Shown here: positions 1 to 64,000 of the stretch, in pieces
Numbering within the stretch: the first letter of the stretch is position 1
Layout: every line of letters begins with the position of its first letter
Assembly (NCBI GenBank): GCA_045598975.1
Contig: JAZRVE010000062.1
Location: 18,815-82,814, forward strand
Reading direction: 5' to 3'
Length of the DNA: 64,000 nt
Origin: Eubacteriales bacterium
GTDB taxonomy: Bacteria; Bacillota; Clostridia; Oscillospirales; CAG-382
Translations under genes and position numbers: made by a program
The notes under the pieces: model-generated
The model's database searches: none
Seen by the model: only the letters and a program-made list of their open reading frames with translations
Told to the model about the DNA's origin: nothing

Positions 1-1247
1 ACGATCATGCCGCAGTAAATGTCGGTATCGGCGCTGTTGGAAATATCGTAACTCTCGATGCGTTCGGGGACGACTTCCAGACGAAGCAGTTCGGCAAGGC
101 GGATCAGCAGATCGGAATCGTTTTCCTCCCGTGCTTTCCGCGTGCGGATGGCTTCTTTTGCGTTTTCCACCGCCATGGCGCACAGTTCTTTGTTTTTTCC
201 GCGCTTGGGGGTGCGTACGTACACCGTGCGTCCCGCCTTTTCGGAGAGCATTTCCGAAAGGGCGCTTTCCGTTTCGTCTGTCAGATCGAATGACAGCGTG
301 ATCTCGCCGGGAATGATTTCGCCGCTTGGATAATAGCGTGCCACGAGATCGGCGAGCTCTTCGGGATCGGAGATCTCGTCAGGCGCTAAAAAGAGGATGT
401 CCTTGTCGATGATGACGCCGTTTCGCACGAGCAGAACGGCGATCGCCGAATAAGTTTCGGATTCGAAAAAGCCGAAAATGTCCTTTTGCACGTCCGGCGT
501 CGTTTTGATCTTCTGCCTGTCGGAAAGAGAGGCGAGATGCCGGATGCTGTCGCGATATTTGGCGGCGGTCTCAAAGCGGAGCGCTTTTGCGGCGGCGTTC
601 ATTTTCTCTTTGAGGGAGTTTTCCGCCTTTTCGTAGTCTCCTTTGAGGATCATCTCGACTTCTTTGAATGTTTCCGCAAATTCTTCTTCGGAAACCGTTC
701 CCATGCAGGGCGCCGCACATTTGTCGATGTGATAATTGAGGCAGGGACGGCAGACGGCTTTTCCGAAATGAAAAGATTTGCCGCAGGTGGGCAGTTTGAA
801 GGTCGTCTGAATGGTCTGTATGATGTCGCGTGCCGCAGGAGCGGATGGGTAGGGACCGAAGTATTTGGCCTTGTCGTTTCGCCGCGTATGGCAGAGAAGG
901 ATATGCGGATACGCGTCCGCCGTTACCTTGATATAGGGGTAGGTTTTGGAATCTTTTAGCTTGATGTTGTATTTTGGTGTGTGAAGCTTGATGAGCTCGT
1001 TTTCCAGGATAAAGGCTTCGGCTTCCGTGGACGTGACGATGATCTCAAAATCGGCGATGTGGGAAACTAACTTCTGCGTTTTGAAGGTGAGCGTATCGGA
1101 AGACTGAAAATAACTGGAAACGCGGTTTTTTAAGTTTTTGGATTTCCCGACGTAGATGATCGAGCCGGCGGCGTTTTTCATGAGATACACGCCCGGAGAA
1201 TGGGGCAGAACCGACAGTTTTTCTTCGATAATCTGATTTCTCGGCAT
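1..1247 (-). CDS. uvrC: Excinuclease ABC subunit C (UvrC), N-terminal ~415 aa; the gene runs off the left edge of the window
   Basis: Absent from the supplied ORF track because there is no stop in the window. My own translation from ATG (minus) at 1247 gives 'MPRNQIIEEKLSVLPHSPGVYLMKNAAGSIIYVGKSKNLKNRVSSYF', a GIY-YIG motif. Later come 'CRPCLNYHIDKCAAPC', the UVR-like 'AAKALRFETAAKYRDSIRHL', and 'RIESYDISNS' near position 1. The frame stays open throughout. Confidence 0.9.
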   Translation of the reverse strand, partial: MPRNQIIEEKLSVLPHSPGVYLMKNAAGSIIYVGKSKNLKNRVSSYFQSSDTLTFKTQKLVSHIADFEIIVTSTEAEAFILENELIKLHTPKYNIKLKDSKTYPYIKVTADAYPHILLCHTRRNDKAKYFGPYPSAPAARDIIQTIQTTFKLPTCGKSFHFGKAVCRPCLNYHIDKCAAPCMGTVSEEEFAETFKEVEMILKGDYEKAENSLKEKMNAAAKALRFETAAKYRDSIRHLASLSDRQKIKTTPDVQKDIFGFFESETYSAIAVLLVRNGVIIDKDILFLAPDEISDPEELADLVARYYPSGEIIPGEITLSFDLTDETESALSEMLSEKAGRTVYVRTPKRGKNKELCAMAVENAKEAIRTRKAREENDSDLLIRLAELLRLEVVPERIESYDISNSADTDIYCGMI

Positions 1248-1378
1248 AGGCACCTCTTAACAAAACAAAAAAGGAGTATCCAAACCGATACTCCTTTGCG
1301 GACAAAATGACAACGGTTTGAAAAAACGTAAGAAGAGAAAACGCTTTGACAAACTGTATGCGAAAAAAGACAGCGAGG

Positions 1379-1642
1379 TTACTTGGAAAGACCGGTCGCA
1401 ATGAGTGCGGCGAGAGAATCGACGGCATCCTGCTCATCCGAGCCGTCCGCCGTAATGAGAATCTTCATATCCATGGTGATACCGAGCGAAAGAACGCCGA
1501 GAAGACTCTTGGCATTGGCACGGCGATCGCCGTTTTCGATCCAGACGGAGCTCTTGAAGGTGTTGGCTTTCTGAATGAAGAGCGTAGCAGGTCTTGCGTG
1601 GAGTCCTTCCATATTCTTGACGATTACTTCTTTGGTTGTCAT
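1379..1642 (-). CDS. ptsH: Phosphocarrier protein HPr
   Basis: 'MTTKEVIVKNMEGLHARPATLF' places the catalytic His at residue 15. 'AKSLLGVLSLG' supplies the Ser46 regulatory site. I trimmed the ORF from 1672 to the ATG at 1642 so that His falls at position 15. Confidence 0.93.
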   Translation of the reverse strand: MTTKEVIVKNMEGLHARPATLFIQKANTFKSSVWIENGDRRANAKSLLGVLSLGITMDMKILITADGSDEQDAVDSLAALIATGLSK

Positions 1643-1683
1643 AGCAAACGTTCCTTTCCCAAGTCGTATCATATAACAGTGTA

Positions 1684-1712
1684 ATTATAGCAAGTTTTTA
1701 CGAAAAAATCAA
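1684..1712 (-). promoter_or_regulatory. Sigma-A-type promoter upstream of ptsH
   Basis: On the minus strand: TTGATT, 17 nt, TATAAT (plus-strand 'aatcaa' at 1707-1712 and 'attata' at 1684-1689). It lies about 40 nt upstream of the ptsH start. Confidence 0.6.
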
Positions 1713-1805
1713 CAATATCGGAAATTTTTTTACATTTTGACGTAAAAGTCAATTCAAAAAGAGAATTTGCGATAAAACTATGCAATTTCACGAATAATTC
1801 ACGCC

Positions 1806-2264
1806 TTATTCGGCGGAGATGCCGGTAACGAGCCCGGTAAAGGAAAAGACGGGCGTGTAAAAGGTGCGGGTGTCGCCATAGAGAAGCGTGGAGGAATCGG
1901 CAAAGCGGAGCGTCGTATCACCGACCGACTCGGCGGACGCCGTGACTGTTACCGTCATGTCGACTTTGTCGGGATGAATGTGAGCGGGGAGCGTGGGATA
2001 CCCTTGCGCATAAGTGAGCTTGATATCCGCGACGGTGCCGCATTCGGTCTCGTCGGGCAGGAGACGGAGCGTGTCACCGACGGCAAGAGAGGAAGAAAAG
2101 GCGGCGTCCATCCCCTTGACGGATACGGTATACGAAACGGTGCGCTGCTGCATCCCGACGGACAGATTTTTGAGGACAAAAACGCGGAAGAGCGTAAACA
2201 GAAGCAGCAGAACGATCAGAACGATGAGAATGATGTCAAGAATATTGAATTTCGTAGATTTCAT
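1806..2264 (-). CDS. Small N-terminally membrane-anchored protein (DUF4330-like; family recalled from memory, tentative)
   Basis: N-terminal TM 'FNILDIILIVLIVLLLLFTLF' is followed by a ~120-aa soluble domain. It has the same architecture and similar motifs as the next gene ('VSYTVSVKG' versus 'VSYVLRITG'). Confidence 0.6.
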   Translation of the reverse strand: MKSTKFNILDIILIVLIVLLLLFTLFRVFVLKNLSVGMQQRTVSYTVSVKGMDAAFSSSLAVGDTLRLLPDETECGTVADIKLTYAQGYPTLPAHIHPDKVDMTVTVTASAESVGDTTLRFADSSTLLYGDTRTFYTPVFSFTGLVTGISAE

Positions 2265-2269
2265 GTTGA

Positions 2270-2752
2270 TTATGCCTCCTGCGGTAATACCGAAAGAACG
2301 GTGAGCGAGTCATAGTAAAACGGCAGTAATACCGAGAGCGGATGATTGGCGGAAAGATAATCGTTTCCGCAGAGATAGTGCCCGTCCTGCAAGGGGCAGG
2401 ATGTCTGCACGTTTACGTACAGCGTATAGCGGTCGGGAATGCTGACTTCCGTGTAGCGGTTGGCGTCCGCGTCAAAAACAACGGACGTCTGAGGCTTTGC
2501 CGCAAGAGAAACGACCGTGCCGACCGATGTTTGCGTAACGGCGTGAATGAGGTCGTCGTCCTCTTTCAGAAGTCCGGTGTCTTCATAGGACACGCCGGTA
2601 ATGCGCAGAACGTAGGAGACCGGTTGCTGCTTGGCGTTGAAATAGCCGGAAAAATGGAAGAAGGCAAAGGCGGCGGCAAGCAGAAAAAGAAGGATCAGCA
2701 AGGCGTCGATCACGGTAAAATGCGGGCGGTTCCGGGTTTCGGTTGGAGTCAT
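2270..2752 (-). CDS. Small N-terminally membrane-anchored protein, paralog of 1806..2264 (DUF4330-like, tentative)
   Basis: TM 'VIDALLILLFLLAAAFAFF' followed by 'QPVSYVLRITGVSYED'. The start is ambiguous: the ORF opens at 2761, but the second ATG at 2752 has better spacing to 'gaaagga'. Confidence 0.6.
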   Translation of the reverse strand: MTPTETRNRPHFTVIDALLILLFLLAAAFAFFHFSGYFNAKQQPVSYVLRITGVSYEDTGLLKEDDDLIHAVTQTSVGTVVSLAAKPQTSVVFDADANRYTEVSIPDRYTLYVNVQTSCPLQDGHYLCGNDYLSANHPLSVLLPFYYDSLTVLSVLPQEA

Positions 2753-2785
2753 ACGGAGCATCCTTTCTGTTTTTGACAGGGATCG

Positions 2786-4636
2786 TCAGAATGATTGTCG
2801 GACTTCGTCGGGAAGACCGACGGGAATGGTGTCATGCGCGGAGGCGGTAGGAGAAGCAATGCCGAGAGAGGCAATGAGAAAGATGAGCGTCAGCAGGCAA
2901 GGATCGGCTGTGACGTTGCAGAAAAAGCCGGCGATCATGGCGGAAACCAAAGCCGAAAAGAGAACGGCGGTGCGCTTTCTGACCTGTTTCGGAAGATCGG
3001 GGGAAACGGAAAAAACAAGAGAGCGAAGCGGAAGTACGAAAAAGGCGAGCAACACGGCGATAAAAAGGGGAAGCCCGAAGATCCACATTAAGGAGGCGTA
3101 GGTGTTGCTGTTGGATAAAGTCGCAAACGGCGTGATGCCGATGCCGGTAAGAAGAACGGAGACCGAATCGAGCCCCGACATATCGGCAAACACCGGAATG
3201 GAGGGGTCTTCAAAAACGGAAAGTAAGAAGGTCTGCGTCTGTGAAAAGAGGTTTTCGGGAATAAAATAACGAACGGAAAAGCCGATAAGAACGAGAGAGA
3301 GAAGGATGAGCCATCCGCGTCTGTTGAAGAAGAGGAGATACACGGCATAGGCAATAAGCACCGACAGATAGGCGTATCCGGTATGCAGAAAGAGCATATC
3401 GAAAACAAGGAAAAACGTGGAAAACAGCGGCAGAAGCGCCATGTTATAATGCGAATGCGAGAAAAAGAGGGGCAAAAGCAGACAAAGATAAGCCGCGGTG
3501 TCGGCACCGGAACGCATAGCGGGAAAGGAAAGGGACGGCAGGGCGGGGAGAAGATCCGCCATGAGAAGAGTGGAAAGCAGATCCCACGCGCAGACAAGAG
3601 AGAGCAGAAAAGCGGATAAAGACAGCATACGCATACATTTTTTGCTCATGTCGGTGGAGCGTACGAGAGAGAGGACGCATATGCCGGCAAGCACGGCGGA
3701 AACGGTTTCCAGCATGGGGAAGAGCGGCAGATGACGGTAGGAAACAAAGCAGGCGAGCAAAACGGCGGTAAGAAGAAAGAACAGAAGGATCATGGAAAAA
3801 GAAAGCGGAAACGCACGTTTTGCACGGAGTACCTTGAAAAGGTAGGAAAAGAAAGTCAAGAAACTGAGCAGACAAAGCCATCTGACATCGAGAAACGGAG
3901 TAAAAAAGCAAAGGAGCAGGACGCCGTTTTCGGGGTGCGTGATAACGAGATAAAAGACGAATACGGCGGCGAGCGTCAGAAGCACGGGCTTTGGCGAGAC
4001 GACGTAGGAAAACACGCCGCACAGAAGACCGAAAATAAGGGAAAATTCCGTCGTCATGCGAACGGGCAGAGCGCTTGCCTTTTCAATGTCGTTGATGCGG
4101 AAAAGGGAGTCGGAGAAGGGTGAGAAAAAGGAACTGCCGCGTATGAGAGAGGCAAGGCTGATTTGGGAAAACGGGAGCATGAACAGCGACAGGATGACGA
4201 GAAACAGAGAGAAAATAAAGGAATCGCTGAATTGCAGATGACGGAGACGGTCAAAACCGTTGAGAAGATTGGCGGAAAGGATAAAAAGCCCGAAGCTTAA
4301 AAAATAGATGCCGAAGGAACGGAGGCTTGACGAAAAGAAACGAAGGCTTGCCACATGAAAGCGGGAGACGAGAAAACTGTTTTCCGATCTTTCGGCAAAA
4401 GCGAGTTTGAAAGAAAGTTTTTGCCGATAAAAGGCGGGATGCTCGGTCAGAACCGAAGAAAGAAACGATTTTCCGAAAAGGGATTCGGCGCGGCTGTCGC
4501 GAAAAAGAAAAGAAAGAATGCGGCTGGAAGAAACAAGCGAAGAGAATATGCCGGTAAATTTCTTTCCCCAATGGGAAAAGCGCGCTTTCCGCGCTTCCGG
4601 AGAAAACAGAGAGGCTTTATGCAAAACCGTCACCAC
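2786..4636 (-). CDS. Large polytopic integral membrane protein, possibly O-antigen-ligase/Wzy_C-like (tentative)
   Basis: 616-aa ORF dominated by hydrophobic segments (more than 10 predicted TM by eye, rich in L/F/S). It sits immediately upstream, in the same orientation, of the two anchored paralogs. The start is uncertain (GTG at 4636 or TTG at 4627). Confidence 0.5.
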   Translation of the reverse strand: MVTVLHKASLFSPEARKARFSHWGKKFTGIFSSLVSSSRILSFLFRDSRAESLFGKSFLSSVLTEHPAFYRQKLSFKLAFAERSENSFLVSRFHVASLRFFSSSLRSFGIYFLSFGLFILSANLLNGFDRLRHLQFSDSFIFSLFLVILSLFMLPFSQISLASLIRGSSFFSPFSDSLFRINDIEKASALPVRMTTEFSLIFGLLCGVFSYVVSPKPVLLTLAAVFVFYLVITHPENGVLLLCFFTPFLDVRWLCLLSFLTFFSYLFKVLRAKRAFPLSFSMILLFFLLTAVLLACFVSYRHLPLFPMLETVSAVLAGICVLSLVRSTDMSKKCMRMLSLSAFLLSLVCAWDLLSTLLMADLLPALPSLSFPAMRSGADTAAYLCLLLPLFFSHSHYNMALLPLFSTFFLVFDMLFLHTGYAYLSVLIAYAVYLLFFNRRGWLILLSLVLIGFSVRYFIPENLFSQTQTFLLSVFEDPSIPVFADMSGLDSVSVLLTGIGITPFATLSNSNTYASLMWIFGLPLFIAVLLAFFVLPLRSLVFSVSPDLPKQVRKRTAVLFSALVSAMIAGFFCNVTADPCLLTLIFLIASLGIASPTASAHDTIPVGLPDEVRQSF

Positions 4637-4664
4637 CTTTTTTGAAAAATCGGGAAAATCGGGA

Positions 4665-5405
4665 TCATTCGGCGCCGTCTAAACGCAGGCTTTCGAGGTA
4701 CAGAATATCTTCGCGGGTAAGAGGGGCATCGTTCAGCAGATCGGGACGGCATTGCCGCGTCTTTTCAAGAGCGGCACGCCTCTGCCACAGAAGAATGTCT
4801 TTGTGATTGCCGTTCTGCAATACCTCCGGCACGCACATGCCTTCGTAAACGGCGGGCTTTGTGTATTGCGGATGTTCGAGAAGCCCGGAAGCGATGCTTT
4901 CGTTTTCGTAGCATTCGCTGTCGGGCAGAACGCCGTCTATCAGCCGGGAGACCGTGTCGATGAGAACGGCGCAGGGCAGTTCGCCGCCGGTGAGAACGAA
5001 ATCGCCGATGGAGATTTCCTCGTCCACTACCGATTCGATGACGCGCTCGTCGATGCCCTCATAGTGTCCGCAAAGTAGGATGAGCGTGTCATACGAACGC
5101 AGTTCCAGCGCTTTTTTGTGAGAAAAAACGGTGCCGCGCGGGGAAAAGTAAATCGTCCGTACCTTTCCCTCGGCGTCTGCGGATGCCGCTTTGTGACAGT
5201 CGAGAAGCGGCTGAGGCGCCATGATCATGCCGTAGCCGCCGCCGTAGGGCGTGTCGTCCACCCGACGGTGCTTGTCAAGGGAATAGTCGCGTATGTTGTA
5301 GTAATCCACCCGGATATGCCCGGCGCTCTGCGCCCGCCCGAGGATGCTGGCATCGGTGTAGGGCTTAATGACTTCCGGAAACAGCGTCAGCACTTTGAAA
5401 ATCAT
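4665..5405 (-). CDS. trmD: tRNA (guanine37-N1)-methyltransferase
   Basis: 'MIFKVLTLFPEVI...DDTPYGGGYGMIM...ICGHYEGIDERV...SIGDFVLTGGELPA'-type TrmD signature. Its start overlaps the rimM stop by 4 nt. Confidence 0.93.
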   Translation of the reverse strand: MIFKVLTLFPEVIKPYTDASILGRAQSAGHIRVDYYNIRDYSLDKHRRVDDTPYGGGYGMIMAPQPLLDCHKAASADAEGKVRTIYFSPRGTVFSHKKALELRSYDTLILLCGHYEGIDERVIESVVDEEISIGDFVLTGGELPCAVLIDTVSRLIDGVLPDSECYENESIASGLLEHPQYTKPAVYEGMCVPEVLQNGNHKDILLWQRRAALEKTRQCRPDLLNDAPLTREDILYLESLRLDGAE

Positions 5406-5920
5406 CGGATCTCCTCCGCTTGATCGAACATGCCGGCGATGGGGCGCACGGCGATGCCTTTTTCCGTATCGACGGCTATGATAAACTCTTTCACGGCGGG
5501 AACGAAGTATTCGTTTTTGCCGTCGGATATAGCGTAAATGTCCGACGCACCGCGGTTGAAGACCTCTTTTACTTTTCCGTATACGGTTCCGGTATCGGTA
5601 TCATAGACCGGAAGCCCGATAAGATCGTCGATAAACACACTGCCTTCCGTAAGCGGAAGATCGCCGCGGTCGGCGTACAGCACGCGGCCGCGGAGCGCGT
5701 CTGCCTGCTCGGGGGTAGAAACGCCTTCAAGAAGCAGATAGCCGCAGCCCTTGTACACCTTTGCGGAAAGCACGGCGCGTCCGTCTTTTCCCGCCGGGTC
5801 AAGGTACAGTTTTTTCAAGGCGCAGAGCGCCTGCGGCGTGTCGCAGTAGGTTTCGACTTTGAGCTCGCCTTTTATGCCGCGTTTGTTGATGATTTTTCCG
5901 GCTTCGAGATATTGTTTCAT
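5402..5920 (-). CDS. rimM: 16S rRNA processing protein RimM
   Basis: 'MKQYLEAGKIINKRGIKGELKV' is a typical RimM N-terminus, and a PRC-barrel-like C-terminus follows. I trimmed the 259-aa ORF to the ATG at 5920. The upstream extension is a P/S/R-rich shadow that overlaps the FkbM gene. Confidence 0.88.
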   Translation of the reverse strand: MKQYLEAGKIINKRGIKGELKVETYCDTPQALCALKKLYLDPAGKDGRAVLSAKVYKGCGYLLLEGVSTPEQADALRGRVLYADRGDLPLTEGSVFIDDLIGLPVYDTDTGTVYGKVKEVFNRGASDIYAISDGKNEYFVPAVKEFIIAVDTEKGIAVRPIAGMFDQAEEIR

Positions 5921-5936
5921 GCGGAATCCTTTCCGG

Positions 5937-7037
5937 TCATCGGCGGGATGGCGCGATATAGACGTTGGCGTCCCAGCCGGGAATATAAGGAAAATGACGG
6001 ATATACAGTGAAAAACCGTCTTCGTAGAGGGACGTGAGGAAGCTCGGCAAAGCAAACAGATCTTCCACGCGGTGATAGACGGCACAGCCGACGACGGGGC
6101 GGGAGGCGCGGATAGTCCCGGCAAGCCCACGCACGACGGCAAGATCGGCGCCCTCGGCGTCGATTTTGATGTAATCGGCACGCAGGTCTGTGGCGGAATC
6201 GGCGGGGTACGCGGGGATGAGCGTTACCTTTTCGCCGGCGTGCGACGTGGTATGGGCGCTTGCGCGTCCCGAACGCGCGTAGAACGAAAGCGTCTCCTCT
6301 TTGTCCCACGCGGCGGCGTTGTGAAGAGAGATATCGGATATCCCGAGTTCTTTCGCCGTTTGCCGCAATTTTTTGAAATTGCGTGCATCCGGCTCGAAGC
6401 AGACAGCGGAAATATCTTGTCCGGCAAAGGAAACGTATTCCCGCAAGGTGTCGCCGTTGTAAGCGCCGATGTCGACGTACCTGTCGCCGCCCTTCGGACG
6501 GATGACGGTGTGATAGACTTCCGCGACGTCAGTTTCGCAGTCTTTGAGGTAGTCGATCTTTCCGGTGATCTTGTGCGCGATAAGATCAAGATAGGCACGG
6601 CGCGACAGATCGTCGGAGAGGGTATCGTAAACCGAGCGGAAAAGCGCGGCATTGTTCAAAAAATAGGATTTGTCAAATATTCCCTGTCCGAAGACCGGAA
6701 CATCCGGCGCGTATAGCTCGTCGGTTTCATTAAGATTATATATGCTTTTCATGACGTTGTCAAGTCGTGTGGCAAAAGAGACGAGAATGATACACTTGCC
6801 GAGTGAGCGCCGGAGTGTCGCGTAGTCCGTGAGATCAAAACCGTGAAAGGTCTTGTGCCTCACGAAGCCGTCGCTTGCAAAGACGCCGGAAATGCGGATA
6901 TTCTTGCTTTCACAGACGGCGAGAATCTTGTCGGCACCGTCGCCCATGCCGTAGAGAACGATGGGCTTGTCGGCGTTTTGCAGATGTTCCCACAGATCGG
7001 GCAGATTCGACAGCTCGTCGAAATTCCGTAAAAGCAT
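5937..7037 (-). CDS. FkbM-family SAM-dependent methyltransferase
   Basis: 'YVDIGAYNGDTLREY...CFEPDARNFKKL...YIKIDAEGADLAVVRG' matches FkbM-type methyltransferase motifs. The start was moved to the ATG at 7037, preceded by 'aggag'. Confidence 0.75.
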   Translation of the reverse strand: MLLRNFDELSNLPDLWEHLQNADKPIVLYGMGDGADKILAVCESKNIRISGVFASDGFVRHKTFHGFDLTDYATLRRSLGKCIILVSFATRLDNVMKSIYNLNETDELYAPDVPVFGQGIFDKSYFLNNAALFRSVYDTLSDDLSRRAYLDLIAHKITGKIDYLKDCETDVAEVYHTVIRPKGGDRYVDIGAYNGDTLREYVSFAGQDISAVCFEPDARNFKKLRQTAKELGISDISLHNAAAWDKEETLSFYARSGRASAHTTSHAGEKVTLIPAYPADSATDLRADYIKIDAEGADLAVVRGLAGTIRASRPVVGCAVYHRVEDLFALPSFLTSLYEDGFSLYIRHFPYIPGWDANVYIAPSRR

Positions 7038-7261
7038 AATCCATACTCCTTTGCACAAAATTTGCCGATAAAGAATAAAATTAACAATTTGACTGAAAAA
7101 AAGTCCCGCGCGTTTCAACAAGGTCATGTAGTATTATACCATATCTCACGGTACAATACTTATTGTATATGAAATTCCCGCCGTTTCAAGTGTTATTTTT
7201 GAACATATCGGGAATTTCCGACAAATATTTTCAAAAAAAACAGGAAAGGAACGATATATCT

Positions 7262-10033
7262 ATGAAAAGATGGCTTTCGGTGTGCCTTGCTTTGCTGTTT
7301 GTTCTTGCGCCCGCCGTTCCCGCGGCGGAGACAGAAGCGATTGCGGAAGCAACGGCGGCAGAAAATGCCGTGCGAACGGGATACAGTGTGACGTATCCGC
7401 TTTCGGACGGACTCACCTTGACACGGAATATCTGTGAATCGCCGTCGGACGGCCCCGAACGTACCTATCTTTTGGAATATACGCCCGGTGCCGGAACGCA
7501 ATTGTCTTTTGTGACGGGCGAAAAACTCAGGAAGCCCGCGACGATCGCCTCTCTTGCGGCGGTGAATTTTCCCGACAGACGCTTTGTCGCCGGCATCAAC
7601 GCCGATTTCTTCAATATGTCCACCGGTGTGCCGGAATCGGCGCTTGTCATTGACGGAAGGCTCTATACGAGCGACCGCGGCGGATATTGCCTTGTCAAAA
7701 AGGCGGACGGTACATACGAATTTGCAAAGCCGCAGATAAGCCTTGTCCTGACCGATGAAAAGGAAACGGCGTATACCGTTCTTTCGCTCAATAAAGAATT
7801 CACGCAGTACGGACTGTACCTGTATGACTCGAATTTTGCCGTTTATACCAACGTTTTCACCTCTAACACCACCGCCGTGCTCCGTGCTTACGAGGACGTG
7901 CTTTCGTGGGAGGAGATGTGTGCGCGTTTTCCGGAGACCGTGCAGAGCGTGACGGAAGAATTTGACGCCGAAATGCAGGCACAGCCGCAGACCGAGCCGC
8001 CGACCGAAACGGCTGAGGATGCGCCGGAAGAAGTGCCGGAGATCACCGAAGAAGAGCGCGAGCGCATACGGGAAGAAACGGAACGGAACGTGCAGGCGGA
8101 ACGCGAAAAACGCGTTGCGGCGGCGCTGGAAAAGCAATCGGGCTATACCCGGATCGGGGAAGATTTTTATCTTCTTGCCGAGGTCTGCCCGAGGATCGGT
8201 CAGCCGGAAAAGCTTGTGGTATGCCACGTCAACGCCGACGCCGGAAGCGCCGCGATCCGTGATGGTGCTTATATGCTCTGCGCCGATAATTCCTCTTACG
8301 GATACCTTATCATGGCCATGTACCCGGGTGAGCGTCTGACGCTCGATATCCGTGCGGATGAAGCCTTTGCCGACGTTACCGACGCCGTCGGAACGGGAGC
8401 CGTCATCGTGCACGAGGCAAAGGCGCTCGATGACCGGAACCTTTCGCATTATACCACGCTCCAACCGCGCTCTGCGGTCGGCATCAAGGAAGACGGCACG
8501 CTCGTTTTCTGCGCCGTCGACGGCAGACGGAAGGGTGTCAGTGTGGGCATGAAGATTTTGACGCTCGGTGAATATCTGGTTTCGCTCGGCTGTGTGGAGG
8601 CGGCGAACTTTGACGGCGGCGGCTCGACGGCGGTGCGGGCATTTCTGCCGGCGGGAGATAAGAATACCCTTGTCAATAAGCCGTCCGAGGGGAGTGAACG
8701 CGCCGTTTCGACGGCGGTCGTCTTTACGGATACGCGCAAAAGGAGCGAAACGCCTGCCGCCGCTGACGCCTACTTTTTCGGCGACGCCTACGTGACCTAC
8801 AACGACTGTCCCATAGAGCTCGGTGCATACGCACTGTCCGATGAGAACGGTTTTTCCGTCGCGGAGAATGAGCAGGAGCCCGTGAACGTCTCGCTGTATG
8901 CGGAAGACGGTATCGTGGCGGATAACGTGTACTATCCGCTCGGCGCCGTCGGGTTTATCCCGGTGTACGCGCTTGTCGGGAATGAAAAAGAGGGCAACAC
9001 GGCAACGACGGTCGTTTCTCTTGCCGAGCCGGACAGCATTAACATCACCGTGGGGCAGAACACCATAAAACCGTTTGAATCAACGAGCGTTTCCGTCGGC
9101 TCTCTCTTTTGCGGTCTGCCGGTAGGGGATCTGCCGACGAGCTACCTTTGGCGTATTGCGCCCACCAAAGATGAAGATGATGAAAACAATGAAAACGTGA
9201 CGGAAGAAGACGGACAGACGACCGTTACCCGCGGTGAAACGGGGGACGTCGTCATCGAAAGCGAATACGGCGTTATCCGTGACGGCATTTTTGTGCCGAA
9301 AATTGACGGCGTGACGCTGTCCGTATCGGCGTCACGCGGCGAAAAGAAAGCGGAAGCTCGGATATTTGTCAAGCCGTATCCGTTTGCCGACATGAAAGGG
9401 CATTGGGCGGAAAAAGAGATATTTTCGCTTGCCGAAGCGGGCGTCGTCAACGGGGAACTCGACGAAAACGGGGTGGCGTTCTATCTGCCCGAGCGCACCT
9501 ATTCGCGCCATGAATTTTTCACCATGCTGTGGCGGCTGACGGACATCGGGGACGAGACGGATTTTGCATGGCAGACGGAAGAGATCATACCAGAGCCGAC
9601 GGAAGACGGTGAAGAGACTGTTCCGGAGGAGGAAACGGAGCCGGTACGGCGTTTCACCGATCTTGCGGATGCCGATGAAGTGCCGGATTGGGCATTTGAA
9701 GCGGCGGTGCATCTGTATCAGAACGGGCTTCTCGATGCGGTACTGCATACGGACGGGGAGGGCGCCGTGATACTCGACGGGGATGCGCCCGTCACGCGCG
9801 CCGAGGTCATCGACGTCATGGGGCGTGTCTGCCGCGCGGCACCGGCGGACTACGTAAGCGAGCCGTATGCCGATCTTACGCCGGAACAGGCGGACGATCC
9901 GTTTATTAAAAATGCGCTGTATGCCGGTATTTTCTCCGGGTACGAGGATAAAACACTGCGGCTCGACCGCTTTCTGTCCCGTGCCGAAGCGGCGGCTGTG
10001 TTCGCGAGGCTGTCGGGGGTATTTAAAAAATAA
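7262..10033 (+). CDS. Secreted phosphodiester glycosidase (DUF2233/NAGPA-like) with three C-terminal SLH domains
   Basis: Signal peptide 'MKRWLSVCLALLFVLAPAVPAAE'. 'ANFDGGGSTA' is the phosphodiester-glycosidase hallmark. The C-terminal SLH repeats are 'FADMKGHWAEKEIFSLAEAGVVNG', 'FTDLADADEVPDWAFEAAVHLYQNGLL' and 'YADLTPEQADDPFIKNALYAGIFSGY'. Confidence 0.8.
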   Translation: MKRWLSVCLALLFVLAPAVPAAETEAIAEATAAENAVRTGYSVTYPLSDGLTLTRNICESPSDGPERTYLLEYTPGAGTQLSFVTGEKLRKPATIASLAAVNFPDRRFVAGINADFFNMSTGVPESALVIDGRLYTSDRGGYCLVKKADGTYEFAKPQISLVLTDEKETAYTVLSLNKEFTQYGLYLYDSNFAVYTNVFTSNTTAVLRAYEDVLSWEEMCARFPETVQSVTEEFDAEMQAQPQTEPPTETAEDAPEEVPEITEEERERIREETERNVQAEREKRVAAALEKQSGYTRIGEDFYLLAEVCPRIGQPEKLVVCHVNADAGSAAIRDGAYMLCADNSSYGYLIMAMYPGERLTLDIRADEAFADVTDAVGTGAVIVHEAKALDDRNLSHYTTLQPRSAVGIKEDGTLVFCAVDGRRKGVSVGMKILTLGEYLVSLGCVEAANFDGGGSTAVRAFLPAGDKNTLVNKPSEGSERAVSTAVVFTDTRKRSETPAAADAYFFGDAYVTYNDCPIELGAYALSDENGFSVAENEQEPVNVSLYAEDGIVADNVYYPLGAVGFIPVYALVGNEKEGNTATTVVSLAEPDSINITVGQNTIKPFESTSVSVGSLFCGLPVGDLPTSYLWRIAPTKDEDDENNENVTEEDGQTTVTRGETGDVVIESEYGVIRDGIFVPKIDGVTLSVSASRGEKKAEARIFVKPYPFADMKGHWAEKEIFSLAEAGVVNGELDENGVAFYLPERTYSRHEFFTMLWRLTDIGDETDFAWQTEEIIPEPTEDGEETVPEEETEPVRRFTDLADADEVPDWAFEAAVHLYQNGLLDAVLHTDGEGAVILDGDAPVTRAEVIDVMGRVCRAAPADYVSEPYADLTPEQADDPFIKNALYAGIFSGYEDKTLRLDRFLSRAEAAAVFARLSGVFKK

Positions 10034-10157
10034 CAGCGGCATTTGTAAAATTTTATCGTTCGGAAAAAAGTTGCGGCTAAACTCTTGCCAAAACGCGGGT
10101 TTTGTGCTACAATAAACCATCCCTGTACCACATTTTACGGAAAAGGATATTCTGAAT

Positions 10158-11975
10158 ATGTCTGACAGCCCCAAGGATCTCTCACTCATCCGCAATTTCT
10201 GTATCATTGCGCACATCGACCACGGAAAATCGACGCTTGCCGACCGGATATTGGAAAAAACCAACACGGTGGCGCTTCGCGAATCCAAGGATCAGATGCT
10301 CGACGATATGGAGCTCGAACGGGAGCGCGGGATCACCATCAAGGCGCGAGCCGTCAAAATGAATTTTACGCATGAAGGCGTGACGTATGATTTCAATCTC
10401 ATCGACACGCCCGGTCACGTTGACTTTAATTACGAGGTGTCCCGCTCACTCAAAGCCTGTGAGGGGGCGCTTCTTGTCGTGGACGCCACGCAGGGCATCG
10501 AGGCGCAGACGCTTGCCAACGCCTATCTTGCCGTAGATAACGATCTGGAGATCTTGCCCGTCATCAATAAGATCGACCTGCCTTCCGCCGACATCGAGGG
10601 TACCCGCAAGGAGATCGAGGATGTCATCGGTATTCCCGCCGAGGACGCGCCTGCGGTTTCCGCCAAGGCGGGAACCAATATCGAGGAACTGCTCGTGCAG
10701 ATCGTCAAGCAGATTCCGCCGCCGAAGGGCGATGCGGCGTCGCCGCTCAAAGCGCTTATCTTCGATTCCTATTACGATTCTTACCGCGGTGTCGTCGTGT
10801 ATATCCGCGTCTATGACGGCAGGATCAAGGCGGGCGACAGGGTACGCATGATGTCGACCGGCGTCGATTATGAGGTGACGGAGGTCGGTTTTCTCGATCC
10901 GTTCGGACTGCATGCCTGCGGAAGCCTTGACGCGGGCGAGGTCGGCTATTTTACCGCCGCCATCAAAACGGTTGGCGACACGCGGGTAGGTGATACCGTA
11001 ACGGGTGCGGAAAATCCGGTAGAAGCACCGCTTCCCGGCTTCAAGAGAGCGCTCCCCGTCGTGTTCAGCGGCATTTATCCCGCGGACGGCGCCCGCTACG
11101 GCGACCTGCGGGACGCTTTGGAAAAGTTGGCGCTCAACGACGCGGCACTCACCTATGAGCCGGAAACGTCCGTTGCGCTCGGCTTCGGGTTCCGATGCGG
11201 CTTTTTGGGACTCCTCCATATGGAAATTCTCGAAGAACGCCTGGAACGCGAGTTCAATCTCGATCTTATCACCACGGCGCCGAGCGTTATTTATAAAATC
11301 CGGATGCGCTCGGGAGAAGAGTATTATATCGACAACCCGACCAAATTCCCGGTCGGCGACGACGTGGAGACTGTCAGCGAGCCGGTCGTGAAGGCAAACA
11401 TCCTCTGCCCGACGGAATTTGTCGGCGGCATCATGGAGCTGTGCCAGGATCGGCGCGGCGTGTATAAGGATATGACGTATCTTGACGCCGGACGGGCGGA
11501 GCTTCACTATATCCTGCCGCTCAACGAGATCGTGTATGACTTTTTCGATGCCCTCAAATCCAAGAGTAAGGGCTATGCCTCCCTCGACTACGATTTAGAC
11601 GGATATCAGCCGTCGAAGCTTGTCAAGCTGGACATTCTTCTCAACGGAGAAATGGTAGATGCGCTTTCGTTCATCGTCCACACCGACAAGGCGTACGGAC
11701 GGGCACGCAAGATCGTGGAAAAATTAAAGGACAATATCCCGCGACAGTTGTTTGAAATACCCATTCAGGCGGCGATCGGCGGCAAGATCATCGCACGCGA
11801 GACGGTCAAAGCGCTCCGAAAGGACGTGCTTGCCAAGTGCTACGGCGGCGATATCACCCGTAAGAAGAAACTGCTTGAAAAGCAGAAGGAAGGCAAAAAG
11901 CGTATGCGCTCGCTCGGCAGTGTCGAAGTGCCGCAGGAGGCGTTTATGGCTGTGCTCAAATTTGACGAAGAATAG
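10158..11975 (+). CDS. lepA: Translation elongation factor 4 (LepA/EF4)
   Basis: '[20 protein letters not shown]', 'DTPGHVDF' and 'NKIDL' are GTPase motifs. The LepA-specific C-terminus reads '[23 protein letters not shown]'. Confidence 0.97.
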
Positions 11976-11989
11976 GAAATGGATTCTGT

Positions 11990-13162
11990 ATGAAGACGTT
12001 GGGGTTATATCTGCATATTCCGTTTTGTATGCAGAAGTGCCGCTATTGTGATTTTTATTCCCTTGCCGGGTGCTCGGCTGCCGACAAGGATGCCTACGTG
12101 CAGACGCTTTGCGCGCATATGCGGGAGTATAAATTGCAGGCGAAGAACTATACCGTGATGTCTGTATATCTCGGCGGCGGTACGCCGTCCTTGCTCTCGG
12201 CGGACGAACTGAAAATGCTGATGCGTCATGTTCGCGCATCGTTTCGTCTGCATCCCGATGCCGAGATCACCATGGAGGCGAATCCCGGCACGGTGGACGA
12301 GCAGAAATTGAAAGCCTTTCGTCGGTGCGGCGTCAATCGTATCAGCATCGGCGTGCAGTCCTTTCATGACGAAGACCTTTCGATCAGCGGGAGGATACAT
12401 ACGGCAAAAGAGGGATACGAGGCGATCATCGCCGCCAGAAAAGCCGGCTTTGACAATATCAGTATCGACCTCATGTTCGGGCTTCCCGGGCAGTCGCTCC
12501 AGACCGTGACGGACAACGTCAACACGGCGGCGTCGCTGGAAGTGGATCACGTTTCGCTGTACGGGCTGAAAATCGAAGAGGGGACGCCTTTCTGGTTTGA
12601 CAGAGCGTCGCTGGCTTTTCCCGACGAAGAGACCGAGCGCACCATGTATTATACCGCCTGCGGACTGCTCGAAACATATGGCTATAAGCAGTATGAGATT
12701 TCCAATTTTGCGAAAACCGGTAAAAAATGCCGCCATAATCTCCGGTATTGGAATACCGAGGAATATCTCGGCTTCGGACCGGCGGCGCACTCCTATTTCG
12801 GCGGCAAGCGGTTTTCCTTCAAACGGAACCTGCCGTTGTACCTCGATTCGTTCGATCCGGAAAAAACGGTATCGGAGCCTCTCATCGACGAATATATCGA
12901 CATTCCGTATCCGTCTCGCGTGGCGGAATACGTCATGCTGCGGATGCGCCTCAACGCGGGCGTTGACTGCGAGGCGTTCTATAAGCGCTTCGGACGTCGG
13001 TTCGACGAGATTTATGCCGAACGGCTGAAACCGTTCATAAAAAGCGGGCACGTCGTCAGAACGGCGAAAGGGTACGCCTTTTCACCGGAGGGACGGTACG
13101 TCTCCAATTATATCTTGGCGCGCGTGGTGGATTTTGATTTGGTCGTACCGGGTGCGCAGTAA
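11990..13162 (+). CDS. hemW: Radical SAM heme chaperone HemW (HemN-like, oxygen-independent coproporphyrinogen oxidase family)
   Basis: 'LYLHIPFCMQKCRYCDF' contains the CxxxCxxC radical-SAM cluster motif. The position directly after lepA is the conserved Firmicute arrangement. Confidence 0.9.
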   Translation: MKTLGLYLHIPFCMQKCRYCDFYSLAGCSAADKDAYVQTLCAHMREYKLQAKNYTVMSVYLGGGTPSLLSADELKMLMRHVRASFRLHPDAEITMEANPGTVDEQKLKAFRRCGVNRISIGVQSFHDEDLSISGRIHTAKEGYEAIIAARKAGFDNISIDLMFGLPGQSLQTVTDNVNTAASLEVDHVSLYGLKIEEGTPFWFDRASLAFPDEETERTMYYTACGLLETYGYKQYEISNFAKTGKKCRHNLRYWNTEEYLGFGPAAHSYFGGKRFSFKRNLPLYLDSFDPEKTVSEPLIDEYIDIPYPSRVAEYVMLRMRLNAGVDCEAFYKRFGRRFDEIYAERLKPFIKSGHVVRTAKGYAFSPEGRYVSNYILARVVDFDLVVPGAQ

Positions 13163-13173
13163 GGAGAATGCTT

Positions 13174-13842
13174 ATGAAAAAAACGGCTCTGCTTGCCGCG
13201 GTCCTTGTTGTCATGACCTTTGTCTTCGGCGGCTGTAATGCCAAAAAAGAACAGCCGGAGAATGACGGGCATGAGATGCCGGAGGAAACGTCGGCACAGC
13301 AGTCTTTGGAGCAGGCGATGCGGCAGGATAACGTATCGTGTGTCGTCAATCTTGCCTGTCCTTCCTCGTTTGCCGGCTCCGGAACGGTCGGAGCATGGAA
13401 AAAACTGTTTGATACCACGGCACTGCCGAGCGCTTACGATTGCCTGACGTATATGAGCGAAGAAGAGATCGTTTCCGATCTTCTTGACGGCAAGGTGGAT
13501 TTTGCTCTGCTCTCTCCCGATGCGGCGGCGGGATTATACCGCCGGAACGGCGATTTTTCGGCGCTTGCGGGAATGCTTGAATATGCGGATGAGGAAACGG
13601 CGGCGGAAATACTGCCGACGGTTTCCGGGCAGATGCATGAGGTCGTAACGGCGGCGGTTCTCGTTGCCGATCGAGCTGTTGCCGAAAGTAAGCCGGATGC
13701 ATACGCTTACGTGCTTGCCACCGCAAAAAGTACGGACGGCTTTCTGACGGGAGAAGCGTTCCGCTCGGCGTTTGAACTGTATTATGTCGGTTTGTATGCA
13801 TCACAGCCAGGTCTTGTGCCGTCGGGATCGTTTTATGATTGA
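13174..13842 (+). CDS. Lipoprotein of unknown function (possibly a solute-binding-like fold)
   Basis: Lipobox 'MTFVFGG|C' follows a hydrophobic signal sequence. The ATG at 13174 has better spacing to 'aaggag' (13161-13166) than the ORF-track start at 13168. Confidence 0.6.
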   Translation: MKKTALLAAVLVVMTFVFGGCNAKKEQPENDGHEMPEETSAQQSLEQAMRQDNVSCVVNLACPSSFAGSGTVGAWKKLFDTTALPSAYDCLTYMSEEEIVSDLLDGKVDFALLSPDAAAGLYRRNGDFSALAGMLEYADEETAAEILPTVSGQMHEVVTAAVLVADRAVAESKPDAYAYVLATAKSTDGFLTGEAFRSAFELYYVGLYASQPGLVPSGSFYD

Positions 13843-13881
13843 CAATTATAATTTTATATAAGAAAGTGCAGGAAAACAATC

Positions 13882-15558
13882 ATGGCTTATCTGACAGACA
13901 TTGAAATCGCACAGAACTGCAAAATGAAGCCCATCACGGAGATCGCCGCCAAAGCACACGTTGACGAGAAGTACCTCGAACAGTACGGACGCTATAAAGC
14001 AAAGGTCGATATGTCTCTTTTGAATGAGACCGACCGCAAGAACGGAAAACTCATCCTTGTTACGGCAATCACGCCGACTCCGGCGGGAGAGGGCAAGACC
14101 ACAACGACCATCGGACTTGCCGACGGACTTGCCCGCATCGGCAAAGACGTCACCGTCGCCCTTCGTGAGCCGTCGCTCGGACCGGTGTTCGGTGTCAAGG
14201 GCGGTGCCGCCGGCGGCGGTTACGCACAGGTCGTCCCGATGGAGGATATCAATCTGCATTTTACCGGTGACTTTCATGCCATCGGTGCCGCCAATAACCT
14301 GCTTGCGGCAATGCTCGACAACCATATCCAGCAGGGCAACGCGCTCGGTATCGACGTGCGTAAGATCACGTGGAAGCGCTGCGTGGATATGAACGACAGA
14401 CAGCTTCGTTTCCTCGTGGACGGTATGGGCGGCAAGGCTAACGGCGTTCCGCGTGAGGACGGCTTCGATATCACGGTGGCTTCCGAGATCATGGCTGTCT
14501 TCTGCCTGGCAAGCTCCATCACCGACTTGAAAGAACGCCTTGCCCGGATCATCGTCGGCTATACCTATGACGACAAGCCCGTCACCGCCGGAGATTTGAA
14601 AGCGGTCGGTGCCATGACCGCCTTGTTAAAGGATGCGCTGAAACCGAATTTGGTACAGACTCTGGAAGGCACCCCCGCCTTTGTACATGGCGGACCGTTT
14701 GCCAATATCGCACACGGGTGCAACTCGGTCATGGCGACGAAGCTGGCGCTCAAAATGGGTGACTACACCGTCACGGAGGCAGGCTTCGGTGCCGACCTCG
14801 GCGCCGAGAAATTCCTCGACATCAAATGCCGCATGGCAGGGCTCACGCCGAGCGCCGTGGTGGTCGTCGCAACGGTGCGCGCACTCAAAATGCACGGCGG
14901 ACTCGATAAGAAATCGCTCGGAACGGAAGATATCGCGGCGCTCGAAAAGGGCATCCCGAACCTCCTCCGTCACCTTTCCAACATCAAGAACGTCTATCAG
15001 CTTCCCTGCGTGGTAGCGGTCAACCGCTTCCCGACGGATACCGATAAGGAGATCGACTTCATCATCGCCAAGTGCCGCGAGCTCGGTGTCAACACCGTTC
15101 TCTCGACGGTCTGGGCGGACGGCGGCAAGGGCGGCGAAGACCTTGCCCGTGAGGTGGTGCGGCTGTGCGAAGAGGAAAAGGGCAACTTTACCTACTCCTA
15201 TGCGCTTGATATGAGCATTGAAGATAAGATCAAAGCTGTTGTCAAAAGAATTTACGGCGGTGACGGCATCACCATCATGCCGAACGCCAAGAAGCAGATC
15301 GAACGGCTGACCGAGCTCGGCTTTGACAAAGTTCCTGTCTGCATCGCCAAGACGCAATACAGCTTTTCCGACGATCCCGCGAAACTCGGCGCACCCGAGC
15401 ATTTCACCGTCACCGTCAAGAACGTCAAGATATCTGCCGGTGCCGGCTTCATCGTCGTGCTGACGGGCGATATCCTCACCATGCCCGGACTTCCCAAGTC
15501 CCCGGCGGCAGAACGGATCGACGTCGATGAAAACGGAAAGATTTCCGGTTTGTTCTGA
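13882..15558 (+). CDS. fhs: Formate-tetrahydrofolate ligase
   Basis: '[17 protein letters not shown]' P-loop, full length (558 aa) and overall FTHFS sequence. Confidence 0.96.
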
Positions 15559-15571
15559 TAATAAACAAAAC

Positions 15572-15606
15572 AAAAAAGTGTGATGAGAGATCATCACACT
15601 TTTTGT
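15572..15606. terminator. Bidirectional rho-independent terminator between the convergent fhs and AraC genes
   Basis: Stem 'gtgtgatga' (15578-15586), loop 'gaga', stem 'tcatcacac' (15591-15599). It is flanked by an A-run upstream and 'tttttg' downstream. Confidence 0.8.
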
Positions 15607-16445
15607 TATCGGGATATGATAAGCGGCGTATGCCGCGAGGGGGATTTGCCGGTCTGTTTTTTGTAGGCGCGGTAGAAAGAGGAATAATCGTGGAATCCGA
15701 CGCGAAAGGCGGCTTCTGCGGCGGGGACACCGGCGGAAAGAAGCTGCTTGGCAGTCGTGATGCGCTTGGTCGTGAGGTAGGTATACAGCGAAATGCCGGT
15801 ATGCTTGCGGAAGGTGTGCGAGAGATAGTATTTGCTGACGAAAAAGTGTTTTGCCGTGCTTTCCAGCGTGATGTCCTCGCCAAGGTGCTCGTTGAGATAA
15901 CCGAGAACGTCCCGCGTGAGGGCGTCTTCGGAAATGGCGGTGTAGGAGGGCTTGACAAGTGACAGATAGACAAGGATCTGCCCGATGACGGAGCGGATCA
16001 TGGGAAGAATGAGCGGATCGGACGCGGGACGGTCGGAAAAGAGCGGCTTGTAGGCAAGCGTTTCAAACTGCTTCACGAGCGGCTCCGAAACGGCTTCCGG
16101 CGGGAAATAGAGCGCCTTTTCGAGCGCCTTCGTTTTGTGCAGGATGGGAAACTCGTCGGAGGTGCCGGAAAGAAACGATTCGGAAAAGCCGATGACGTAG
16201 CGCTCATACGGCGTGTCCTCGTCGGCACGCACATAGTGGTATTCCGTCGGGCGGAACAGAAAGACGGAATGCGGGCAGAGCGGGTATTCGGCGCCTTCGA
16301 CGATGTATTTTCCGTATCCCTGCGCCACGTAAAGCAATTCATAATGGTTGTGGCAATGGCTCGCATAGGCGGCTTTGTCGGGGGATTCGGTCAGACGGTG
16401 GGAAAACGTCACCTGTTCGTAGGCACGTTCAAAGGCAATGTCCAT
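15606..16445 (-). CDS. AraC-family transcriptional regulator (cupin sensor plus HTH)
   Basis: C-terminal 'ESTAKHFFVSKYYLSHTFRKHTGISLYTYLTTKRITTAKQLL...VGFHDYSSFYRAYKK' is an AraC HTH pair. The start was set at the ATG at 16445, preceded by 'aaggag'. It is divergent from uxuA. Confidence 0.85.
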   Translation of the reverse strand: MDIAFERAYEQVTFSHRLTESPDKAAYASHCHNHYELLYVAQGYGKYIVEGAEYPLCPHSVFLFRPTEYHYVRADEDTPYERYVIGFSESFLSGTSDEFPILHKTKALEKALYFPPEAVSEPLVKQFETLAYKPLFSDRPASDPLILPMIRSVIGQILVYLSLVKPSYTAISEDALTRDVLGYLNEHLGEDITLESTAKHFFVSKYYLSHTFRKHTGISLYTYLTTKRITTAKQLLSAGVPAAEAAFRVGFHDYSSFYRAYKKQTGKSPSRHTPLIISR

Positions 16446-16604
16446 GTCATCACTCCTTGTTCTCTTTCCATCATAACACACATGAGCAATTTTTGCAATA
16501 TAATTTGCAATATTTGCAATTGCTTATCGGCGAAAATTCTTTATAATGGAGATGAAAAGAATAATACAGAATCAGAATCGTTTTGCAGAAAGAGTGGATC
16601 AATC

Positions 16605-17639
16605 ATGAAAATGACATTTCGTTGGTATGGCGAAAACGACAGCATCTCACTTTCCCATATCCGTCAGATTCCCGGTATGACGGGCGTCGTCACGGCGGTC
16701 TACGACGTGCCGGTCGGTGAGGTATGGGATCTCGACCGCATCCTGCATCTCAAAGCCCTGTGCGAAAAGGAGAACCTCGAAATGGAAGTCATCGAGAGCG
16801 TTCCCGTACACGAGGACATCAAACGCGGACTTCCGACACGCGACCGTTATATTGCAAATTATGCAAAGACTATCCGCAATCTCGGAAAAGCTGGCGTCAA
16901 GTGCATCTGCTATAACTTCATGCCCGTCTTCGACTGGCTGCGCACCAATCTGCACACCGCGTCGGCAGACGGCTCCGATTCGCTTTCGTACAGCCATGAG
17001 GAACTGATGTCGCTCGATCCGCATGACCTGCACCTGCCCGGCTGGGACGAAAGCTATTCGCCGGAGGAACTGAATTCCTTGCTTGACGCCTACGCCGGCA
17101 TCACGCACGAGCAGTTGTTCGACAATCTTGTCTATTTCTTAAAAGGAATCATGCCCGCCTGCGACGAGACCGGCATCAACATGGCGATCCACCCGGACGA
17201 TCCGCCCTGGGATATGTTCGGACTGCCGCGTATCATTACCGGTCCCGAAAGCTACCGCAAGCTGTTTGACGCCGTCCCGGACGTGCATAACGGCATCACC
17301 CTCTGCACGGGTTCGCTCGGCGCCGGACGGGAAAACAACATGGTCGAAATGGCGCGTACGCTGGCAAAGCGTACCTACTTTGCGCATCTGCGTCAGATCC
17401 GCTTTGAAGGGGAGAAGGATTTCTGCGAGTGCGGACATCAGACGGCTCTCGGCAGTCTCGATATGTACGGCATCGTGAAAGCGCTCGTTGAAAACGGCTT
17501 CGACGGATACGTCCGTCCCGACCACGGGCGCAATATCTGGGGCGAGGACGGAAAACCGGGATACGGGCTGTATGACCGTGCACTCGGTGCTTGCTATCTG
17601 ACGGGTCTTTTCGAGGCAGTCGAAAAGGCGGGAAAATAA
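16605..17639 (+). CDS. uxuA: Mannonate dehydratase
   Basis: 'MKMTFRWYGENDSISLSHIRQIPGMTGVVTAVY' is the UxuA N-terminal signature. The 500-aa ORF in the track is an artefactual 5' extension running antisense through the AraC gene, so I trimmed it to the ATG at 16605. Confidence 0.9.
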   Translation: MKMTFRWYGENDSISLSHIRQIPGMTGVVTAVYDVPVGEVWDLDRILHLKALCEKENLEMEVIESVPVHEDIKRGLPTRDRYIANYAKTIRNLGKAGVKCICYNFMPVFDWLRTNLHTASADGSDSLSYSHEELMSLDPHDLHLPGWDESYSPEELNSLLDAYAGITHEQLFDNLVYFLKGIMPACDETGINMAIHPDDPPWDMFGLPRIITGPESYRKLFDAVPDVHNGITLCTGSLGAGRENNMVEMARTLAKRTYFAHLRQIRFEGEKDFCECGHQTALGSLDMYGIVKALVENGFDGYVRPDHGRNIWGEDGKPGYGLYDRALGACYLTGLFEAVEKAGK

Positions 17640-17666
17640 GAGAGAATACGAAAGGAAAGGTGCAAT

Positions 17667-18500
17667 ATGAAATTACCATTTTCTGTTGATCTGTCCGATA
17701 AAGTGGCGGTCATCACGGGTGCGGGCGGCGTGCTCATGAGCGAATTTGCCAAGGCATTCGGTGCGTGCGGCGCAAAGATCGCACTTCTTGACATCAACGA
17801 GCAGGCGGCAAAGACCGTGGCGGATGAAATCGGAGAAAACGCGATCGCCATCGGGACGAACTGCCTCGATAAGCAGAGCATCCTGAACGCAAGGAATATC
17901 ATTTCCGAAAAGTGGGGAGGCGTCAATTTTCTCATCAACGGCGCCGGCGGCAATAATCCCCGTGCGACCTGCGACAATGAGATCATGACGCCCGATTTGA
18001 AAGACGACGTCAAGTCCTTTTTCGATCTTGAAGAAAGCGGCTTGAAGTTTGTATTTGATCTCAATATCACGTCGGCGTTTCTCGTCACGCAGGTCTTTGC
18101 GGAGGACATGGTAAAGACAGGCGGCAATATCATCAATATTTCTTCGATGAATGCCTTCCGTCCGCTGACCAAGATTCCCGCGTACAGTGCCGCCAAGGCG
18201 GGCATTTCCAACTTTACCGAATGGCTCGCCGTGCATTTCGCGCCCTGCGGTATCCGCGTCAATGCCATAGCGCCCGGCTTTTTCGTCACCAATCAGAACA
18301 AAGCGCTTTTGTATGATGAAAACGGAAATCCGACGCCGCGTACCGGGAAAATACTTGCCGGCACGCCGCTCGGCCGCTTCGGCGAGGTCGACGACCTTAT
18401 CGGCACGCTGCTGTGGCTGTCGGATGATAAGGCAAGCGGCTTTGTCACCGGCGTCGTCGTCCCGGTGGACGGCGGCTTCAACGCTTACAGCGGAGTGTAA
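17667..18500 (+). CDS. SDR-family oxidoreductase, likely the mannonate/fructuronate reductase partner of UxuA
   Basis: 'VAVITGAGGVLMSEFA' is a Rossmann motif, 'YSAAKAG' is the YxxxK catalytic motif, and 'NGAGGN' is also present. The gene sits directly downstream of uxuA. Confidence 0.7.
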   Translation: MKLPFSVDLSDKVAVITGAGGVLMSEFAKAFGACGAKIALLDINEQAAKTVADEIGENAIAIGTNCLDKQSILNARNIISEKWGGVNFLINGAGGNNPRATCDNEIMTPDLKDDVKSFFDLEESGLKFVFDLNITSAFLVTQVFAEDMVKTGGNIINISSMNAFRPLTKIPAYSAAKAGISNFTEWLAVHFAPCGIRVNAIAPGFFVTNQNKALLYDENGNPTPRTGKILAGTPLGRFGEVDDLIGTLLWLSDDKASGFVTGVVVPVDGGFNAYSGV

Positions 18501-18517
18501 CGGAACATGATACTGAT

Positions 18518-18553
18518 AAAAACTCTCTTTACTTTGTGAAAGAGAGTTTTTTT
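18518..18553 (+). terminator. Rho-independent terminator after the uxuA-SDR unit
   Basis: 'aactctcttt' (18521-18530) pairs with 'aaagagagtt' (18539-18548), followed by a T-run. Confidence 0.8.
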
Positions 18554-18698
18554 GTCGTGTCAGACGTTTTGAAAAATACCTCGTAAATCCTTCCCGCTGT
18601 TTACGGATTAGCGCTTGACTTCTCCTTTTGTCTCATTTATAATTGTAATGAGGTTGTGGAACAGACACCTATATAGCCGACGAACGGATGACAAATAC

Positions 18699-19045
18699 AT
18701 GAACTGTGATAACGAAAAACGGATCGCCTATTGCGGTCTCGACTGCGAAACGTGCGACGCGAGACGGGCGACCGTGACGGATGACGACGTTTGCGAAAAA
18801 AAACGGCTGAAATGTGGTCAAAACTAAACGGCGTGACCATCACGAAGGATATGATAAACTGCCTCGGATGCCGTGCGGACGGCGTCAAGACACCGTACTG
18901 CGAGAGTCTGTGCCCCATCCGCAAATGCGCGTCGGCAAAAGGATATGCCTCCTGCGGCGACTGCACGCTCTGGAAACAGTGCGAAACGGTGGGAGCGATC
19001 GTTTCCCATGATCCCGCGGCGGAAAGCAATCTGAAAAACAGATAA
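18699..19045 (+). pseudogene. DUF3795-like Cys-rich protein gene, split by a frameshift in an A8 homopolymer
   Basis: Frame A gives 'MNCDNEKRIAYCGLDCETCDARRATVTDDDVCEKK' and then a stop at 18825-18827. Frame B continues with 'TAEMWSKLNGVTITKDMINCLGCRADGVKTPYCESLCPIRKCASAKGYASCGDCTLWKQC'. Adding one A to the run 'gaaaaaaaac' (~18795-18803) joins both halves into one DUF3795-like ORF. Confidence 0.7.
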
Positions 19046-19160
19046 TACGCGACTTCTTTCAGAAATGTCACACGTATTTTCCCATATGTCACACCGAACG
19101 ATGGCGAAAATCACCCGCTGTATGTAAAATAGAAGCATCAGACATACGGAGGTTTTGATT

Positions 19161-19925
19161 ATGACGATATTGGACGTAAAACACTTGAAAAAAACCTATA
19201 TTTCCCGTTACGGCGGGGCACAGGTGCGTGCGCTGAAAGACGTCACATTCTCGGTGGAAAGCGGCGAGTACGTTGCCATCATGGGCGAATCGGGCTCGGG
19301 AAAAACGACGTTGCTCAACATTCTCGCCTCTTTTGACAAGCCGACCGGCGGCACCGTGCTTCTCGACGGAAAGGACACGGCGACTCTGCGCGATAACGAA
19401 CTTGCTCTGTTTCGCCGGGCGAATCTGGGCTTTGTTTTTCAGGAATTCAATCTGCTCGACACGTTTTCTCTGCGGGATAATATCTATCTGCCGCTCGTGC
19501 TCGACGGCGTGAACATCCGCGAGATCCGCCGCCGTGCGGCGCCCATCACCTTTACGCTCGGCATTTCCGATCTGCTCGACAAATTCCCGTACGAGGTATC
19601 CGGCGGGCAGAAACAGCGTGCGGCCGTAGCGCGGGCGCTTATCACAAATCCTAAACTCATTCTTGCCGACGAGCCGACCGGTGCGCTCGATTCCGCCTCC
19701 TCCTCCGAACTGCTCAAAGTGTTCGGCGAGATCAACCGGAGCGGGCAGACCATCCTAATGGTCACCCATTCCGTCGATGCGGCGTCCCATGCCAACCGCG
19801 TGCTGTTTATCCGGGACGGTGTCATCTTCCATCAGATTTACAGGGGAGACGCCGACAACGAGCAGCTCTATAAGAAAATATCCGACACGCTCACACTGCT
19901 CAAAAACGGGGGTGGTGAGCAATGA
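19161..19925 (+). CDS. ABC transporter ATP-binding protein (BceA/MacB-type)
   Basis: Walker A 'GESGSGKTTLLN', signature 'VSGGQKQRAAVARAL', Walker B 'ILADEPTGALD'. The ATG at 19161 lies 8 nt after 'ggagg'. Confidence 0.92.
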   Translation: MTILDVKHLKKTYISRYGGAQVRALKDVTFSVESGEYVAIMGESGSGKTTLLNILASFDKPTGGTVLLDGKDTATLRDNELALFRRANLGFVFQEFNLLDTFSLRDNIYLPLVLDGVNIREIRRRAAPITFTLGISDLLDKFPYEVSGGQKQRAAVARALITNPKLILADEPTGALDSASSSELLKVFGEINRSGQTILMVTHSVDAASHANRVLFIRDGVIFHQIYRGDADNEQLYKKISDTLTLLKNGGGEQ

Positions 19926-21964
19926 AAAAGGGACTTTGCCAAACGCTTGCCGTCGGGAACATCCGCAAGAATTACCGCTTCTTTATTCCGCGTATTCTTG
20001 CGGAGACCGGGCTTCTTGCCTGCTTTTATATCATTTTCACGCTGGCGTGTGACAGCCGTCTTGCCTCTGTCAAGGGCGGGGATTACCTGCCGACCTTCAT
20101 GTGGATGGGCGCTGTGATCATAGGGCTGCTTTCCGCAATTCTGATGCTGTACACGGGCAGTTTCTTAATGAAACAGCGAAAACGGGAATTCGGGCTGTAC
20201 AGCGTTCTCGGCATGGAAAAGAAGCACGTCTGCCGCGTTCTGTTTCACGAATCGTTTCTGTGCAGTGTCGTGTCGGTCATCCTCGGACTGCTGTGCGGCA
20301 TTCTGTTCTATAAGCTGTGCTCGCTCGGTATCTGCAAACTGCTGAAAGCCGACATCGTCGCCGGCTTCTATTTCATCACGCCGAAGACCGTCATCCCGTC
20401 AGGTCTGATCTTCTTGGGGATAGACGCACTTGTTTTCCTCTTCAATCTTGTCAGCATCCGCAGAACAAAGCCGGTCGATCTGCTTTCCGGTGCGAACGTC
20501 GGTGAAAAAGAGCCGAAGGTGAAATGGCTTCTTTTGGTTCTCGGTGTCGTGTTTCTCGCGGGCGGGTACGCTATCTCTTTGTCGACAAAAAATCCGTTGC
20601 AGGCGATCTTGCTTTTCTTTGCCGCGGTGCTCGCCGTCATGGCAGGAACGTATTTTCTGTATATCGCAGGCAGTATTTTCCTGCTCAAAATCTTGAAAAA
20701 GCGGGACGGCTACTACTATAAACCGGGACACATGACGTCGGTTTCGGGGCTTCTGTACCGCATGAAGCAGAATGCCGTCGGACTTGCCTCGGTGGCGATC
20801 CTTGCGACCGGCGTGCTTGTCATGATCTCGTCCACCTTTTGTCTGTATTCACGGACGGAGGGTGTGCTGAATCAGAACTATCCGCAGGATTTTTATCTGA
20901 CATCCTGTTATGATGACGCAGACGGAACTCTCGTCAGGATTCCGGAAAACGTCATCGAAGATACCGTGCGCACGTCGGCGGAAAACAACGGTCTGAAAGT
21001 AAAAGAAGGATTCTTTGAAGAATTTTTCTACGCCACCTTTCTCCATAAGCCGGGACAACTGATAACCGACCGCGAAGCGATCGATAGGGACATGGATATT
21101 TCGGAGCTCTGCAATATCACCTTTATTACGGAGGAAATGTACGTAAAGCTCGGCGGTGAACCGCTCGGATTACGGGATAACGAGGTCGCCGTGTCTCCGT
21201 TCAATGTAACGGCGGACTTTGCGGACGAAACGTTTTCCCTCGGCGGTAAAACGTATACGGTCGCGAAAAAACTGATGATTTTTCCGGTCAGAACGGCGCT
21301 CATCTCGGTAAACTGCTTCGGCTTCGTGGTGGCGGACGACAGCGCGTTTTCGGATATTTTCGCTTTTCAGAAAGAAGCATACGGCGAAGACGCTTCGGCA
21401 TTACAGTGCCGGTACAGCGTTACCTTTACGGATCGCGGCAGGGCGCTTGACGCCGGTCACGCTTTTGCCGGTGACGTCATAGCCGCTCTTTCGGACGCCG
21501 TCGGCTCACAGGCATACGCCGATGCCGCTTATCGGGATTACGATTCGGTGTGGGATGCCCACGAAAGCCTGTACGGTATGTACGGAACGTTACTGTTCCT
21601 CGGTATCCTTCTCGGTATCGTGTGCCTGTTTGCCACCGTTCTCATCATCTACTACAAGCAGATTTCGGAGGGGTACGAGGACAGGAACCGCTATCAGATC
21701 ATGCAGAAGATCGGCATGACAGAGCGCGAAGTCAAAAAGACCATCCGTTCGCAGATAACGCTCGTGTTCTTTCTGCCGCTCGTTACGGCAGGTGTCCATG
21801 TGGCGTTTGCGTACCCCATTCTGACAAAGCTGATGGAGATATTACTGCTTGACGACGTTTGGCTGTTTGCCAAATGGTGTGCCGTTGTGTACGTGGTCTT
21901 TGCGCTCGTGTATGCGCTCATATATAAACTGACCGCAAAGACCTATTACAAAATCGTTTATTAG
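19922..21964 (+). CDS. FtsX-domain ABC permease, BceB-type (10-TM with a large extracellular domain)
   Basis: 680 aa. There are N- and C-terminal clusters of TM helices, with a ~200-aa soluble insert (about residues 310-520). It overlaps the ATPase stop by 4 nt. Confidence 0.85.
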   Translation: MKKGLCQTLAVGNIRKNYRFFIPRILAETGLLACFYIIFTLACDSRLASVKGGDYLPTFMWMGAVIIGLLSAILMLYTGSFLMKQRKREFGLYSVLGMEKKHVCRVLFHESFLCSVVSVILGLLCGILFYKLCSLGICKLLKADIVAGFYFITPKTVIPSGLIFLGIDALVFLFNLVSIRRTKPVDLLSGANVGEKEPKVKWLLLVLGVVFLAGGYAISLSTKNPLQAILLFFAAVLAVMAGTYFLYIAGSIFLLKILKKRDGYYYKPGHMTSVSGLLYRMKQNAVGLASVAILATGVLVMISSTFCLYSRTEGVLNQNYPQDFYLTSCYDDADGTLVRIPENVIEDTVRTSAENNGLKVKEGFFEEFFYATFLHKPGQLITDREAIDRDMDISELCNITFITEEMYVKLGGEPLGLRDNEVAVSPFNVTADFADETFSLGGKTYTVAKKLMIFPVRTALISVNCFGFVVADDSAFSDIFAFQKEAYGEDASALQCRYSVTFTDRGRALDAGHAFAGDVIAALSDAVGSQAYADAAYRDYDSVWDAHESLYGMYGTLLFLGILLGIVCLFATVLIIYYKQISEGYEDRNRYQIMQKIGMTEREVKKTIRSQITLVFFLPLVTAGVHVAFAYPILTKLMEILLLDDVWLFAKWCAVVYVVFALVYALIYKLTAKTYYKIVY

Positions 21965-22025
21965 TATCAATCAAGGCAACCGCCCGCACATCGGGCGGCT
22001 TTGCCCGTATACGGAGGTGTGAGCC

Positions 22026-22697
22026 ATGTACCGTATTCTGATCGTCGAGGACGATACGGCGCTTGCCGACGCCATGAAAAAGCAGTTGGAGCCCTATGGC
22101 AATGAGATCGTGACGGCGGGGGATTTCAAGGATATAGCGGGGGAGTTCCGCCGCTGTATGCCGCAGCTCGTTCTGTTAGATATCATGCTGCCGTTTTATA
22201 CCGGCTTCTACTGGTGCGGCGAGATACGGAAATTCTCCACCGTGCCCATCGTGTTTCTCTCGTCGGCGTCCGACAATATGAATATCGTGACTGCCATCAA
22301 CATGGGTGGCGACGATTTTATCGCGAAGCCGGTCGATCCGATGGTGCTCTCGGCAAAGGTGCAGGCGATCCTGCGGCGGACGTATGAGCTCGGAGAAAGC
22401 GCCCCCATCCTGACGTGTCACGGTGCGGTGCTGAACCTGAACGATGCCTCGCTCGGTTATGGCGATCAGCGCGTCGAGCTTACCAAAAACGAATTTCGTA
22501 TCTTGCAGGTGTTGTTCGAGAATAAGGGAAAGATCGTCAGCCGGGACGTTCTGATGACCAAACTGTGGCAGAGCGATCTCTACGTCGAAGAAAACACGCT
22601 GACGGTAAACGTGGGAAGACTCCGCAAGAAATTGGAATCCGTCGGGCTGTGCGATCTGATCGTGACCAAAGCGGGAAGCGGGTATATGGCGCAATGA
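22026..22697 (+). CDS. OmpR-family response regulator (BceR-like)
   Basis: 'ILIVEDD...LVLLDIMLP' is a receiver domain. The C-terminal winged helix is 'LTKNEFRILQVLFENKGKIVSRDVLM...TLTVNVGRLRKKL'. Confidence 0.92.
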   Translation: MYRILIVEDDTALADAMKKQLEPYGNEIVTAGDFKDIAGEFRRCMPQLVLLDIMLPFYTGFYWCGEIRKFSTVPIVFLSSASDNMNIVTAINMGGDDFIAKPVDPMVLSAKVQAILRRTYELGESAPILTCHGAVLNLNDASLGYGDQRVELTKNEFRILQVLFENKGKIVSRDVLMTKLWQSDLYVEENTLTVNVGRLRKKLESVGLCDLIVTKAGSGYMAQ

Positions 22698-23695
22698 AGC
22701 GGAGTAAGGAAGTGTTTTTCGACGCACTGAAAAAAAGCAGGGCTGTGATGGCGGTGACCGCCGTTATATTTGCGGGAGCCGGCGGCGTGTTTTATCTGTA
22801 CCGGCTGCCGATCGAACCGTTCGCGTACGTTGCCGTCATCGTCGTCATTCTGGAGCTTGTCGCTTTTGCCGTGTTTTTCGAAAGCGAAAGGAAAAAAGCG
22901 GAAAAGCGTGAGCATATGCGGCAGTCGGTGCTTACGGAAGACGCCCTGCCGCAAGCGTATTCGCTTGCGGAAAAGGATTACGGCGAAGTCATCCGATCAC
23001 TCAAAGAGGAAATGCTCGCGATCAAGAACGAATACGACGTGCAGAGGCAGGATGAGATCGACTATTATACGGCATGGGTACATCAGATCAAAACGCCTAT
23101 CGCCGTCATGCGTATGGAACTCGGAAACGGGGAACAGCCGGAAAACCGGCGCGTTTTTGAAACGGAGCTGTTTCGTATGGAGCAGTACGTGGATATGGTC
23201 TTGCAGTATATCCGGCTCGGAGGCGGCAGTCACGATCTCGTCATCCGGGAATATGCGCTTGACGATCTTGTCCGCGAAACCGTCCGCAAATTTGCGCCGC
23301 AGTTCGTGGCAAAACGGCTTCGCCTTTCCTACGACGGTGTGACCGGTATCGTCGTCACGGATAAGAAGTGGTTTTCCTGCATATTGGAACAGATCGTTTC
23401 CAACGCCATCAAGTACACGCAGGCAGGCGGGGAGATCGGCATCGTGCGTAAGGCGGATTCTCTTGTTATTTCCGATACCGGCATCGGCATTGCCGCCGAG
23501 GATGTGCCGCGCATCTTTGAAAAGGGTTTCACCGGCGAGAACGGGCGCATAGAAAAGCGGTCGAGCGGGCTCGGACTGTATCTGTGCAAAAAAGCGGCAG
23601 ACCTGCTTGGCGTGCGGCTTTCCGTGGAAAGCAAAGTCGGTGAGGGAAGCGCCTTCGCGGTAGAAATGAAAGAGATGTTCAAAGAATCGTTATAA
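22694..23695 (+). CDS. Intramembrane-sensing histidine kinase (BceS-like)
   Basis: Two N-terminal TM helices with almost no extracellular loop. H-box 'WVHQIKTPI', N-box 'QIVSNAIKYT', G-boxes 'DTGIGI' and 'GLGLYLC'. The ATG at 22694 overlaps the response-regulator stop. Confidence 0.9.
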   Translation: MKRSKEVFFDALKKSRAVMAVTAVIFAGAGGVFYLYRLPIEPFAYVAVIVVILELVAFAVFFESERKKAEKREHMRQSVLTEDALPQAYSLAEKDYGEVIRSLKEEMLAIKNEYDVQRQDEIDYYTAWVHQIKTPIAVMRMELGNGEQPENRRVFETELFRMEQYVDMVLQYIRLGGGSHDLVIREYALDDLVRETVRKFAPQFVAKRLRLSYDGVTGIVVTDKKWFSCILEQIVSNAIKYTQAGGEIGIVRKADSLVISDTGIGIAAEDVPRIFEKGFTGENGRIEKRSSGLGLYLCKKAADLLGVRLSVESKVGEGSAFAVEMKEMFKESL

Positions 23696-23710
23696 AGGAG
23701 TACACGGAGG

Positions 23711-24064
23711 ATGACGATTGACGACGCCTTGCATCATCTTCAAAAATCAGCGTTCAGAGCCAAGTTTCATCTGAAAAAGCGGGAAAAGGATTACGTCCGG
23801 GAAAAGGGCATGAGCACCGTGCGCCGTCATGCGGGGGACTTTGTGAAAACGAGGCTCGCTCCGGCATATATCCCCAATGACGGGAAACAGACGCCCATGC
23901 GGGGACACCCGGTGTTTGTTGCTCAGCACGCGACCGCTTGTTGCTGCCGTGGCTGCCTTAAAAAATGGTATAAGGTTCCCGAAGGGAAGGAACTGACCGA
24001 GGAGCAGCAGAAAAGAATAGTCAACCTCTTGATGGCATGGATCGAAAAAGAGATGGATCCATGA
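23711..24064 (+). CDS. DUF4186 domain protein
   Basis: 'HPVFVAQHATACCCRGCLKKWYKVPEGKELTEEQQKRIVNLLMAWI' matches the conserved DUF4186 Cys cluster as I remember it. Confidence 0.7.
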   Translation: MTIDDALHHLQKSAFRAKFHLKKREKDYVREKGMSTVRRHAGDFVKTRLAPAYIPNDGKQTPMRGHPVFVAQHATACCCRGCLKKWYKVPEGKELTEEQQKRIVNLLMAWIEKEMDP

Positions 24065-24110
24065 TCTTCGCCGCACGCAAGTGCGGGAACTGTAAACCAC
24101 AAAGAACAAA

Positions 24111-24154
24111 GACCGCGTCAAAGGCATATGACCCGTGACGCGGTCTTGCTTTTT
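24111..24154. terminator. Bidirectional terminator between DUF4186 and the convergent luxS
   Basis: 'gaccgcgtca' (24111-24120) pairs perfectly with 'tgacgcggtc' (24136-24145). 'ttgcttttt' lies downstream and an A-rich run upstream. Confidence 0.8.
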
Positions 24155-24163
24155 GGAGAAAGG

Positions 24164-24664
24164 CTATTTTTCGAGTACGGTCAGATATCCTTCGGCGCGC
24201 TTTTTTGCCGCGTCGGGATCCATGTCGGAATAGTTGCCGCATTCTTCCGGTGAAGCGCCGGGGACCTTGCCTTCGAAGCCGGTAATAAAGCGGAAGGTGT
24301 CCCGCATGAGCGTGATGACGTCGGAAAGAGCCGGCGCACCGGACAGAATGAGATAAAAGCCGGTACGGCAACCCATGGGACCCCAGTAGATGACGCGGTG
24401 CGCGACGTCGGCGCGGTTTCTGAGATAGGTAGCCCCGAGGTGCTCGATGGCGTGTATCTCCGACGTGCTCATGACAGGCTCAAAGTTTGGGCGCGTCATG
24501 CGGATATCGTAGGTGGTGACGGGGCAGAGGGCATCCTGCCCGCCGTCCTGCGGTGCAAAGAGGGAAGACGTGGCGTCCGCGGCGTTTGCGTAGTCGGTAC
24601 GGCTAACGTAGACGCCCGGCAAAAGCGTCATGTGATCGACGGAAAAACTTTTGATTCGTTCCAT
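24164..24664 (-). CDS. luxS: S-ribosylhomocysteine lyase (AI-2 synthase)
   Basis: 'MERIKSFSVDHMTLLPGVYVSR', the metal site 'HAIEHL' (HxxEH) and 'GPMGCRTGFY'. The ORF was trimmed to the ATG at 24664. Confidence 0.92.
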   Translation of the reverse strand: MERIKSFSVDHMTLLPGVYVSRTDYANAADATSSLFAPQDGGQDALCPVTTYDIRMTRPNFEPVMSTSEIHAIEHLGATYLRNRADVAHRVIYWGPMGCRTGFYLILSGAPALSDVITLMRDTFRFITGFEGKVPGASPEECGNYSDMDPDAAKKRAEGYLTVLEK

Positions 24665-24969
24665 GTGTGTGACCTTTCTTTTGACTTGAAATGATGTATA
24701 TAAGTTTATTCTTTCGGCAACTCCCAAACGGTACCGCTTTTGCATTTGTTTTCCGTGTATAATCTTATATTGAGTATAGCACATTTTTTGCGGGTTTGCA
24801 AGTTTTTTGCGCTGATTTCAGATACGCCCATGTTTCAATAATTTTTAGTGATAGAAGCACGCAGTCGGTGACGAAACAAGTATCACGACGGCTTTCGACA
24901 GTGTTTTGTTTAATATTGCAACTTATGCCTTATGAAATGTAAAAAAACAGATAAAAAAGCATTTTTCTA

Positions 24970-24997
24970 TTGCATATTCCGAAGAATATGATATAAT
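24970..24997 (+). promoter_or_regulatory. Strong sigma-A-type promoter with extended -10, candidate promoter of the polysaccharide operon
   Basis: TTGCAT (24970-24975), 16 nt, then TGaTATAAT (TG at 24989-24990, TATAAT at 24992-24997). It sits in an AT-rich 400-nt intergenic region and leaves a ~190-nt leader before the first CDS. Confidence 0.6.
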
Positions 24998-25196
24998 TAT
25001 ACTGTGTGTTTTTGCGCAGTCCCGGTATGAGGGCGAGGCACAAACGGCAGCGGTAAAAAGCCGTGAAAGGTATTGTCAAGGGGAAGCAGAGCACCCGGTT
25101 GTACACCGAATGATATTTTCTGGATATTGCCGGTCTTTGACGATATAAAAAACAGCCGAAACCTTTTTATTGATTTGCACATCGGAGGAAAACAAG

Positions 25197-26414
25197 TTGA
25201 AAACAGTCAGTGTCATCGGCATGGGCTATATCGGACTGCCTACTGCCATGATGTTTGCATCGCAGGGGGTGCCGGTCATCGGAACAGACTGCAATGCGAA
25301 GCGGATCCGTTCATTGCAGGAAGGAAATCTCCCGATAGACGAGGACGGCATGGACGAGCTTTTTAAGAAGGCGAGCGCCCACGGCATTCGCTTTTCGGAG
25401 AAAGTCGAGGTCGCTGACGTTTATATCATCGCCGTTCCGACGCCGTATGATAAAGAAACGAAAAAAATCGACCCGTCCATGGTGGTTTCCGCTTTCAAGA
25501 GCGTTTTGGAGGTTTGCCCCGAAAACGCGGTGCTCATCTTGGAATCGACGGTCTCGCCCGGAACGGTGGATAAATACGTCCGTCCGCTCATCGCGGAGCA
25601 CCCGGAGAAAAAAGTGAATCTCGCTCACGCACCGGAGCGCATCATTCCCGGCAATATGGTTTATGAGCTTTGGAATAATGCAAGAACGATAGGGGCGGAC
25701 GATCCCGCTGTCGGCGAGAGCATCAAAGAACTGTATCGGAATATCTGCAAGGGCGGGATCACGGTAACGGATATCCGCACGGCGGAAATGACGAAGGTCA
25801 TCGAGAATACCTATCGGGATATCAATATCGCCTTTGCCAATGAAGTGTTGAAGCTCTGCAATGCGGCGGGTATAGACGCTTATGAGATCATCCGCATCGC
25901 CAACAAGCACCCGAGAGTCAACATTCTCTCTCCCGGGCCCGGTGTCGGCGGACACTGCATATCGGTCGATCCGTGGTTTCTGGTCGGCGATTTCCCGGAA
26001 TATACCGATCTGATAAGACAGGCACGGATTATCAACGACGGAATGCCGGAATACGTTTTACAACGTATCAAAGAAGTCATGAAGCGGGAAGGACTTGCGG
26101 ATTTCGGAAAAGTCGGCTTGTACGGACTGACGTACAAGGAAAACGTGAACGACACGAGAGAAAGTCCGACACTTCAACTTCTTGCACGCATGAAAAAGCA
26201 TTCGGTCGGCGGCATCAAAGTGTATGATCCTTTCGTCAGAGAGAAGATCGCGGAGCATCAGTACTTTGATTTACAGTCGTTCTTAAACGACGTCGATATG
26301 GTCGTCATCATGGTGGGACATGATGAGATCAAACAGCATTATGATTTGATAAAACAAAAAACCGTTCTTGACACAAGACATATTTGTCCGATAGACGGTA
26401 CATATTATCTTTGA
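25197..26414 (+). CDS. Nucleotide-sugar 6-dehydrogenase, UDP-N-acetyl-D-mannosamine (WecC/Cap5O)-like
   Basis: 'VSVIGMGYIGLPTAMMFASQG' is the NAD-binding motif; also 'ESTVSPGT' and 'AHAPERIIPGN'. I chose the TTG start at 25197, 8 nt after 'ggagg'; the ORF track opens at 25170. Substrate assignment (ManNAc versus GlcNAc) is tentative. Confidence 0.8.
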   Translation: MKTVSVIGMGYIGLPTAMMFASQGVPVIGTDCNAKRIRSLQEGNLPIDEDGMDELFKKASAHGIRFSEKVEVADVYIIAVPTPYDKETKKIDPSMVVSAFKSVLEVCPENAVLILESTVSPGTVDKYVRPLIAEHPEKKVNLAHAPERIIPGNMVYELWNNARTIGADDPAVGESIKELYRNICKGGITVTDIRTAEMTKVIENTYRDINIAFANEVLKLCNAAGIDAYEIIRIANKHPRVNILSPGPGVGGHCISVDPWFLVGDFPEYTDLIRQARIINDGMPEYVLQRIKEVMKREGLADFGKVGLYGLTYKENVNDTRESPTLQLLARMKKHSVGGIKVYDPFVREKIAEHQYFDLQSFLNDVDMVVIMVGHDEIKQHYDLIKQKTVLDTRHICPIDGTYYL

Positions 26415-26432
26415 TTTCAGGAGGGAAAGAAA

Positions 26433-27347
26433 ATGAGTAAGATTTTGGTAACCGGTGGTCTGGGCGTCGTCGGCACGGAGCTTGTCAAAGAGCTTCGCTC
26501 CCGTGGTCATGAGGTGTGGGTGTGCGATCTGCCGCACAATCATCACCCGCAGTATATCCGCTGTGATATCGGTGAGTACAGACAGCTCGAAAGAATTTTT
26601 GAGGCGCATACCTTTGACTATGTCTATAATCTGGCGGCGGAATTCGGTCGCTGGAACGGCGAAGATTATTACGAAAAGGTCTGGCATTCCAATGCCGTCG
26701 GTATGAAAAACGTGTTGAGATTGCAGGAGAAGTACCGTTTCAGACTGATCCATTTTTCTTCCTCCGAGGTCTACGGCGATTATACCGACGTCATGTACGA
26801 GGATGTTCTGGAAAAATGCCCCATCAAGCAGATGAACGACTATGCCATCTCCAAGTGGGTGAATGAATTGCAGATCCATAATTCGGAGCTTATGTTCGGC
26901 ACGGAAACGGTCAGAGTCCGTCTGTTCAACACCTACGGACCCGGCGAATATTTCAGCAACTACCGCAGTGTTATCTGCACCTTTACCTATAAAGCACTTC
27001 ACGATATTCCGTACACGGTCTACACGGGACATCACCGGACGAATACCTACATCACCGACTGCGTCCGTGCGCTCGCTACCATCTGCGAGAACTTCAAGCC
27101 GGGCGAGGTCTATAACATCGCATCGTCCGAGTATTACGATATCAAGACGCTGTCCGACCTGATCTTGAAATATGCGGGAAAGACCGACGCGCTTGTGACG
27201 TACAAGGAGCATGAGCCGCAGACGACCATCGACAAAAAAGTGGATAACAGCAAAGCCGTCCGCGATCTCGGGCTCAAAACGACGGTCGATATCGAAGAGG
27301 GCATCCGCCGCAATGTCGAGTGGATGAAGAAAGTATACTCCGAATGA
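26433..27347 (+). CDS. NAD-dependent nucleotide-sugar epimerase/dehydratase (extended SDR)
   Basis: 'ILVTGGLGVVGTELV' Rossmann motif, with 'SSSEVYG' and 'YAISKW' forming the S/YxxxK triad. The exact reaction is unknown. Confidence 0.8.
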   Translation: MSKILVTGGLGVVGTELVKELRSRGHEVWVCDLPHNHHPQYIRCDIGEYRQLERIFEAHTFDYVYNLAAEFGRWNGEDYYEKVWHSNAVGMKNVLRLQEKYRFRLIHFSSSEVYGDYTDVMYEDVLEKCPIKQMNDYAISKWVNELQIHNSELMFGTETVRVRLFNTYGPGEYFSNYRSVICTFTYKALHDIPYTVYTGHHRTNTYITDCVRALATICENFKPGEVYNIASSEYYDIKTLSDLILKYAGKTDALVTYKEHEPQTTIDKKVDNSKAVRDLGLKTTVDIEEGIRRNVEWMKKVYSE

Positions 27348-27390
27348 TTCGGCGCATGCCTGCGGCAGGCGTTGAAGAGGAAGGTCTGCC

Positions 27391-28494
27391 ATGAAAAAAA
27401 TCATGCTTCAAGGATATCTGAACGGCTCGAATTTCGGAGATATTCTGTATGCACATCAGTTTTATCGGAAATGCAAGGAGCTCGGCTTTCGGGAAACCGA
27501 TATTTTTCAGTATAACAAAAATCACGGTATCAGTCCGTTTTGCCGGAAAGAACTCGGATACACGAATCGCAAGAACTTTTTCTCCTCGCTGAGTGCGGAT
27601 GCGTTTGTGCTGATTTCCGGCGGTCATCTTTGGGATGACGGAAAAAGTAAACGCACGGTTGTCCTCAGATACTTGCGATTTGTTTTGCCTGCCCGGCTGT
27701 ATCAGTGCATGGGAAAACCGGTGTACATTCTCGGTGTCGGCGGCGGACCGGTGAATACGCCGTGGCTCAGAAGAAGCATCGTAAGGATGCTTGACCGTGC
27801 AAAGATCGTATACTTTCGTGATGCGGGAACAAAAAAAGTGTTTGAGGCGTATGGCGTAAAGAATCAATTGACCGTGACGGCGGATACGGCGCTTTTGGTA
27901 ACGGCGGATATGCTGCCGGCTTTGCGGGAAAAGCAGGAGCTGGACGCGGCAGCGAACGGACGGAAAAAACTGCTGCTGCATATTCATCCCGGTGATCCGG
28001 CGGGTTTCGGGTACCTTAGGGATATGATATTGCCGGCGCTGATCGATTTTCTGAAAGAACACCGAGAATACCTGCTCGTCTTATCACAGGACAATGAATT
28101 TGATGCCGAAAGTGTGCCGCAAATAAAGGAAGTATATAAAAAGCTGGACGAATCCGGCACGGAGTATTACCGGTATAACTATCACGACTGTATGCAGATG
28201 GCATCTCTTATCAACGAAACGGATTGTATCGTAACGATGAAACTCCATGTCGGTGTTGTCGGTGCGGCGCTCGGCAAAAGCGTGGTATCTTTCCCCGATC
28301 ACCGTGAAAAAACGGATTATTTCTATGCGGAAACAGGAGAATCCGGGAGATGCTGCAACGTCAGACGGCTCACAAGAGAACTGGCATACCGTCAGCTCGA
28401 AGAATTTCACGATAAGCCTGTTGCAATATCCGAGGCTCTGCGAAAAAAAGCCGCGGAAAACCTTGATGCATTGAGCAAAACAGCGCGTATTTAG
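27391..28494 (+). CDS. Polysaccharide pyruvyl transferase family protein (WcaK/CsaB-like)
   Basis: The N-terminal 'GYLNGSNFGDILYA' and 'ISGGHLWDD' resemble PS_pyruv_trans motifs. Size (367 aa) and context also fit. Confidence 0.6.
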   Translation: MKKIMLQGYLNGSNFGDILYAHQFYRKCKELGFRETDIFQYNKNHGISPFCRKELGYTNRKNFFSSLSADAFVLISGGHLWDDGKSKRTVVLRYLRFVLPARLYQCMGKPVYILGVGGGPVNTPWLRRSIVRMLDRAKIVYFRDAGTKKVFEAYGVKNQLTVTADTALLVTADMLPALREKQELDAAANGRKKLLLHIHPGDPAGFGYLRDMILPALIDFLKEHREYLLVLSQDNEFDAESVPQIKEVYKKLDESGTEYYRYNYHDCMQMASLINETDCIVTMKLHVGVVGAALGKSVVSFPDHREKTDYFYAETGESGRCCNVRRLTRELAYRQLEEFHDKPVAISEALRKKAAENLDALSKTARI

Positions 28495-28515
28495 CTTACA
28501 TGAAGGAGGGGCGTT

Positions 28516-29526
28516 ATGCTTTCGAGTTATAGAAAATGGGACGTTCAAGGTAAGACCAAAACGTTGGGATTATGCAAAGGCACGACGGCGTGGGCGCTTG
28601 ACATAATGGCCAGACGCACCGGGAACGACAAATGGGAAAAACCGGTTCACAAAACCTATATGAAATGGTTGCAGAAAAAATATTGGGATGCCGGCTTGTA
28701 TAACACAGATGCCGTGAGTGAAATAACGTTCGGAGAATACGAAAAATCCGACAAGACCGACGTCTGGATTTTTTGGCATCAGGGCTGGGACACCGAAAAT
28801 GCGCCGCACTACGTTGAAGACTGCTTGTATCAGGGTTGGGAGAAAAATTCCGCTCCTGATATTGTCAAGAACTGCCGGAAATCGACAGATAAGTTTTTGG
28901 ATCGGGAAAAATACAATATCCACCGTCTGGATAAAGATAATTACAGCTCATTCGTAAAATTCCCCGAATGGATCATGAAAAAGGTTGAATCGGGAACGAT
29001 CAATCTTACAAAATTCAGCAATTTATTAAGACTGGCACTGCTGTACCGATACGGCGGGATATGGATGGACGCCACCATATTCCTTACGGAGCCGCTTGAT
29101 GAAAAGATAACGGATTATCGGTATTTCTCCATAAAAACGCCGCCGGTAAAACCGAACTTCTGGATATCCTTTGACTGGACAACTTATTTTTTGGCGACCG
29201 GTGCGTGCGAAACAAAGTTTTTCAAAGAACTGCTGACATTGCAGATGGAGTATTGGCGAAGAGAAGACTACGTCATGGATTATCTGCTGTTTGATTATCT
29301 GATCGCCTTGATCCATGCCAACGAGCCGGATATCGCCGAAGAATGGGCGAAAATTCCGGAGAACAATGTAGACAATCTGTTTATTGAGCACTCGTTGAAT
29401 AAGAAATTTGATCCTGTGGAGTGGGAAGAAATCAGGAAGAAAACGAGTATATTCAAGGTTACTTATAAAGTCCCGCTCTCGGACGATCCGGATACATACT
29501 ATAACAGGGTAGTGAACAGTATATGA
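28516..29526 (+). CDS. Capsular polysaccharide synthesis protein (Caps_synth / DXD-type glycosyltransferase-like)
   Basis: 'VWIFWHQGW' and 'FSNLLRLALLYRYGGIWMDATIFLTEPL' are characteristic of the Caps_synth/Gly_transf_sug family. Confidence 0.7.
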   Translation: MLSSYRKWDVQGKTKTLGLCKGTTAWALDIMARRTGNDKWEKPVHKTYMKWLQKKYWDAGLYNTDAVSEITFGEYEKSDKTDVWIFWHQGWDTENAPHYVEDCLYQGWEKNSAPDIVKNCRKSTDKFLDREKYNIHRLDKDNYSSFVKFPEWIMKKVESGTINLTKFSNLLRLALLYRYGGIWMDATIFLTEPLDEKITDYRYFSIKTPPVKPNFWISFDWTTYFLATGACETKFFKELLTLQMEYWRREDYVMDYLLFDYLIALIHANEPDIAEEWAKIPENNVDNLFIEHSLNKKFDPVEWEEIRKKTSIFKVTYKVPLSDDPDTYYNRVVNSI

Positions 29527-30629
29527 AAAAAATCTTATTGATCGCAGACACGTATCATCCCGATTCAAGCGCGACGACGAATCTGTTTCGGCGGACAATG
29601 GAAGCATTGGCAAAGCTCGGCTATGATGTTTCCGTATATCCGACGGAGCTTTCGGGGAACCGATTTTCGTATCCCGAGGAATATAACGGCGTAAAAATCT
29701 TCAAGCCGGAGCAGTCGCTTGATGAGATCCTTGACAGTACGGAATACGATTATGTATTCTCGGGTGCTGTCAATTTCCGGGTGAATTTCATTGCTCATAA
29801 AGCATTAAAGGGCAGAAAATGCAAGTGGTTCCCGACGTCCTACGATCCGTATGCGTTCGATCCGCATATCACGGCGGAACAGAAAAAGGCGTATGTTCAG
29901 GAAGAAATCGACGCTCTGAAAGATGCGGCAAAGGTTTTCTTCTTAACGGAATTCAAAGAGGATTATATCGGCTCGCCGATCGAGGACAAGATCGAGTACT
30001 TCATGCTCCCGTGCATCCGGGAATTTTGCCCCGATACAGCGAAAAGAGTTGTTGAATTTGATGATGATTTTATCAACTGCGTATTCCTCGGAGATTTCTA
30101 TCTCGGCATTGAAAATACGGATTTCATCTTCCGTCTGTTTGAAAAAATCATCGAAAAAAACAAAAAGATACGCTTCTATACGGTCGGCAATCTCGGTGAC
30201 TACGGCGACACGGTCGAATTGTGGAAGAAAAAACTCGGAGACGGGTATATCTGCCATAAGCGTGTCAGCCAAGAGGAATCGTATAATGTGTTATTTGACT
30301 GCGACGTGCTTGTCAGCATGGGGCATGACAGCGCCAATATGTGCCCGAGCAAGATCATAGACTTTGTTTCAGCCGGCAGACCGATCTTACATATCGGGAA
30401 GATCGAAAACTGCTGCGGCAAAAAATATCTCGCGAAATACCCCGATAAATATTGCATTTATCAGGGCGACGAACTGACCGCCGAAAGGGTAGACGAGACA
30501 GAACGGTTTATCGTAAACGCAAAAGGCAGAGAGAGAATACCGTTTGAAGACGTAAAAGAAATATACGGCGATTTCACGATGGAAGCATTGATCGGAAAAA
30601 TTCTCAAAGTATTTGATGAGGTGCGGTAA
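29523..30629 (+). CDS. Putative GT-B-fold glycosyltransferase (family unclear)
   Basis: 'MKKILLIADTYHPDSSATTNLF' is a GT-B-like N-terminus and a second Rossmann-like half follows. There is no clear EX7E motif. It overlaps the previous stop by 4 nt. Confidence 0.45.
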   Translation: MKKILLIADTYHPDSSATTNLFRRTMEALAKLGYDVSVYPTELSGNRFSYPEEYNGVKIFKPEQSLDEILDSTEYDYVFSGAVNFRVNFIAHKALKGRKCKWFPTSYDPYAFDPHITAEQKKAYVQEEIDALKDAAKVFFLTEFKEDYIGSPIEDKIEYFMLPCIREFCPDTAKRVVEFDDDFINCVFLGDFYLGIENTDFIFRLFEKIIEKNKKIRFYTVGNLGDYGDTVELWKKKLGDGYICHKRVSQEESYNVLFDCDVLVSMGHDSANMCPSKIIDFVSAGRPILHIGKIENCCGKKYLAKYPDKYCIYQGDELTAERVDETERFIVNAKGRERIPFEDVKEIYGDFTMEALIGKILKVFDEVR

Positions 30630-30630
30630 C

Positions 30631-31266
30631 ATGATGGAAAACATACTGATCGTCGGGGCGCATTTCGACGATGCCGAGCTCGGTGCCGGCGGCACGGCGG
30701 CAAAGCTTGTAAGTCAGGGAAAAAAAGTATATAAATTCACGCTGACGGATAATGAAACCCATTTCGCACAGCGTAACGTTCACGTCAGTTTCAGCGATTC
30801 GGTAAAACAGAGCGCCGAGGCGGCAAAAGCCATCGGCATGATCGAGATCGAAAACAAGAATCCGATCCCGCACGCCGCTTTGACGTACGGCACGGAGATC
30901 ATGCAGAAGGTGGAAAGCATCATTTTCGATTATCACATCGACACCATCTTCCTCCATTTCGACGAGGATATGCATCAGGATCACGTGGAGGCAAATAAAA
31001 TCTGTCTGACGGCGGCACGGCACTGCGCCAATATCCTCGAATACAAGAGTAACGGATATATTCTCGAAAACGAATATCATCCGACCTATTTCGTGGACAT
31101 CAGCGATTATATCGGGCAAAAGAAAAAGGCACTTGCCTGCTACGGCTCGGAGCATGACAGAATGAGCCGCCTGTTTGAGATGAATATCGAAAGAAATCAT
31201 ATCTGGGGCTATGCAAACGAAGTCGAATACGCCGAGGGCTTCCGCGTCATCAAAATGCTCGGCTGA
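30631..31266 (+). CDS. PIG-L/LmbE-family N-acetylglucosaminyl deacetylase
   Basis: '[22 protein letters not shown]' (the AHxDD...GxGGT motif) and 'HQDH' metal ligands. The ATG at 30631 lies 7 nt after 'gaggtg'. Confidence 0.85.
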
Positions 31267-31298
31267 TAAAAATTCCCATAAGAAAAGAAGTGAAACAG

Positions 31299-32531
31299 AT
31301 GAAGATCGCCATTGCCGGTACGGGATATGTGGGACTGTCGCTTGCGGCTCTGCTTTCGCAGAAGAACGAAGTGACGGCAGTTGATATCGTTCCCGAAAAG
31401 GTCGAAATGATAAATAACAGAATCAGCCCGATTCAGGATAAAGAAATCCAAGAATTTTTTGCCGAAAAGAAGCTGGATCTGAAAGCCACCGTGAATGCCG
31501 AAGAAGCATATCGGGATGCAGAGTATGTTGTCATTGCCGTTCCGACAAACTACGATCCTCAGAAGAACTTTTTTGATACCTCTGCCGTTGAAACTGTGAT
31601 CGAAACGGTGATGCGTCATAACAAAATCTGTGTTATGGTGATAAAATCCACCGTTCCCGTAGGCTATACCGAAAAGGTCTGCGAAAAATACGGAACGGAC
31701 AGAATTATGTTCAGCCCGGAATTTTTGAGAGAATCCAAGGCACTGTATGATAACCTTTATCCGTCCAGAATCATCGCCGGAACGGACAAAGCCAATCCGG
31801 AAATGGTGCAAAAAGCGGTAAAATTTGCCTCACTTCTCCGGGAAAGTGCCGAAAAAGAGGAAGTCGAAACGCTGATTATCGGCAGAAACGAGGCGGAAGC
31901 CGTCAAGCTTTTCGCCAACACCTATCTTGCCCTGCGTGTTTCCTATTTCAACGAGCTTGATACCTATGCGGAGTTGAAAGGCTTGAACACAAAAGACATT
32001 ATCGACGGCGTCTGTCTTGACCCGAGGATCGGGAACTTTTACAACAATCCTTCTTTCGGTTACGGCGGGTACTGCCTGCCGAAGGACACCAAACAGCTCC
32101 TTGCCAACTACGGCGACGTGCCGGAAAATCTGATCGGCGCCATTGTGGAAAGCAACCGTACGCGAAAGGAATTCATCGCAGACCGTGTGCTTGCCATGGC
32201 GGGGTATTATGAGGCAAGCGAAAGCTATGACAAGGCCAAAGAGAAAGAGATCACCGTCGGCGTTTACCGCCTTACCATGAAAAGCGGAAGCGACAATTTC
32301 CGTCAGAGCAGTATCCAGGGTGTGATGAAACGGATCAAAGCCAAAGGGGCAAAGGTCATAGTCTTCGAACCCTCGCTTGAAGACGGCACGACCTTTTTCG
32401 GAAGTGAAGTAGTGAATGATCTGGATTCATTCAAAAAGATGAGTCAGTGCATCATCGCAAACCGATACGACGCCTGCCTTGACGACGTGAAAGAGAAAGT
32501 ATATACAAGAGATTTGTTCAAGAGAGATTGA
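31299..32531 (+). CDS. ugd: UDP-glucose 6-dehydrogenase
   Basis: '[21 protein letters not shown]', 'FSPEFLRE', catalytic Cys in '[10 protein letters not shown]', and overall Ugd length. Confidence 0.92.
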
Positions 32532-33613
32532 TGAAAATGAAGCAAACGACAGAACTGAACGACAGGACGATTCTTGTGACCGGCTCTCCGGGATTTATCG
32601 GCGGCGCCCTTGTGCTCCGGCTGATAAAAGAACTTAATAATGCGACGATCGTTTCATTCGACAACATGAATGACTATTATGATCCGGCACTGAAAGAATA
32701 CCGTCTGGGCCTGATAGAAAAAGCGGCGGAAAAAAAGCCGGATATCAGACACGTTTTCATAAAAGCCGACCTTCATGATAAATCCGCTGTTGATAAGGTG
32801 TTTTCGGAATATAAGCCGGACGTTGTCGTCAACCTTGCCGCACAGGCGGGTGTCCGGTACAGCATTACAAATCCGGATGCGTATATAAATTCAAATATTA
32901 TCGGGTTTTATAACATTCTCGAAGCCTGCCGCCGTTATCCCGTCGAACATCTTGTATATGCAAGCAGCAGTTCCGTTTACGGCGGAAACAGGAAGGTTCC
33001 GTTTTCCACAGACGATAAAGTGGATGATCCCGTATCGCTTTATGCGGCAACAAAGAAATCGAATGAGCTTCTGGCTCACAGTTACAGCAAATTATATAAC
33101 ATTCCCGCTACGGGCTTGCGTTTCTTTACGGTTTACGGTCCCGCGGGAAGACCGGATATGGCATATTTTACCTTTACGGATAAGTTTACAAAGGGCGAAA
33201 CGGTAAAACTGTTCAATTTCGGCGACTGCAAGCGTGATTTTACGTATATTGACGATATCATCGAGGGTGTGTACCGTGTTATGCATGGCGCACCGATAAA
33301 GGAAAACGGCGAGGACGGACTGCCCGTTCCTCCCTATGCGATCTACAATATCGGCGGCGGACAGCCGGAGAATCTCATGTGTTTTGTCAATACCCTTTGC
33401 GAAGAGCTGATCCGTGCCGGTGTTCTGCCGGAGGATTTCGATGTTGCCGCTCACACGGAGAAAGCTCCCATGCAGCCGGGCGATGTTCCGGTGACGTACG
33501 CGGACAGTTCGGGACTCGAACGGGATTACGGCTTTACACCGAAGATTCCGCTTCGGGAAGGGCTCAGGCGGTTTGCCGAATGGTACAAGTCTTATTATGA
33601 TTTATCGATCTGA
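32531..33613 (+). CDS. UDP-glucuronate 4-epimerase (Cap1J/GlaKP-like extended SDR)
   Basis: 'ILVTGSPGFIGGAL', 'YASSSSVYGGN' and 'YAATKKSNELLAHSYSKLYNIPATGLRFFTVYGPAGRPDMA' are typical of UDP-GlcA 4-epimerases. The gene is directly coupled to ugd. The start is ambiguous among 32528, 32531 and 32537. Confidence 0.85.
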   Translation: MKMKQTTELNDRTILVTGSPGFIGGALVLRLIKELNNATIVSFDNMNDYYDPALKEYRLGLIEKAAEKKPDIRHVFIKADLHDKSAVDKVFSEYKPDVVVNLAAQAGVRYSITNPDAYINSNIIGFYNILEACRRYPVEHLVYASSSSVYGGNRKVPFSTDDKVDDPVSLYAATKKSNELLAHSYSKLYNIPATGLRFFTVYGPAGRPDMAYFTFTDKFTKGETVKLFNFGDCKRDFTYIDDIIEGVYRVMHGAPIKENGEDGLPVPPYAIYNIGGGQPENLMCFVNTLCEELIRAGVLPEDFDVAAHTEKAPMQPGDVPVTYADSSGLERDYGFTPKIPLREGLRRFAEWYKSYYDLSI

Positions 33614-33661
33614 CCGACAGCACGGTTACAATACTTTTACAACATATTGGAGTTACTTAAA

Positions 33662-34912
33662 ATGAGGAATATCAAGTTTACTTTCCCGGATATATCGGAT
33701 GCGGAGATTGAGGGTGTTTGCGAAACGCTGAGGTCCGGCTGGCTTACGACCGGCCCCAAAACAAAGTTGTTTGAAAAGAAACTCGCTTCTTTTGTCGGAG
33801 ATTATAACGGTGAAGGATCGCCGAACTGTATCGGGGTCAGCTCCGCTACGGAGGGATTGGAACTGTCTTTGAGGATGCTCGGCATCGGTTCGGGCTCGGG
33901 AGGAAGCGAGAAGGACGAGGTCATCACCTGTGCCTATACGTATACCGCATCGGCATCCGAGATACATCATGTCGGGGCGAAGATCGTGCTTATCGACTGC
34001 CTTGACAAAGACGGCGTCATCGAGCCTGATTATGATAGACTCGAAGCGGCGATAAACGAGAACACCAAAGCCGTTATCCCCGTCGATATCGGAGGCATCC
34101 CCTGCGATTATGACAGGATATTTGAGATACTCGAAAGAAAAAAATCCCTCTTCAAGCCGACTTCCGATCTTCAGGCAATGCTTGGCAGAGTGGCTGTCAT
34201 CGAGGATGCGGCGCACGCTCTCGGTGCCGTTTATAAGGGGAGAAAAATCGGCAGCGTTGCCGATTTCACGGTGTTTTCTTTCCATGCCACGAAGAACTTT
34301 TCAACAGGAGAGGGCGGTGCCATCTTCTGGAATCACTTTGACGGCATAAACGATGACGATATGTATCGCATGACACAGCTTTACAGCCTTCACGGTCAAA
34401 GCAAGGACGCCTTTACCAAGGACAGGCTCGGTGCCTGGGAATACGACATTCTCGGTATCTGGTATAAGTGTAATATGACGGACATCATGGCGGCGATAGG
34501 CCTCGGACAGCTTGAAAGATATCCCACGATGCTTCCGCGCAGAAAAGAAATAATAGAAAGATACGATGCTGCGTTTCGTTCGCTCGGTATAAAAACACTC
34601 GATCATTATACCGGTGAGCACATAAGCTCGGGACACCTCTATGTCACGAGGATACCCGGTATAAACAGGGAGAACGCAAACGAAATTATGGAAAAGATGG
34701 CAAAGGCCGGCATTTGTACAAATGTGCATTTCATACCTCTGCCCATGTTTACGGCGTATAAGAATCTGGGCTTTGATATAAAGGATTATCCGGTCGCCTA
34801 TGCGAAGTTTGAGAATGAGATCACGCTTCCTCTGCATACCAAGCTTACGGATGAAGAGGTGGAGTATGTGATAGAAAAGTATGCGGAGATCGTGCAGGCG
34901 TACAGGAACTGA
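33662..34912 (+). CDS. DegT/DnrJ/EryC1-family PLP-dependent sugar aminotransferase
   Basis: 'EIEGVCETLRSGWLTTGPKTKLFE' and the PLP-lysine motif 'FSFHATKNFSTGEGGAI'. The ATG at 33662 follows 'ggag'. Confidence 0.9.
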   Translation: MRNIKFTFPDISDAEIEGVCETLRSGWLTTGPKTKLFEKKLASFVGDYNGEGSPNCIGVSSATEGLELSLRMLGIGSGSGGSEKDEVITCAYTYTASASEIHHVGAKIVLIDCLDKDGVIEPDYDRLEAAINENTKAVIPVDIGGIPCDYDRIFEILERKKSLFKPTSDLQAMLGRVAVIEDAAHALGAVYKGRKIGSVADFTVFSFHATKNFSTGEGGAIFWNHFDGINDDDMYRMTQLYSLHGQSKDAFTKDRLGAWEYDILGIWYKCNMTDIMAAIGLGQLERYPTMLPRRKEIIERYDAAFRSLGIKTLDHYTGEHISSGHLYVTRIPGINRENANEIMEKMAKAGICTNVHFIPLPMFTAYKNLGFDIKDYPVAYAKFENEITLPLHTKLTDEEVEYVIEKYAEIVQAYRN

Positions 34913-34940
34913 GTTGTCCCTTTAAGAAAGGTGAGATGCC

Positions 34941-36128
34941 TTGAAAAAAGTATTGATAATAGGAGCCGGCTTTTTGCAGATGTTCGTCATAAAAAAAGCA
35001 AAGGATATGGGGTATTACACTCTGGCGGTGGATGCCGATCCCAAAGCTCCCGGCTTTGCTTTTGCGGATAAATACGCCGTCATCAACATCGTTGACGAAA
35101 AAGCCTGCCTTGCATTTGCCCAAAAAAACCAAATCGACGGTGTACTGACCGCCGCTACGGAATACGGTGTACTGACCGCATCGTATATTGCGGAAAAAAT
35201 GAACCTTACGGGGTTAACGTACACGGCGGCTCAAAAGACCAAGAACAAATACAACGTGAAAAAGTGTTTTCTCGAAAACCGTGTCGATGATTCGGATGGT
35301 CAATGCTGCCTTATTGATGCCGATACCGATATCGGCACGCTTGCCGGGAAACTTTGCTATCCGGTGATCGTAAAACCGTGCGACGGCTCCGGCAGTCGGG
35401 GAACGAGCAGAGTTGATGCCCCGGACGGTTTGCCTGCGGCGTGCGGATTTGCCATGAACGGTTCGATTTCTCACCGTGCAGAGGTGGAATCCTTTGTCGA
35501 TGGTAAGGAATACGGCGCGGAAAGTCTTGTCGTAAACGGCAGGGTTTATGTGTTGGCGATCATGAAAAAACGGATGACAGACCCGCCTTATTATGCCGAG
35601 CTCGGTCATATGATCCCCTGCGGACTGCCTGCGGATATTGAAGCAAAAGCAAAGAAATGTGTGGAAAATGCGATCAAAGCGCTCGGGATCAATTCGGGTT
35701 CCGTCAATACGGATATGATCATCACCGACGGCGGAGAAATACATATCGTCGATATCGGTGCCAGAATGGGCGGAAATATGATAGGTCCGTGTATCATTCC
35801 GTACGGTACGGGGATGGATTATATGGCGGCAATGCTCGAAAACGCGGTCGGCGATTTTAAGGAATTCAAAAAAACCGAGCCAGTTGCCGTAGCGACGAGA
35901 TTGCTTGCATTCCCCGAGGGCGATGTGGTAAATCTGCCGGATGTTCCGGCATTTGAAAAAGAATTCGACGTCGAGCTTTACCACCATATGACAAAAGGTC
36001 AGCACGTCAATGCGTATCATACCAATCTGGACGGGCTGGGATACATTGCGGCAAAAGGCAAAACGGCAGAGGAAGCGGAGGAAAAAGCCGCAAAGGCTTA
36101 CAGATATTTATCGGAGGTGCTTTTCTGA
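34941..36128 (+). CDS. ATP-grasp enzyme, L-amino-acid-ligase / carboxylate-amine ligase-like
   Basis: The pre-ATP-grasp Rossmann-like N-terminus 'KVLIIGAGFLQMFVIKKAKDMGY' is followed by 'YPVIVKPCDGSGSRGTSRV' and '...EIHIVDIGARMGG'. It uses a TTG start. Confidence 0.75.
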   Translation: MKKVLIIGAGFLQMFVIKKAKDMGYYTLAVDADPKAPGFAFADKYAVINIVDEKACLAFAQKNQIDGVLTAATEYGVLTASYIAEKMNLTGLTYTAAQKTKNKYNVKKCFLENRVDDSDGQCCLIDADTDIGTLAGKLCYPVIVKPCDGSGSRGTSRVDAPDGLPAACGFAMNGSISHRAEVESFVDGKEYGAESLVVNGRVYVLAIMKKRMTDPPYYAELGHMIPCGLPADIEAKAKKCVENAIKALGINSGSVNTDMIITDGGEIHIVDIGARMGGNMIGPCIIPYGTGMDYMAAMLENAVGDFKEFKKTEPVAVATRLLAFPEGDVVNLPDVPAFEKEFDVELYHHMTKGQHVNAYHTNLDGLGYIAAKGKTAEEAEEKAAKAYRYLSEVLF

Positions 36129-36139
36129 CCGTGGAGCTC

Positions 36140-36610
36140 ATGATGAAAAGAATCAAAATGATGGATCTTGCCGGACTGAAAAAAGTCGAAAAGGTGCTTT
36201 ACGCCTGCGGAAAAGATATGGCAAAAAAATATGATATTCATCAATGGGATAATACGCATGCCAAAGACATGATAATACTCGCTTTGTGTGAGTTGAAAAA
36301 CGACGTGTTTTTGGTTTCCGATGAGCTTGAAAAAACCGTTGCCACGTTTCAGGTCAGAGCGACGGATGATGTGTTATATTTTGAAAAATTCGGGACATTG
36401 CCGGAATGCCGGGGAAAAGGCATAGCTGAAAAGATGCTTGAAAAAATCAAGAGAATCGCAAAAGAGAAAGGCTGTTCCAAAGTCGCCTGCTCGGTTTATG
36501 AAAAAAATAAATACGCGCTTGAATATTATCAAAAAAATGGCTTCACGACCTGCGGCATGACACAAACGAAAAAATACAAATTGATCGATATGGAATTGAG
36601 TGTAATATGA
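36140..36610 (+). CDS. GNAT-family N-acetyltransferase
   Basis: 'CRGKGIAEKMLEKIKRIAKEKGCSKVACSVYEKNKYALEYYQKNGF' is an acetyl-CoA-binding motif A/B region. Confidence 0.8.
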   Translation: MMKRIKMMDLAGLKKVEKVLYACGKDMAKKYDIHQWDNTHAKDMIILALCELKNDVFLVSDELEKTVATFQVRATDDVLYFEKFGTLPECRGKGIAEKMLEKIKRIAKEKGCSKVACSVYEKNKYALEYYQKNGFTTCGMTQTKKYKLIDMELSVI

Positions 36611-37320
36611 ATTCAAATGAAAAACTGACTCCCCGTCAGCATTATGACAGGGTAAAGCATCTCGAAAACTATAACGGGTTTTATCAAAAAACAGTCAAAA
36701 GAGCACTTGATATCCTTATCTGTGTGATGATTCTTCCGTTTTTCTTACTTCTTGCGATACCGATTTCCATAGCGATCAAGCTTGAAGACGGCGGCCCCGT
36801 ATTCTATCGTTCAAAACGGCTCGGTATCGGTTTTAAGGCATTCGGGATGCTGAAATTCCGGTCGATGAAGGTGGATGCACCGGATATCCGAAACCAAGAC
36901 GGAAGCACGTTCAATTCCAGAACGGATGCAAGGGTTACAAAGATCGGACGCATTCTTCGTGAAACGAGCCTTGATGAAACGCCGCAGATTTTCAACATAT
37001 TTGCGGGGCAGATGAGTTTCGTCGGTCCGAGAGCCGGAGACGTGGAGTCCAAAGATACATATGAAGAAGACGAGAAAGACAAACTTTTGATAAGACCGGG
37101 GATAACGGGATATACGCAGGCATATCACAGAAATCAGATGGATGTGGGAAACAAGCGGCTGCTTGACGCTTGGTATGCCCACAGCGTAACATTCTTGCTT
37201 GATGTAAGAATCATTATCCGAACTGTCAGAACGGTTCTTTTCAGAGAAAAGATCTATACGAACAGCGAATCGGAACCGGTTACGGATAAGGAAAAAGAAA
37301 TGATTTCCGCGGCGAAATAA
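36607..37320 (+). CDS. Priming phosphoglycosyl transferase (small monotopic 'bacterial sugar transferase', PglC/WbaP-C-like)
   Basis: 'KRALDILICVMILPFFLLLAIPISIAIKLEDGGPVFY' is the re-entrant helix; also 'KFRSM' and 'DETPQIFNIFAGQMSFVGPRA'. Confidence 0.92.
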   Translation: MNSNEKLTPRQHYDRVKHLENYNGFYQKTVKRALDILICVMILPFFLLLAIPISIAIKLEDGGPVFYRSKRLGIGFKAFGMLKFRSMKVDAPDIRNQDGSTFNSRTDARVTKIGRILRETSLDETPQIFNIFAGQMSFVGPRAGDVESKDTYEEDEKDKLLIRPGITGYTQAYHRNQMDVGNKRLLDAWYAHSVTFLLDVRIIIRTVRTVLFREKIYTNSESEPVTDKEKEMISAAK

Positions 37321-37339
37321 TGATAAAGCGGGTGTGAAG

Positions 37340-38428
37340 ATGGCGGTCAAAAAAAAGACGAAAGCCCTATATAATAAAATATTTGACGGAACCGAAACAA
37401 AGGTCGCCAATGCGATCATCACGTTTCAGGAACGAAGACAGATAAAGAAATACGTCAAAAACATGCCCCGTCTCACATCGGAGCAGAAGAAAGCCGTCAG
37501 GGATTTCTGGAAGCCGTATTGTAAGGTTGATACGGATTGGGTAAGGTACTATACTTATATTACAGGAAAGTTTGATCCGAGATATATCCCGAGTGATCTA
37601 CATTACACAAAAATAGACCAACATTTCAATAACAGAAAACTGGGCTATGGATTCAATGATAAAAACTATTATTCTTTGATTTTTCCGGGGATAAAACAGC
37701 CGAAAACGGTCGTCCGAAAAATCGGCGGGCTGCTTTTTGATGAAGACTATAAGTTGATAGATACGGAAAAAGCGAAGGAGCTTCTGAAAGCCGAGCCGGA
37801 GGTGATCGTAAAACCGACGCAGGAGAGCGGAAGCGGAAGAAATATCCGGTTTTTCGACACAAAATCGGATATGAATGAATTGACCGGCATTTTGTCGGGG
37901 CATGACGACGATAACCTGATCGTTCAGGAAATCGTGAAACAGCACGATGAGCTTGCGAAAATGCATCCGGGATCGCTGAATACCGTTCGTATTTACACGG
38001 TCATGCTGAATGACGGCGTGCACTTTCTGTCCGCTTCTCTGAAAATGGGAGCCGGGGATAGCCGTATTGATAATGTCAGCGCCAATTCCGGCATTATCGT
38101 CGGAGTAAAAGAAAACGGCGAGCTTATGGAAAGCGCATATTTTGATATGTATTCCGGAAAGACGACGGACAGGCATCCCGACGGGATGCTTCTCGGCGAA
38201 ATAAAAGTACCCGAATTTGAAAAGATGCTTGAAACCGTAAAAAGAGCGGCGCAATATACGGGGAATTTCAGATTGGTCGGATGGGATATGTCGGTCGATG
38301 AAGACGGAGATGTTATTCTGATCGAAGCCAATATGCGTAAGGGTGCAATAGGTCCGATTCAATGCGAGCACGGTCCTTTCTTCGGGGAACTGACGGAAAA
38401 AGTGTTAGATGAGGTGTTTGGTAAATGA
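37340..38428 (+). CDS. Sugar-transfer-associated ATP-grasp ligase, paralog 1 (ATPgrasp_ST-like)
   Basis: 'EVIVKPTQESGSGRNIRFFD', 'MHPGSLNTVRIYTV' and 'FRLVGWDMSVDEDGDVILIEANMR'. The ORF opens at GTG 37334; I prefer the ATG at 37340. Confidence 0.75.
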   Translation: MAVKKKTKALYNKIFDGTETKVANAIITFQERRQIKKYVKNMPRLTSEQKKAVRDFWKPYCKVDTDWVRYYTYITGKFDPRYIPSDLHYTKIDQHFNNRKLGYGFNDKNYYSLIFPGIKQPKTVVRKIGGLLFDEDYKLIDTEKAKELLKAEPEVIVKPTQESGSGRNIRFFDTKSDMNELTGILSGHDDDNLIVQEIVKQHDELAKMHPGSLNTVRIYTVMLNDGVHFLSASLKMGAGDSRIDNVSANSGIIVGVKENGELMESAYFDMYSGKTTDRHPDGMLLGEIKVPEFEKMLETVKRAAQYTGNFRLVGWDMSVDEDGDVILIEANMRKGAIGPIQCEHGPFFGELTEKVLDEVFGK

Positions 38429-39483
38429 ACAGAACGTTGTCGAAAATCAAACACGGGGTTTTATCGACTTCTGCCGGCAAAAAAATCAGGAAAACCAAAT
38501 ACAGAGCCTATTTTACAAGAGAAAATGCGATCCGTGATCTGACAAAATTCGGTATTGCTCCCACGGAGGAGCTTATTGCCGATATGTTGAAGGAAGCGTT
38601 GGACCATGACGTGACGTTTAATGAATACCTGTACTATCACTTTTATGAAGTGGAAGAAAAAGAGCGCAGAGAATTCATTCCGTTGTGGGAAGCGGAAAAC
38701 AGGTATGTTGAGGTGTTCAATGATTACAGAACGGCAGACCTGTTTTTCGATAAGGAAAGAGTTTATAACAAATTCAAGCAATTCTATAAGAGAAAACTGA
38801 TTGCATTACATCTATACAATCAGCGGGAAAAAGAGGAATTTCTTGCCTTTTTCAAAAGTGCCGGGCGTGTCATCGTAAAACCGTATGACGGCGGAGAGGG
38901 GCGCGGAGTCCGGATTTTCGATGACAGTACAGACACGGAAAAAATATTTGAGATATTAAAACGTGATTATCGGCACGGTGCGGTCGTCGAAGAAGTCATA
39001 GAACAGGATGAAAGGATGGCGGCTTTGCATCCTGCATCCTTAAATACTTTGAGAATAGCGACAGTCCGGCTTGACGATGAGATCATGGTTCTGCCTCCGG
39101 TCATGCGTGTAGGGGCAAACGGATCGGTCGTGGATAATTGCGGCTCGGGCGGAATATTATGTGAGCTTGATGAAAACGGTGTCGTAACCGGTACGGCGGA
39201 TGAAAGAGGACAAAGCTTTGAATATCACCCGACTACCGGCAAAAAGCTGATCGGATATCAGGTGCCCGACCTTACGGATGCCGTCAACCTGGCAAAAGAG
39301 TTGTCGTCGGTTTATCCGGCAGTCCGACTTGTCGGATGGGATATTGCTTTGTCAAAAGACGGCTTTGTTATGATCGAAGGAAACAGTGCTCCGAATTTTG
39401 CGGCTTATCAGTTATTCGGAAAAGGATGCCGCACATATATGGATTCCGTACTTAACAGATACAAAGAGGGTAAAAACAAATGA
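38425..39483 (+). CDS. Sugar-transfer-associated ATP-grasp ligase, paralog 2
   Basis: 'RVIVKPYDGGEGRGVRIFDD', 'LHPASLNTLRIATV' and 'VRLVGWDIALSKDGFVMIEGNSAP'. The start overlaps the previous stop (ATGA). Confidence 0.75.
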   Translation: MNRTLSKIKHGVLSTSAGKKIRKTKYRAYFTRENAIRDLTKFGIAPTEELIADMLKEALDHDVTFNEYLYYHFYEVEEKERREFIPLWEAENRYVEVFNDYRTADLFFDKERVYNKFKQFYKRKLIALHLYNQREKEEFLAFFKSAGRVIVKPYDGGEGRGVRIFDDSTDTEKIFEILKRDYRHGAVVEEVIEQDERMAALHPASLNTLRIATVRLDDEIMVLPPVMRVGANGSVVDNCGSGGILCELDENGVVTGTADERGQSFEYHPTTGKKLIGYQVPDLTDAVNLAKELSSVYPAVRLVGWDIALSKDGFVMIEGNSAPNFAAYQLFGKGCRTYMDSVLNRYKEGKNK

Positions 39484-40586
39484 ATTTATTTTCGTTAGGC
39501 ACCGGATTTTATAATTGGTTTGTGACGGCTTCTTATGATGTTTTCCGAAAGAAAATAGTAAAAAGCTATTCCATCGGGCAATGGAACGATGCGAAGAAGA
39601 ATTATCCGGACTGGAAAACGCTCACCAAAGAGCAGAAAAGTGAAATTGCGCAGTTCTGGGGGTTACAGCATCCTTCCGAATACGATTTTTATACGCACGA
39701 GATCATGCTGAATGTCCGTGGGGAATTTGACGTCCGCTATTTGCCGGAAAGGATTCATAAAGTATACCTCGATCCGTCTCAGGTGAAAAGAGGCTTTAAC
39801 AGACCGTGGGAGGATAAGAACTATTTTGAACGTTTTCAGCCGAACCTTCCTCTCCCTTATACGTTTGTCAGAAACATAGACGGTTGCTTCCTTGACCATG
39901 ACTATCGGCATATCAGCCGTGAAGAAGCGAAAAGGATCATGCTGGAACACCTTCCTTTGATCGTCAAGCCGTCCATTGATTCGGGAGAGGGCAAAAATCT
40001 CAGACTTGTTTCCGATGCGAAGGGCGTAGAGGAAGTTTTTACGGCATATGATAAGAATTATCTGGCACAGGAGGTCATTGCGCAGTGTGAGTTGTTCGAA
40101 AAAACAAATCCTCACAGCGTTAATGCCATGAGAATCGTTACGGCGATCGTAAACGGAGAAGCAAAGCTTATGTCGGGTATGCTTCTCACCAACACAACCG
40201 ATGTGATCGCGTGCAATACGAACAAAGGCCCCGGTGAGGGCGTGGTTTGTATCGGGATCGATGATAAGGGAAAATTCCTCGATACCGGATATTATGAAAA
40301 CGCAAAACCTCTGACGGAAATGCCGAACGGTCTGAAATTCGGCGGATTGGAAGTACCTTCCTATAAAGAGGCGGTCGCGCTTGCGCTTGAAGCGCATAAT
40401 GCGATGCCGATGTTCGGGATCATCGGCTGGGATATCACCATCGATAAAGATAACAAGCCGCTTATCATCGAGTGGAATCTCCATGCGATCGGTATGTATC
40501 ACTCTCAACTGACGACCGGTCCGCTTTTCGGTGAAGATTCCGAATATTTTGCAAAGCAGGCAAAAGAGCTGATGAAGCGGAGATAA
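39480..40586 (+). CDS. Sugar-transfer-associated ATP-grasp ligase, paralog 3
   Basis: 'PLIVKPSIDSGEGKNLRLVSD', 'TNPHSVNAMRIVTA' and 'FGIIGWDITIDKDNKPLIIEWNLH'. Its N-terminal region resembles paralog 1 ('LTKEQKSEIAQFW' versus 'LTSEQKKAVRDFW'). The start overlaps the previous stop. Confidence 0.75.
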   Translation: MNLFSLGTGFYNWFVTASYDVFRKKIVKSYSIGQWNDAKKNYPDWKTLTKEQKSEIAQFWGLQHPSEYDFYTHEIMLNVRGEFDVRYLPERIHKVYLDPSQVKRGFNRPWEDKNYFERFQPNLPLPYTFVRNIDGCFLDHDYRHISREEAKRIMLEHLPLIVKPSIDSGEGKNLRLVSDAKGVEEVFTAYDKNYLAQEVIAQCELFEKTNPHSVNAMRIVTAIVNGEAKLMSGMLLTNTTDVIACNTNKGPGEGVVCIGIDDKGKFLDTGYYENAKPLTEMPNGLKFGGLEVPSYKEAVALALEAHNAMPMFGIIGWDITIDKDNKPLIIEWNLHAIGMYHSQLTTGPLFGEDSEYFAKQAKELMKRR

Positions 40587-40588
40587 AT

Positions 40589-41851
40589 ATGAGAATACTC
40601 AGACTACGAGCTTACTGTTATCCGGAAAATGCGGCTGCGTTCGCCATGAATGAGGATTTCGAGAACGAGCTTGTCAAAAGAAAGATCACAAGCATCAACT
40701 ATGTGCCCATGCCATCAAGAGGCATTACGGATGAAGTAAGAAAAGAATATAAAAAGAAAAAACACGAGGAACGCAAAGGCGGATATGTGATCGTACACCG
40801 TTTCTCCATGATAAAAGAAGGAACGAACTTTTTGCAGAGAACCTTGAAATTCACGCTTTGCACAATAGCCGAGTATTTCAAAGGGATCAAAGCCAAAGAC
40901 ATTGACGCCGTGTACGCATCAAGTACTCCGCCGACACAGGGAATGCTGTGCGCCAAAGTCGCAAAGAAGCTCGGCAAAAAGAACAAGAAAAAAGTCCCGT
41001 TCGTCTATAATTTGCAGGATATATTCCCGGATTCCCTGGTCAATGCGGGTATGACGAAAAAAGGCAGTCTGATTTGGAAAATCGGTCGAAAAATCGAAGA
41101 TTATACGTACAAAAACGCCGATAGGATCATCGTCATTTCCGAGGGCTTCAAAAAAAACATCATGGCAAAGGGTGTGCCGGAAGAAAAAATCGTTGTTGTG
41201 CCCAACTGGGCGGATACCGACGGAATATATCCGGTGGAGCGGAAAGATAACGTTTTGTTCGACAGATACGGTTTAGATCGGGATAAGTTCTATATTTCTT
41301 ACAGCGGAAATGTCGGATATACGCAGAATATGGATCTGCTCCTTGACACGGCAAAAGAGATAAAGGATGGGCTGAATAACGTTCGCTTTGTCATCATCGG
41401 TGAAGGCGTTGCCAAGGCAGATGTTGAAAGAAGAATAAAAGAAGAAAACATAGATAATGTAATCCTGCTCCCGTTCCAGCCCTATGAGGAGATAGCATAT
41501 GTGTTCAGCCTCGGTGATGTGGGACTTATTATCTCAAAATCCGGTGTAGGCAACAATTCCGTGCCGAGTAAAACATGGGGCTATATGGCGGCGGGGAAGC
41601 CGATCCTTGCTTCCTTTGACAGAGAAAGCGAACTTATATCATTGATTGATAATGTCGGATGCGGAGCGAGTGCACAGGCAGACAGCAAAGACGATCTGAT
41701 AAGAGCGATCCGTCAAATGGTAACCGAATATGATCTGTCGGAAAGAGGAAAACGCGGGGAAATGTATCTGCAAACGAAGCTTAATAAAGAAAACTGCACA
41801 AAACAATATGTTGACACAATAAATGCCGTATTGGAGAGAAAAAACACATGA
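40589..41851 (+). CDS. Glycosyltransferase family 4 (WcaI-like)
   Basis: 'STPPTQGMLCAKVAKKL...FVYNLQDIFPDSLVNAG' and 'VISEGFKKNIMAKGVPEEKIVVVPNWADTD' resemble WcaI-type GT4 enzymes. Confidence 0.75.
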   Translation: MRILRLRAYCYPENAAAFAMNEDFENELVKRKITSINYVPMPSRGITDEVRKEYKKKKHEERKGGYVIVHRFSMIKEGTNFLQRTLKFTLCTIAEYFKGIKAKDIDAVYASSTPPTQGMLCAKVAKKLGKKNKKKVPFVYNLQDIFPDSLVNAGMTKKGSLIWKIGRKIEDYTYKNADRIIVISEGFKKNIMAKGVPEEKIVVVPNWADTDGIYPVERKDNVLFDRYGLDRDKFYISYSGNVGYTQNMDLLLDTAKEIKDGLNNVRFVIIGEGVAKADVERRIKEENIDNVILLPFQPYEEIAYVFSLGDVGLIISKSGVGNNSVPSKTWGYMAAGKPILASFDRESELISLIDNVGCGASAQADSKDDLIRAIRQMVTEYDLSERGKRGEMYLQTKLNKENCTKQYVDTINAVLERKNT

Positions 41852-42921
41852 AAGTATTGCTTATTTCTCCGATTGCTCCGCCGTTTGGCGGATTATCGAC
41901 ATGGACGGATGAATACGTAAAAGCGACAAAAGGCATGCTGGATATTGATTGTGTTAATACGAATTACACGGGTAAAAATCCGATCGAATCCGGGAAAAGA
42001 AGCATAACGCAGGAACTGGCACGGTCCGTTCATATTTGGAGATCCATCCGGAGAAAATGCAAAAAAACAAAATATGATATCGTCCACATGAATTCCCCTT
42101 GTTCTGCTTTCGGAAACCTCCGGGATTGTGTATCAATGCTGTTGATCGGGCTATATCATGCCTCCGGGGCGAACGTGCTGCATTGCCACTGTAATCTGAA
42201 CGATTTTGTCGGATACGGGAAAAGGCGTTTGCCGATATTTAAGCTGTTCCTTAAACGGTTTGACTGTGTATTGGTATTGAATGAGCAGTCATTGGATTAC
42301 ATCAAGGAAATTTCTGCCGTCAAAACGGTCTGTATACCGAATTTTATCAGCGATCTGAAAACAGAAGAAAAACGGTTTCATGAAGCGGAAAACGGATTGA
42401 AGGTGCTGTTCCTGGGACGGCAGACGACGCTCAAAGGTGTTGACGTTTTTATACGGGTCGCGGAAATCGCACGGCAAAACGGAGACGGGTTTTCTTTCCG
42501 TATAGTCGGGAATACGAGTGCCAATATGGAACACTATACCGATCTGCCGGATAATATAAAGATTTACGGTCAGATCGGGCATGATGAAGCATTAAGAATG
42601 TTGTATGATGCCGACGTCCTGCTTTTTCCGAGCAGGACAGAGGGATTCCCGCTTTCCGTTCTTGAAGCTATGATGGTCGGAACACCGGTGATTTCTTCCG
42701 ATGTCGGTGCGGTATCGCAGATGCTTGAAAATACCGGCTCTATCGTTCTTGACTCGTTCGAGCCAAACGATTATTACGAGGCACTGAAAAAATATCTTCC
42801 GACAGAAGTCAGACAAAGGATCAGCACACGGGAAAAGGAACGGTATCGGACGTATTTTTCACCGGAACCCGTATGCAATCTGATTATTCGAGAGTATGAA
42901 AAATTACTGAACCGAGAGTGA
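41848..42921 (+). CDS. Glycosyltransferase family 4
   Basis: 'FPSRTEGFPLSVLEAMMVGTPVISSDVG' is an EX7E motif. The gene overlaps the previous stop by 4 nt. Confidence 0.85.
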   Translation: MKVLLISPIAPPFGGLSTWTDEYVKATKGMLDIDCVNTNYTGKNPIESGKRSITQELARSVHIWRSIRRKCKKTKYDIVHMNSPCSAFGNLRDCVSMLLIGLYHASGANVLHCHCNLNDFVGYGKRRLPIFKLFLKRFDCVLVLNEQSLDYIKEISAVKTVCIPNFISDLKTEEKRFHEAENGLKVLFLGRQTTLKGVDVFIRVAEIARQNGDGFSFRIVGNTSANMEHYTDLPDNIKIYGQIGHDEALRMLYDADVLLFPSRTEGFPLSVLEAMMVGTPVISSDVGAVSQMLENTGSIVLDSFEPNDYYEALKKYLPTEVRQRISTREKERYRTYFSPEPVCNLIIREYEKLLNRE

Positions 42922-42935
42922 AATGAGCGAAAAAT

Positions 42936-44009
42936 ATGAAATTGGTTTTTTATATTGACTGCATGGGACTCGGCGGTGCGCAGAGGGTCATGAAAAATTT
43001 ACTGGACTATTTTTCCGCTTGCAACGACGTGATCCTTGTTAATGATTACGCACCGTCTGTCGGCATCGAAGAATATGAAATATCCGACCGGGTAAAACGG
43101 ATATGCCTGAATGAAAAATGCAAGTCTCCGGAAAGACCCGGCAATCGGGAACGGATCTCGTTGCTCCGAAAAATCTTAATCAATGAAGAGCCGGACGTCG
43201 CCGTGTCTTTTTTGGGACCGCCGAATTACAGGCTGCTGCTTGCGTCAACGGGATTAAAAATCAAAACCGTTGTCTCGGTTCGCAATGATCCGAATAAAGA
43301 GTACGGAACCGGCATCCGGAGGATGTTTGCCGACATGCTGTTCTGTCTTGCCGACGGAGTGGTATTCCAGACGGAAGACGCCGCTTCGTATTTTTCGGAA
43401 AGCGTTCGCAAAAAATCCGTTGTGATATTTAATCCCGTATCGTCCGATTTCTATGAGAAAAAACGGAACGGATCGGGAAAAGAAATCATCGCGGTCGGAA
43501 GACTGCACCCACAGAAGAATCCGCGGCTGCTTTTAGAGGCTTTTATTAAAATCGCAGATAAAATACCGCAGTATTCATTGGGATATTACGGAGACGGCGG
43601 GTTAAGACCGATATTGGAGGCGAGGACCGAAGAGGCGGGGCTGTCTGATCGGATCCGATTTTACGGCAGATGTACCGATATGCCGGGGATCATGGAAAAA
43701 GCCGGAATATTTGTGCTATGTTCGGACTATGAGGGGATGCCGAATGCGCTGATGGAAGCAATGGCGTCCGGGATGCCGGTCATCGCCACGGATTGCCCTT
43801 GCGGCGGTCCGCGGGCACTGATTCGTGATAAAAATGAGGGGCTTCTTATTCCGATGAACGACGTTGAGGCTCTCTCGAAAGCAATTCTGGAATTGGCGTC
43901 AGACGATCAAAAGCGCGCGGATATCGGGAAAAACGCATCGATCAGAGCTCTTGACTTTTCACCGGATATCATTATGAAACAATGGGAAGCTTTTATTTCA
44001 AAACGGTAA
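42936..44009 (+). CDS. Glycosyltransferase family 4
   Basis: 'MGLGGAQRVMKNL' and 'CSDYEGMPNALMEAMASGMPVIATDCPCGGPRALI' (EX7E). Confidence 0.85.
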   Translation: MKLVFYIDCMGLGGAQRVMKNLLDYFSACNDVILVNDYAPSVGIEEYEISDRVKRICLNEKCKSPERPGNRERISLLRKILINEEPDVAVSFLGPPNYRLLLASTGLKIKTVVSVRNDPNKEYGTGIRRMFADMLFCLADGVVFQTEDAASYFSESVRKKSVVIFNPVSSDFYEKKRNGSGKEIIAVGRLHPQKNPRLLLEAFIKIADKIPQYSLGYYGDGGLRPILEARTEEAGLSDRIRFYGRCTDMPGIMEKAGIFVLCSDYEGMPNALMEAMASGMPVIATDCPCGGPRALIRDKNEGLLIPMNDVEALSKAILELASDDQKRADIGKNASIRALDFSPDIIMKQWEAFISKR

Positions 44010-44042
44010 CGAGGGGATGTTTCCCGAAAGGAGGGGAAAAAG

Positions 44043-45248
44043 ATGTCAAACGAAATGAAAAACAAAATTACATTATCAAATGTCGACTATATGGCAATTA
44101 TCTTTTCGGTCATGATAATAGCAAACAATACGTTTGAAATGGATGCGGTATTATACGTCTTTCCGAAGATGCTGATGTTCCTGTTCTTTGCCGTCATGTC
44201 CGTATTCGTTGTTCTGAATATAAAAAATAAAGAACCGTTAAACTGTAAAAATCTGATTTTTCCCGTCCTCTTTTTTGCCTGGGAATCGCTGTCCTTGATC
44301 TGGTCGGCGGACAGAGCGTATTCCTTGTTCCGTTGGGAAACGCAGGCACAGCTTTTTCTCCTGTTTTTGTTCGTATATTACTACATGAGAACAAATGGCT
44401 CGGTGAAGACGTTTCTCGTTGCTACCTATCTGTCGGGATATGCCTTACTCATCTATACGGTTTCCCGATACGGGCTTGCAAACATTTTCACTCTTGTTTC
44501 GGACGCCGACAGACTGGGAGGAGAGATCAACAATGCCAATACATACGGCATGTTTTTTGCAAGTGCGGTGCTTGTCGCGTTTTACTTTATCACGCAGAAG
44601 AAGAGCAAACTTCATATCGTAAGTATCGTGTTGTTCTCGTATTTTGCACTGGCAAGCGGCTCGAAAAAGGCGGCGGTTATGATCCTTGCGGGAATCGTCG
44701 GAATCAGTGTGCTTGCGTACGGAATCAAGCGGATGTGGAAACTATTATTGGTTTTGGCATTGCTGATTGCAATAATTCTTGTTGTCATCAACATGAATCT
44801 GTTTCCTTCCCTTGTTGAAAGGCTTACTTCTTTTCTTGCCGGTGAATTGAATGCGGGCGACAGTGTCAGAGAAATATTCAGAGAAACAGGGCTCGAATTG
44901 ATTACGAAAAGACCGTTGTTCGGATACGGGCTTGCCGTCTTTGCCAAAGTGACCGGTATCGGAACATATTCACATGACAATTTCATTGAGATCTGCGTGA
45001 GTTCCGGGATTGTCGGCTTGCTTTTGTATTATATCCCCTGGTTTTATTCCGCGTTGGTTTTGCTGAAAGACTTTTTCGAAAAAAAAGGCGATAGCTTGAT
45101 TCTGTTCATGTTTGTGATCCTGTATATCGTCATGGGGGTCGGAAACGTTCAGTATGAATCGAGAGATGTATGGATCTTTCTGGCAGTTGTATTGGCGGTA
45201 ATAGATAAAGAAAAACAGGCGGCAGAAGCAGAGGGGTATGCATTATGA
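44043..45248 (+). CDS. wzy: O-antigen/repeat-unit polymerase (Wzy; O-antigen ligase-like family)
   Basis: 401-aa polytopic membrane protein (about 10-11 TM by eye) with a larger loop near 'LVERLTSFLAGELNAGDSVREIFRETGLELITKRPLFGYG'. The locus also encodes Wzx and a Wzz domain. Confidence 0.65.
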   Translation: MSNEMKNKITLSNVDYMAIIFSVMIIANNTFEMDAVLYVFPKMLMFLFFAVMSVFVVLNIKNKEPLNCKNLIFPVLFFAWESLSLIWSADRAYSLFRWETQAQLFLLFLFVYYYMRTNGSVKTFLVATYLSGYALLIYTVSRYGLANIFTLVSDADRLGGEINNANTYGMFFASAVLVAFYFITQKKSKLHIVSIVLFSYFALASGSKKAAVMILAGIVGISVLAYGIKRMWKLLLVLALLIAIILVVINMNLFPSLVERLTSFLAGELNAGDSVREIFRETGLELITKRPLFGYGLAVFAKVTGIGTYSHDNFIEICVSSGIVGLLLYYIPWFYSALVLLKDFFEKKGDSLILFMFVILYIVMGVGNVQYESRDVWIFLAVVLAVIDKEKQAAEAEGYAL

Positions 45249-46150
45249 GCAAGCTTGCGATGGGGTTTTATATGTTGGCTGCCGGAGGACACTTCAAATG
45301 GCTGCCGGATAAGACATTTTTGAAAATACAGTACCGGCTGAACATGCATAAAAAACTGAATCTCGAAAATCCGAAGACCTTTACGGAAAAACTGCAATGG
45401 ATGAAAATATACGACAGAAATCCGGATTATATTCCGATGGTCGACAAGTATGCCGTAAAAGAGTATGTTGCCGAAAAAATCGGTGAGGAGTATATCATAC
45501 CGACTTTGGGCGTTTGGGATCGTTTTGACGAGATTGATTTTGACAAGCTGCCGGACATGTTCGTTCTGAAATGTACGCACGACAGCGGAAGCATCGTGAT
45601 CTGCAAGGATAAAAAAACTTTTAACATGGATGCGGCACGAAGAAAAATCAATGCGCATCTGAAAGCGAATCAATATGATGCCTTCCGAGAATGGCCGTAT
45701 AAAGACGTAAAGCCGAGAATTATCGCCGAACCGTATCTTGAAGATACCGAAACAAAAGAACTCAGAGATTATAAACTGTATACGTTTAACGGCACGGTGA
45801 AAATCATAGGCGTTTATACAGGAAGAAAAAGCTCTGCGGGAACATGCACGGATTTTTTCGATGAAAACTATCAACATTTGCCGTTTGTGTGGGTATATCC
45901 CAAAGCAAAGCGTGTCCCCGAAAAGCCCGATCGATTTGAAGAAATGAAGACGCTTGCGGAAAAACTTGCCCGTGGGATACCGCAGGTGAGAGTTGATTTT
46001 TATGAGGTTGACGGCAAAGTCCTTTTCGGGGAAATGACATTTTTCACCAGCGCCGGAGTCGTACCGTTTGAGTCGGAAGAATGGGACGAAAAACTCGGGC
46101 AGATGTGGGATTTGACAGGTCATAACGACACACAGACAAAACAGATATAA
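45245..46150 (+). CDS. TupA-like ATP-grasp amidoligase
   Basis: 'LNLENPKTFTEKLQWMKIYDRNP...VDKYAVKEYV', 'FVLKCTHDSGSIVICKD', 'LRDYKLYTFNG' and 'VRVDFYEVDGKVLFGEMTFFTSAG' form the characteristic TupA-like ATPgrasp pattern. The start overlaps the wzy stop. Confidence 0.8.
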   Translation: MSKLAMGFYMLAAGGHFKWLPDKTFLKIQYRLNMHKKLNLENPKTFTEKLQWMKIYDRNPDYIPMVDKYAVKEYVAEKIGEEYIIPTLGVWDRFDEIDFDKLPDMFVLKCTHDSGSIVICKDKKTFNMDAARRKINAHLKANQYDAFREWPYKDVKPRIIAEPYLEDTETKELRDYKLYTFNGTVKIIGVYTGRKSSAGTCTDFFDENYQHLPFVWVYPKAKRVPEKPDRFEEMKTLAEKLARGIPQVRVDFYEVDGKVLFGEMTFFTSAGVVPFESEEWDEKLGQMWDLTGHNDTQTKQI

Positions 46151-46270
46151 GACAGCAGAACAAGAGCCGCTATTGAATGAGGGAGATTATGCTTGAAGAT
46201 TCTGACTGTTAAGCAAGAAATCACGTAAGAAATAGGCAATATTATCCGGTATTAAGGTGGCGTGAAAACC

Positions 46271-47317
46271 ATGAAATTGCTCAGTATTCTGATTCCCGTA
46301 TATAATGCGGAAAGATTTATTAGACCCCTGCTGGAAAACCTTCTGCGTCAGGTCGACGAAAGATGCGAGATCATTTTGCTTAACGACGGCTCAACGGATC
46401 ACAGCCTTTCGATTTGCGAAGAATTTCAAAGAGAAAACAGAGGCTCGATCCGGCTTATCACAAGAGAAAACAGAGGGGCAGTGAAGTCGCGCAGGGACTT
46501 GCTTGAAGCATCAGATGGGGAATGGATCTGGATCATAGATTCAGACGATAATGTGACAGCCGATGCCGTGTCTTCTCTGATGAGTATTCTTGAAACGACG
46601 GATTGCGATATGATCCTTTTTGATATGTTTTTTAAATTATGTGGGCAGATGTTCGGAAAAAATCAGTTGCCCTATGACGATAACACGGTATTTACAGGTG
46701 ATAACAAGCATTTGTTATATGTAAAATTGGTTGAGGGGACGATAAACAATCTTTGGAATAAGGTGTTCCGAAGAAGCACGGTTGATTTTGAAAAGGATTA
46801 TACACCGTTTTATGATGTGCGCAACGGTGAGGACTGTCTTCAAGTGCTTCCGATTCTCACTGCTGCAAAAAAAATCCTCTACATGAAAAAAGCGCTGTAT
46901 ATCTATGAGATCGGCAACCCGGACAGTGTAACACATACATTCAGCGAAAAAATGTATACTTCATTGCTGAAAGTGTGGAAAGAACAAAGAACGTATGTTA
47001 TTCTCTGGGGGCTTTGGGAGGAGTATTCACGTCTATACTATACTAAGTGTGCCAATTCAGCTTGCAGACTTCTGTCTTTCTATGTTTTGTCGGAGCTGAT
47101 TGCCGATAGGGATATTCAGGCATTTTTTGATAAAGTACTGAGCGATGATGTGTTCGGAGAAAGTATCAGACTGTGTAAAACAACACTTTCACAGAAAAAT
47201 TATATGTTGATAAAGGCGCTGAAAAAAGGAAATATCAAAAGTGCTTGCCGCATAATCAATTTTACGGACAAAATCAGAAAGATTCGCAATAAATTCAGAA
47301 AAGGGTTACACATATAA
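46271..47317 (+). CDS. Glycosyltransferase family 2
   Basis: 'LSILIPVYNAERFIRPLLENLLRQ...EIILLNDGSTDHS' and the 'DSDD' DXD motif. The ATG at 46271 follows 'aaggtgg'. Confidence 0.88.
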   Translation: MKLLSILIPVYNAERFIRPLLENLLRQVDERCEIILLNDGSTDHSLSICEEFQRENRGSIRLITRENRGAVKSRRDLLEASDGEWIWIIDSDDNVTADAVSSLMSILETTDCDMILFDMFFKLCGQMFGKNQLPYDDNTVFTGDNKHLLYVKLVEGTINNLWNKVFRRSTVDFEKDYTPFYDVRNGEDCLQVLPILTAAKKILYMKKALYIYEIGNPDSVTHTFSEKMYTSLLKVWKEQRTYVILWGLWEEYSRLYYTKCANSACRLLSFYVLSELIADRDIQAFFDKVLSDDVFGESIRLCKTTLSQKNYMLIKALKKGNIKSACRIINFTDKIRKIRNKFRKGLHI

Positions 47318-48822
47318 TGACAGACAGACGCGAGAAGCAGGTAAAATACAGTATATATATGTCATTGATCGGCAAGGCGGTTACGGTAATTGTGGGAATC
47401 ATCGTTCCCAGGCTGTTTCTGTCACGCTTTGGCTCAGAGGTGTATGGTGCGACGAACTCGATCAATCAGTTCCTCGCGTTTATCACCATTCTGGAAGGCG
47501 GCGTAGGCGGAGTTGCCCGTGCGGCGCTGTATAAGCCCCTTGCCGAAAACGATATGGGCAAAACCGGCGAAATAATGACGGAAATAAAACACTATTTCAG
47601 AACAATCGGTTTTATTTTCGCGGCGTATGTCGTAGTGTTGGCGTCGGGCTTTCAAAAAATCTCCCGTATTGAGGCACTGGATTGGATATCTACGTTTTGG
47701 CTTGTGATCGTAATCAGTATTTCCGGCTTTGCACAGTATTTTATCGGAATATCCAACAGATTGTTGATGCAGGCATCTCGAAGGCATTATATTTCAAGCT
47801 TTATCGATATCAGCGGTATTATTGTGCAAGCGATCGTGACCGTCCTTTTGATCCGTGCGGGATGCGGTATCATTACGGTAGAATTATTCATCGCATTTGT
47901 TTGCACTTTGAGACCGATTTTGTTATGGCTTTATGTAAAAAAGAGTTTTGATCTGAAAAAGACCGCACGCAATAAAAATGCTCTTGAAAACAAATGGACC
48001 GGCATGGGACAACATCTTGCCTTTTTCCTGCATAACCAGACGGACGTTGCCGTATTGACACTTTTGGGCAATTTGCTGTTGGTGGCGGTATATTCCGTAT
48101 ATGCTATGGCGATCAACGCAATACAGAACATCGTTTTATCTTTCTCGACCGGAATGGAAGCGCTGTTCGGTGATATGTATGCCAAGAAAGAGTATGAGTT
48201 GCTGAACAAGACCTTCAACGAATATGAGACATTGATATCCTGCATAACAACGGTACTGTTTTCGACGACAATTGTTTTGCTCACGCCGTTCGTAAGAATA
48301 TATACAAGCGGTATCACGGATGCGGATTATTATCAACCGCTGTTCGGCATTGTCCTTGCGATCGCTTCTGTCTTATATTGTTTGAGAGCCCCATATCATA
48401 ATATGGTTATAGCGGCAGGACATTTCAAGGAAACCCGATGGGCATCATATGGCGAGGCGGTCATCAATTTGTTGCTTTCAATCCTTCTCGTAATGAAGTT
48501 CGGACTTGTCGGCGTTGCGATCGGAACCGTTTGCGCAACGGCGTTTCGCCTTATATTCTACGTGTTCTATCTGTCAAAAAATATCCTTAACAGAAGCGTC
48601 GGTTTATGGCTGAAAAGGACGGTCGTCAACGCCGTCGTGATGATAATCATAATCTTTTTGGGTAATCTCGCAACAAGTCATATGGAAATAGACAATTATT
48701 TGTATTGGGCTCTGACGGGTGTAATAACAGTCGGTATTGCCGCGGCGGTCACAATGATCGGTAATTTCTGTTTCTATAAGAATGACACTATACGGGTGTT
48801 AAAACATATCATTTCAAAATAA
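47317..48822 (+). CDS. wzx: Wzx-type oligosaccharide flippase (MOP/PST family)
   Basis: 501 aa, about 14 TM helices, N-terminus 'YMSLIGKAVTVIVGIIVPRLFLSRFGSEVYG'. The start ATG shares one base with the GT2 stop (TAATG). Confidence 0.8.
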   Translation: MTDRREKQVKYSIYMSLIGKAVTVIVGIIVPRLFLSRFGSEVYGATNSINQFLAFITILEGGVGGVARAALYKPLAENDMGKTGEIMTEIKHYFRTIGFIFAAYVVVLASGFQKISRIEALDWISTFWLVIVISISGFAQYFIGISNRLLMQASRRHYISSFIDISGIIVQAIVTVLLIRAGCGIITVELFIAFVCTLRPILLWLYVKKSFDLKKTARNKNALENKWTGMGQHLAFFLHNQTDVAVLTLLGNLLLVAVYSVYAMAINAIQNIVLSFSTGMEALFGDMYAKKEYELLNKTFNEYETLISCITTVLFSTTIVLLTPFVRIYTSGITDADYYQPLFGIVLAIASVLYCLRAPYHNMVIAAGHFKETRWASYGEAVINLLLSILLVMKFGLVGVAIGTVCATAFRLIFYVFYLSKNILNRSVGLWLKRTVVNAVVMIIIIFLGNLATSHMEIDNYLYWALTGVITVGIAAAVTMIGNFCFYKNDTIRVLKHIISK

Positions 48823-48870
48823 TTTTTGCAAAAAAGCTTTTCCGAAAAAGAAAAAAGGAGATTTCGTCAA

Positions 48871-50439
48871 ATGAATTCAGCAAAAAAAACAGACAAAACC
48901 ATGGTGGATGTGCATCGTATACTGAAAGCACTGTGGAAAAAGAAGATTCTGATAGTTGTGGTGTCAGTATTGTGTGCGATAATCATGGTAGTAGGCGTTG
49001 CGGTGTTCTCAACGCCGAAATATCGGGCAGACATTCTTGTATATGTCAATAACCATGCCGTTTCCGTCGGGGGCACGGCTATCAGTTTCAGCACGGGAGA
49101 TCTGACGGCGGCAAGAGCTCTTCTTGACACATACATCGTTGCGCTGAAATCAAGAAAATCGTTGGATGCCATTATTGAAAAGGCTGACCTGCCTTATACG
49201 AGAAGACAGCTTTCAAGCATGATTTCGGCGGGCTCGGTAAACAAAACCGAGTGTTTTACCGTTGCTGTCACAGCCGGCGATCCGGAAGAGGCACGGATCA
49301 TTGCGAATACAGTGGCGGAGGTTTTGCCGGAGGTACTGTCAAACACAATTGAAGGAAGCTCGGTCAAAGTTCTCGACTATGCGATCGCGCCACAGAACAA
49401 GGTCGATCCGGGGTATACAACTTTTGCCGAAATCGGTTTTATTATCGGATTCATTCTGATCGCTCTTATCGTTACCGTAAAAGAAATCCTGAATGATAAA
49501 ATTCACGGGGAAGACACGCTGACCGAGATGTCCGATACCGTTCCGGTCCTTGCCACGATTCCGCACAAAGGGATGAAGGGCAGTTATTCCAAATACGGGT
49601 ACGGTCATAAGAATAAGGAAAACGGCAGTTCGCATAAGAGTAAGAGCAAGTTCTTCGATGAAGCTACGGCTATATGCGGCGACCTTGATTTTTCCCAGAC
49701 CGAGGCATACAATCTGCTTCAAACAAGTGTGCAGTACAGCTTTGAAAATGATGGCTGTAAAGTTATCGGCATCACCAGCTCGGAAAGAAATGAAGGAAAG
49801 AGTACACTTGCCGTTAACCTTGCCTATTCGCTTTCGGCTGACAAGAAAAAGGTACTTCTTCTTGATGGTGATATGCGTCTGCCGACCATCGCAAAGAAAT
49901 TGGGACTTGAATCCACGCCCGGACTCAGTGATTATCTGACCGGAAAAGTACAGAATGACGACGGCATACAGCACAGCCAAAAGGCGCCGTCCATGTCGGT
50001 CATTTGTTCGGGCGTCGTACCGCCCAATCCGTTCCGACTGATCGGCTCGGCAAGTATGGAAAGATTGTTGGATTCACTCAGAGAAGCATATGATTATATT
50101 ATCGTCGATCTTCCTCCGGTCAATATCGTTTCCGATCCGCTTTCCGTTGCCCGATATCTTGACGGATTTATCATCGTTGCCCGCGGCGAATACTCGACCA
50201 GACAGGGCGTTGCGGATGTTGTCAAGAAACTTGAAGTCGTAAAGGCGAATATTCTCGGTTTTGTTGTGAACGGCGACGGTTCGTCTTCGGAAAATAAGTA
50301 CGGCAAATATGGCAAACACGGAAAATATGCGGCCTCGGACGGGGACTATGAAAGCCATTATGAGCGTTCCGCAAAGAAAGCCGCCGACCGCACGGTTTCA
50401 CCGGAATCATCCGGCAGTGATACAACGAAAAAATCATGA
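48871..50439 (+). CDS. Fused Wzz-type chain-length regulator and BY-family tyrosine autokinase (CpsC-CpsD fusion)
   Basis: The N-terminal Wzz module has two TM helices ('ILIVVVSVLCAIIMVVGVAVF', 'IGFIIGFILIALIVTV'). The kinase has Walker A 'SSERNEGKST', A' 'LLLDGDMRLP' and B 'IIVDLPP'. The C-terminal Tyr cluster is 'NKYGKYGKHGKYAASDGDYESHY'. The ATG at 48871 follows 'aaggag'. Confidence 0.88.
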   Translation: MNSAKKTDKTMVDVHRILKALWKKKILIVVVSVLCAIIMVVGVAVFSTPKYRADILVYVNNHAVSVGGTAISFSTGDLTAARALLDTYIVALKSRKSLDAIIEKADLPYTRRQLSSMISAGSVNKTECFTVAVTAGDPEEARIIANTVAEVLPEVLSNTIEGSSVKVLDYAIAPQNKVDPGYTTFAEIGFIIGFILIALIVTVKEILNDKIHGEDTLTEMSDTVPVLATIPHKGMKGSYSKYGYGHKNKENGSSHKSKSKFFDEATAICGDLDFSQTEAYNLLQTSVQYSFENDGCKVIGITSSERNEGKSTLAVNLAYSLSADKKKVLLLDGDMRLPTIAKKLGLESTPGLSDYLTGKVQNDDGIQHSQKAPSMSVICSGVVPPNPFRLIGSASMERLLDSLREAYDYIIVDLPPVNIVSDPLSVARYLDGFIIVARGEYSTRQGVADVVKKLEVVKANILGFVVNGDGSSSENKYGKYGKHGKYAASDGDYESHYERSAKKAADRTVSPESSGSDTTKKS

Positions 50440-51137
50440 CGGAAGAAAAATGTACGGTCGATATCCATACGCATATTTTGCCTCAAATGGATGACGGTGC
50501 TTCTTCTTTGGAAGAGAGCTTACAGCTTGCAGGCGAATTATCAAAGCAGGGGATTACCGTCATAGCGGCAACACCGCACTTCTACGCCGACAGAGAGAAT
50601 CCGTCCGATTTCTTTGACAGAAGACGGAAAGCCGTATCTTTACTTGCCGACAAGCTTGACAAAGGCGTAACGGTTTTGCCGGGAGCGGAGGTTTACTATT
50701 ATCAGGGGATCAGCAGAACGGAGCGGCTGCCGGAATTTGCGATCGGGCAGACGGATCTGCTGCTGCTCGAAATGCCGTTCGGCGATTGGACGCGGTCTGT
50801 GATAAACGAAGTCTGTTCCATTCAGAGAGAGAGAAAATTGCAGGTCGTTATAGCCCATATCGACAGATATATGAGCCAAAAGAACGTGGACAATATTGAG
50901 GATATGATTAGCCTCGGCATGCTGTTTCAGATCAACGCAAGCGCATTCCTTGATAAAAAGCGGAAAAATGCGGCACTTGCCATGCTGAAAAACAGAATTG
51001 TCCACTTTGTCGCTTCCGATTGCCACAACATGACGGCAAGACCGCCTAAACTTCGTGATGCGTATGAAGTGATCGAAAAGAAACTCGGAAGTGACTCCGT
51101 GAAATGGCTCTGCGAGCAATCGGAATTATATTTTTAG
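50436..51137 (+). CDS. PHP-family protein-tyrosine phosphatase (CpsB/YwqE-type)
   Basis: 'VDIHTHILPQMDDGASSLEESL...ATPHF' and a later 'ASDCHN'. The start overlaps the kinase stop by 4 nt. Confidence 0.9.
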   Translation: MTEEKCTVDIHTHILPQMDDGASSLEESLQLAGELSKQGITVIAATPHFYADRENPSDFFDRRRKAVSLLADKLDKGVTVLPGAEVYYYQGISRTERLPEFAIGQTDLLLLEMPFGDWTRSVINEVCSIQRERKLQVVIAHIDRYMSQKNVDNIEDMISLGMLFQINASAFLDKKRKNAALAMLKNRIVHFVASDCHNMTARPPKLRDAYEVIEKKLGSDSVKWLCEQSELYF

Positions 51138-51176
51138 GCAGTTCGTCGTAGCCCGCATTTTGCGAAAGCCGATCAA

Positions 51177-51218
51177 GAAAAAAACCTCCTCTTTCATTTT
51201 TGAAAGAAGAGGTTTTTT
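51177..51218. terminator. Bidirectional terminator at the convergence of the polysaccharide operon and the GDP-fucose operon
   Basis: 'cctcctctttc' pairs with 'gaaagaagagg' (one mismatch). An A-run lies on the left and 'tttttt' on the right. Confidence 0.8.
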
Positions 51219-51221
51219 AAC

Positions 51222-52892
51222 TCAATGTATCAATTTTTCAAGTTCTGCCGTTATGTCCGTTTCAACCGATTTCGCTTTTTCTACGTTTTCCGCACTCACC
51301 GAAAGATAGGCTTTGATTTTCGGCTCGGTGCCGCTCGGTCGGATAACGACCGAACAATTGTCTTCGAGAATGAATTTCAGCACGTCGGATTTCGGAAGTC
51401 CGTCAAGTCCCGGCAGATAGTCAAGCGTCCCTATGACCTTTTTTTCGCCGAATGAGCAAATGTCGTCGCGGAATTTTTGCATGATTTCCGCCATCTTTTG
51501 CATGCCTGCCGCTCCTTCAAAGGTGTAGGAGTGAAGCGTGCAAAGACAGTATCCGTATTTTTCGTAAAGTTCATTCAGCCTTTGGGTAAGCGTTATGCCT
51601 CGTGCTTTATAGAATGCAAGCATTTCGCAGATCAGAAACGCACTGCCAACGCCGTCTTTGTCACGGACATAACTTCCGCTTAAATAGCCGTAGGATTCTT
51701 CAAAACCGAAAACGAATCGGCTTTTTTTGTTTTTTTTCTCCAAAATGCCGATCTGCTCTCCGATAAACTTAAAGCCGGTCAGCACGTTCACGGTCTCTAC
51801 GCCGTAATCTGCGGCGATTCGTTCCGCCATATCGGCCGTGACGATGGTTTTGCAAAGGATCGGTTTTTCCGGCATTCTGCCGTGCTTTTGCCGTTGAGAA
51901 CAGACGTAATCAAGAAGTAACATGCCGACTTCGTTTCCGGTAAGCCGTTTATAATCTTCACCGTCTTTTACGGCGATCCCGACACGGTCGCAGTCGGGAT
52001 CGGTGGCAAGCATCAGGTCGGCATTGTATCTCTCGGCATATTCAAGTCCGAGCGAAAGTGCTTCTTTGATCTCGGGATTGGGATACGGGCAGGTCGGAAA
52101 ATTGCCGTCCGGCTGTTCCTGTTCCTTAACCACGACGATATCGGCAAAACCGCTTTCGGGAAGCACTCTTGTTACGGGTTTCAGCCCTGTACCGTTCAAA
52201 GGGGAATAGACGATCGAGACATTTTTGTCCGCTTTATCACCGTACAGCGCCGATTGCTTTTTGACCTCTTCGGTGAAAGCCGTATAGCAGTCATCGGCGA
52301 TATATTTTATCATGCCGTTTGCCAGACCGACGGAAAAATCCGCTTGTTTTATATCGTTGAAAACGTCGAGCTTTTGGATATCCGAAAAAATCTCTGTTGC
52401 CGCCTCGGTCGTGATCTGACATCCGTCGGAATCGTAAACCTTGTAGCCGTTGTATGCCGCGGGATTGTGGGACGCTGTTATCATAATGCCGCCGGAACAT
52501 CCGTAATACCTTACCGCAAAGGAAAGGCAGGGGGTCGGCATCAATTCGGGATAGAAATACACTTTGATCCCGTTTGCCGCAAATATACCGGTCGCCGTTT
52601 TGGCAAAAAGGTCGGATTTAATGCGGGAATCGTAGGATACGGCAATGCTTCCGTTTTGGTAATGCCTGCCTATATAATCCGCAAGTCCCTGCGATGCCTT
52701 GGCAACGGTATATACGTTCATCCGGTTTGTCCCGGCGCCGATAATACCCCGAAGTCCGCCCGTACCGAAGGAAAGGTCACGGTAAAAAGCGTCTTCCATA
52801 TCGGATCGGCTCATTTTTTTGAGTTCGTTTTGTGTGTCTTCGTCGCCGGTTGTCATTTTCAGCCAGCGCTCGTATTCCTGCTTAAAGCTCAT
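51222..52892 (-). CDS. Alpha-D-phosphohexomutase (phosphoglucomutase/phosphomannomutase, PgcA-like)
   Basis: Active-site 'ITASHNPAAYNGYKVY', Mg site 'ATDPDCDRVG', 556 aa. It is the last gene of the gmd operon. Confidence 0.9.
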   Translation of the reverse strand: MSFKQEYERWLKMTTGDEDTQNELKKMSRSDMEDAFYRDLSFGTGGLRGIIGAGTNRMNVYTVAKASQGLADYIGRHYQNGSIAVSYDSRIKSDLFAKTATGIFAANGIKVYFYPELMPTPCLSFAVRYYGCSGGIMITASHNPAAYNGYKVYDSDGCQITTEAATEIFSDIQKLDVFNDIKQADFSVGLANGMIKYIADDCYTAFTEEVKKQSALYGDKADKNVSIVYSPLNGTGLKPVTRVLPESGFADIVVVKEQEQPDGNFPTCPYPNPEIKEALSLGLEYAERYNADLMLATDPDCDRVGIAVKDGEDYKRLTGNEVGMLLLDYVCSQRQKHGRMPEKPILCKTIVTADMAERIAADYGVETVNVLTGFKFIGEQIGILEKKNKKSRFVFGFEESYGYLSGSYVRDKDGVGSAFLICEMLAFYKARGITLTQRLNELYEKYGYCLCTLHSYTFEGAAGMQKMAEIMQKFRDDICSFGEKKVIGTLDYLPGLDGLPKSDVLKFILEDNCSVVIRPSGTEPKIKAYLSVSAENVEKAKSVETDITAELEKLIH

Positions 52893-54192
52893 ATTTTTGC
52901 TTGTCCTTTACGCTGATTTCCTGCCCGAGCTGAACTTCGATCAGTTTCAAAATCGTTTCTGCCATTACGGTATGTCTGCATCCGGCTTGCATTCTGATCA
53001 CGTCACCGGTTTTGATCCTTTGCTCTATTCCGTCAACAACGGTACGCCCTTCACCTTCAATGACAACCCAAACCTCGTCCCGTTTTTCGTGGCTGTGATA
53101 ATTCATTTTATGCCCGGGATTCAGCGTCACCTTGATGGTGTGGCTTCCTTTTTCGATATTGAGTATCCGGTAACTGCCCCATGACTTTTCCGCATACATG
53201 ACGGGCAGGTCGATCTTGTCTACAAAAGGCTTTATGTAAGACGATTCGTGTTTGTCCGAGACCAGAATGCCGTCCGCGCTTGCCGAAATGACAATGTCGT
53301 GAAGTCCCATGGCAAGCACCGGCACATCAAGCTCATTGATGATATGCACGTTTTCGCAGTTATCGTTCATTACGGCGTCGCCGATGATGTTTTCGTCCAT
53401 CGTTTCGGTCAGCGTGTTCCACGTGCCGATATCCTTCCACTCACCGTTATATCGAAGCACACGGATGCTCTTTTCTTTTTCAACGACTGCATAGTCAAAG
53501 CTGATTTTTGTGAGTGTTTCATATTTGGCAACCAGATCGTGATAATCGGTGAAGTCGATCAGCTCGTGTGCTTTTTTCAGCACGTATCCGATTTTATAGG
53601 CAAATACGCCGCCGTTCCATAAGGCGCCGTCCGCCATATATTTTTTTGCCGTTTCTTCATCGGGCTTTTCCTTAAAAGCCGAAACCGCACTTGCTTTTTC
53701 GTTTGTTTCGGGGATGATATAGCCGTACTTTTCGCTCGGATAGGTCGGCTCAATGCCCATCAGCGTCAGATTGCTTTTGCCGGTCTGTGCTTCACTCCAA
53801 AGCTCGTGGAGAAACTCAAAGTATGTGTTGTCGACATAAGGATCGACAGGGCAGACAACGACGGCTTCTTTCTCGGAAACGCCGCCGATATCGTGCAGAT
53901 ATGCCGTCGCAAGTGCAATCGCCGGGAATGTGTCTCTGCGGCACGGCTCAACGGAAATACCGATATTGTCGCCGAGTTGATTGCGAAGCTCGGATACCTG
54001 CGACTCAGACGTGGCAACGGTAACGGTCGCATCAGAGTCCACCGTTTTGATCTGGCGGTAGATCCGTTCCGCCATGGATTCATATGCACCGTCGTCTTTT
54101 TTGAAAAAACGGATAAACTGCTTGGAGCGTGTATCGTTTGAAAGCGGCCAAAGGCGTTTGCCTGAGCCGCCGGACAGAAGAATAATGTTCAT
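52882..54192 (-). CDS. manC: Mannose-1-phosphate guanylyltransferase with C-terminal cupin domain
   Basis: 'MNIILLSGGSGKRLWPLSNDTRSKQF' is the nucleotidyltransferase motif. The C-terminal cupin is 'HSHEKRDEVWVVIEGEG'. Confidence 0.85.
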   Translation of the reverse strand: MNIILLSGGSGKRLWPLSNDTRSKQFIRFFKKDDGAYESMAERIYRQIKTVDSDATVTVATSESQVSELRNQLGDNIGISVEPCRRDTFPAIALATAYLHDIGGVSEKEAVVVCPVDPYVDNTYFEFLHELWSEAQTGKSNLTLMGIEPTYPSEKYGYIIPETNEKASAVSAFKEKPDEETAKKYMADGALWNGGVFAYKIGYVLKKAHELIDFTDYHDLVAKYETLTKISFDYAVVEKEKSIRVLRYNGEWKDIGTWNTLTETMDENIIGDAVMNDNCENVHIINELDVPVLAMGLHDIVISASADGILVSDKHESSYIKPFVDKIDLPVMYAEKSWGSYRILNIEKGSHTIKVTLNPGHKMNYHSHEKRDEVWVVIEGEGRTVVDGIEQRIKTGDVIRMQAGCRHTVMAETILKLIEVQLGQEISVKDKQKYEL

Positions 54193-54194
54193 CT

Positions 54195-55139
54195 TTATCT
54201 TTCCGCCCGCATCGGATTATGAAGAAAATCCTCGTATGCGAGCCTGATGCCGTCTTCGGGTTCTGTTTTGTAAGTCCAGCCGAGAGAAGTCGCTTTGGAA
54301 ACATCGAGAAGTTTTCTCGGCGTGCCGTTTGGTTTTGAAGTGTCCCAAAGGATTTTCCCGTTATAACCGATCACTTTCGCAACAAGCTCGGTCAGTTCTT
54401 TTATCGTCAGTTCTTTGCCCGTGCCGGCGTTGACCGTTTCGTTTCCGCTGTAATTGTTCATAAGGAACACACAAAGGTTTGCAAGGTCATCCACGTAGAG
54501 AAATTCCCGGAGCGGTGAGCCGTCGCCCCAGCACGTAACGCTTTCCTTGCCCTCGGCTTTTGCCTCGTGAAAACGGCGGATGAGGGCAGGGAGCACGTGG
54601 CTGTGCTCGGGATGGTAGTTGTCATTCGGACCGTATAGATTTGTCGGCATGACGGAAATGTAGTCCGTGCCATACTGTCTGTTCAGAAATTCACAGTATT
54701 TCAGCCCCGATATTTTGGCGAGCGCATACGCTTCGTTGGTTTTTTCGAGCTCGCTTGTGAGCAGGCAATCCTCTTTCATCGGCTGCGGCGCCATACGGGG
54801 ATAGATGCAGGATGAGCCGAGAAATTCGAGTTTTTTGCAGCCGTTTTTCCATGCCGCATGGATCACGTTCATTTCTAAGATCATATTGTCGTACATAAAA
54901 TCGGCAAGTGCATTCTGATTGGCAACGATGCCGCCGACCTTTGCCGCCGCAAGAAAAACATATTCCGGCTTTTCGGCGGCGAAAAAGGCTTCCACAGCGT
55001 CTTGCCCTGTGAGGTCAAGCTCTTTGTGTGTTCTTGTGATAATATTCGTGTAGCCCTGTTTGTCAAGTTCTCTGACGATTGCCGAGCCGACCATGCCTCT
55101 GTGTCCGGCAACGTATATTTTTGCGTTTTTCTCCATCAT
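54195..55139 (-). CDS. fcl: GDP-L-fucose synthase (GDP-4-keto-6-deoxymannose 3,5-epimerase/4-reductase)
   Basis: '[18 protein letters not shown]...[14 protein letters not shown]' and 'YALAKISG' are the Fcl/WcaG signature. Confidence 0.93.
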
Positions 55140-56188
55140 ATTCTTTCGCCCGCTTCCTTTACCGCACGTTCTCTTTTGGCAAGCTTTCTGTCATGCTCTG
55201 CCATGATCCGTATCAGTTCTTCATAAGGTGTGGTCTGCGGATTCCAACCGAGCAGCGTCTTTGCCTTTGTCGGATCGCCCAAAAGGTTATCGACGTCGGT
55301 CGGACGGAACCATTTCGGATTGACCGAAACAAGCAGCCTGCCGGTTTTCGTGTCATATCCTTTTTCATCCACACCGCCGCCTTCCCAACGGATAGTCATT
55401 CCGTTCGCGGCAAACGCCTTTTCGGTGAAATCGCGGACGGTATGCTGAACGCCGGTGGCGATAACGAAATCATCGGGAATATCGTGCTGCATGATGAGCC
55501 ACATACATTCCACATAATCTTTTGCATAGCCCCAGTCACGCAGAGAATCCATGTTGCCGAGTTCCAGACGATCCTGCAAGCCTTCCGCAATACGACCCGC
55601 GGCAAGGGTGATTTTTCTCGTGACAAAGTTTTCGCCTCTGCGCTCCGATTCGTGATTGAACAGAATGCCGTTGACGGCAAACATTCCGTATGCCTCTCGG
55701 TATTCTTTGATCATCCAATAGCCGTACTGCTTGGCAACGGCATAAGGGGAATAGGGGTGAAACGGCGTTGTTTCTTTTTGCGGGATTTCTTCCACTTTGC
55801 CGAAAAGCTCCGAGGTCGACGCCTGATAGATCTTCGTCTTCTTTTCCATACCGAGCATCCGCACGGCTTCGAGGATGCGAAGCACACCGATGGCATCCAC
55901 GTCTCCCGAGTATTCCGGCACATCAAAAGAAACCTGCACATGACTCTGCGCGGCAAGGTTGTATATTTCATCCGGCTGTGTTTCCCTTATAATGCGGATA
56001 AGGGAGGTGGAATCGGTAAGATCGCCGTCGTGCAGCTTGATCTTATCTATAATATGGTCTATCCGACCGGTGTTGGATATGGAGGAACGGCGGACGATGC
56101 CGTGGACTTCATACCCCTTTTCCAGTAAAAATTCGGCAAGATACGAGCCGTCTTGCCCGGTAATCCCGGTTATCAGTGCTGTTTTCAT
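55136..56188 (-). CDS. gmd: GDP-mannose 4,6-dehydratase
   Basis: '[33 protein letters not shown]' and '[37 protein letters not shown]'. Confidence 0.95.
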
Positions 56189-56282
56189 ATAACACTTGCT
56201 CCTTACATAACTATTTTGATAGTATTATACAACACGGAAATACAGGACATAAAGAATAATATTGCCATTCAGTAGCATTATA

Positions 56283-56311
56283 TTGACTTTTACGAAAATT
56301 CGTGATATTAT
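56283..56311 (+). promoter_or_regulatory. Candidate sigma-A promoter for the AraC regulator, in the divergent region shared with gmd
   Basis: TTGACT (56283-56288), 17 nt, TGaTATTAT (TATTAT at 56306-56311). Confidence 0.5.
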
Positions 56312-56345
56312 AATAAGAAAAACATGGGAAAAGGAGCAAAAAGAC

Positions 56346-57209
56346 ATGTTTTCTGACAAAACGGTGGAGTCAAACCGCATTTTATATACACCGTCCGTGT
56401 TTGCCAAAAAAGCACTGTTTTATTTGCAGGAAACGGGAACACTGACGGCAACAAAACCGCATAAAAGCCAACATAAAAGCCTGCTTTCCTACTTGTTTTT
56501 TGTTGTGAAAGACGGCAGGGGTACTTTGGAATACGAGGGGAGAGCCTATCCTTTGAAGACCGGAGACTGTGTTTTCATCAACTGCGAAAACGAGTATGCA
56601 CATATTACCGATAAACAGGAACTGTGGACTCTTAAATGGGTACACTGCTATGGCGATACACTTCCCGCCGTCTACGAAAAATACGAGGAACGCGGGGGAC
56701 AGCCGGTGTTTCATCCGGGTAAGTTATCGGAATATATTGACCTGCTTGACCGACTGTTTGCAATCGCATCGTCCGAAGACCACTTGCGGGATATGCGTAT
56801 CAACGAAACGATCTGTATGCTCCTCACAAAGGTCATGGAAATGAGCTGGGATTCGACAAAACAACCCGATAAAAAAATCGGTGCGGCACACGAATATTCT
56901 TTGCAGAACGTCAGGGATTATCTGGATGAAAACTATTCCGCCAAAATCACGCTTGATGATCTTGCCAAAAAATTTTATGTCAATAAATATTACCTTACCC
57001 GCATTTTCAAAGAACAATACGGAATTACGGTCATAAACTATATCATCAATCTGCGGATAACCGATGCCAAGCGGAAACTGAGATTTTCGGATATGTCAAT
57101 AGAGACGATAGGCTTTGAATGTGGCTTTGATGATGCCAATTACTTTGCACGGACTTTCAAGAATCAGGAAGGTATGTCACCCGGAGAATTCAGACGAAAA
57201 TGGAAGTGA
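56346..57209 (+). CDS. AraC-family transcriptional regulator (cupin sensor plus HTH), divergent from the GDP-fucose operon
   Basis: C-terminal 'LDDLAKKFYVNKYYLTRIFKEQYGITVINYIINLRITDAKRKL...CGFDDANYFARTFKNQEGMSPGEFR'. The ATG at 56346 follows 'aaaggag'. Confidence 0.85.
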   Translation: MFSDKTVESNRILYTPSVFAKKALFYLQETGTLTATKPHKSQHKSLLSYLFFVVKDGRGTLEYEGRAYPLKTGDCVFINCENEYAHITDKQELWTLKWVHCYGDTLPAVYEKYEERGGQPVFHPGKLSEYIDLLDRLFAIASSEDHLRDMRINETICMLLTKVMEMSWDSTKQPDKKIGAAHEYSLQNVRDYLDENYSAKITLDDLAKKFYVNKYYLTRIFKEQYGITVINYIINLRITDAKRKLRFSDMSIETIGFECGFDDANYFARTFKNQEGMSPGEFRRKWK

Positions 57210-57225
57210 TGAGGCATTTTCGGGC

Positions 57226-57263
57226 AAAAAAAGAAACGCGCAGATGAATCATCACCTGCGCGT
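57226..57263 (-). terminator. Rho-independent terminator downstream of tRNA-Pro
   Basis: 'acgcgcag' (57236-57243) pairs with 'ctgcgcgt' (57256-57263). On the minus strand the hairpin is followed by 'tttcttttttt'. Confidence 0.75.
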
Positions 57264-57286
57264 ATTGACAGCGGGGGGCGCCCCGT

Positions 57287-57362
57287 TGGTCGGAGTGGCG
57301 AGACTCGAACTCGCGGCGTCCTGGTCCCAAACCAGGTGCCCTACCAACTGGGCCACACCCCG
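57287..57362 (-). tRNA. tRNA-Pro (anticodon UGG), CCA encoded
   Basis: The reverse complement folds as a cloverleaf: acceptor CGGGGTG/CACTCCG, D-arm GCCC-AGTTGGTA-GGGC, anticodon arm CCTGG-TTTGGGA-CCAGG (anticodon TGG), variable loop ACGCC, T-arm GCGAG-TTCGAGT-CTCGC, then A-CCA. Total 76 nt. Confidence 0.93.
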
Positions 57363-57382
57363 AAAGTATTATCTGTCAGAGA

Positions 57383-57415
57383 ATCAGCCGTCCCGTCAAA
57401 TGAGGGACGGCTGAT
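57383..57415 (-). terminator. Strong hairpin between the acidic-tail protein gene and tRNA-Pro (terminator-like, weak U-tract)
   Basis: 'atcagccgtccc' (57383-57394) pairs perfectly with 'gggacggctgat' (57404-57415). The downstream U-tract on the minus strand is poor ('ttctct'). Confidence 0.5.
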
Positions 57416-57429
57416 GTCGTAAAATGCGA

Positions 57430-58314
57430 TTATTCCTGAACTTCGCCGACTTCTTCCGCACTTGCTTCTTCTGCCGGCTCTTCGGTTTCTTCGGAGACCT
57501 CCGGTTCTTCGGATTCCTCGGTTTCTTCCGTTTCTTCGACTTCGGTCTCTTCGCCTTCATCGGCTTCGGCGGCTTCTTCCTGCTCGGCAAGATATTCCGT
57601 CAGCGTCTGCTCAACGGGAACGAAGGTGTAGTTGCCTTCTTCGTCCGGCTCGATGGTGTAGTAGGAGTTGACGATGACCTTGTCCTGCAGGTAGAGCAGA
57701 GGAGACCAGTCGGTGACGGCACCGTTTTCCATGATGGTGATCTTGTCGACCTTTTCCGCGTCAAGTCCGGTAAAGCCCTCGACTTCGGTAATGCCCGACT
57801 GATAAATGTTTGCCGTGACGAGATCCTTCATGCCGGCAAATACGGACGAATCGGTGACTTTCACGCCGGAAAGCTCGATCATTTCAAGACCGGTGAAGTA
57901 GCGAATGTCGTCCAGAACGTCTTTTTCCGTTCCCTTGAAGTAGGTGTCCTTGATGAAAGCGGAGAATTCCATATCGTCGGTGTTTTCGCCGGCTTCCGTT
58001 TTGGCGTTGTAATCTTCGTACATATCAATAAAATCGCTTCCGCCGGTCAAAAGGGAGTACTGCTTGCCGTCGGCGTCATACATGACGGAGAGATACTTGA
58101 CGGAAGCAAGGTCTTCCTGCTTTACGAAAGCGGGAGCTTTGCCGATGTTTTGGGAAAGAGCAGCGGCAAATTTCTGGTTGTCAAAGAGGGATGATTTTGC
58201 GGAAAGTCCGCAAAACAGCACGTAGGCGATGGCAGCGGCGACCAAGACGATCGCGATCAGCATCACGATAAAGGATTTTTTCTGTTTCTTCTGTGTTCCG
58301 GTTAATGTAGCCAT
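57430..58314 (-). CDS. N-terminally membrane-anchored protein with LRR-like central region and poly-acidic C-terminal tail
   Basis: TM 'FIVMLIAIVLVAAAIAYVLFCGL'. The LRR-like segment is 'FTGLEMIELSGVKVTDSSVFAGMKDLVTANIYQSGITEVEGFTGL'. The tail reads 'EQEEAAEADEGEETEVEETEETEESEEPEVSEETEEPAEEASAEE'. The ATG at 58314 lies 5 nt after 'ggagg'; the track's TTG at 58326 overlaps that RBS. Confidence 0.6.
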   Translation of the reverse strand: MATLTGTQKKQKKSFIVMLIAIVLVAAAIAYVLFCGLSAKSSLFDNQKFAAALSQNIGKAPAFVKQEDLASVKYLSVMYDADGKQYSLLTGGSDFIDMYEDYNAKTEAGENTDDMEFSAFIKDTYFKGTEKDVLDDIRYFTGLEMIELSGVKVTDSSVFAGMKDLVTANIYQSGITEVEGFTGLDAEKVDKITIMENGAVTDWSPLLYLQDKVIVNSYYTIEPDEEGNYTFVPVEQTLTEYLAEQEEAAEADEGEETEVEETEETEESEEPEVSEETEEPAEEASAEEVGEVQE

Positions 58315-58474
58315 GATGTCCTCCAAAAAATGAAAATTTCATGCTCTTCGCATAATAAGCGATTCTATTATAACACTCTTTTCCGAAAAATACAACTGTT
58401 TTTTTAGATTTTTGCGGGAATGTTTGTGTAAAAAATGAAAATCTCAAAAAAATAAAATTTTTTTCAAAAAACTA

Positions 58475-58503
58475 TGTACAAAAGCGAAAAGGTGTGATAT
58501 AAT
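58475..58503 (+). promoter_or_regulatory. Candidate promoter (extended -10) for the STAS / cNMP-binding genes
   Basis: TGTACA (58475-58480), 17 nt, TGaTATAAT (TATAAT at 58498-58503), in an extremely AT-rich spacer. Confidence 0.5.
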
Positions 58504-58542
58504 TTCCTTAATCATAAATATACGCTTGGAGGTATATCATAA

Positions 58543-58839
58543 ATGACGATCAATAAGACTCTCAACGGCTCTGCATTATTGCTTACTCTTGCAGGACGGA
58601 TCGACACAACGACTGCACCGCAGCTCGAAGAAGAACTCAATGCTTCTTACAGCGGCGTGAGTGATCTTGTGTTCGATTTTACGGACATTGAATACATATC
58701 TTCCGCCGGACTGCGTGTTCTGCTCGCGGCTCAGAAGGTCATGAACAAGCAGGGAAGCATGAAGCTCGTCAACGTAAAAGAAGAAGTCAAAGAGGTATTC
58801 GAAATCACCGGTTTCAGCGATATTCTGACAATTGAATGA
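58543..58839 (+). CDS. STAS-domain protein (anti-sigma-factor antagonist, SpoIIAA/RsbV-like)
   Basis: 'LLLTLAGRIDTTTAPQLEEEL...DFTDIEYISSAGLRVLLAAQK...EVFEITGFSDIL' carries the conserved phosphorylatable Ser in 'ISSAGL'. Confidence 0.88.
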   Translation: MTINKTLNGSALLLTLAGRIDTTTAPQLEEELNASYSGVSDLVFDFTDIEYISSAGLRVLLAAQKVMNKQGSMKLVNVKEEVKEVFEITGFSDILTIE

Positions 58840-58856
58840 TCGACGGAGGGGTCGCA

Positions 58857-59378
58857 ATGGAATTAAAAGTATTTGAAAAAGACGAAGTCATATTCTATGA
58901 GGGCGAATATCAGTCCTGCATGTATGACATCCATTCGGGAAAAGTGGCGATCTACGCCAACTTCGGCAAGAAGAACGAGGTTCTGTTGACGGAGCTTGCG
59001 CCCGGAAAACTGTTCGGTGAAATGGGCATGGTGGAAGCCAAGGTCAGATCGGCAACGGCTGTCGCCGTCGAAAAGACGGAAGTGTACCAGATCAACAACG
59101 ATACGTTTTCCGATTATTTCCGTGACCAGCCGGAAAAAGTCATCGCCATCCTGCAAAACATGAGCGGCAGACTGCGCGAGCTGTCCGGAGAATATCTTGA
59201 CGCCTGCAAGACGATTTCCGAATACGTGGAAGCGGAAAAGAACAATAAGCCGAAAGAACAGAGTCTTTTGGATAAGATCAAGAAGATCATCGGGATCGCC
59301 GAGGAATTAGACGTAAAATACGCGGAGTATTATAATTCCGTCTATACCTATGACTCCATGCACGGTTTTTACTATTGA
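58857..59378 (+). CDS. Stand-alone cyclic-nucleotide-binding domain protein (no HTH)
   Basis: 'LFGEMGMVEAKVRSATAVAVEKTEVYQI' is the cNMP phosphate-binding cassette (FGE...RSA). The C-terminal ~70 aa are helical, with no recognisable DNA-binding domain. The ATG at 58857 follows 'ggagggg'. Confidence 0.8.
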   Translation: MELKVFEKDEVIFYEGEYQSCMYDIHSGKVAIYANFGKKNEVLLTELAPGKLFGEMGMVEAKVRSATAVAVEKTEVYQINNDTFSDYFRDQPEKVIAILQNMSGRLRELSGEYLDACKTISEYVEAEKNNKPKEQSLLDKIKKIIGIAEELDVKYAEYYNSVYTYDSMHGFYY

Positions 59379-59417
59379 CGTCTGCGCCATTACGGAAGAA
59401 ACGGAGAAGAAGCTACT

Positions 59418-59876
59418 ATGACGGAAACGATAAATATCAAAAAAGGCACGGTCATCTTTTGTCAGGATGTTTTTGAGGAATGGATGTATGACATCCGCGA
59501 CGGAAAAGTCGGCATTTATAACGATTACGGCTTGGAAAGCGAAAAACTGCTTGTCACGCTCGGTGAAGATACCTTCATCGGTGAAATGGGGCTGATCGAA
59601 AAGAAGCCGCGTTCGGCAACGGCGGTGGCATTGCAGGATTGCACGCTCATCAAAATCACGGCGGAAAGCTTTTCCGATTATCTCAGAGAGCGCCCCGGCA
59701 AGGTACTGACGATCATGCAGCATACCAGTTCCCGTATTCGTGAATTAACGGCGGATTATGTCAGCGCGAGTGCCGCGATCGCCGAATACGTCAAGAATCA
59801 GGAACTCGGCGAGCCACAGAGCGAGGAACTTTTGAAGCGTATGAGAAAAATAGCCGACGACAGCAAAAATCACTGA
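59418..59876 (+). CDS. Stand-alone cyclic-nucleotide-binding domain protein, paralog of 58857..59378
   Basis: 'FIGEMGLIEKKPRSATAVALQDCTLIKI'. It shares the post-domain helix with the neighbour: 'SSRIRELTADYVSASAAIAEYV' versus 'SGRLRELSGEYLDACKTISEYV'. Confidence 0.8.
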   Translation: MTETINIKKGTVIFCQDVFEEWMYDIRDGKVGIYNDYGLESEKLLVTLGEDTFIGEMGLIEKKPRSATAVALQDCTLIKITAESFSDYLRERPGKVLTIMQHTSSRIRELTADYVSASAAIAEYVKNQELGEPQSEELLKRMRKIADDSKNH

Positions 59877-60017
59877 AAAACGTGTTTGAAAAACTGTATT
59901 CGGCAAATGTGAGCGGAGCGGAATATACAGTATTCCACTCCGCCTCTTTTCAGGTGCTGACGGGGAAAGACACCGATACCTGCGGAAATTATTATACTAT
60001 TATATCGAGGGATGAGA

Positions 60018-61412
60018 ATGGAACATCAGGAATTTGTCAATGAAGGCATTATCCGTGATATGTCCGAAGGCATACTGTATATTGCCTTCAACGGGGAAAT
60101 ATGCTCGGTAAACCCTGCGGCACTTTCCATTCTGGAACGGGAGCGGGACGAACTGCTCGGTATGAGCTTCGCCCGGTGCTTTTTTGAATATGAAGAAAAC
60201 GACGCCTTCAATCAGATGGTGTTGGATGCCGTCTATGACCGCGAAAAAACGCATGAGGGATACGTTTCCTATTATACGGGAAAGGTCACCAAGCAGCTTC
60301 GCCTTACTACGTCGTTTTTGACGGAAAAAACGCAGAAGATCGGTATCATCGTCGTTATCAGCGACATCACCGAGCTTTCCGAACTGCGTGACGCCGTGAA
60401 AGCCATGGAAAGGATCCGCGCACTCAACAGCAAGCTCGAGCTTCGCAATAAGCTGTTGTCCGAGACCTTCGGTCGGTTCCTTTCTGATGAGATCGTCCGT
60501 CAGCTTCTTGAAACGCCGGACGGACTGACGCTCGGCGGAAAGAAGCACACTATCACCGTCATGATGAGCGATCTGCGCGGCTTTACGGCAATGAGCGAAC
60601 GCATGAATCCGCAGGACCTCATCACCATGCTCAATCATTATCTCGCGGAAATGACGGACGTCATCGAAGCGCATAACGGTACGATCATCGAGTTTCTCGG
60701 AGACGGTATTCTTGCCATATTCGGAGCCCCGGTATTCACGCAGACGCACGCCGGCGACGCCGTTCATACGGCCGTCGTCATGCAGAGCAGAATGGAAGCC
60801 GTCAACGAATGGAACAAACAGCAGGGATATCCGATTCTGGAAATGGGGATCGGCATCAATACCGGCGAGACCATTGTCGGCAACATCGGCTCCGAAAAAC
60901 GTACCAAGTACGGTGTCATCGGAAGCAACGTCAATCTCTGCGGCCGTATCGAAAGCTACACGGTCGGCGGTCAGGTGCTCATTTCGCCTACGACCGTCGC
61001 ACAGATCGAAGAATCCTCCGAGTCCTTGAACATCATCGCCAAGATGAGCGTTTTCCCGAAAGGGGTAGACCACTCGTTGGAACTGTCGTCTGTCGCGGGT
61101 ATCGGAACGGACACCTGCCCGGTTTTCTCGGAAGAGCCGGAGCCGTTAAAAACGCCGGTCACCGTGCCGTTTTCCGTTGTGGAGGGCAAGCACGGCAACG
61201 ACCGGATGACGGACGGAACGGTGGTGGCGCTTTCGGAAAACACGGCTATTCTGCAAACAGAGCTTGCACTGAACGTGTACGATAATCTGCAATTCGATAT
61301 CGGGGCAAAGCTGTTTGCCAAGGTGCTCGAAAAGCGGGAGAACGGGTATTATCTTCGCTTTACCGCGAAACCGGTCTGCTTCGACGCATGGTTCGGTGAA
61401 AAAACGCATTAA
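60018..61412 (+). CDS. PAS-domain class III adenylate/guanylate cyclase with an extra ~130-aa C-terminal domain
   Basis: PAS-like 'GILYIAFNGEICSVNPAALSILERERDELLGMSF'. Cyclase motifs are 'TVMMSDLRGFT', 'EFLGDGILAIFGAP', 'GINTGETIVGNIGS' and 'YGVIGSNVNLCGRIES'. The ATG at 60018 has better RBS spacing than 60012. Confidence 0.85.
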   Translation: MEHQEFVNEGIIRDMSEGILYIAFNGEICSVNPAALSILERERDELLGMSFARCFFEYEENDAFNQMVLDAVYDREKTHEGYVSYYTGKVTKQLRLTTSFLTEKTQKIGIIVVISDITELSELRDAVKAMERIRALNSKLELRNKLLSETFGRFLSDEIVRQLLETPDGLTLGGKKHTITVMMSDLRGFTAMSERMNPQDLITMLNHYLAEMTDVIEAHNGTIIEFLGDGILAIFGAPVFTQTHAGDAVHTAVVMQSRMEAVNEWNKQQGYPILEMGIGINTGETIVGNIGSEKRTKYGVIGSNVNLCGRIESYTVGGQVLISPTTVAQIEESSESLNIIAKMSVFPKGVDHSLELSSVAGIGTDTCPVFSEEPEPLKTPVTVPFSVVEGKHGNDRMTDGTVVALSENTAILQTELALNVYDNLQFDIGAKLFAKVLEKRENGYYLRFTAKPVCFDAWFGEKTH

Positions 61413-61430
61413 GTAACAAAATCACATAAG

Positions 61431-61465
61431 AAAAACGCTGACGAACGAACATCAGCGTTTTTTGT
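61431..61465. terminator. Bidirectional terminator between the cyclase and the convergent brnQ
   Basis: 'aaaacgctga' (61432-61441) pairs with 'tcagcgtttt' (61452-61461), with T-runs and A-runs on both sides. Confidence 0.8.
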
Positions 61466-61476
61466 TTTGCGGTATA

Positions 61477-62859
61477 TTATTTTGTAAGGTTTTTGTTTTC
61501 CTTGCTTGCGAGGTGAACGACGACGCCGACGGTACAACCGATGATAGTGGGGAACAGCCATCCGAGCCCGATGTCGAAAAAGGGAAGATACATGTTGGCA
61601 AATTCCGTCATGGCGTCAAAAACGTGTGTATCCGTGACGCCTTTGCTCTGTAAGACATCAGCAAGGGACGTGCAGCAATTCAGTATGGCGGGCGGAATGG
61701 CGAACAGGATCGTCCAGACATAGACGGTGTGGCTCTGATCGTAATACTTGCCGAAAATCGCAAGAAAGATAAGAGAAATGGCAAGGGGATACAGGAGCAT
61801 CAACAGCGGGACGCAGAAATCGGTGATGATCGAGAGACCGGCGTTGGTGACAACAAAGGAAATAACGGCAAAGAGCACGATCCAGAAGGAATAGCCCGGT
61901 CCTTTCGGAAACATTCTGACAAAGGCTTCCGCACAGCAGGTCATAAGACCGATGGCTGTCTTGAAGCAGGCGAGAATCACAATGACGGTAATGAGGGGCA
62001 TTCCGAAATTGCCGAAATAGTGTTCGGAAATGGCACGCAGTGCCGAGATGCCGTCGGCACAGTCGGCACAGATGGGAGAGCTCTGGGATGTGATGAGTGC
62101 GATCAGAAAATATAAGACGCCCATCAACAGACAACTGATCACGCCGACACGCGTAGTGTTTTTGGCGATATTTTCTTCTTCTTCAATACCGTGTTTTTTC
62201 ACCATGTTGATCACAAGGATGCCGAATGCAAGTCCCGCAAGCGCATCAAGTGTGTTGTAGCCCTCCAAAAAGCCGGCGAAGAAAGCGGGACCGACATCCT
62301 TGTATGCTTCGGACGGATTGAGCGAGGAGATGCCGGTGATGGGTGTGATGAGCGCCGTGATGACCAAGACGAGAAGAAAAGCCAAAAAGAGGGGATTGAA
62401 TATCCGACCGATCGAAGTCAGCACGTGCTGCGGCTTTAAGGCAAAAATAAGCACGAAAACAAAAAACACAAAGGAAAATATGAGGAGGATAAGTCGGGAA
62501 TCCATCTGCGGGGGCAGACTTGAAACGCCGACAGAAAACGCGGTGCTTGCACAGCGGGGAAGGGCAAACAGCGGACCGATGGTCATGTACAGAAGCGTCG
62601 TGAACACCATACCGTAGATGCGTCCGACTTTTGACGAAAGCTCGTACACACCGCCCGTACGGCTGACGCTGAGTGCCATAACGGCAAGCAGCGGCAGTCC
62701 TACCGCCGTGATGAAGACTCCGATGAAGGCAACCCACATGTTGCATCCGGCATCTTTTCCGATGCCTGCCGGGAACATCAGGTTTCCGGCACCGAAAAAC
62801 ATACCGAAAAGCAGACTTGATATAAGGACGGTTTCTTTCACTGTCAAATTCTTCTTCAT
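61477..62859 (-). CDS. brnQ: Branched-chain amino acid:cation symporter (LIVCS family)
   Basis: 'LLFGMFFGAGNLMFPAGIGKDAG' is the BrnQ N-terminal signature. The protein is 460 aa with about 12 TM helices. Confidence 0.9.
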   Translation of the reverse strand: MKKNLTVKETVLISSLLFGMFFGAGNLMFPAGIGKDAGCNMWVAFIGVFITAVGLPLLAVMALSVSRTGGVYELSSKVGRIYGMVFTTLLYMTIGPLFALPRCASTAFSVGVSSLPPQMDSRLILLIFSFVFFVFVLIFALKPQHVLTSIGRIFNPLFLAFLLVLVITALITPITGISSLNPSEAYKDVGPAFFAGFLEGYNTLDALAGLAFGILVINMVKKHGIEEEENIAKNTTRVGVISCLLMGVLYFLIALITSQSSPICADCADGISALRAISEHYFGNFGMPLITVIVILACFKTAIGLMTCCAEAFVRMFPKGPGYSFWIVLFAVISFVVTNAGLSIITDFCVPLLMLLYPLAISLIFLAIFGKYYDQSHTVYVWTILFAIPPAILNCCTSLADVLQSKGVTDTHVFDAMTEFANMYLPFFDIGLGWLFPTIIGCTVGVVVHLASKENKNLTK

Positions 62860-62903
62860 TGTTCAAAGATTCCTTTCCGACAGTCATCTTAATTATTATG
62901 TTT

Positions 62904-62932
62904 ATTATACCACGCCATCGGATTTTTGTCAA
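62904..62932 (-). promoter_or_regulatory. Sigma-A promoter for brnQ
   Basis: On the minus strand: TTGACA (62932-62927), 17 nt, TGgTATAAT (TATAAT at 62909-62904). Confidence 0.7.
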
Positions 62933-62975
62933 CGGGCAGCGAACCGTTTTCGTATAAAGAAAAACGGGAAAAACA

Positions 62976-63004
62976 TTGACATTTGACACAGAAGGTGGTA
63001 TACT
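62976..63004 (+). promoter_or_regulatory. Sigma-A promoter for the PHP-domain gene
   Basis: TTGACA (62976-62981), 17 nt, TGgTATACT (62999-63004). It is back-to-back with the brnQ promoter. Confidence 0.65.
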
Positions 63005-63043
63005 GTTGAACAGTGAAAATGGAAGATATAAGGAGGAAGATAT

Positions 63044-63862
63044 ATGCGTTACATCATTGATTCGGATCTTCACATCCATTCACATCTTTCGTTGTGCTCG
63101 GAGGATCCGCTCCAAACGCCGGAGGCTATTCTGGAACACGCCAAAAACAACGGCTTGAAGTATATCTGTCTCACGGATCACTTCTGGGATGAACTTGCCG
63201 GCGAATGCTGTGAGGAATTCTACTGGCATCAGGGATTTGCCCATATTTCCGAGTGTAAGCCGCTCCCGCAGGCGGAGGGGATCACCTTTGCGTTCGGCTG
63301 TGAAACGGATTTTGACCACGATTTGCGTCTCGGCGTCAGCGAGGAACGGATGGACGAGTTTTCTTTCATCATTGTGCCGCTCAATCATTTCCATTTCCGC
63401 GGTTTTTCCATTTCTGCGGAGGATTATGACAGCCACGATCCTAAACGCGTTGCCGACTGCCTCATGTCGCGTTTTCACGGACTGCTTGATAAGAACCTGC
63501 CGTTTGAAAAAATCGGTATCGCGCATCTGACGGACTGCCTTACCATGTGGTACCGCAAGAACTTTGCCGACCATATCGATGTGTGCAATGCCATTTCCGA
63601 CAAGCAGTGGCATGATGCCTTTACGCGTGCGGCGGAAAAGGGCGTCGGGATAGAACTCAACTTTGTTGCCGCCAAGTATTCGCCGGAACAACTGCCCGAC
63701 ATCCTGCGGGTGTACCGCATTGCCAAGGAATGCGGCTGTAAGTTTTATTTCGGCAGTGACGCTCACACGCGTGTGGGACACGCCGCATCCATCCCGCATT
63801 TCAACGCCATCGTCGATCTGCTTGATTTGAAGGAAAGTGACAAATTCTTGCCGGCTCTGTAA
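63044..63862 (+). CDS. PHP-domain metal-dependent phosphoesterase (histidinol-phosphatase-like)
   Basis: 'DLHIHSHLSLCS...LKYICLTDH' is the N-terminal PHP His motif, with a later 'GSDAH'. Confidence 0.65.
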   Translation: MRYIIDSDLHIHSHLSLCSEDPLQTPEAILEHAKNNGLKYICLTDHFWDELAGECCEEFYWHQGFAHISECKPLPQAEGITFAFGCETDFDHDLRLGVSEERMDEFSFIIVPLNHFHFRGFSISAEDYDSHDPKRVADCLMSRFHGLLDKNLPFEKIGIAHLTDCLTMWYRKNFADHIDVCNAISDKQWHDAFTRAAEKGVGIELNFVAAKYSPEQLPDILRVYRIAKECGCKFYFGSDAHTRVGHAASIPHFNAIVDLLDLKESDKFLPAL

Positions 63863-63874
63863 GATACATAATAT

Positions 63875-63901
63875 AAAAGCACCCCGACGGGGTGCTTTTT
63901 T
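63875..63901. terminator. Rho-independent terminator after the PHP gene
   Basis: 'aaaagcacccc-gac-ggggtgctttttt'. Confidence 0.8.
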
Positions 63902-63918
63902 GTGCGTGTGCTTTACAT

Positions 63919-64000
63919 TTACTGTTTGCGGTATTCAAAATCCAGCATGGTGACATCATCGAATTGCGTGGCACCCTTTTCGAATGTGTGCAATTCCTCA
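63919..64000 (-). CDS. 3' end (26 codons) of a gene entering from the right edge; possibly a PP2C/SpoIIE-type phosphatase C-terminus (very tentative)
   Basis: My translation of the minus strand gives '...EELHTFEKGATQFDDVTMLDFEYRKQ*', with stop TAA at 63921-63919. 'DDVTML' resembles the last metal-binding Asp motif of PP2C/SpoIIE domains. It is not in the ORF track. Confidence 0.35.
   Translation of the reverse strand, partial: EELHTFEKGATQFDDVTMLDFEYRKQ

Follow-up and report, generated by a model that had tools for sequence, protein, structure and literature searches.

Introduction

Amino-acid-amidated uronic acids have been described as ManNAc(3NAm)A6Thr (PMC11407970) and in Vibrio alginolyticus EPS (PMC4663550). 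Among TupA-like ATP-grasp domains, the one biochemical precedent is Cj1438C, which amidates capsule glucuronate (PMC11800379); the first-pass annotation of the DNA described here had also named this activity of the Cj1438 C-terminus. Another TupA-like protein, CfmP, acts on the fimbrial protein FimA of Klebsiella, with no requirement for surface polysaccharide (PMC13419641), so that membership of the TupA-like family does not guarantee a glycan substrate. No mention of PF14397 (ATPgrasp_ST, or ST) members was found in the searchable literature, and what is said below of ST chemistry is therefore read from fold and context alone. Here we present a 26-kb locus (25197..51137, forward strand) of an uncultured gut-type Clostridia bacterium, which encodes five ATP-grasp ligases: one L-amino-acid-ligase-like (LAL-like), three ATPgrasp_ST and one TupA-like (PF14305). 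Positions refer to the window, i.e. the whole 64-kb stretch of DNA that was analysed.

Organization of the locus

The ORF listing of the window contains a run of 24 tightly packed ORFs, all on the forward strand (25170/25197 to 51137), in agreement with the number and common direction given in the first-pass annotation. The seven start/stop overlaps that it had listed (at 29523, 38425, 39480, 41848, 45245, 47317 and 50436) were all recovered by junction arithmetic, together with three more, namely 4-nt overlaps at 32528 and 36607 and a 17-nt overlap at 30613, the g5/g6 junction. The widest intergenic gap is 111 nt (46150/46262). For the first gene, TTG at 25197 is the better predicted start than that of the longer ORF from 25170, because GGAGG lies 9 nt upstream of the TTG. 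A WecC-like dehydrogenase gene stands first and Ugd seventh. The GC content of the locus is lower than that of its flanks, which suggests recent acquisition. As the observation is one of gene content, chance occurrence is not at issue. Judged by its genes, the whole run is a single locus for a Wzx/Wzy-dependent surface polysaccharide.

Related loci

The census was small: it took in five related loci and some 25 loci with ST genes. Eight genes, g1, g2, g5, g6, g9, g13 (ST1), g15 (ST3) and g16 (GT4a), are shared at 54-98% identity with L022, L002, L023 and L024, which comprise Clostridia loci and a Bacteroidaceae MAG (L024); this set is the horizontally shared core of the locus. ST1 and ST3 stay adjacent among the related loci, ST2 (g14) is limited to a subgroup, and ST copy number is 1, 2 or 3, the remainder of the set being single copy. 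The priming gene g12 accompanies the set; four related loci have it, three of them at only 41-55% identity. By the same sequence comparison, ST2, the LAL-like and GNAT genes (g10, g11), the TupA-like gene (g20) and the Ugd and epimerase genes (g7, g8) are lineage-specific add-ons. An expected correspondence of one ligase per uronate does not hold: in L022, which has the same three ST genes as the window, the 21 kb examined contain no Ugd/epimerase pair, and two-ST loci have one dehydrogenase each. Nor is the locus singular, as had been supposed: it has orthologous and analogous counterparts, some of which combine six ST genes with TupA.

ST arrays of five or six diverged paralogues were found inside Wzx/GT/pyruvyl-transferase loci of Bacteroidales and Planctomycetota MAGs and of a metagenome contig without taxonomic assignment; one array, from Bacilli, instead adjoins a PGA_cap gene and a gene that fuses Mur ligase with LRR. 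Fused di-ST proteins exist, as does a fusion of GT2 with two ST domains, the architecture of which mirrors that of Cj1438 (GT2 plus TupA-like amidoligase; PMC11800379). Outside the shared-set group, a sugar 6-dehydrogenase lies within 10 kb in only one of 17 ST loci, and several of the 17 have DegT or LAL-like genes. The neighbourhood census thus speaks against any general tie of ST genes to the supply of uronates. It also weakens the uronate-amidation version of the function proposed below and makes N-aminoacylation of amino sugars as likely as uronate amidation.

Nucleotide-sugar genes

Gene g1 (25197..26414) encodes a WecC/Cap5O-like nucleotide-sugar 6-dehydrogenase (predicted to convert UDP-HexNAc to UDP-HexNAcA). 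It matches all three UDPG_MGDP_dh domains in Pfam and scores above the cut-off of TIGR03026 (415 bits) but below that of the UDP-ManNAc dehydrogenase equivalog (351 bits, cut-off 459); its top PDB match is Cap5O (331 bits). The product of g2 (26433..27347) is an extended SDR with an orthologue-level match to Mth373 (PDB 8w3u/9ar1, 367 bits), a putative UDP-uronate 4-oxidase/decarboxylase. Its motifs EFGRW/SSE/YAISK correspond to EYGRW/SAE/YAITK in Mth373, which was assigned as a UDP-xylose-synthase-type decarboxylase from crystallography, not assay, and g2 is kept at 89-98% identity in five related loci that span phyla. The DegT-family (PF01041, 288.6 bits) sugar 4-aminotransferase g9 (33647..34912) is Spr1654-like, with 467 bits to PDB 6ewj (Spr1654) and only 156-184 bits to ArnB-like entries.

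In the loci compared, g1 is invariably paired with g2 and g9. In L022, L023 and L024, g2 is the sole in-locus candidate for making the DegT keto substrate, no other keto-sugar-making enzyme having been found there. Because g1 is always so accompanied, its route may end in an amino sugar, the carboxylate possibly being lost; a parallel with Ugd-ArnA-ArnB (dehydrogenase, 4-oxidation, 4-transamination) is proposed. WecB is missing from the 64-kb window, though present in every related locus.

The UDP-glucose 6-dehydrogenase-like (Ugd) g7 (31290..32531) scores 562 bits against NF011631, below the cut-off of 757, and 313 bits against TIGR03026, above the cut-off; compared with the related loci, it is confined to the window. 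The UDP-glucuronate 4-epimerase-like SDR g8 (32528..33613) has the motifs SSSVYG and YAATK and matches PDB 5u4q best (336 bits), followed by WbgU, the B. cereus UGA epimerase 6zl6 and MoeE5. Of the three uronic-acid routes claimed earlier, the enzyme families stand (Pfam gives two UDPG_MGDP_dh proteins and two members of the SDR epimerase/dehydratase family), but g1, being tied to g2 and g9, may not be a carboxylate supplier.

Priming, glycosyl transfer and glycan modification

The priming enzyme g12 (36607..37320) is a small PglC-like polyprenyl-phosphate sugar-phosphate transferase (PF02397, Bac_transf, 183.9 bits) with one predicted TM segment. Glycosyltransferases of the GT4 type are encoded by g16 (GT4a; 40589..41851; GT4 domains in Pfam), g17 (41848..42921; PF00534, 88.3 bits) and g18 (42936..44009; PF00534, 125.2 bits), and a GT2 enzyme by g21 (46262..47317; PF00535, 96.3 bits). 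GT4a travels with the ST genes, at 71-82% identity in four loci and 38% in a planctomycete ST array locus (L007). Two further candidates had been named with less certainty. One, g4 (28516..29526), is a Caps_synth-family enzyme of the DXD type by Pfam (PF05704, 209 bits; PF04488, 30.9 bits). The other, g5 (29523..30629), has no significant Pfam match and is a GT-B (GT4-like) glycosyltransferase by the resemblance of its AlphaFold2 model (pLDDT 89) to the GT4 folds MshA and BshA, the top Foldseek matches in the PDB (E about 1e-10 to 1e-11); it is highly conserved (55-87% identity in 60 clusters, one Bacteroidaceae MAG among them). Adjacent to it, also in L001, L002, L023 and L025, is the PIG-L family de-N-acetylase g6 (30613..31266; PF02585, 55.5 bits; 79 bits to BshB1, below cut-off). 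The Pfam matches of g6 and g9 agree with the two sugar-amine enzymes claimed before.

A polysaccharide pyruvyl transferase, g3 (27391..28494; PF04230, 94.6 bits), scores only 70.8 bits against the CsaB equivalog (cut-off 213). A GNAT N-acetyltransferase, g11 (36131..36610; PF00583, 53.2 bits), accompanies the g10 orthologue in L002 and is missing from loci in which another gene takes the place of g10. Neither g3 nor g11 was mentioned in the first-pass annotation.

Polymerisation, export and regulation

The polymerase is encoded by g19 (44043..45248; Wzy_C, PF04932, 46.6 bits, cut-off 31.7), with at least seven hydrophobic segments. The product of g22 (47317..48822) has about 12 predicted TM segments, matches nothing in Pfam or NCBIfam, and is 36% identical to its positional counterpart in L002; from topology and position it is a probable Wzx-type flippase. 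A Wzz chain-length domain fused to a BY tyrosine kinase is encoded by g23 (48826..50439; PF02706, 51.8 bits; AAA_31, 52.4 bits; TIGR01007, 164.5 bits, above cut-off) and a CpsB/CapC PHP-type tyrosine phosphatase by g24 (50436..51137; PF19567, 153 bits). The full Wzy machinery reported earlier is thus present as to priming transferase, three GT4, one GT2, Caps_synth, Wzy, kinase and phosphatase, and as to Wzx by topology and position only.

The ATP-grasp ligases

Pfam places ATP-grasp domains in all five genes for which they had been claimed. The first, g10 (34941..36128), is LAL-like (ATP-grasp_4, 55.5 bits; LAL_C2, 33.8 bits; PDB matches 4dim, 117 bits, and the L-amino acid ligase BL00235, 99 bits) and lacks the plain E-x-N motif. 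The three ATPgrasp_ST ligases, ST1 (g13, 37340..38428), ST2 (g14, 38425..39483) and ST3 (g15, 39480..40586), score 125.6, 166.4 and 94.3 bits against PF14397 (cut-off 31.4). They are mutually about 30% identical, and all three retain the ATP-grasp pattern VKP...E...Q...W-D...E-x-N. ST1, of which the identical 362-aa product is on record, is 55-78% identical in L022, L002, L023 and L024, and ST3, the other half of the conserved pair, is 67-79% identical in four loci and weakly matches TIGR02291 ('alpha-L-glutamate ligase-like'). ST2, inserted between them, has no orthologue in L023 and L024; the folds nearest to its AlphaFold2 model (pLDDT 90.9) are RimK and LysX/ArgX, then Ddl and cyanophycin synthetase, all of them carboxylate-amine ligases. 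The TupA-like g20 (45245..46150) matches PF14305 (ATPgrasp_TupA) with 231 bits (cut-off 25) over profile positions 1-239 of 241; its DFY...FGE.TF motif is kept in four homologues, and it is 71% identical in L002, there too positioned after Wzy. In the profile search none of the five falls among the PurK/Ddl primary-metabolism equivalogs, a placement that would have spoken against the first-pass reading. No TM segments are predicted in any of them, and an enzyme that needs ATP and has neither TM segments nor a signal is confined to the cytoplasm.

Proposed function

The best explanation, to which we give somewhat better than an even chance, is a Wzx/Wzy locus built around the shared eight-gene set, in which the five ligases would decorate the lipid-linked repeat unit through amide bonds, probably by attaching amino acids or short peptides to its sugars. 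Nucleotide sugars would be made in the cytoplasm, with g1, g2 and g9 yielding a 4-amino sugar by dehydrogenation, 4-oxidation (perhaps with decarboxylation) and 4-transamination, and with g7 and g8 supplying UDP-GlcA and UDP-GalA. After priming of undecaprenyl phosphate by g12, six glycosyltransferases would build the repeat unit, g5 adding a HexNAc that g6 would de-N-acetylate to a free amine. On the cytoplasmic-face repeat unit the ligases would form acyl-phosphates and then amide bonds; a carboxylate or an amine of a sugar may serve as acceptor, or else a peptide under extension. By analogy with Cj1438C, g20 would most likely amidate the GlcA or GalA carboxylate. LAL-like g10 and GNAT g11 would most likely place an N-acetyl-aminoacyl group on a sugar amine, PIG-L, ligase and GNAT following the logic of mycothiol synthesis (MshB, MshC, MshD). 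ST1, ST3 and, where present, ST2 would each contribute a single amino acid, whether at separate sites or one after another on a short peptide that grows from the carboxylate of the first residue, a chemistry likened to that of RimK and LysX, the closest structural relatives of ST2. The decorated, pyruvylated unit would be flipped by g22 and then polymerised by g19, with g23 and g24 as the regulating kinase/phosphatase pair. The amino-acid- or peptide-amidated glycopolymer suggested at first keeps its ligase families, cytoplasmic ligases and chemical precedents, loses its singularity, and may have fewer than three uronate routes.

Unlikely, but with a real share of the probability, is that the ligases work on amines alone, aminoacylating the nitrogen of the DegT product and of the HexN left by PIG-L, and modify no uronic acid; the polymer would then be an acidic polysaccharide with N-aminoacyl amino sugars, and not an amidated one. 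ST genes occur with DegT plus SDR, or with LAL-like genes, more frequently than with sugar 6-dehydrogenases, and the conserved set includes DegT, PIG-L and the ST pair but neither Ugd nor the epimerase; the resemblance to mycothiol logic points the same way. However, in RimK/LysX-type relatives the activated carboxylate is the one on the larger acceptor and not the one on the incoming amino acid, and the one characterised TupA-like domain, Cj1438C, amidates a uronate; Ugd-type genes, moreover, frequently lie at another place in the genome, and not finding one within 10 kb counts for little. It is rather improbable that the ST ligases, perhaps with the TupA-like one, make a separate oligo- or poly-amino-acid product (e.g. 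an oligoglutamate-type chain), either made alongside the acidic polysaccharide or joined to it en bloc, in a composite resembling teichuronopeptide. The folds closest to ST2 include RimK, a poly-alpha-glutamate synthetase, and cyanophycin synthetase; g15 has its weak glutamate-ligase match; L002 and L016 have PGA_cap (CapA-family) genes adjoining ST or TupA, and PGA_cap is fused between ST domains in P0108; and TupA is named after the B. halodurans teichuronopeptide. Yet by Pfam the 24 genes of the locus include neither PGA_cap nor a PgsB/Mur-ligase gene, the ST genes lie with 4-nt overlaps between the priming transferase and a co-conserved glycosyltransferase, a GT2+ST+ST fusion exists, and the ST paralogues are few and diverged, not a single processive enzyme.

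Modification of a protein (e.g. S-layer/SLH, pilin or tyrosine kinase) by some or all of the enzymes, or a non-amide reaction, has a small chance. CfmP acts on FimA independently of surface polysaccharides (PMC13419641), the relatives RimK and TTL act on proteins, and in L004 and L005 an isolated ST gene stands beside LRR surface proteins, away from glycan genes. In the window and most loci examined, however, ST genes stand in the midst of GT, PGT and Wzx genes; those of the window are translationally coupled to the PGT and GT4a, and a GT2-ST fusion exists. Very improbable is an ordinary acidic heteropolysaccharide locus in which several of the ATP-grasp paralogues, as redundant or decaying copies, leave the product unchanged. 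Inactive genes are common in polysaccharide loci, which are mosaic, and the lowered GC content suggests recent acquisition, but the five ORFs are intact, the catalytic pattern is kept in all three ST paralogues, the 55-79% identical orthologues of each ST in other genomes indicate purifying selection on each, and about 30% identity between paralogues makes the duplications old.

Decoration of the repeat unit by the five ligases would make the polymer a variant of the amino-acid-decorated glycans, an already known kind of polymer. The locus offers a defined test bed for ATPgrasp_ST as a large family.

Locus organization

ORF calling on the window yielded 24 co-directional ORFs (g1-g24), all on the forward (+) strand, which extend from position 25170 or 25197, depending on the start codon of g1, to position 51137. 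The genes are tightly packed, with eight 4-nt overlaps, one 17-nt overlap, one 1-nt overlap and a widest gap of 111 nt; junction arithmetic showed that all seven overlaps listed in the first-pass annotation are real. The GC content is lower in the locus (0.42-0.49) than in its flanks (0.52-0.58). The genes encode, in order, a WecC/Cap5O-like sugar 6-dehydrogenase (g1), a 304-aa SDR (g2, 26433-27347), a polysaccharide pyruvyl transferase (g3, 27391-28494, +), a Caps_synth glycosyltransferase (GT; g4), a protein without a Pfam family (g5), a PIG-L deacetylase (g6), a Ugd-like dehydrogenase (g7), an SDR resembling UDP-GlcA 4-epimerase (g8), a DegT aminotransferase (g9), an LAL-like ATP-grasp ligase (g10), a GNAT (g11), a small Bac_transf priming transferase (PGT; g12), three ATPgrasp_ST ligases (ST1, ST2 and ST3; g13-g15), three GT4 enzymes (g16-g18, the first termed GT4a), Wzy (g19), a TupA-like ATP-grasp ligase (g20), a GT2 (g21), a 12-TM protein without a family match that is the probable Wzx (g22), a Wzz/BY-kinase fusion (g23) and a CpsB phosphatase (g24). 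The pyruvyl transferase and the GNAT had been missed in the first-pass annotation.

Of the Wzx/Wzy machinery claimed earlier, profile matches bear out the polyprenyl-phosphate priming transferase g12 (PF02397, 183.9 bits), the polytopic polymerase g19 (PF04932, 46.6 bits, cut-off 31.7), the chain-length regulator/BY-kinase g23 (Wzz + AAA_31; TIGR01007, 164.5 bits, above cut-off) and its cognate phosphatase g24 (CpsB, 153 bits). For Wzx, g22 is a topology-based candidate, with about 12 predicted TM segments and no Pfam or NCBIfam match even at E values up to 1. Promoter and terminator scans of both locus ends and of the 111-nt gap gave signals at or below shuffle expectation. The 385-nt gap (412 nt with the g1 start at 25197) between g1 and an upstream LuxS ORF (24164-24784, -, 206 aa) is likely the promoter region of the locus; the promoter scan found no convincing sigma-70-type site in it. 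The best-scoring Pfam stretch of the LuxS ORF begins at residue 88, with a second, earlier stretch possible, and its listed start may be over-extended.

Genes flanking the locus

A GDP-sugar gene set lies just downstream (51222-57209, -), comprising a phosphoglucomutase/phosphomannomutase-family enzyme, a ManC-like NTP-transferase+cupin protein, a GDP-fucose-synthase-like SDR and a GDP-mannose 4,6-dehydratase, followed by an AraC-family regulator (+). Because the same ManC/SDR/Gmd/AraC group also flanks a related locus from a Logan assembly (L023, 1-4154), it may be part of the system and supply a deoxyhexose. Further downstream, a cNMP-binding-domain protein (58836-59378) and a PAS + adenylate/guanylate-cyclase protein (60012-61412) possibly form a cyclic-nucleotide signalling pair. 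Upstream, a 956-aa protein (7163-10033, +) combines an NAGPA (phosphodiester glycosidase) domain with a C-terminal SLH match. In other Firmicutes, SLH proteins are anchored by pyruvylated cell-wall polymers. The similarity of g3 to CsaB is weak, and its identification as the CsaB of an SLH-anchoring polymer was not adopted, the score being 70.8 bits against an equivalog cut-off of 213.

ATP-grasp ligases

Pfam and NCBIfam scans confirmed both the positions and the families given earlier for the five ATP-grasp genes. None of the five reaches an NCBIfam equivalog of primary metabolism (0/5), the identity against which the ligase reading had been set; for g10, PurK, PurT and Ddl were ruled out, all such matches lying far under their cut-offs. 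TM segments were predicted in none of the five intact ligases.

The three ST ligases score 125.6 (g13), 166.4 (g14) and 94.3 bits (g15) against PF14397 (gathering cut-off 31.4). The three paralogues all share K160, E199, Q203, D318, E331 and N333 (g13 numbering); among 20 members of the family, K, W-D and E-x-N never vary and E-E and Q hardly ever do, the assignment to the Mg2+ ligands of RimK being made by pattern only. In the model of ST2 (pLDDT 90.9), an N-terminal region of about 120 residues, helical throughout, precedes an ATP-grasp core, the closest folds to which are RimK, LysX/ArgX, Ddl and cyanophycin synthetase; the structure search returned no solved structure as a close match. The family is large: the 20-member profile retrieved 14,158 representatives at E <= 1e-3 and 4,954 at E <= 1e-30 from a search space of 1.84 billion 50%-identity cluster representatives. 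No mention of ATPgrasp_ST was found in the searchable literature.

GT, PGT or Wzx genes surround the ST genes in the window and most of the loci examined. Five or six ST genes form an array amid Wzx, GT and pyruvyl-transferase genes in a Bacteroidales MAG (L021, six ST genes), a planctomycete MAG (L007) and a metagenome contig (L028, six ST genes with a TupA-like gene directly downstream), with mean within-array identities of 33-43%. In a Thermoguttaceae MAG (L008), two Wzx genes are next to three intact and two fragmentary ST genes. A Bacilli array (L016), unlike the others, has a Mur-ligase-LRR fusion and a PGA_cap gene as neighbours. Some polypeptides contain a pair of ST domains, and one is a GT2+ST+ST fusion, which by analogy echoes Cj1438 of Campylobacter jejuni, in which a GT2 is fused to a TupA-like amidoligase; these fusions point to action on glycan intermediates. 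Among 17 ST loci outside the five related loci treated below, phmmer, which is blind to divergent families, found a sugar 6-dehydrogenase within 10 kb in one; several of the 17 contain DegT and SDR genes or LAL-like ATP-grasp genes. The exceptions to the glycan context are L004 and L005, in which a lone ATPgrasp_ST gene (10001-11035) has no glycan genes within 10 kb and is accompanied by LRR_5 surface proteins, a transglutaminase-core protein and a phage-type integrase, breaking the 'sugar-transfer associated' context of the family.

Pyruvyl transferase genes recur in ATPgrasp_ST loci of three phyla (L021 15089-15952, L007 14056-16548, L024 11164-12309, L022 7446-8231, and g3 in the window), and one is fused to FrhB/4Fe-4S domains. 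A pyruvate ketal could in principle be a further sugar-borne carboxylate open to amidation by an ATP-grasp enzyme, a reaction for which we know of no precedent.

The TupA-like ligase g20 matches PF14305 over its full length (231 bits, profile positions 1-239 of 241). One TupA-like domain, Cj1438C, has been characterized and amidates capsule glucuronate (PMC11800379); another TupA-like protein, CfmP, has a protein target, so that PF14305 is functionally broader (PMC13419641). The LAL-like ligase g10 matches PF13535 (55.5 bits) and PF18603 (33.8 bits), both above cut-off, as well as the BL00235 structure (99 bits). Its position, with DegT upstream and GNAT and PGT downstream, suggests that its substrate is sugar-linked rather than two free L-amino acids.

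Sugar-nucleotide enzymes

The nearest structure to g1 is that of the UDP-ManNAc dehydrogenase Cap5O (331 bits), and the nearest model to g7 is UDP-glucose 6-dehydrogenase (562 bits, under the equivalog cut-off). The SDR g8 is a putative UDP-glucuronate 4-epimerase, a reading supported by its position next to this Ugd; it carries SSSVYG and YAATK motifs, scores 118-120 bits against the B. cereus UGA epimerase and 111 bits against MoeE5, reaches no NCBIfam equivalog cut-off, and matches 5u4q, deposited as 'dTDP-glucose 4,6-dehydratase', with 336 bits. The aminotransferase g9 is closest to Spr1654 (467 bits), with ArnB structures next (156-184 bits); Spr1654 is a pneumococcal enzyme whose role in making the 4-amino sugar AATGal is itself a prediction. 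The protein of g5 was modelled (pLDDT 89) with a GT-B fold best matching MshA and BshA, and its gene overlaps the PIG-L gene g6 by the 17 nt.

The SDR g2 matches Mth373 of Methanothermobacter (8w3u/9ar1) with 367 bits, carries EFGRW, SSE and YAISK motifs corresponding to those of that protein and conforms to the S-x-E + Y-x3-K pattern. The depositors predict Mth373 to be an oxidative decarboxylase of the UDP-xylose-synthase type, because UDP-xylose density was seen in crystals grown with UDP-GlcA. In three related loci (L022, L023 and L024), g2 is the only in-locus candidate for supplying a keto-sugar to DegT, and for this reason we infer a g1 -> g2 -> g9 sequence analogous to Ugd-ArnA-ArnB. 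4,6-Dehydratases carry a T-D-E pair. A 4,6-dehydratase role for g2, yielding a 6-deoxy substrate of the Spr1654 type, is less likely, since g2 has S-S-E and always follows a 6-dehydrogenase. If the analogy with Ugd-ArnA-ArnB holds, the third of the uronate routes proposed earlier, that of g1, may lead to an amino sugar rather than serve as a carboxylate source.

Sequence conservation of g2 is high: its copies (L022 4908-5822, L023 6037-6960, L024 16274-17188, L025 11863-12780) are 97-98% identical between Clostridia loci, and those of the Bacteroidaceae MAG and the JGI metagenome contig still show 89%, whereas conservation drops sharply in the neighbouring genes (g1 only 54-55%). Among solved structures, the one nearest to g2 is of a protein from a pseudomurein-containing methanogen.

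Related loci

Homologue look-ups traced orthologous loci to an Acutalibacteraceae MAG (L001/L022), an ENA metagenome contig (L002), the Logan assembly (L023) and a Bacteroidaceae MAG (L024). A JGI contig (L025) holds a reduced version, and the number of related loci is taken as five, a small census. LepA similarity, together with the nearest related locus, that of the Acutalibacteraceae MAG, places the host among uncultured Clostridia and no more finely. A genome scan with a narrower ST alignment gave 16 loci with one orthologue; a metagenome scan with the single ST3 sequence gave no match, and one with the ST3 orthologue alignment only relatives at 24-36% identity.

Eight genes form the shared set, with identities across the related loci of 54-88% (g1), 89-98% (g2), 61-91% (g5), 72-93% (g6), 71-75% (g9), 55-78% (ST1), 67-79% (ST3) and 71-82% (GT4a). 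ST1 and ST3 are direct neighbours in L023 and L024, and the window, L001 and L002 are the only loci in which ST2 separates them; the number of ST genes is thus two in L023 and L024 and three in the window, and reaches six in L021 and L028. The remaining genes are more variable. Among the related loci, the Ugd/epimerase pair is confined to the window; LAL and GNAT occur together in the window and L002, their place in L022 and L023 being taken by another ATP-grasp gene without GNAT; TupA follows Wzy in the window and L002; and WecB is present in L022-L025 and absent from the 64-kb window. In L024 (13538-15589) and L025 (17218-20201), an AMP-binding enzyme, accompanied in L025 by an acyl carrier protein and KAS III, replaces LAL+GNAT, which suggests that lineages differ in the group with which they acylate the freed sugar amine.

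Comparison with known systems

Like Cj1438C of C. jejuni HS:2, g20 is a full-length PF14305 match and a presumptive ATP-dependent, cytoplasmic ligase in a polysaccharide locus that also makes UDP-GlcA. Amidation in C. jejuni takes place during chain assembly, since it is on the glucuronamide in the elongating chain that the following GT acts (PMC11800379). The differences are that g20 stands alone whereas Cj1438C is fused to a GT2, that the C. jejuni capsule follows the ABC-transporter rather than the Wzx/Wzy pathway and is amidated with ethanolamine/serinol phosphate, not with amino acids, and that the window has four more ligases, from two other ATP-grasp families.

A second likeness is to mycothiol and bacillithiol synthesis: g5 resembles MshA/BshA in fold, g6 is a PIG-L counterpart of MshB/BshB with a weak BshB1 match, and the amino-acid ligase g10 and the GNAT g11 follow later in the operon as counterparts of MshC and MshD. 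By this analogy, the order glycosyl transfer, deacetylation, aminoacylation and N-acetylation is chemically coherent. However, the ligase is an ATP-grasp enzyme and MshC/BshC are Cys-tRNA-synthetase-like, the acceptor would be a lipid-linked glycan instead of inositol or malate, and no equivalog threshold is reached, so that the likeness is one of logic and not of membership. With Ugd-ArnA-ArnB, the locus has in common a 6-dehydrogenase (g1), an S-x-E/Y-x3-K SDR (g2) and a DegT enzyme (g9); it differs in that g1 is WecC/Cap5O-like and its substrate therefore probably HexNAc rather than glucose, that decarboxylation by g2 is putative, that g9 is much closer to the AATGal aminotransferase Spr1654 than to ArnB, and that neither a formyltransferase nor ArnT is present.

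The predicted product class, a HexNAcA/HexA repeat unit with amide-linked amino acids, resembles known glycans of Vibrio and Methanococcus. The Bacillus halodurans teichuronopeptide ties a TupA-family ATP-grasp enzyme to a uronic-acid polymer with amino acids; in comparison, the window holds a Wzx/Wzy heteropolysaccharide locus in which 0/24 genes match Mur_ligase (PgsB-type) or PGA_cap. Vibrio cholerae VPS carries an amide-linked substituent, Methanococcus glycans contain ManNAcA6Thr and ManNAc3NAmA6Thr (PMC11407970), and an exopolysaccharide of Vibrio alginolyticus carries amino acids (PMC4663550). The Vibrio and Methanococcus glycans bear single amino acids, whereas the ligase count of the locus would suffice for up to five additions or a short peptide. 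The published descriptions found for the Methanococcus and Vibrio glycans name no ATPgrasp_ST enzyme, and a literature search for the serine-addition enzyme of E. coli K40 gave no usable match.

Proposed pathway and alternatives

We consider the chances slightly better than even that the polymer carries amino acids or a short peptide installed by the ligases. These would form amide bonds, with nucleotide sugars or the not yet flipped Und-PP-linked unit as substrates. By analogy with Cj1438C, the TupA-like ligase would amidate a uronate. PIG-L, the LAL-like ligase and GNAT would in succession, much as in mycothiol synthesis, yield an N-(N-acetylaminoacyl) amino sugar. ST1, ST3 and ST2, whose genes sit between the priming transferase and the co-conserved GT, would add one amino acid each, either to different sites or one after another. 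In favour of serial extension are the ST number, which varies although the other shared genes are single copy, the tandem ST fusions, and RimK and LysX as nearest folds; we nevertheless hold it tentatively, as a minority prospect. Equally speculative is the fuller form of this idea, in which the ST ligases would be a ribosome- and NRPS-independent assembly line, each paralogue extending the carboxylate of the previous residue, so that a peptide stem of two to six residues would grow on the undecaprenyl-linked sugar before flipping. The logic would be that of MurC-F in peptidoglycan and of the pseudomurein peptide ligases, carried out here by ATP-grasp enzymes on a Wzx/Wzy polysaccharide.

That the ligases N-aminoacylate sugar amines only is an unlikely though serious alternative. 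The synthesis of a separate oligo-amino-acid product is hinted at by PGA_cap associations, and we regard it as improbable. PGA_cap (CapA-family) genes lie beside ST or TupA genes in the orthologous locus L002 (15031-16170) and in L016 (10876-12060), and in the protein P0108 a PGA_cap domain is flanked by two ST domains, with BspA-type LRR repeats in addition, a fusion that could be an assembly artefact; such neighbours hint at a link of ST and TupA to oligo- or poly-amino-acid chemistry. Protein targets have a precedent in CfmP (PMC13419641) and appear more improbable still, and that the ligase genes are simply redundant is the least credible of these explanations.

Significance

The product class is not new, since amino-acid-amidated uronates are well documented and one TupA-like amidoligase has been characterized. 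What is new is that three ATP-grasp families come together in one Wzx/Wzy locus, that an eight-gene set with a fixed ST1/ST3 pair is shared across phyla, and that ST arrays recur. The first-pass statement that no characterized locus has this combination stands, while the uniqueness it implied does not, orthologous loci having been found. With its natural variation in ligase number (1, 2, 3, 6) and an eight-gene core common to Clostridia and Bacteroidaceae, the locus and its relatives form a compact test bed. Working out the pathway would explain genetically the amino-acid decorations that NMR has long shown on bacterial and archaeal glycans, would allow them to be predicted from the genomes of uncultured gut and rumen bacteria, in which phage susceptibility and recognition by the host immune system depend on surface glycans, and would provide new ATP-dependent tools for glycan-amino-acid conjugation. 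If each ligase adds one amino acid at one site, the locus would specify an elaborate but unsurprising capsule variant. If the assembly line is real, the number and order of ST genes in each locus would encode the length and sequence of a peptide, and gut and rumen bacteria would possess a widespread, unrecognized class of surface glycopeptide polymers.

Follow-up and report, generated by a model that had tools for sequence, protein, structure and literature searches.

Acylation of a sugar C4 amine by an ATP-grasp ligase has two experimentally characterised precedents. In the UDP-yelosamine pathway of Bacillus cereus ATCC 14579, the aminotransferase Pat produces UDP-4-amino-FucNAc and the ATP-grasp ligase Pyl joins 2-oxoglutarate to its C4 amine at the level of the UDP-sugar (Hwang et al. 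2014, JBC 289:35620, cited in PMC11626204). The outline in PMC11626204 places the two genes directly upstream of a small monotopic phosphoglycosyl transferase (PGT) predicted to use the product, and in that outline neither a GNAT partner nor a second ligase is described. In Neisseria, the ATP-grasp domain of PglB2 replaces the bacillosamine acetyltransferase, and a 4-N-acyl (glyceramido) trideoxyhexose, GATDH, is the priming sugar. That ligase is fused to its PglC-type PGT, installs a glyceroyl group without a GNAT and serves protein O-glycosylation.

Related priming systems lack the ligase. The Campylobacter PglF/PglE/PglD/PglC proteins make and load UDP-diNAcBac by means of a dehydratase, a C4 aminotransferase, N-acylation and PglC-type transfer. 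In the AATGal pathway of Streptococcus pneumoniae teichoic acid (Spr0092, Spr1654) and in WcfR/WcfS of Bacteroides fragilis, an aminotransferase is found beside a small PGT with the dehydratase encoded elsewhere, but the sugar is transferred with a free amine and neither a ligase nor a GNAT lies between the two. Spr1654 is the proposed UDP-AATGal-forming aminotransferase, and its dehydratase, Spr0092, is encoded at a distance from it.

The first sugar of a repeat unit sets acceptance by the initiating transferase and polymerase, and often dominates antigenicity. We analysed a 64-kb window (the whole stretch of DNA presented here), from the genome of a gut member of the Clostridia, containing a cassette that appears to combine these elements. 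From sequence and by analogy with the systems above, we put at about 0.6 the probability that a UDP-4-amino-4,6-dideoxy-HexNAc is N-acylated by an ATP-grasp ligase, capped by a GNAT and moved to undecaprenyl phosphate. The module would most likely be a variation on reactions known from Bacillus cereus and Neisseria. It resembles the Pyl system in predicted chemistry and in gene context, and PglB2 in the coupling of ligase to PGT. Compared with Campylobacter, it has a GNAT in place of the PglD beta-helix enzyme, an additional ATP-grasp protein and no dehydratase in the window.

A compact cassette and its relatives

The genes concerned are these:

33647..34912, + strand: DegT-family PLP aminotransferase, 421 aa, first ATG at 33662 (PF01041)
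34941..36128, + strand: L-amino-acid-ligase-type (LAL-type) ATP-grasp carboxylate-amine ligase, 395 aa (ATP-grasp_4, LAL_C2, PylC-like_N)
36131..36610, + strand: GNAT acetyltransferase, 159 aa, first ATG at 36140 (Acetyltransf_1)
36607..37320, + strand: small monotopic PglC-like PGT, 237 aa (Bac_transf)
37334..40586, + strand: three tandem ATPgrasp_ST ligase paralogs, directly 3' of the PGT (PF14397, Pfam)

The first four had been predicted from sequence as consecutive and closely packed, and all were found at the positions given, on the + strand. Only 28 nt separate DegT from the ligase and 2 nt the ligase from the GNAT, while the GNAT and PGT genes overlap by 4 nt (ATGA). The start originally given for DegT, 33662, is its first ATG; the open reading frame opens at 33647. 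A promoter and terminator scan of 23600-41000 gave nothing above shuffled expectation. The surrounding locus is a Wzy-dependent capsule locus, in which the cassette genes are separate.

The aminotransferase matches PF01041 (288.6 bits) and, over residues 7-415, Spr1654 (PDB 6EWJ; 466.9 bits, E 5e-139). The Schiff-base lysine motif (HATKNF), the Asp motif and an insertion specific to Spr1654 all align between the two proteins. The PGT matches Bac_transf (183.9 bits) and Campylobacter concisus PglC (8G1N; 112 bits), and the motifs of a small monotopic PGT, LDETPQ with its Asp-Glu dyad, KFRSM and VGPRA, can be read in its sequence. It is the sole initiating transferase of the locus. The GNAT matches Acetyltransf_1 (PF00583; 53.2 bits), and the acetyl-CoA motif R-G-K-G-I-A is readable. 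Pfam found no Hexapep protein in the cassette that could be a PglD-type left-handed beta-helix acetyltransferase; the GNAT is present instead.

The cassette was found in 108 non-redundant loci from gut and rumen Clostridia, a recurrence that makes its juxtaposition far from chance; the carriers span families and, as labelled, even phyla. We estimate that it reaches hundreds of uncultured members of this group. The commonest arrangements are DegT-GNAT-LAL-PGT (39 loci), CapD-DegT-GNAT-LAL-PGT (16) and DegT-LAL-LAL2-PGT (15), where LAL2 is a second ligase paralog in the place of the GNAT. The ligase is thus found alone, with the GNAT, with the second ligase, or with both. Gene order varies while membership is constant, as in the window and loci L142, L143, L123 and L020. 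We read the four genes as a probable self-contained unit, in which the sugar that opens the capsule repeat is both made and loaded.

Proposed acylation of the C4 amine

The ligase matches ATP-grasp_4 (55.5 bits), LAL_C2 (PF18603; 33.8 bits, cutoff 29.4), ATP-grasp_3 and PylC-like_N. It scores 117 bits against PDB 4DIM and 99 bits against the L-amino acid ligase BL00235 (3VOT), and in Pfam these LAL-type models match where PF14305 and PF14397 do not. Its AF2 model (pLDDT 85.8) has 4DIM, 3VOT, PurT and PurK as the best Foldseek matches (E 1e-30 to ATP-grasp ligases), with TM-scores of 0.77-0.80 to LAL and PurT structures (3VOT, 0.79) at an identity of only 17-24%. The ATP and Mg residues are intact: K145, E183, D258, D271 and R275 are unchanged across 22 homologs. 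At E <= 1e-10 a homolog search returned more than 2,380 protein clusters. The protein has the fold of the UDP-4-amino-sugar:carboxylate ligases (Pyl and the PglB2 domain) and their coupling to a C4 aminotransferase and small PGT, as well as the ATP-grasp and LAL C-terminal domain 2 that mark L-amino acid ligases. Its fold and ATP-grasp/LAL_C2 domain set are common to LALs (BL00235, YwfE/BacD, RizA) and PurT; its genomic context suggests another acceptor, the amine of a nucleotide sugar in place of a free amino acid.

We propose the following route. DegT would transaminate C4 to give UDP-2-acetamido-4-amino-2,4,6-trideoxyhexose, a step for which the homology is strong; the galacto form (AATGal, or FucNAc4N) is the probable isomer, as proposed for Spr1654. 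Context and precedent suggest that the ligase converts a carboxylic acid to its acyl phosphate and, with the sugar in UDP-bound form, couples it to the C4 amine, an N-acylation that we regard as quite probable. Since the ligase is partnered by an enzyme that acetylates amines, the acid would most likely be an amino acid. The GNAT is predicted to cap the product by acetylating the alpha-amine of the ligated residue; in sister loci the second ligase would attach another residue in place of acetylation. By homology, the PGT would transfer the tailored sugar 1-phosphate to undecaprenyl phosphate.

Acylation by the ligase with capping by the GNAT had been put forward in the original prediction, and comparison of the loci is consistent with it, as are Pyl and PglB2. 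When 53 metagenome loci were scanned around the GNAT, the ligase adjoined it in every locus whose sequence extended far enough, and two metagenome-assembled genomes (L053, L059) encode GNAT-ligase fusions as single open reading frames. Exchange of the GNAT for LAL2 is accompanied by a shift in PGT clade. The similarity of the PGT to that of the window has a median of 239 bits (228-261) with LAL2 and 327 without, while that of the ligase (520 against 538) and DegT (550 against 544) is unchanged. This indicates that the transferase recognises the ligase product, in which case acylation would precede transfer. Co-inheritance of the cassette could explain part of the co-variation of PGT and LAL2.

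The classic module would have the GNAT acetylate the C4 amine to give a UDP-2,4-diacetamido-trideoxyhexose, leaving the ATP-grasp enzyme to act elsewhere, for instance on the lipid-linked glycan or a different residue. GNATs acting directly on NDP-4-amino sugars do exist, PseH among them, to which the window's GNAT has a weak match (28.6 bits), and the locus holds further amide-forming ligases and carboxylate sugars. However, the ligase remains with DegT and the PGT while the remainder of the locus changes, and the 15 loci in which LAL2 takes the place of the GNAT retain both ligases. The fusions would also put two competitors for one amine in a single polypeptide, and the precedents show that an ATP-grasp enzyme can acylate that very amine. 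We therefore consider the classic route unlikely.

Equally unlikely, in our view, is that the ligase attaches 2-oxoglutarate, glycerate or another small non-amino acid and that the GNAT modifies something else. Pyl and PglB2 both use such acids, formate-ligating PurT is among the structural neighbours, and the cassette of related loci has no conserved racemase or other gene for supplying amino acids. Against this, the strict coupling and fusion of GNAT and ligase demand an amine on the ligase product, and a LAL-type second ligase alternating with the GNAT suits extension of a chain at that amine. The LAL_C2 domain and likeness to BL00235 also favour amino acids.

Returning to acylation with an amino acid, we hold the identification of the acyl group as an N-acetylated amino acid at slightly less than even odds. 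The characterised precedents, with their 2-oxoglutarate and glycerate and no obvious role for a GNAT, speak against an amino acid. If the group were an amino acid or dipeptide, the capsules of commensals would contain tunable, peptide-decorated and possibly zwitterionic amino sugars, with a bearing on host immune recognition, as for Bacteroides fragilis PSA and the pneumococcal type 1 capsule. The scheme would also suggest a substrate for small-PGT sequence clusters that lack an assignment and widen the chemistry of Pyl and PglB2 from two cases to a large family with predictable partner enzymes.

Other assignments for the ligase were considered. It might have been a uronic-acid amidoligase of the Cj1438 C-terminal domain type, but it is not bound to uronic acids, since only 7 of the 40 fully flanked loci (9 kb fetched on each side, any UDP-sugar 6-dehydrogenase scored) encode a UDP-sugar 6-dehydrogenase. 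In support of the proposed route, Enterococcus hirae and Bacteroides finegoldii also have a LAL-type ligase, more distant at 28-35% identity, within a CapD-DegT-PGT cassette. The 'NAD(P) oxidoreductases' beside distant ligases were considered as a source of the acyl group through 2-hydroxyacid dehydrogenase activity, but they are extended-SDR sugar-nucleotide enzymes. Homolog searches returned no Bacillus cereus homolog of the ligase, and a search seeded with the Enterococcus hirae ligase gave only gut Firmicutes.

The source of the putative 4-keto sugar

Pfam searches of every open reading frame in the locus and of all those of at least 550 aa in the 64-kb window found no full PF02719 protein, and the verified CapD of a related locus (L018), used in phmmer and tblastn searches of the window, gave only 46-58 bits, on a 361-aa SDR. 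The original statement that a large CapD-like dehydratase is missing from the window is thus confirmed, and the reading of the cassette as a priming module of the bacillosamine or AATGal type without a local dehydratase is supported. The view of the absence as an anomaly is not supported: a PglF/CapD protein adjoins the cassette in 17 of the 49 relatives with sufficient upstream sequence, and pneumococcal Spr0092 is likewise apart from Spr1654. Where present, the dehydratases lie directly upstream of the DegT orthologs and are verified PF02719 proteins (373-434 bits). That none was found in the 64 kb counts against the proposed route.

The SDR at 26433, suggested as the missing dehydratase, does not fit. 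It scores 367 bits against Mth373, an assigned UDP-xylose synthase, carries SSE/YAISK in place of the dehydratase motifs TDE or TDK, and matches PF02719 only partially (23.6 bits). The 361-aa SDR at 32528 was also rejected. It scores 336 bits against 5U4Q and 120 bits against BcUGAepi, and has SSSSVYG/YAATK motifs that we take to be typical of UDP-GlcA 4-epimerases. A Ugd is encoded at 31290, just upstream of DegT, and similarly placed in several metagenome loci.

An ArnB-like route from UDP-GlcA, made by this Ugd, would account for the absent 4,6-dehydratase: an SDR such as that at 26433 would give a UDP-4-keto-pentose by oxidative decarboxylation, DegT a 4-amino-pentose, and acylation would follow. 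The position of Ugd and the UDP-xylose-synthase-like character of the 26433 SDR fit such a route, and among the families that DegT matches, ArnB comes second (214 bits; 184 bits to 4LC3). Yet DegT is much nearer to Spr1654 (467 bits), CapD dehydratases stand beside its orthologs, including a CapD-Ugd-DegT arrangement in L128, and Ugd-DegT loci have no decarboxylase-type SDR nearby. Mth373-type enzymes, moreover, release UDP-xylose and not the 4-keto intermediate. The route seems decidedly improbable.

Least credible of all is a true L-amino-acid ligase whose product is a small metabolite or free dipeptide and whose link to the capsule genes is passive, which the LAL_C2 domain, the similarity to BL00235 and the non-glycan surroundings of remoter homologs carried by plasmids of Bacillus, Priestia and Staphylococcus might suggest, but which sits poorly with a ligase kept between DegT and the PGT in more than 100 loci and a PGT that co-varies. 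The genomic context argues for a sugar amine, not a free amino acid, as the probable acceptor.

The ATPgrasp_ST paralogs

The three ligases following the PGT match PF14397 in Pfam (125.6, 166.4 and 94.3 bits) and are 29-33% identical to one another. PDB and literature searches on ST and TupA-like ligases found nothing. These paralogs may extend the module and be tied to the priming sugar: an ST ligase starts no more than 150 nt from the PGT stop in 24 of the 26 related loci that carry one, and the flanks fetched for these loci encode a UDP-sugar 6-dehydrogenase in only 3 cases, leaving 23 without a uronic-acid pathway there.

A bolder idea, which we think distinctly unlikely, is that the LAL-type ligase works with the GNAT and all three ST ligases as one line, in which a short peptide is assembled without ribosomes on the priming sugar's C4 amine. 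The residue added first would be an acidic amino acid bearing an N-acetyl group; once the sugar is lipid-linked, the ST ligases would lengthen the chain step by step from the free carboxylate of that residue. The capsule repeat unit would then have a counterpart of the peptidoglycan 'stem peptide', produced by ATP-grasp enzymes and not Mur ligases. The ST block is kept in the close relatives L142 and L143, with 3-4 paralogs per block.

The capsule locus and its cassette

The capsule or exopolysaccharide locus is a same-strand run from about 25170 to 51137, with the four-gene cassette inside it.

Genes of the locus and its flank (all on the same strand, except the last line)
25170: NDP-sugar 6-dehydrogenase, closest to UDP-ManNAc dehydrogenase with a score below cutoff
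26433: SDR, 304 aa
27391-28494: pyruvyl transferase
28516 and 29523: two glycosyltransferases
30613-31266: PIG-L de-N-acetylase
31290: Ugd
32528: SDR, 361 aa
33647-34912 (first ATG 33662): DegT/DnrJ/EryC1 aminotransferase (PF01041, 288.6 bits)
34941-36128: ATP-grasp protein (ATP-grasp_4, ATP-grasp_3, LAL_C2, PylC-like_N)
36131-36610 (first ATG 36140): GNAT (Acetyltransf_1, 53.2 bits)
36607-37320: phosphoglycosyl transferase (PGT), 237 aa (Bac_transf, 183.9 bits)
37334-40586: three ATPgrasp_ST ligases
40589, 41848 and 42936: three GT4 glycosyltransferases
44043: Wzy
45245-46150: TupA-like ATP-grasp
46262: GT2
47317-48822: protein without Pfam match, 501 aa
48826: Wzz/tyrosine kinase
50436: CpsB phosphatase
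51222-56188, minus strand: PGM, ManC, Fcl-like epimerase/reductase and Gmd (GDP-fucose supply)

ORF coordinates and Pfam confirm the four cassette genes where the original prediction had placed them. They are tightly packed, with 28 nt between DegT and the ATP-grasp gene, 2 nt before the GNAT and a 4-nt overlap of GNAT and PGT. Positions 32397-35571 are 99.6% identical in nucleotides to a 3.2-kb contig from a Candidatus Alloscillospira sp. MAG, which places the source among gut Clostridia. The 501-aa ORF lies between the GT2 and Wzz/kinase genes; a MurJ-like flippase has a comparable place in L001, homologs recur among the related loci, and the protein is probably the flippase. Elsewhere in the window, 7163-10033 encodes a 956-aa protein with an NAGPA phosphodiester-glycosidase domain and a C-terminal S-layer homology domain, and a tRNA gene at 57290-57362 (minus strand) is the sole Rfam match at the gathering threshold.

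The DegT protein matches PDB 6EWJ, the S. pneumoniae aminotransferase Spr1654 (Open Biology paper), over residues 7-415 with 466.9 bits (E 5e-139), while ArnB-type enzymes score much lower, at 184 bits and below. Among solved structures, the best sequence matches of the ATP-grasp protein are 4DIM, an uncharacterised protein (117 bits), and BL00235, an L-amino-acid ligase (99 bits). Its AlphaFold model (pLDDT 85.8) superposes on both and on PurT and PurK with TM 0.76-0.80, and the usual ATP-grasp residues are invariant among 22 homologs. The GNAT has an ordinary acetyl-CoA motif, and its relatives are all generic. The PGT aligns to PglC (112 bits) and the catalytic domain of WbaP, and has the Asp-Glu dyad motif.

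Conservation and coupling of the cassette genes

A homolog search seeded with the ligase returned at least 2,380 proteins at E <= 1e-10, and identity was still 63% at the 120th-best match. A one-genome-per-species scan gave 80 loci, from Oscillospiraceae, Lachnospiraceae, Christensenellaceae, Erysipelotrichaceae, Anaerococcus and others, and a second scan, with the GNAT as query, gave 53 metagenome loci. The ORFs of all loci were labelled by phmmer against the window proteins, and 108 loci were left once duplicates had been removed. The four-gene cassette is a conserved module.

Gene orders among the 108 loci (LAL, LAL-type ligase; LAL2, second LAL-type paralog)
DegT-GNAT-LAL-PGT: 39
CapD-DegT-GNAT-LAL-PGT: 16
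DegT-LAL-LAL2-PGT: 15
GNAT-LAL-PGT: 12
DegT-LAL-PGT: 6
Minor variants: the remainder

The window's own order, DegT-LAL-GNAT-PGT, is common to its closest relatives (79% and 86% identity), which also carry three or four ST ligases 3' of the PGT. Cultured bacteria can carry the module too, among them Catenibacillus scindens DSM 106146 (L041; CapD ... DegT-GNAT-LAL-PGT). Insertions were seen occasionally: a GT2 between DegT and ligase (L143:2784-3851), a VanZ-like protein between DegT and GNAT (L008:8554-9501) and, in a Faecousia sp. MAG (L073:3639-7649), NeuB- and NeuC-like genes of the nonulosonic acid pathway and two further ORFs between ligase and PGT. Contigs from bins labelled Limisphaerales, Planctomycetaceae, Bacteroidaceae and Anaerovibrio (L051, L052, L057, L062) likewise carry the cassette, with ligases 58-62% identical; these labels reflect either horizontal transfer or mis-binning.

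In every informative locus of the GNAT-centred scan, the GNAT family was accompanied by the ligase. In two MAGs an N-terminal GNAT and the LAL-type ATP-grasp, both recognised by Pfam, form a single ORF, of 556 aa in a Congzhengia sp. (L053:9515-11185) and 553 aa in a Christensenellaceae member (L059:9503-11164). LAL2, about 32% identical to the first ligase, takes the place of the GNAT in 15 loci (for example L028:11192-12394; variant loci L012, L016, L028, L045-L047, L049, L052, L060, L068, L070, L078, L081, L083, L084 and L133); two or three loci have both. The PGTs of LAL2 loci form a distinct clade, with a median similarity to the window PGT of 239 bits (228-261) against 327 otherwise. The ligase (520 with LAL2, 538 otherwise) and DegT (550 and 544) show no comparable shift. 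Of the 40 loci flanked by 9 kb or more to the left and to the right, only 7 encode a UDP-sugar 6-dehydrogenase of any kind.

Source of the predicted amino sugar

The original prediction held that the window has no large CapD-like dehydratase, and this stands. None was found by Pfam among all ORFs of the locus and every window ORF of at least 550 aa, and the verified CapD of a relative, searched against the window by phmmer and tblastn, hit nothing but the 361-aa SDR, with 46-58 bits. In five related loci, ORFs of 627-655 aa, directly upstream of DegT in L018, L023, L076 and L035 and between ligase and DegT in L020, are Polysacc_synt_2 proteins (373-434 bits); all have the N-terminal CoA_binding_3 region of the PglF/CapD type. 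Of the 49 loci whose upstream sequence extends far enough, 17 have a gene of this type no more than 7 kb from the ligase. The window is among the unlinked majority, with no dehydratase beside the cassette within 64 kb. This is as in pneumococcus, where the presumed dehydratase, the transmembrane protein Spr0092, is encoded elsewhere (Open Biology paper).

The 304-aa SDR at 26433, which had been proposed as the missing 4,6-dehydratase, is rejected for that role. It matches Mth373 (PDB 8W3U, 9AR1), crystallised with UDP-xylose and assigned as a UDP-xylose synthase, with 367 bits, and has in common with Mth373 the motifs EFGRW, S-x-E and YAI(S/T)K, not TDE or TDK. The NDP-sugar 6-dehydrogenase adjoins it (25170-27347), and the locus has no UDP-GlcNAc 2-epimerase. 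A pentose or N-acetyl-pentosamine nucleotide is the more likely product of the pair, which may form a UDP-xylose or UDP-XylNAc-like route.

Proposed chemistry and known systems

As the transferase clade tracks the tailoring enzymes, we infer that the substrate of the ligase is the amino sugar itself and that ligation comes ahead of transfer. The ligase product would bear an amine, because the dedicated partner either acetylates amines or is another carboxylate-amine ligase. In the simplest chain the sugar amine would be joined to an amino acid, and the aminoacyl-amino sugar would be left free, given an acetyl cap by the GNAT or lengthened by LAL2. The GNAT could instead act first, on the free amino acid, with ligation second and the same product. 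The original prediction of an amino-acid-acylated, GNAT-capped sugar appears largely sound, given the GNAT-ligase coupling and fusions and the PGT clade shift; its choice of SDR was wrong.

It is unlikely that the GNAT acetylates the sugar amine directly while the ligase works elsewhere, as the two are fused in some loci and GNAT-less loci retain the ligase. A non-amino acyl group, as used by Pyl (a Bacillus cereus ATP-grasp acting on UDP-4-amino-FucNAc) and PglB2 (a Neisseria ATP-grasp/PGT fusion), has precedent but would leave the obligate GNAT unexplained, and seems improbable. An ArnB-like route from UDP-GlcA is very unlikely in view of the DegT match to Spr1654 and the CapD neighbours. 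A free-dipeptide ligase is scarcely credible in a conserved position between DegT and PGT.

The locus has five ATP-grasp ligases: the LAL-type enzyme, the three tandem ATPgrasp_ST (PF14397) paralogs, 29-33% identical to each other, and the TupA-like one. An ST ligase starts less than 150 nt from the PGT stop in 24 of 26 related loci, and in the flanks examined uronic-acid genes are absent from 23 of the 26, a UDP-sugar 6-dehydrogenase being present in three. This placement and absence prompt the idea that the neighbouring ST ligases lengthen the acyl group to a short peptide on the priming sugar, which we consider quite doubtful. Sequence searches found no solved structure for the ATPgrasp_ST and TupA-like families, and no mention of PF14397 was found in the literature searched.

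The underlying chemistry is established in two cases, Pyl and PglB2. The Imperiali/Allen survey notes the ATP-grasp gene and the sugar-modifying genes close to small PGTs that belong to network cluster 24. The PglB2 allele encodes a bifunctional protein to which a glyceramido-acetamido-trideoxyhexose, in place of diNAcBac, is attributed. Judged by description and gene context, the window module would work like these two systems. It differs in its dedicated, sometimes fused GNAT, its alternative second ligase and its family scale in gut commensals. The cassette probably represents an uncharacterised, very widespread subfamily of Pyl/PglB2-type tailoring with a predictable combinatorial logic, and is less novel than it seemed at first.

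More distant LAL-type ligases, 28-35% identical to the window enzyme, lie on plasmids of Enterococcus hirae (CapD-DegT-SDR-PGT-ligase) and Bacteroides finegoldii (DegT-ligase-ligase-SDR). As they occupy the same kind of cassette, they suggest a broader superfamily of putative amino-sugar N-acyl ligases that differ in acyl donor. On plasmids of Bacillus, Priestia and Staphylococcus, homologs that are more distant again lie in non-glycan contexts.

The 361-aa SDR at 32528 has motifs typical of UDP-glucuronate 4-epimerases. It matches 5U4Q with 336 bits. The pyruvyl transferase (27391-28494), Ugd with this UDP-GlcA 4-epimerase-like SDR (31290-33613) and the amino-sugar module together give a composition reminiscent of two zwitterionic polysaccharides, B. 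fragilis PSA and pneumococcal type 1; in the window, by contrast, the amine is probably acylated. The PIG-L de-N-acetylase of the locus could free another sugar amine that might then be acylated; in the relative with 79% identity its gene immediately precedes DegT (L142:641-1273).

Follow-up and report, generated by a model that had tools for sequence, protein, structure and literature searches.

A TupA-like ATP-grasp amidoligase gene overlapping a Wzy polymerase gene in a polysaccharide cluster of a CAG-382 bacterium

Two TupA-like ATP-grasp enzymes of Campylobacter jejuni, Cj1438C (HS:2) and HS19.11C (HS:19), are C-terminal domains that act on capsule glucuronate (PMC11800397, PMC11800379, PMC13276843). 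Both amidate glycosidically bound GlcA, converting ATP to ADP, and reject UDP-GlcA (PMC13276843, PMC11800397). The namesake of the family is tupA of Bacillus halodurans C-125, a gene of teichuronopeptide biosynthesis associated with a polymer made up of polyglutamate and polyglucuronate (PMC8153356). The published record thus agrees with what a first-pass annotation of the DNA described here had stated, namely that the family is named after the teichuronopeptide gene and that glucuronamide in the HS:2 capsule of C. jejuni is made by a related domain (PMC11800379, PMC11800397). A role in adding amino acids has been predicted for TupA-like genes that stand alone in surface polysaccharide loci, WemR of Proteus mirabilis among them (Iyer et al. 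2009, cited in PMC13419641). Amino-acid uronamides are known from the E. coli O110, O167 and O91 O-antigens (PMC7685785). CfmP of Klebsiella, which acts on the fimbrial protein FimA, was assigned to the TupA-like family on the basis of predicted-structure searches (PMC13419641). The literature that we searched contained no description of the biochemical role of the B. halodurans TupA itself. We know of no characterised TupA-like enzyme from a Wzy-dependent pathway, a Gram-positive-type cluster or the Firmicutes.

The gene described here lies in a 64,000-nt stretch of contig JAZRVE010000062.1 from a CAG-382 bacterium (the window, to which all positions refer), where it sits between a wzy gene and a GT2 gene in a Wzy-dependent polysaccharide cluster of ~26 kb (25170-51137; Table 1). 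Its ATG (45245-45247) and the TGA of the upstream ORF (45246-45248) form an exact ATGA overlap. The start at 45245 is supported by an N-terminus, MSKL.MGFY, that is kept in relatives of 62-78% identity, and a protein identical to the 301-aa product is present in the protein collection (P0001). A scan of 43900-46400 for promoters and terminators gave nothing above shuffled background (8 versus 5.1 ± 2.2; 3 versus 2.3 ± 1.8), and thus no evidence of a separate transcription unit. An antisense ORF of 324 aa (45149..46123), which has no family match, was rejected as a shadow ORF.

Table 1. Features of the polysaccharide cluster around the TupA-like gene, with their positions in the window
Feature	Position	Strand	Details
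NDP-sugar dehydrogenase (second), nearest UDP-ManNAc dehydrogenase	25170..26414	+	TIGR03026 415 bits; PRK11064 351, below cut-off 459
Polysaccharide pyruvyl transferase	27391-28494		PF04230 94.6 bits
NDP-sugar dehydrogenase, nearest UDP-glucose 6-dehydrogenase	31290..32531	+	TIGR03026 313 bits (cut-off 190); PRK15057 562, below cut-off 757
DegT PLP enzyme	33647-34912		best scores to nucleotide-sugar aminotransferases: PseC 263 bits, ArnB 214 bits
Fifth ATP-grasp gene: ATP-grasp_4 + L-amino-acid-ligase C-terminal domain	34941..36128	+	PF13535 55.5, PF18603 33.8 bits
Initiating polyprenyl-phosphate sugar-phosphate transferase (Bac_transf)	36607..37320	+	PF02397 183.9 bits; TIGR03025 220 bits, below cut-off
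Three tandem ATPgrasp_ST (PF14397) ligase genes (tandem triad)	37334..40586	+	Pfam 125.6, 166.4, 94.3 bits
Wzy-type repeat-unit polymerase gene, 401 aa	44043..45248	+	Wzy_C (PF04932) 46.6 bits, cut-off 31.7
Translation-initiation context	45230..45248	+	Shine-Dalgarno-like AGAGGGG 45230-45236, 8-nt spacer, ATGA 45245-45248; read from sequence
TupA-like ATP-grasp amidoligase gene	45245..46150	+	301 aa, ATG start, single-domain short form
GT2 glycosyltransferase	46262-47317	+	PF00535 96 bits
501-aa multi-TM protein, probable flippase by inference only	47317-48822	+	~13 hydrophobic segments
Chain-length regulator/tyrosine autokinase (Wzz + P-loop) + CpsB-type phosphatase	48826..51137	+	PF02706, PF13614; TIGR01007 164.5; PF19567 153 bits

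The product aligns with the TupA-like ATP-grasp profile PF14305 over its full length, residues 48-287 covering positions 1-239 of the 241 in the profile, and scores 231 bits (cut-off 25; E 2e-68). The first-pass annotation had described a 301-aa TupA-like ORF that starts inside the wzy stop, and had proposed a PF14305 search as the check; the ORF stands as read from the sequence, and the profile match lies far beyond chance. The four motifs quoted there are all present in the translation: NPKTFTEKLQWMKIYD (residues 42-57), KCTHDSGS (109-116), DYKLYTFNG (175-183) and VDFYEVDGKVLFGEMTFF (250-267). The family-specific N-terminal helical region with its NPxTFNEKLQW motif is also present, as NPKTFTEKLQW at residues 42-52, and P43, T45, E48, K49 and L50 within it are invariant, HS19.11C included. 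With 10,785 PF14305 representatives at 50% identity the family is huge, so the protein adds one ordinary member to a known family. Cultured relatives that carry a homolog include Ruminococcus sp. YRD2003 (L024), Streptococcus constellatus (L022) and Facklamia miroungae (L059). An AF2 model (pLDDT 92.6, pTM 0.89) gave 258 Foldseek matches in the PDB at E<=1e-3 and has an ATP-grasp fold, with D-Ala-D-Ala ligases (Ddl), LysX/ArgX, RimK and PsnB as top matches (TM 0.40-0.46).

Family-invariant residues include K109, H112, R148/E149, E162, Y176/K177, R249/D251 and E263/T265, whereas residues ~180-270 form the segment that varies most. In 20 homologs and in HS19.11C, no variation is seen at K109, E162, R249/D251 and E263/T265. 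By analogy, these last would correspond to the ATP-grasp strand Lys, hinge Glu, R-x-D and E-x-N/T, and would bind ATP and Mg. One basis for the analogy is DdlB, whose R255/D257/E270/N272 we take to be the nucleotide- and Mg-binding counterparts. The CfmP E269Q mutant (PMC13419641) provides a second. All PDB chains were searched with the target sequence and with a 20-sequence profile, and nothing meaningful was obtained, nor did the PDB searches find a solved structure of a PF14305 member; motif analogy is therefore the basis on which residues are assigned to a solved active site.

Similarity to the characterised amidoligase domain of C. jejuni is significant at the sequence level. The target and HS19.11C are 30% identical over 299 columns (BLASTP, E 5e-32), as compared with an HS19.11C reference that was machine-read from a supplementary PDF and in which a few residues may be wrong. 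HS19.11C itself scores 119 bits on PF14305 and has every family-invariant residue in common with the target, although it carries an insertion of ~25 residues after the N-terminal helical region. The motifs NPxTFxEKL, FVLKxxHDxG, REWxYK, YK, RVDxY and GExTF are shared between HS19.11C and the target. The genetic settings also have features in common, in that both clusters contain a UDP-glucose-dehydrogenase-type gene and each amidoligase is linked genetically to the next protein to act on the polymer. However, in contrast to the C. jejuni domains, which are the C-terminal parts of GT2 fusions, the target is a stand-alone protein; its partner is Wzy rather than a glycosyltransferase, its neighbours being Wzy and a separate GT2 instead of a fused product-using glycosyltransferase; and the pathway depends on Wzy and has a Bac_transf initiator, unlike the ABC-transporter capsule pathway of C. 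jejuni. Like WemR, as described in the paper that cites its predicted function (PMC13419641), the target is a TupA-like protein that stands alone and is encoded in a locus for surface polysaccharide. It is of the same Pfam family, by name, as the B. halodurans TupA, and both are tied to an acidic surface polymer combining uronic acid and amino acid components (PMC8153356).

As for other Wzy-dependent capsule/exopolysaccharide loci of the Gram-positive CpsBCD type, the cluster contains an initiating phosphoglycosyl transferase, Wzy, a chain-length regulator/tyrosine kinase and a CpsB phosphatase. The only candidate for the Wzx flippase is the 501-aa multi-TM protein, which matches no Pfam or NCBIfam model and, by BLASTP, shows no similarity to a Polysacc_synt_3 flippase domain; homologs of it occur in 32 of the 80 related loci. 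The cluster also encodes two NDP-sugar dehydrogenases and, besides the target, four ATP-grasp ligases (five in total). The dehydrogenase at 31290 is a candidate source of a uronic acid; a second one, an (N-acetylhexosamin)uronic acid, could come from that at 25170. Since the gene at 31290 is followed by an SDR gene and then by the DegT aminotransferase, its UDP-GlcA might go into an amino sugar instead of staying a uronate. NDP-sugar dehydrogenases were found within ±10 kb in 30 of the 80 related loci, a count that covers 10-kb flanks only, has no baseline and is not used as support, and none lies near the gene in the closest named relative (L003/L004). Judged from family matches, no equivalents of the Cj1436/Cj1437 PLP enzymes or the Cj1435 phosphatase, which in C. 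jejuni belong to the supply of serinol-phosphate or ethanolamine-phosphate, were recognised in 25170-51137, and the amine thus probably differs from that of C. jejuni. The CpsB of this region is a kinase-partner phosphatase, and no candidate for a dedicated phosphatase was recognised.

The first-pass annotation had taken the overlap with wzy as a sign that the target carries out a modification distinct from that of the tandem triad, for example on a different uronate. Taken alone, the overlap is no such sign, since -4 overlaps join 8 of the 23 junctions of the operon, including those within the triad. Better grounds for a distinct reaction are the difference in family (PF14305 versus PF14397) and the presence of two NDP-sugar dehydrogenases, neither of which matches a particular ligase to a particular acid. 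The pairing with Wzy is nevertheless conserved and recurs as gene fusion, and the adjacency is therefore meaningful as a link between ligase and polymerase, not as a guide to the choice of uronate. The same 4-nt Wzy/TupA overlap is found at 72% DNA identity in a related locus (L001) that also carries the ATPgrasp_ST triad and the whole five-ligase set, and this conservation indicates that the split genes are no sequencing frameshift. Among the top 150 representatives, at least 11 are Wzy-to-TupA fusions; the 20 long representatives comprise 11 Wzy-TupA, 2 flippase-TupA and 3 GT-TupA fusions, to which proteins of the loci L053, L058 and L021 can be added. Glycosyltransferase genes generally outnumber wzy several-fold in such loci, yet Wzy fusions outnumber GT fusions 11 to 3. 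Also in favour of a place beside the assembly machinery, a multi-TM protein is encoded immediately upstream in 24 and immediately downstream in 26 of 79 related loci. Examples of the Wzy-TupA, Wzx-TupA and GT-TupA fusions are P0197, P0195, P0227, P0159, P0169 and L053:10883-13165. The Wzy-TupA fusions involve two or more Wzy families (Wzy_C, PF14296), and nine of them are colinear with both window genes, their N-to-C order being the window gene order. The window Wzy aligns with the N-terminal domains of these nine proteins (best P0197, E 4e-27), and the TupA domains of the fusions are 42-56% identical to the target. Compared with the fusion proteins, the window has the two parts as separate genes, with the ATGA overlap and a ribosome-binding site of the ligase's own. 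Hydropathy and positive-inside estimates placed the Wzy C-terminus inside in 10 of 16 proteins, a crude measure for which TM counts are unreliable.

Taken together, we favor, with a probability of roughly 60%, a function of the target in the ATP-dependent amidation of a uronic acid in the lipid-linked repeat unit, at the cytoplasmic face beside the assembly machinery and in partnership with Wzy. Following the biochemistry of Cj1438C and HS19.11C, ATP, cleaved to ADP, would activate the carboxylate of the sugar; the activated form, presumably an acyl-phosphate, would then be attacked by an amine to give the amide. The substrate would be a uronic acid residue already on the undecaprenyl-diphosphate-linked repeat unit at the cytoplasmic face, not a nucleotide sugar. 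From the context, the amine probably is a common metabolite such as an amino acid, as no equivalents of the amine-phosphate pathway of C. jejuni were recognised in the cluster. The enzyme would work beside Wzy, either tethered near its lipid-linked substrate or with a polymerase specific for the amidated unit; in both cases the two genes would be expected to be inherited and expressed as one module. Against this, the only proven members of the family share 30% identity with the target, use amino-alcohol phosphates and belong to an ABC-transporter capsule pathway. The minority of related loci with an NDP-sugar dehydrogenase, the possible loss of UDP-GlcA to an amino sugar, the protein substrate of CfmP and the small share of loci in which Wzy is adjacent also speak against it. 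A more far-reaching and rather doubtful version, which we put forward tentatively, is that the amidoligase docks on the cytoplasmic face of Wzy (in many bacteria it is covalently fused to the polymerase or flippase), thereby coupling amidation to export and polymerisation, and that here it is one of up to five amide-forming ligases that build a peptide-decorated, teichuronopeptide-like heteropolysaccharide.

The pairing itself, as opposed to the amidoligase function, could be nothing but compact operon packing, with the ligase free in the cytoplasm and unrelated to the polymerase, a view that would be compatible with the amidoligase function. The frequency of -4 overlaps within the operon fits this explanation, as do the surroundings of TupA-like genes in general: glycosyltransferases are their commonest neighbours, adjacency to Wzy as judged by sequence is confined to a minority (~10 of 79), and a 62% relative (L003) has no adjacent wzy. 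L003 shares with the window a module of the 3´ end of tupA, the GT2 gene and the gene for the 501-aa protein (DNA 81% identical). Mere packing, however, leaves unexplained the overlap kept in L001, the nine colinear fusions and the recurrence of fusions in at least two Wzy families and with flippases, and we regard it as somewhat unlikely, though it is to be taken seriously.

The remaining alternatives concern what is modified. Rather than acting on a sugar carboxylate, the target could extend a peptide by adding an amino acid to the free carboxylate of a polymer-bound amino acid or peptide. The three ATPgrasp_ST ligases, the ATP-grasp_4 ligase and the target would then act in series to build a peptide side chain, giving a teichuronopeptide-like glycopeptide. 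Five ATP-grasp ligases are more than two dehydrogenases explain at one ligase per uronate, the full set is kept in L001, ATPgrasp_ST genes co-occur in 10 of 80 loci, and the founding tupA is tied to a polyglutamate-containing polymer (PMC8153356), but ATPgrasp_ST genes are absent from the other 70, most related loci have TupA without another ATP-grasp ligase, and the only biochemically defined members activate the C6 carboxylate of a sugar; we consider peptide extension unlikely. Even less probable is that this reaction type takes place at a carboxylate of the repeat unit other than that of a uronate, such as a pyruvate ketal or other acidic substituent. The cluster encodes a polysaccharide pyruvyl transferase, and 50 of the 80 related loci have no NDP-sugar dehydrogenase within ±10 kb; such genes may, however, lie beyond these flanks or elsewhere in the genome, C6 of GlcA is the substrate of both proven members, and no precedent was found in the literature searched. 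It is very improbable that the enzyme modifies a protein, as reported for CfmP, whose modification of FimA needs no surface polysaccharides (PMC13419641), given that the target gene lies inside a 26-kb polysaccharide operon and that its product has a full-length PF14305 match and homology to the sugar amidoligase HS19.11C. CfmP owes its place in the family to predicted-structure searches, and its authors report an N-terminal domain different from that of the amidoligases they compared (PMC13419641).

Considered as a single gene, the target is routine, one of more than 10,000 diverse representatives with a known reaction type. Amidation makes a surface polymer less negatively charged and can give it an amino-acid epitope, so that knowing the substrate would help in predicting, from sequence, what capsules gut anaerobes make. 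Beyond this, the repeated occurrence of TupA fused to Wzy or to a flippase points to a general rule in which the amidoligase is welded to the next handler of its product, the partner being a glycosyltransferase in C. jejuni and the polymerase here. Such fusions offer a way to test how modification of the repeat unit and polymerisation are coordinated, and to approach the substrate specificity of Wzy, which is hard to study directly.

The protein encoded by tupA is a TupA-like ATP-grasp ligase: hmmscan matched the whole PF14305 (ATPgrasp_TupA) profile at 231 bits (E 2e-68), decisively above the 25-bit cut-off, and the four peptide motifs quoted in the first-pass annotation were recovered in the translation at residues 42-57, 109-116, 175-183 and 250-267; no NCBIfam model matched. 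The ORF begins, as that annotation had read it, within the stop codon of the upstream polymerase gene wzy, with the ATG at 45245-45247 overlapping the TGA at 45246-45248 of ORF 44043..45248. A Shine-Dalgarno-like AGAGGGG lies 8 nt 5´ of the ATG, and the start is supported by the N-terminal MSKL.MGFY, which is kept among relatives of 62-78% identity. An antisense ORF spanning all of tupA (45149..46123, - strand, 324 aa) is without a family match and was rejected as a shadow ORF. No promoter or terminator site above shuffled background was found, either around tupA or in the 111-nt gap that follows it (46151-46261), the longest intergenic gap of the cluster.

An AlphaFold2 model computed from an alignment with 20 homologs (pLDDT 92.6, pTM 0.89) gave 258 Foldseek matches in the PDB at E<=1e-3, the top ones all ATP-grasp ligases (D-Ala-D-Ala ligases, LysX/ArgX, RimK and PsnB; TM 0.40-0.46); a PDB search, profile search included, found no solved structure for any TupA family member. 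Invariant in the family alignment are K109 (within FVLKCTHDSG), R148, E149, W150, Y152, K153, E162 (IIAE), Y176, K177, R249 and D251 (RVDFY), and E263 and T265 (GEMTF). We take the R-x-D...E-x-N/T pattern of the protein to be equivalent to R255/D257/E270/N272 of DdlB. In Klebsiella CfmP, the E269Q substitution of the conserved glutamate abolished function (PMC13419641).

The protein is an additional member of a known, large family, with 10,785 representatives at 50% identity at E<=1e-3 and 2,784 at E<=1e-30, found in Clostridia, Bacilli, Bacteroidales, Fibrobacter, Kiritimatiellia, Saccharibacteria and one Methanocorpusculum MAG. Its nearest named relatives are uncultured Clostridia, the best an Acutalibacteraceae MAG (62%). 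Homologs of 51-63% identity also occur in the MAG of an archaeal methanogen (Methanocorpusculum sp., L039) and in MAGs of distant phyla of bacteria in animal guts (Saccharibacteria, L056; Thermoguttaceae, L005), which points to broad horizontal spread of the gene or to binning contamination. Most close homologs (P0005, P0018, P0096 and others) are ~445 aa: behind a complete TupA domain, its C-terminal half alone is repeated, as seen from the recurring DYKF...RVDFY...GELTF motifs (alignment A1, columns 313-460), whereas the 301-aa protein is a short form with a single TupA domain.

As the first-pass annotation had stated, the family takes its name from the teichuronopeptide-linked tupA of an alkaliphilic Bacillus, B. 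halodurans (PMC8153356), and a related domain makes glucuronamide in the Campylobacter jejuni HS:2 capsule, where Cj1438 amidates glucuronate (PMC11800379). The C-terminal domains of Cj1438 and of HS19.11 (HS:19), described as TupA-like ATP-grasp, amidate the glucuronate C6 carboxylate in an ATP-dependent reaction with (S)-serinol phosphate or ethanolamine phosphate (PMC11800379, PMC13276843, PMC12409886). ADP is formed, UDP-GlcA is not accepted, and the reaction occurs once GlcA has joined the growing chain, the amide being needed by the next glycosyltransferase (PMC11800397, PMC11800379). The HS19.11 domain scored 119 bits against PF14305 and aligned with our protein at 30% identity (E 5e-32), sharing all family-invariant positions; its sequence, read by machine from the PMC13276843 SI, may contain small errors.

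The gene sits in a + strand cluster (~25170 to 51137), a Wzy-dependent locus of Gram-positive type with capacity for up to two uronic acids and with five ATP-grasp ligases: the ATPgrasp_ST triad, for whose family, PF14397, we know of no characterised member, an ATP-grasp_4 ligase and TupA. The contiguous cassette at 31290-36610 (UDP-glucose-dehydrogenase-like, SDR, DegT, ATP-grasp_4 ligase and GNAT genes) looks like a route to an amino sugar with its amino group acylated by an (N-acetyl)amino acid; if so, the 31290 dehydrogenase may supply no uronate to the polymer, and its UDP-GlcA might instead go to the adjacent SDR and DegT products. The pyruvyl transferase may add pyruvate ketals, a second kind of carboxylate. 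The sole flippase candidate, a 501-aa protein, had no Pfam or NCBIfam match, and BLASTP showed no similarity between it and a Polysacc_synt_3 flippase; 32/80 TupA loci carry a homolog, often directly 3´ of TupA (a count without baseline), and it is probably a flippase from a poorly modelled family.

Genes of the polysaccharide cluster, in cluster order
Feature	Position	Strand	Remarks
NDP-sugar dehydrogenase	first	+	nearest UDP-ManNAc dehydrogenase
SDR	second	+	
Pyruvyl transferase	27391-28494	+	PF04230, CsaB-like; polysaccharide type, upstream end of cluster
Two glycosyltransferase-like genes	after pyruvyl transferase	+	
PIG-L deacetylase	after glycosyltransferase-like pair	+	
NDP-sugar dehydrogenase	from 31290	+	nearest UDP-glucose 6-dehydrogenase
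SDR	after 31290 dehydrogenase	+	361 aa
DegT aminotransferase	after 361-aa SDR	+	nearest PseC/ArnB
ATP-grasp_4/LAL ligase	after DegT	+	L-amino-acid-ligase C-domain
GNAT	after ATP-grasp_4/LAL ligase	+	
Bac_transf initiator	after GNAT	+	
Three tandem ATPgrasp_ST ligases	37334-40586	+	PF14397 ('sugar-transfer associated'); ATGA-overlap junctions
Three GT4 genes	after ATPgrasp_ST triad	+	
Wzy	44043..45248	+	Wzy_C
TupA	45245..46150	+	PF14305; 301 aa, ATG start
GT2	after TupA and 111-nt gap	+	
Multi-TM protein	47317-48822	+	501 aa, ~13 hydrophobic segments
Wzz/tyrosine-kinase fusion	after 501-aa gene	+	
CpsB	last, to ~51137	+	

Coupling to wzy had been taken to suggest a modification different from that of the tandem triad. 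The overlap alone is uninformative on this point, since 8/23 cluster junctions, including those within the ATPgrasp_ST triad, have the same -4 overlap (seven with ATG). The pairing itself is conserved. L001, the closest relative with context (protein 71% identical; DNA 72% across wzy and tupA), shares both the 4-nt overlap between Wzy_C and TupA and the five-ligase set. Across related loci in named genomes, the same-strand neighbour is multi-TM upstream in 24/79 and downstream in 26/79, and the upstream neighbour resembles our Wzy in ~10/79 (all counts without baseline).

TupA also forms the C-terminus of large membrane proteins, among them a Wzy_C fusion (L053:10883-13165), a Polysacc_synt_3 flippase fusion (L058:8543-10813) and a fusion to an unclassified TM domain (L021:8747-10837). 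The 20 long representatives tested included 10 Wzy_C-TupA, 1 O-ag_pol_Wzy-TupA, 2 MOP-flippase-TupA and 3 GT-TupA proteins; C-terminal TupA is present in P0195, P0197, P0201, P0211, P0221, P0227, P0236, P0240, P0241, P0273, P0184, P0159, P0212, P0169, P0269, P0165 and P0185. Partners comprise Wzy_C and O-ag_pol_Wzy polymerases, MOP flippases (Polysacc_synt, Polysacc_synt_3, MatE), GT4 or TOD1/MUCI70-like glycosyltransferases, and a small CoA_binding/PglD_N-like domain. Glycosyltransferase genes are as a rule several-fold commoner than wzy in such loci; there were nevertheless 11 Wzy fusions to 3 glycosyltransferase fusions. The polymerases concerned come from at least two unrelated Wzy families, hence the fusion has more than one origin. 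Nine Wzy fusions are colinear with both of our genes; in P0197, Wzy aligns to residues 70-393 (E 4e-27) and TupA to residues 432-711 (E 2e-86). The wzy/tupA pair is a split version of this fusion, and a frameshift artefact was ruled out, since tupA is preceded by a ribosome-binding site of its own and the split is kept in L001. No description of the pattern was found in the searchable literature, though domain-architecture databases may already list it. Mere operon packing, with the ligase unconnected to Wzy, is contradicted by the fusions and seems somewhat unlikely.

We propose that TupA would use ATP to activate the carboxylate of a uronic acid, to which an amine would then be joined. By analogy with Cj1438, it may act at the cytoplasmic face on the lipid-linked repeat unit and not on a nucleotide sugar, and it would work beside Wzy, whether for membrane tethering or owing to a Wzy specific for the amidated unit. 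No recognisable equivalents of the C. jejuni amine-phosphate pathway are encoded in the cluster, and the simplest guess for the amine would therefore be a common amino acid; the target may be the 'different uronate' of the first-pass annotation. The presence of five ligases but two dehydrogenases, together with the precedent of teichuronopeptide, favours a rival in which TupA extends a peptide, acting in sequence with the four remaining ligases. Against it stand the proven chemistry of the family, which is on a sugar carboxylate, and the lack of the other ligases in most related loci, and we consider it rather improbable. A target acid other than a uronate, for example a pyruvate ketal, could draw on the pyruvyl transferase but has no precedent in the literature we searched, and we consider it very unlikely. 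A CfmP-like modification of protein is scarcely credible, contradicted by the operon setting and by the full-length homology to sugar amidoligases.

Compared with L001 and an Acutalibacteraceae locus (L003), 45233-48886 is a mosaic: L003 matches the tupA 5´ half (45233-45730, 79%), the last 84 nt of tupA (84.5%), and the GT2 and 501-aa genes (46260-48886, 81%), the 111-nt gap falling at the edge of the L003-like module. Divergence from all relatives is greatest in the segment for residues ~180-270, as would fit a region that sets specificity and is swapped by recombination. Two or three separate TupA-like genes lie within 20 kb in 22/80 related loci (L004-L083), a sign that in some organisms one polymer may undergo several different amidations.
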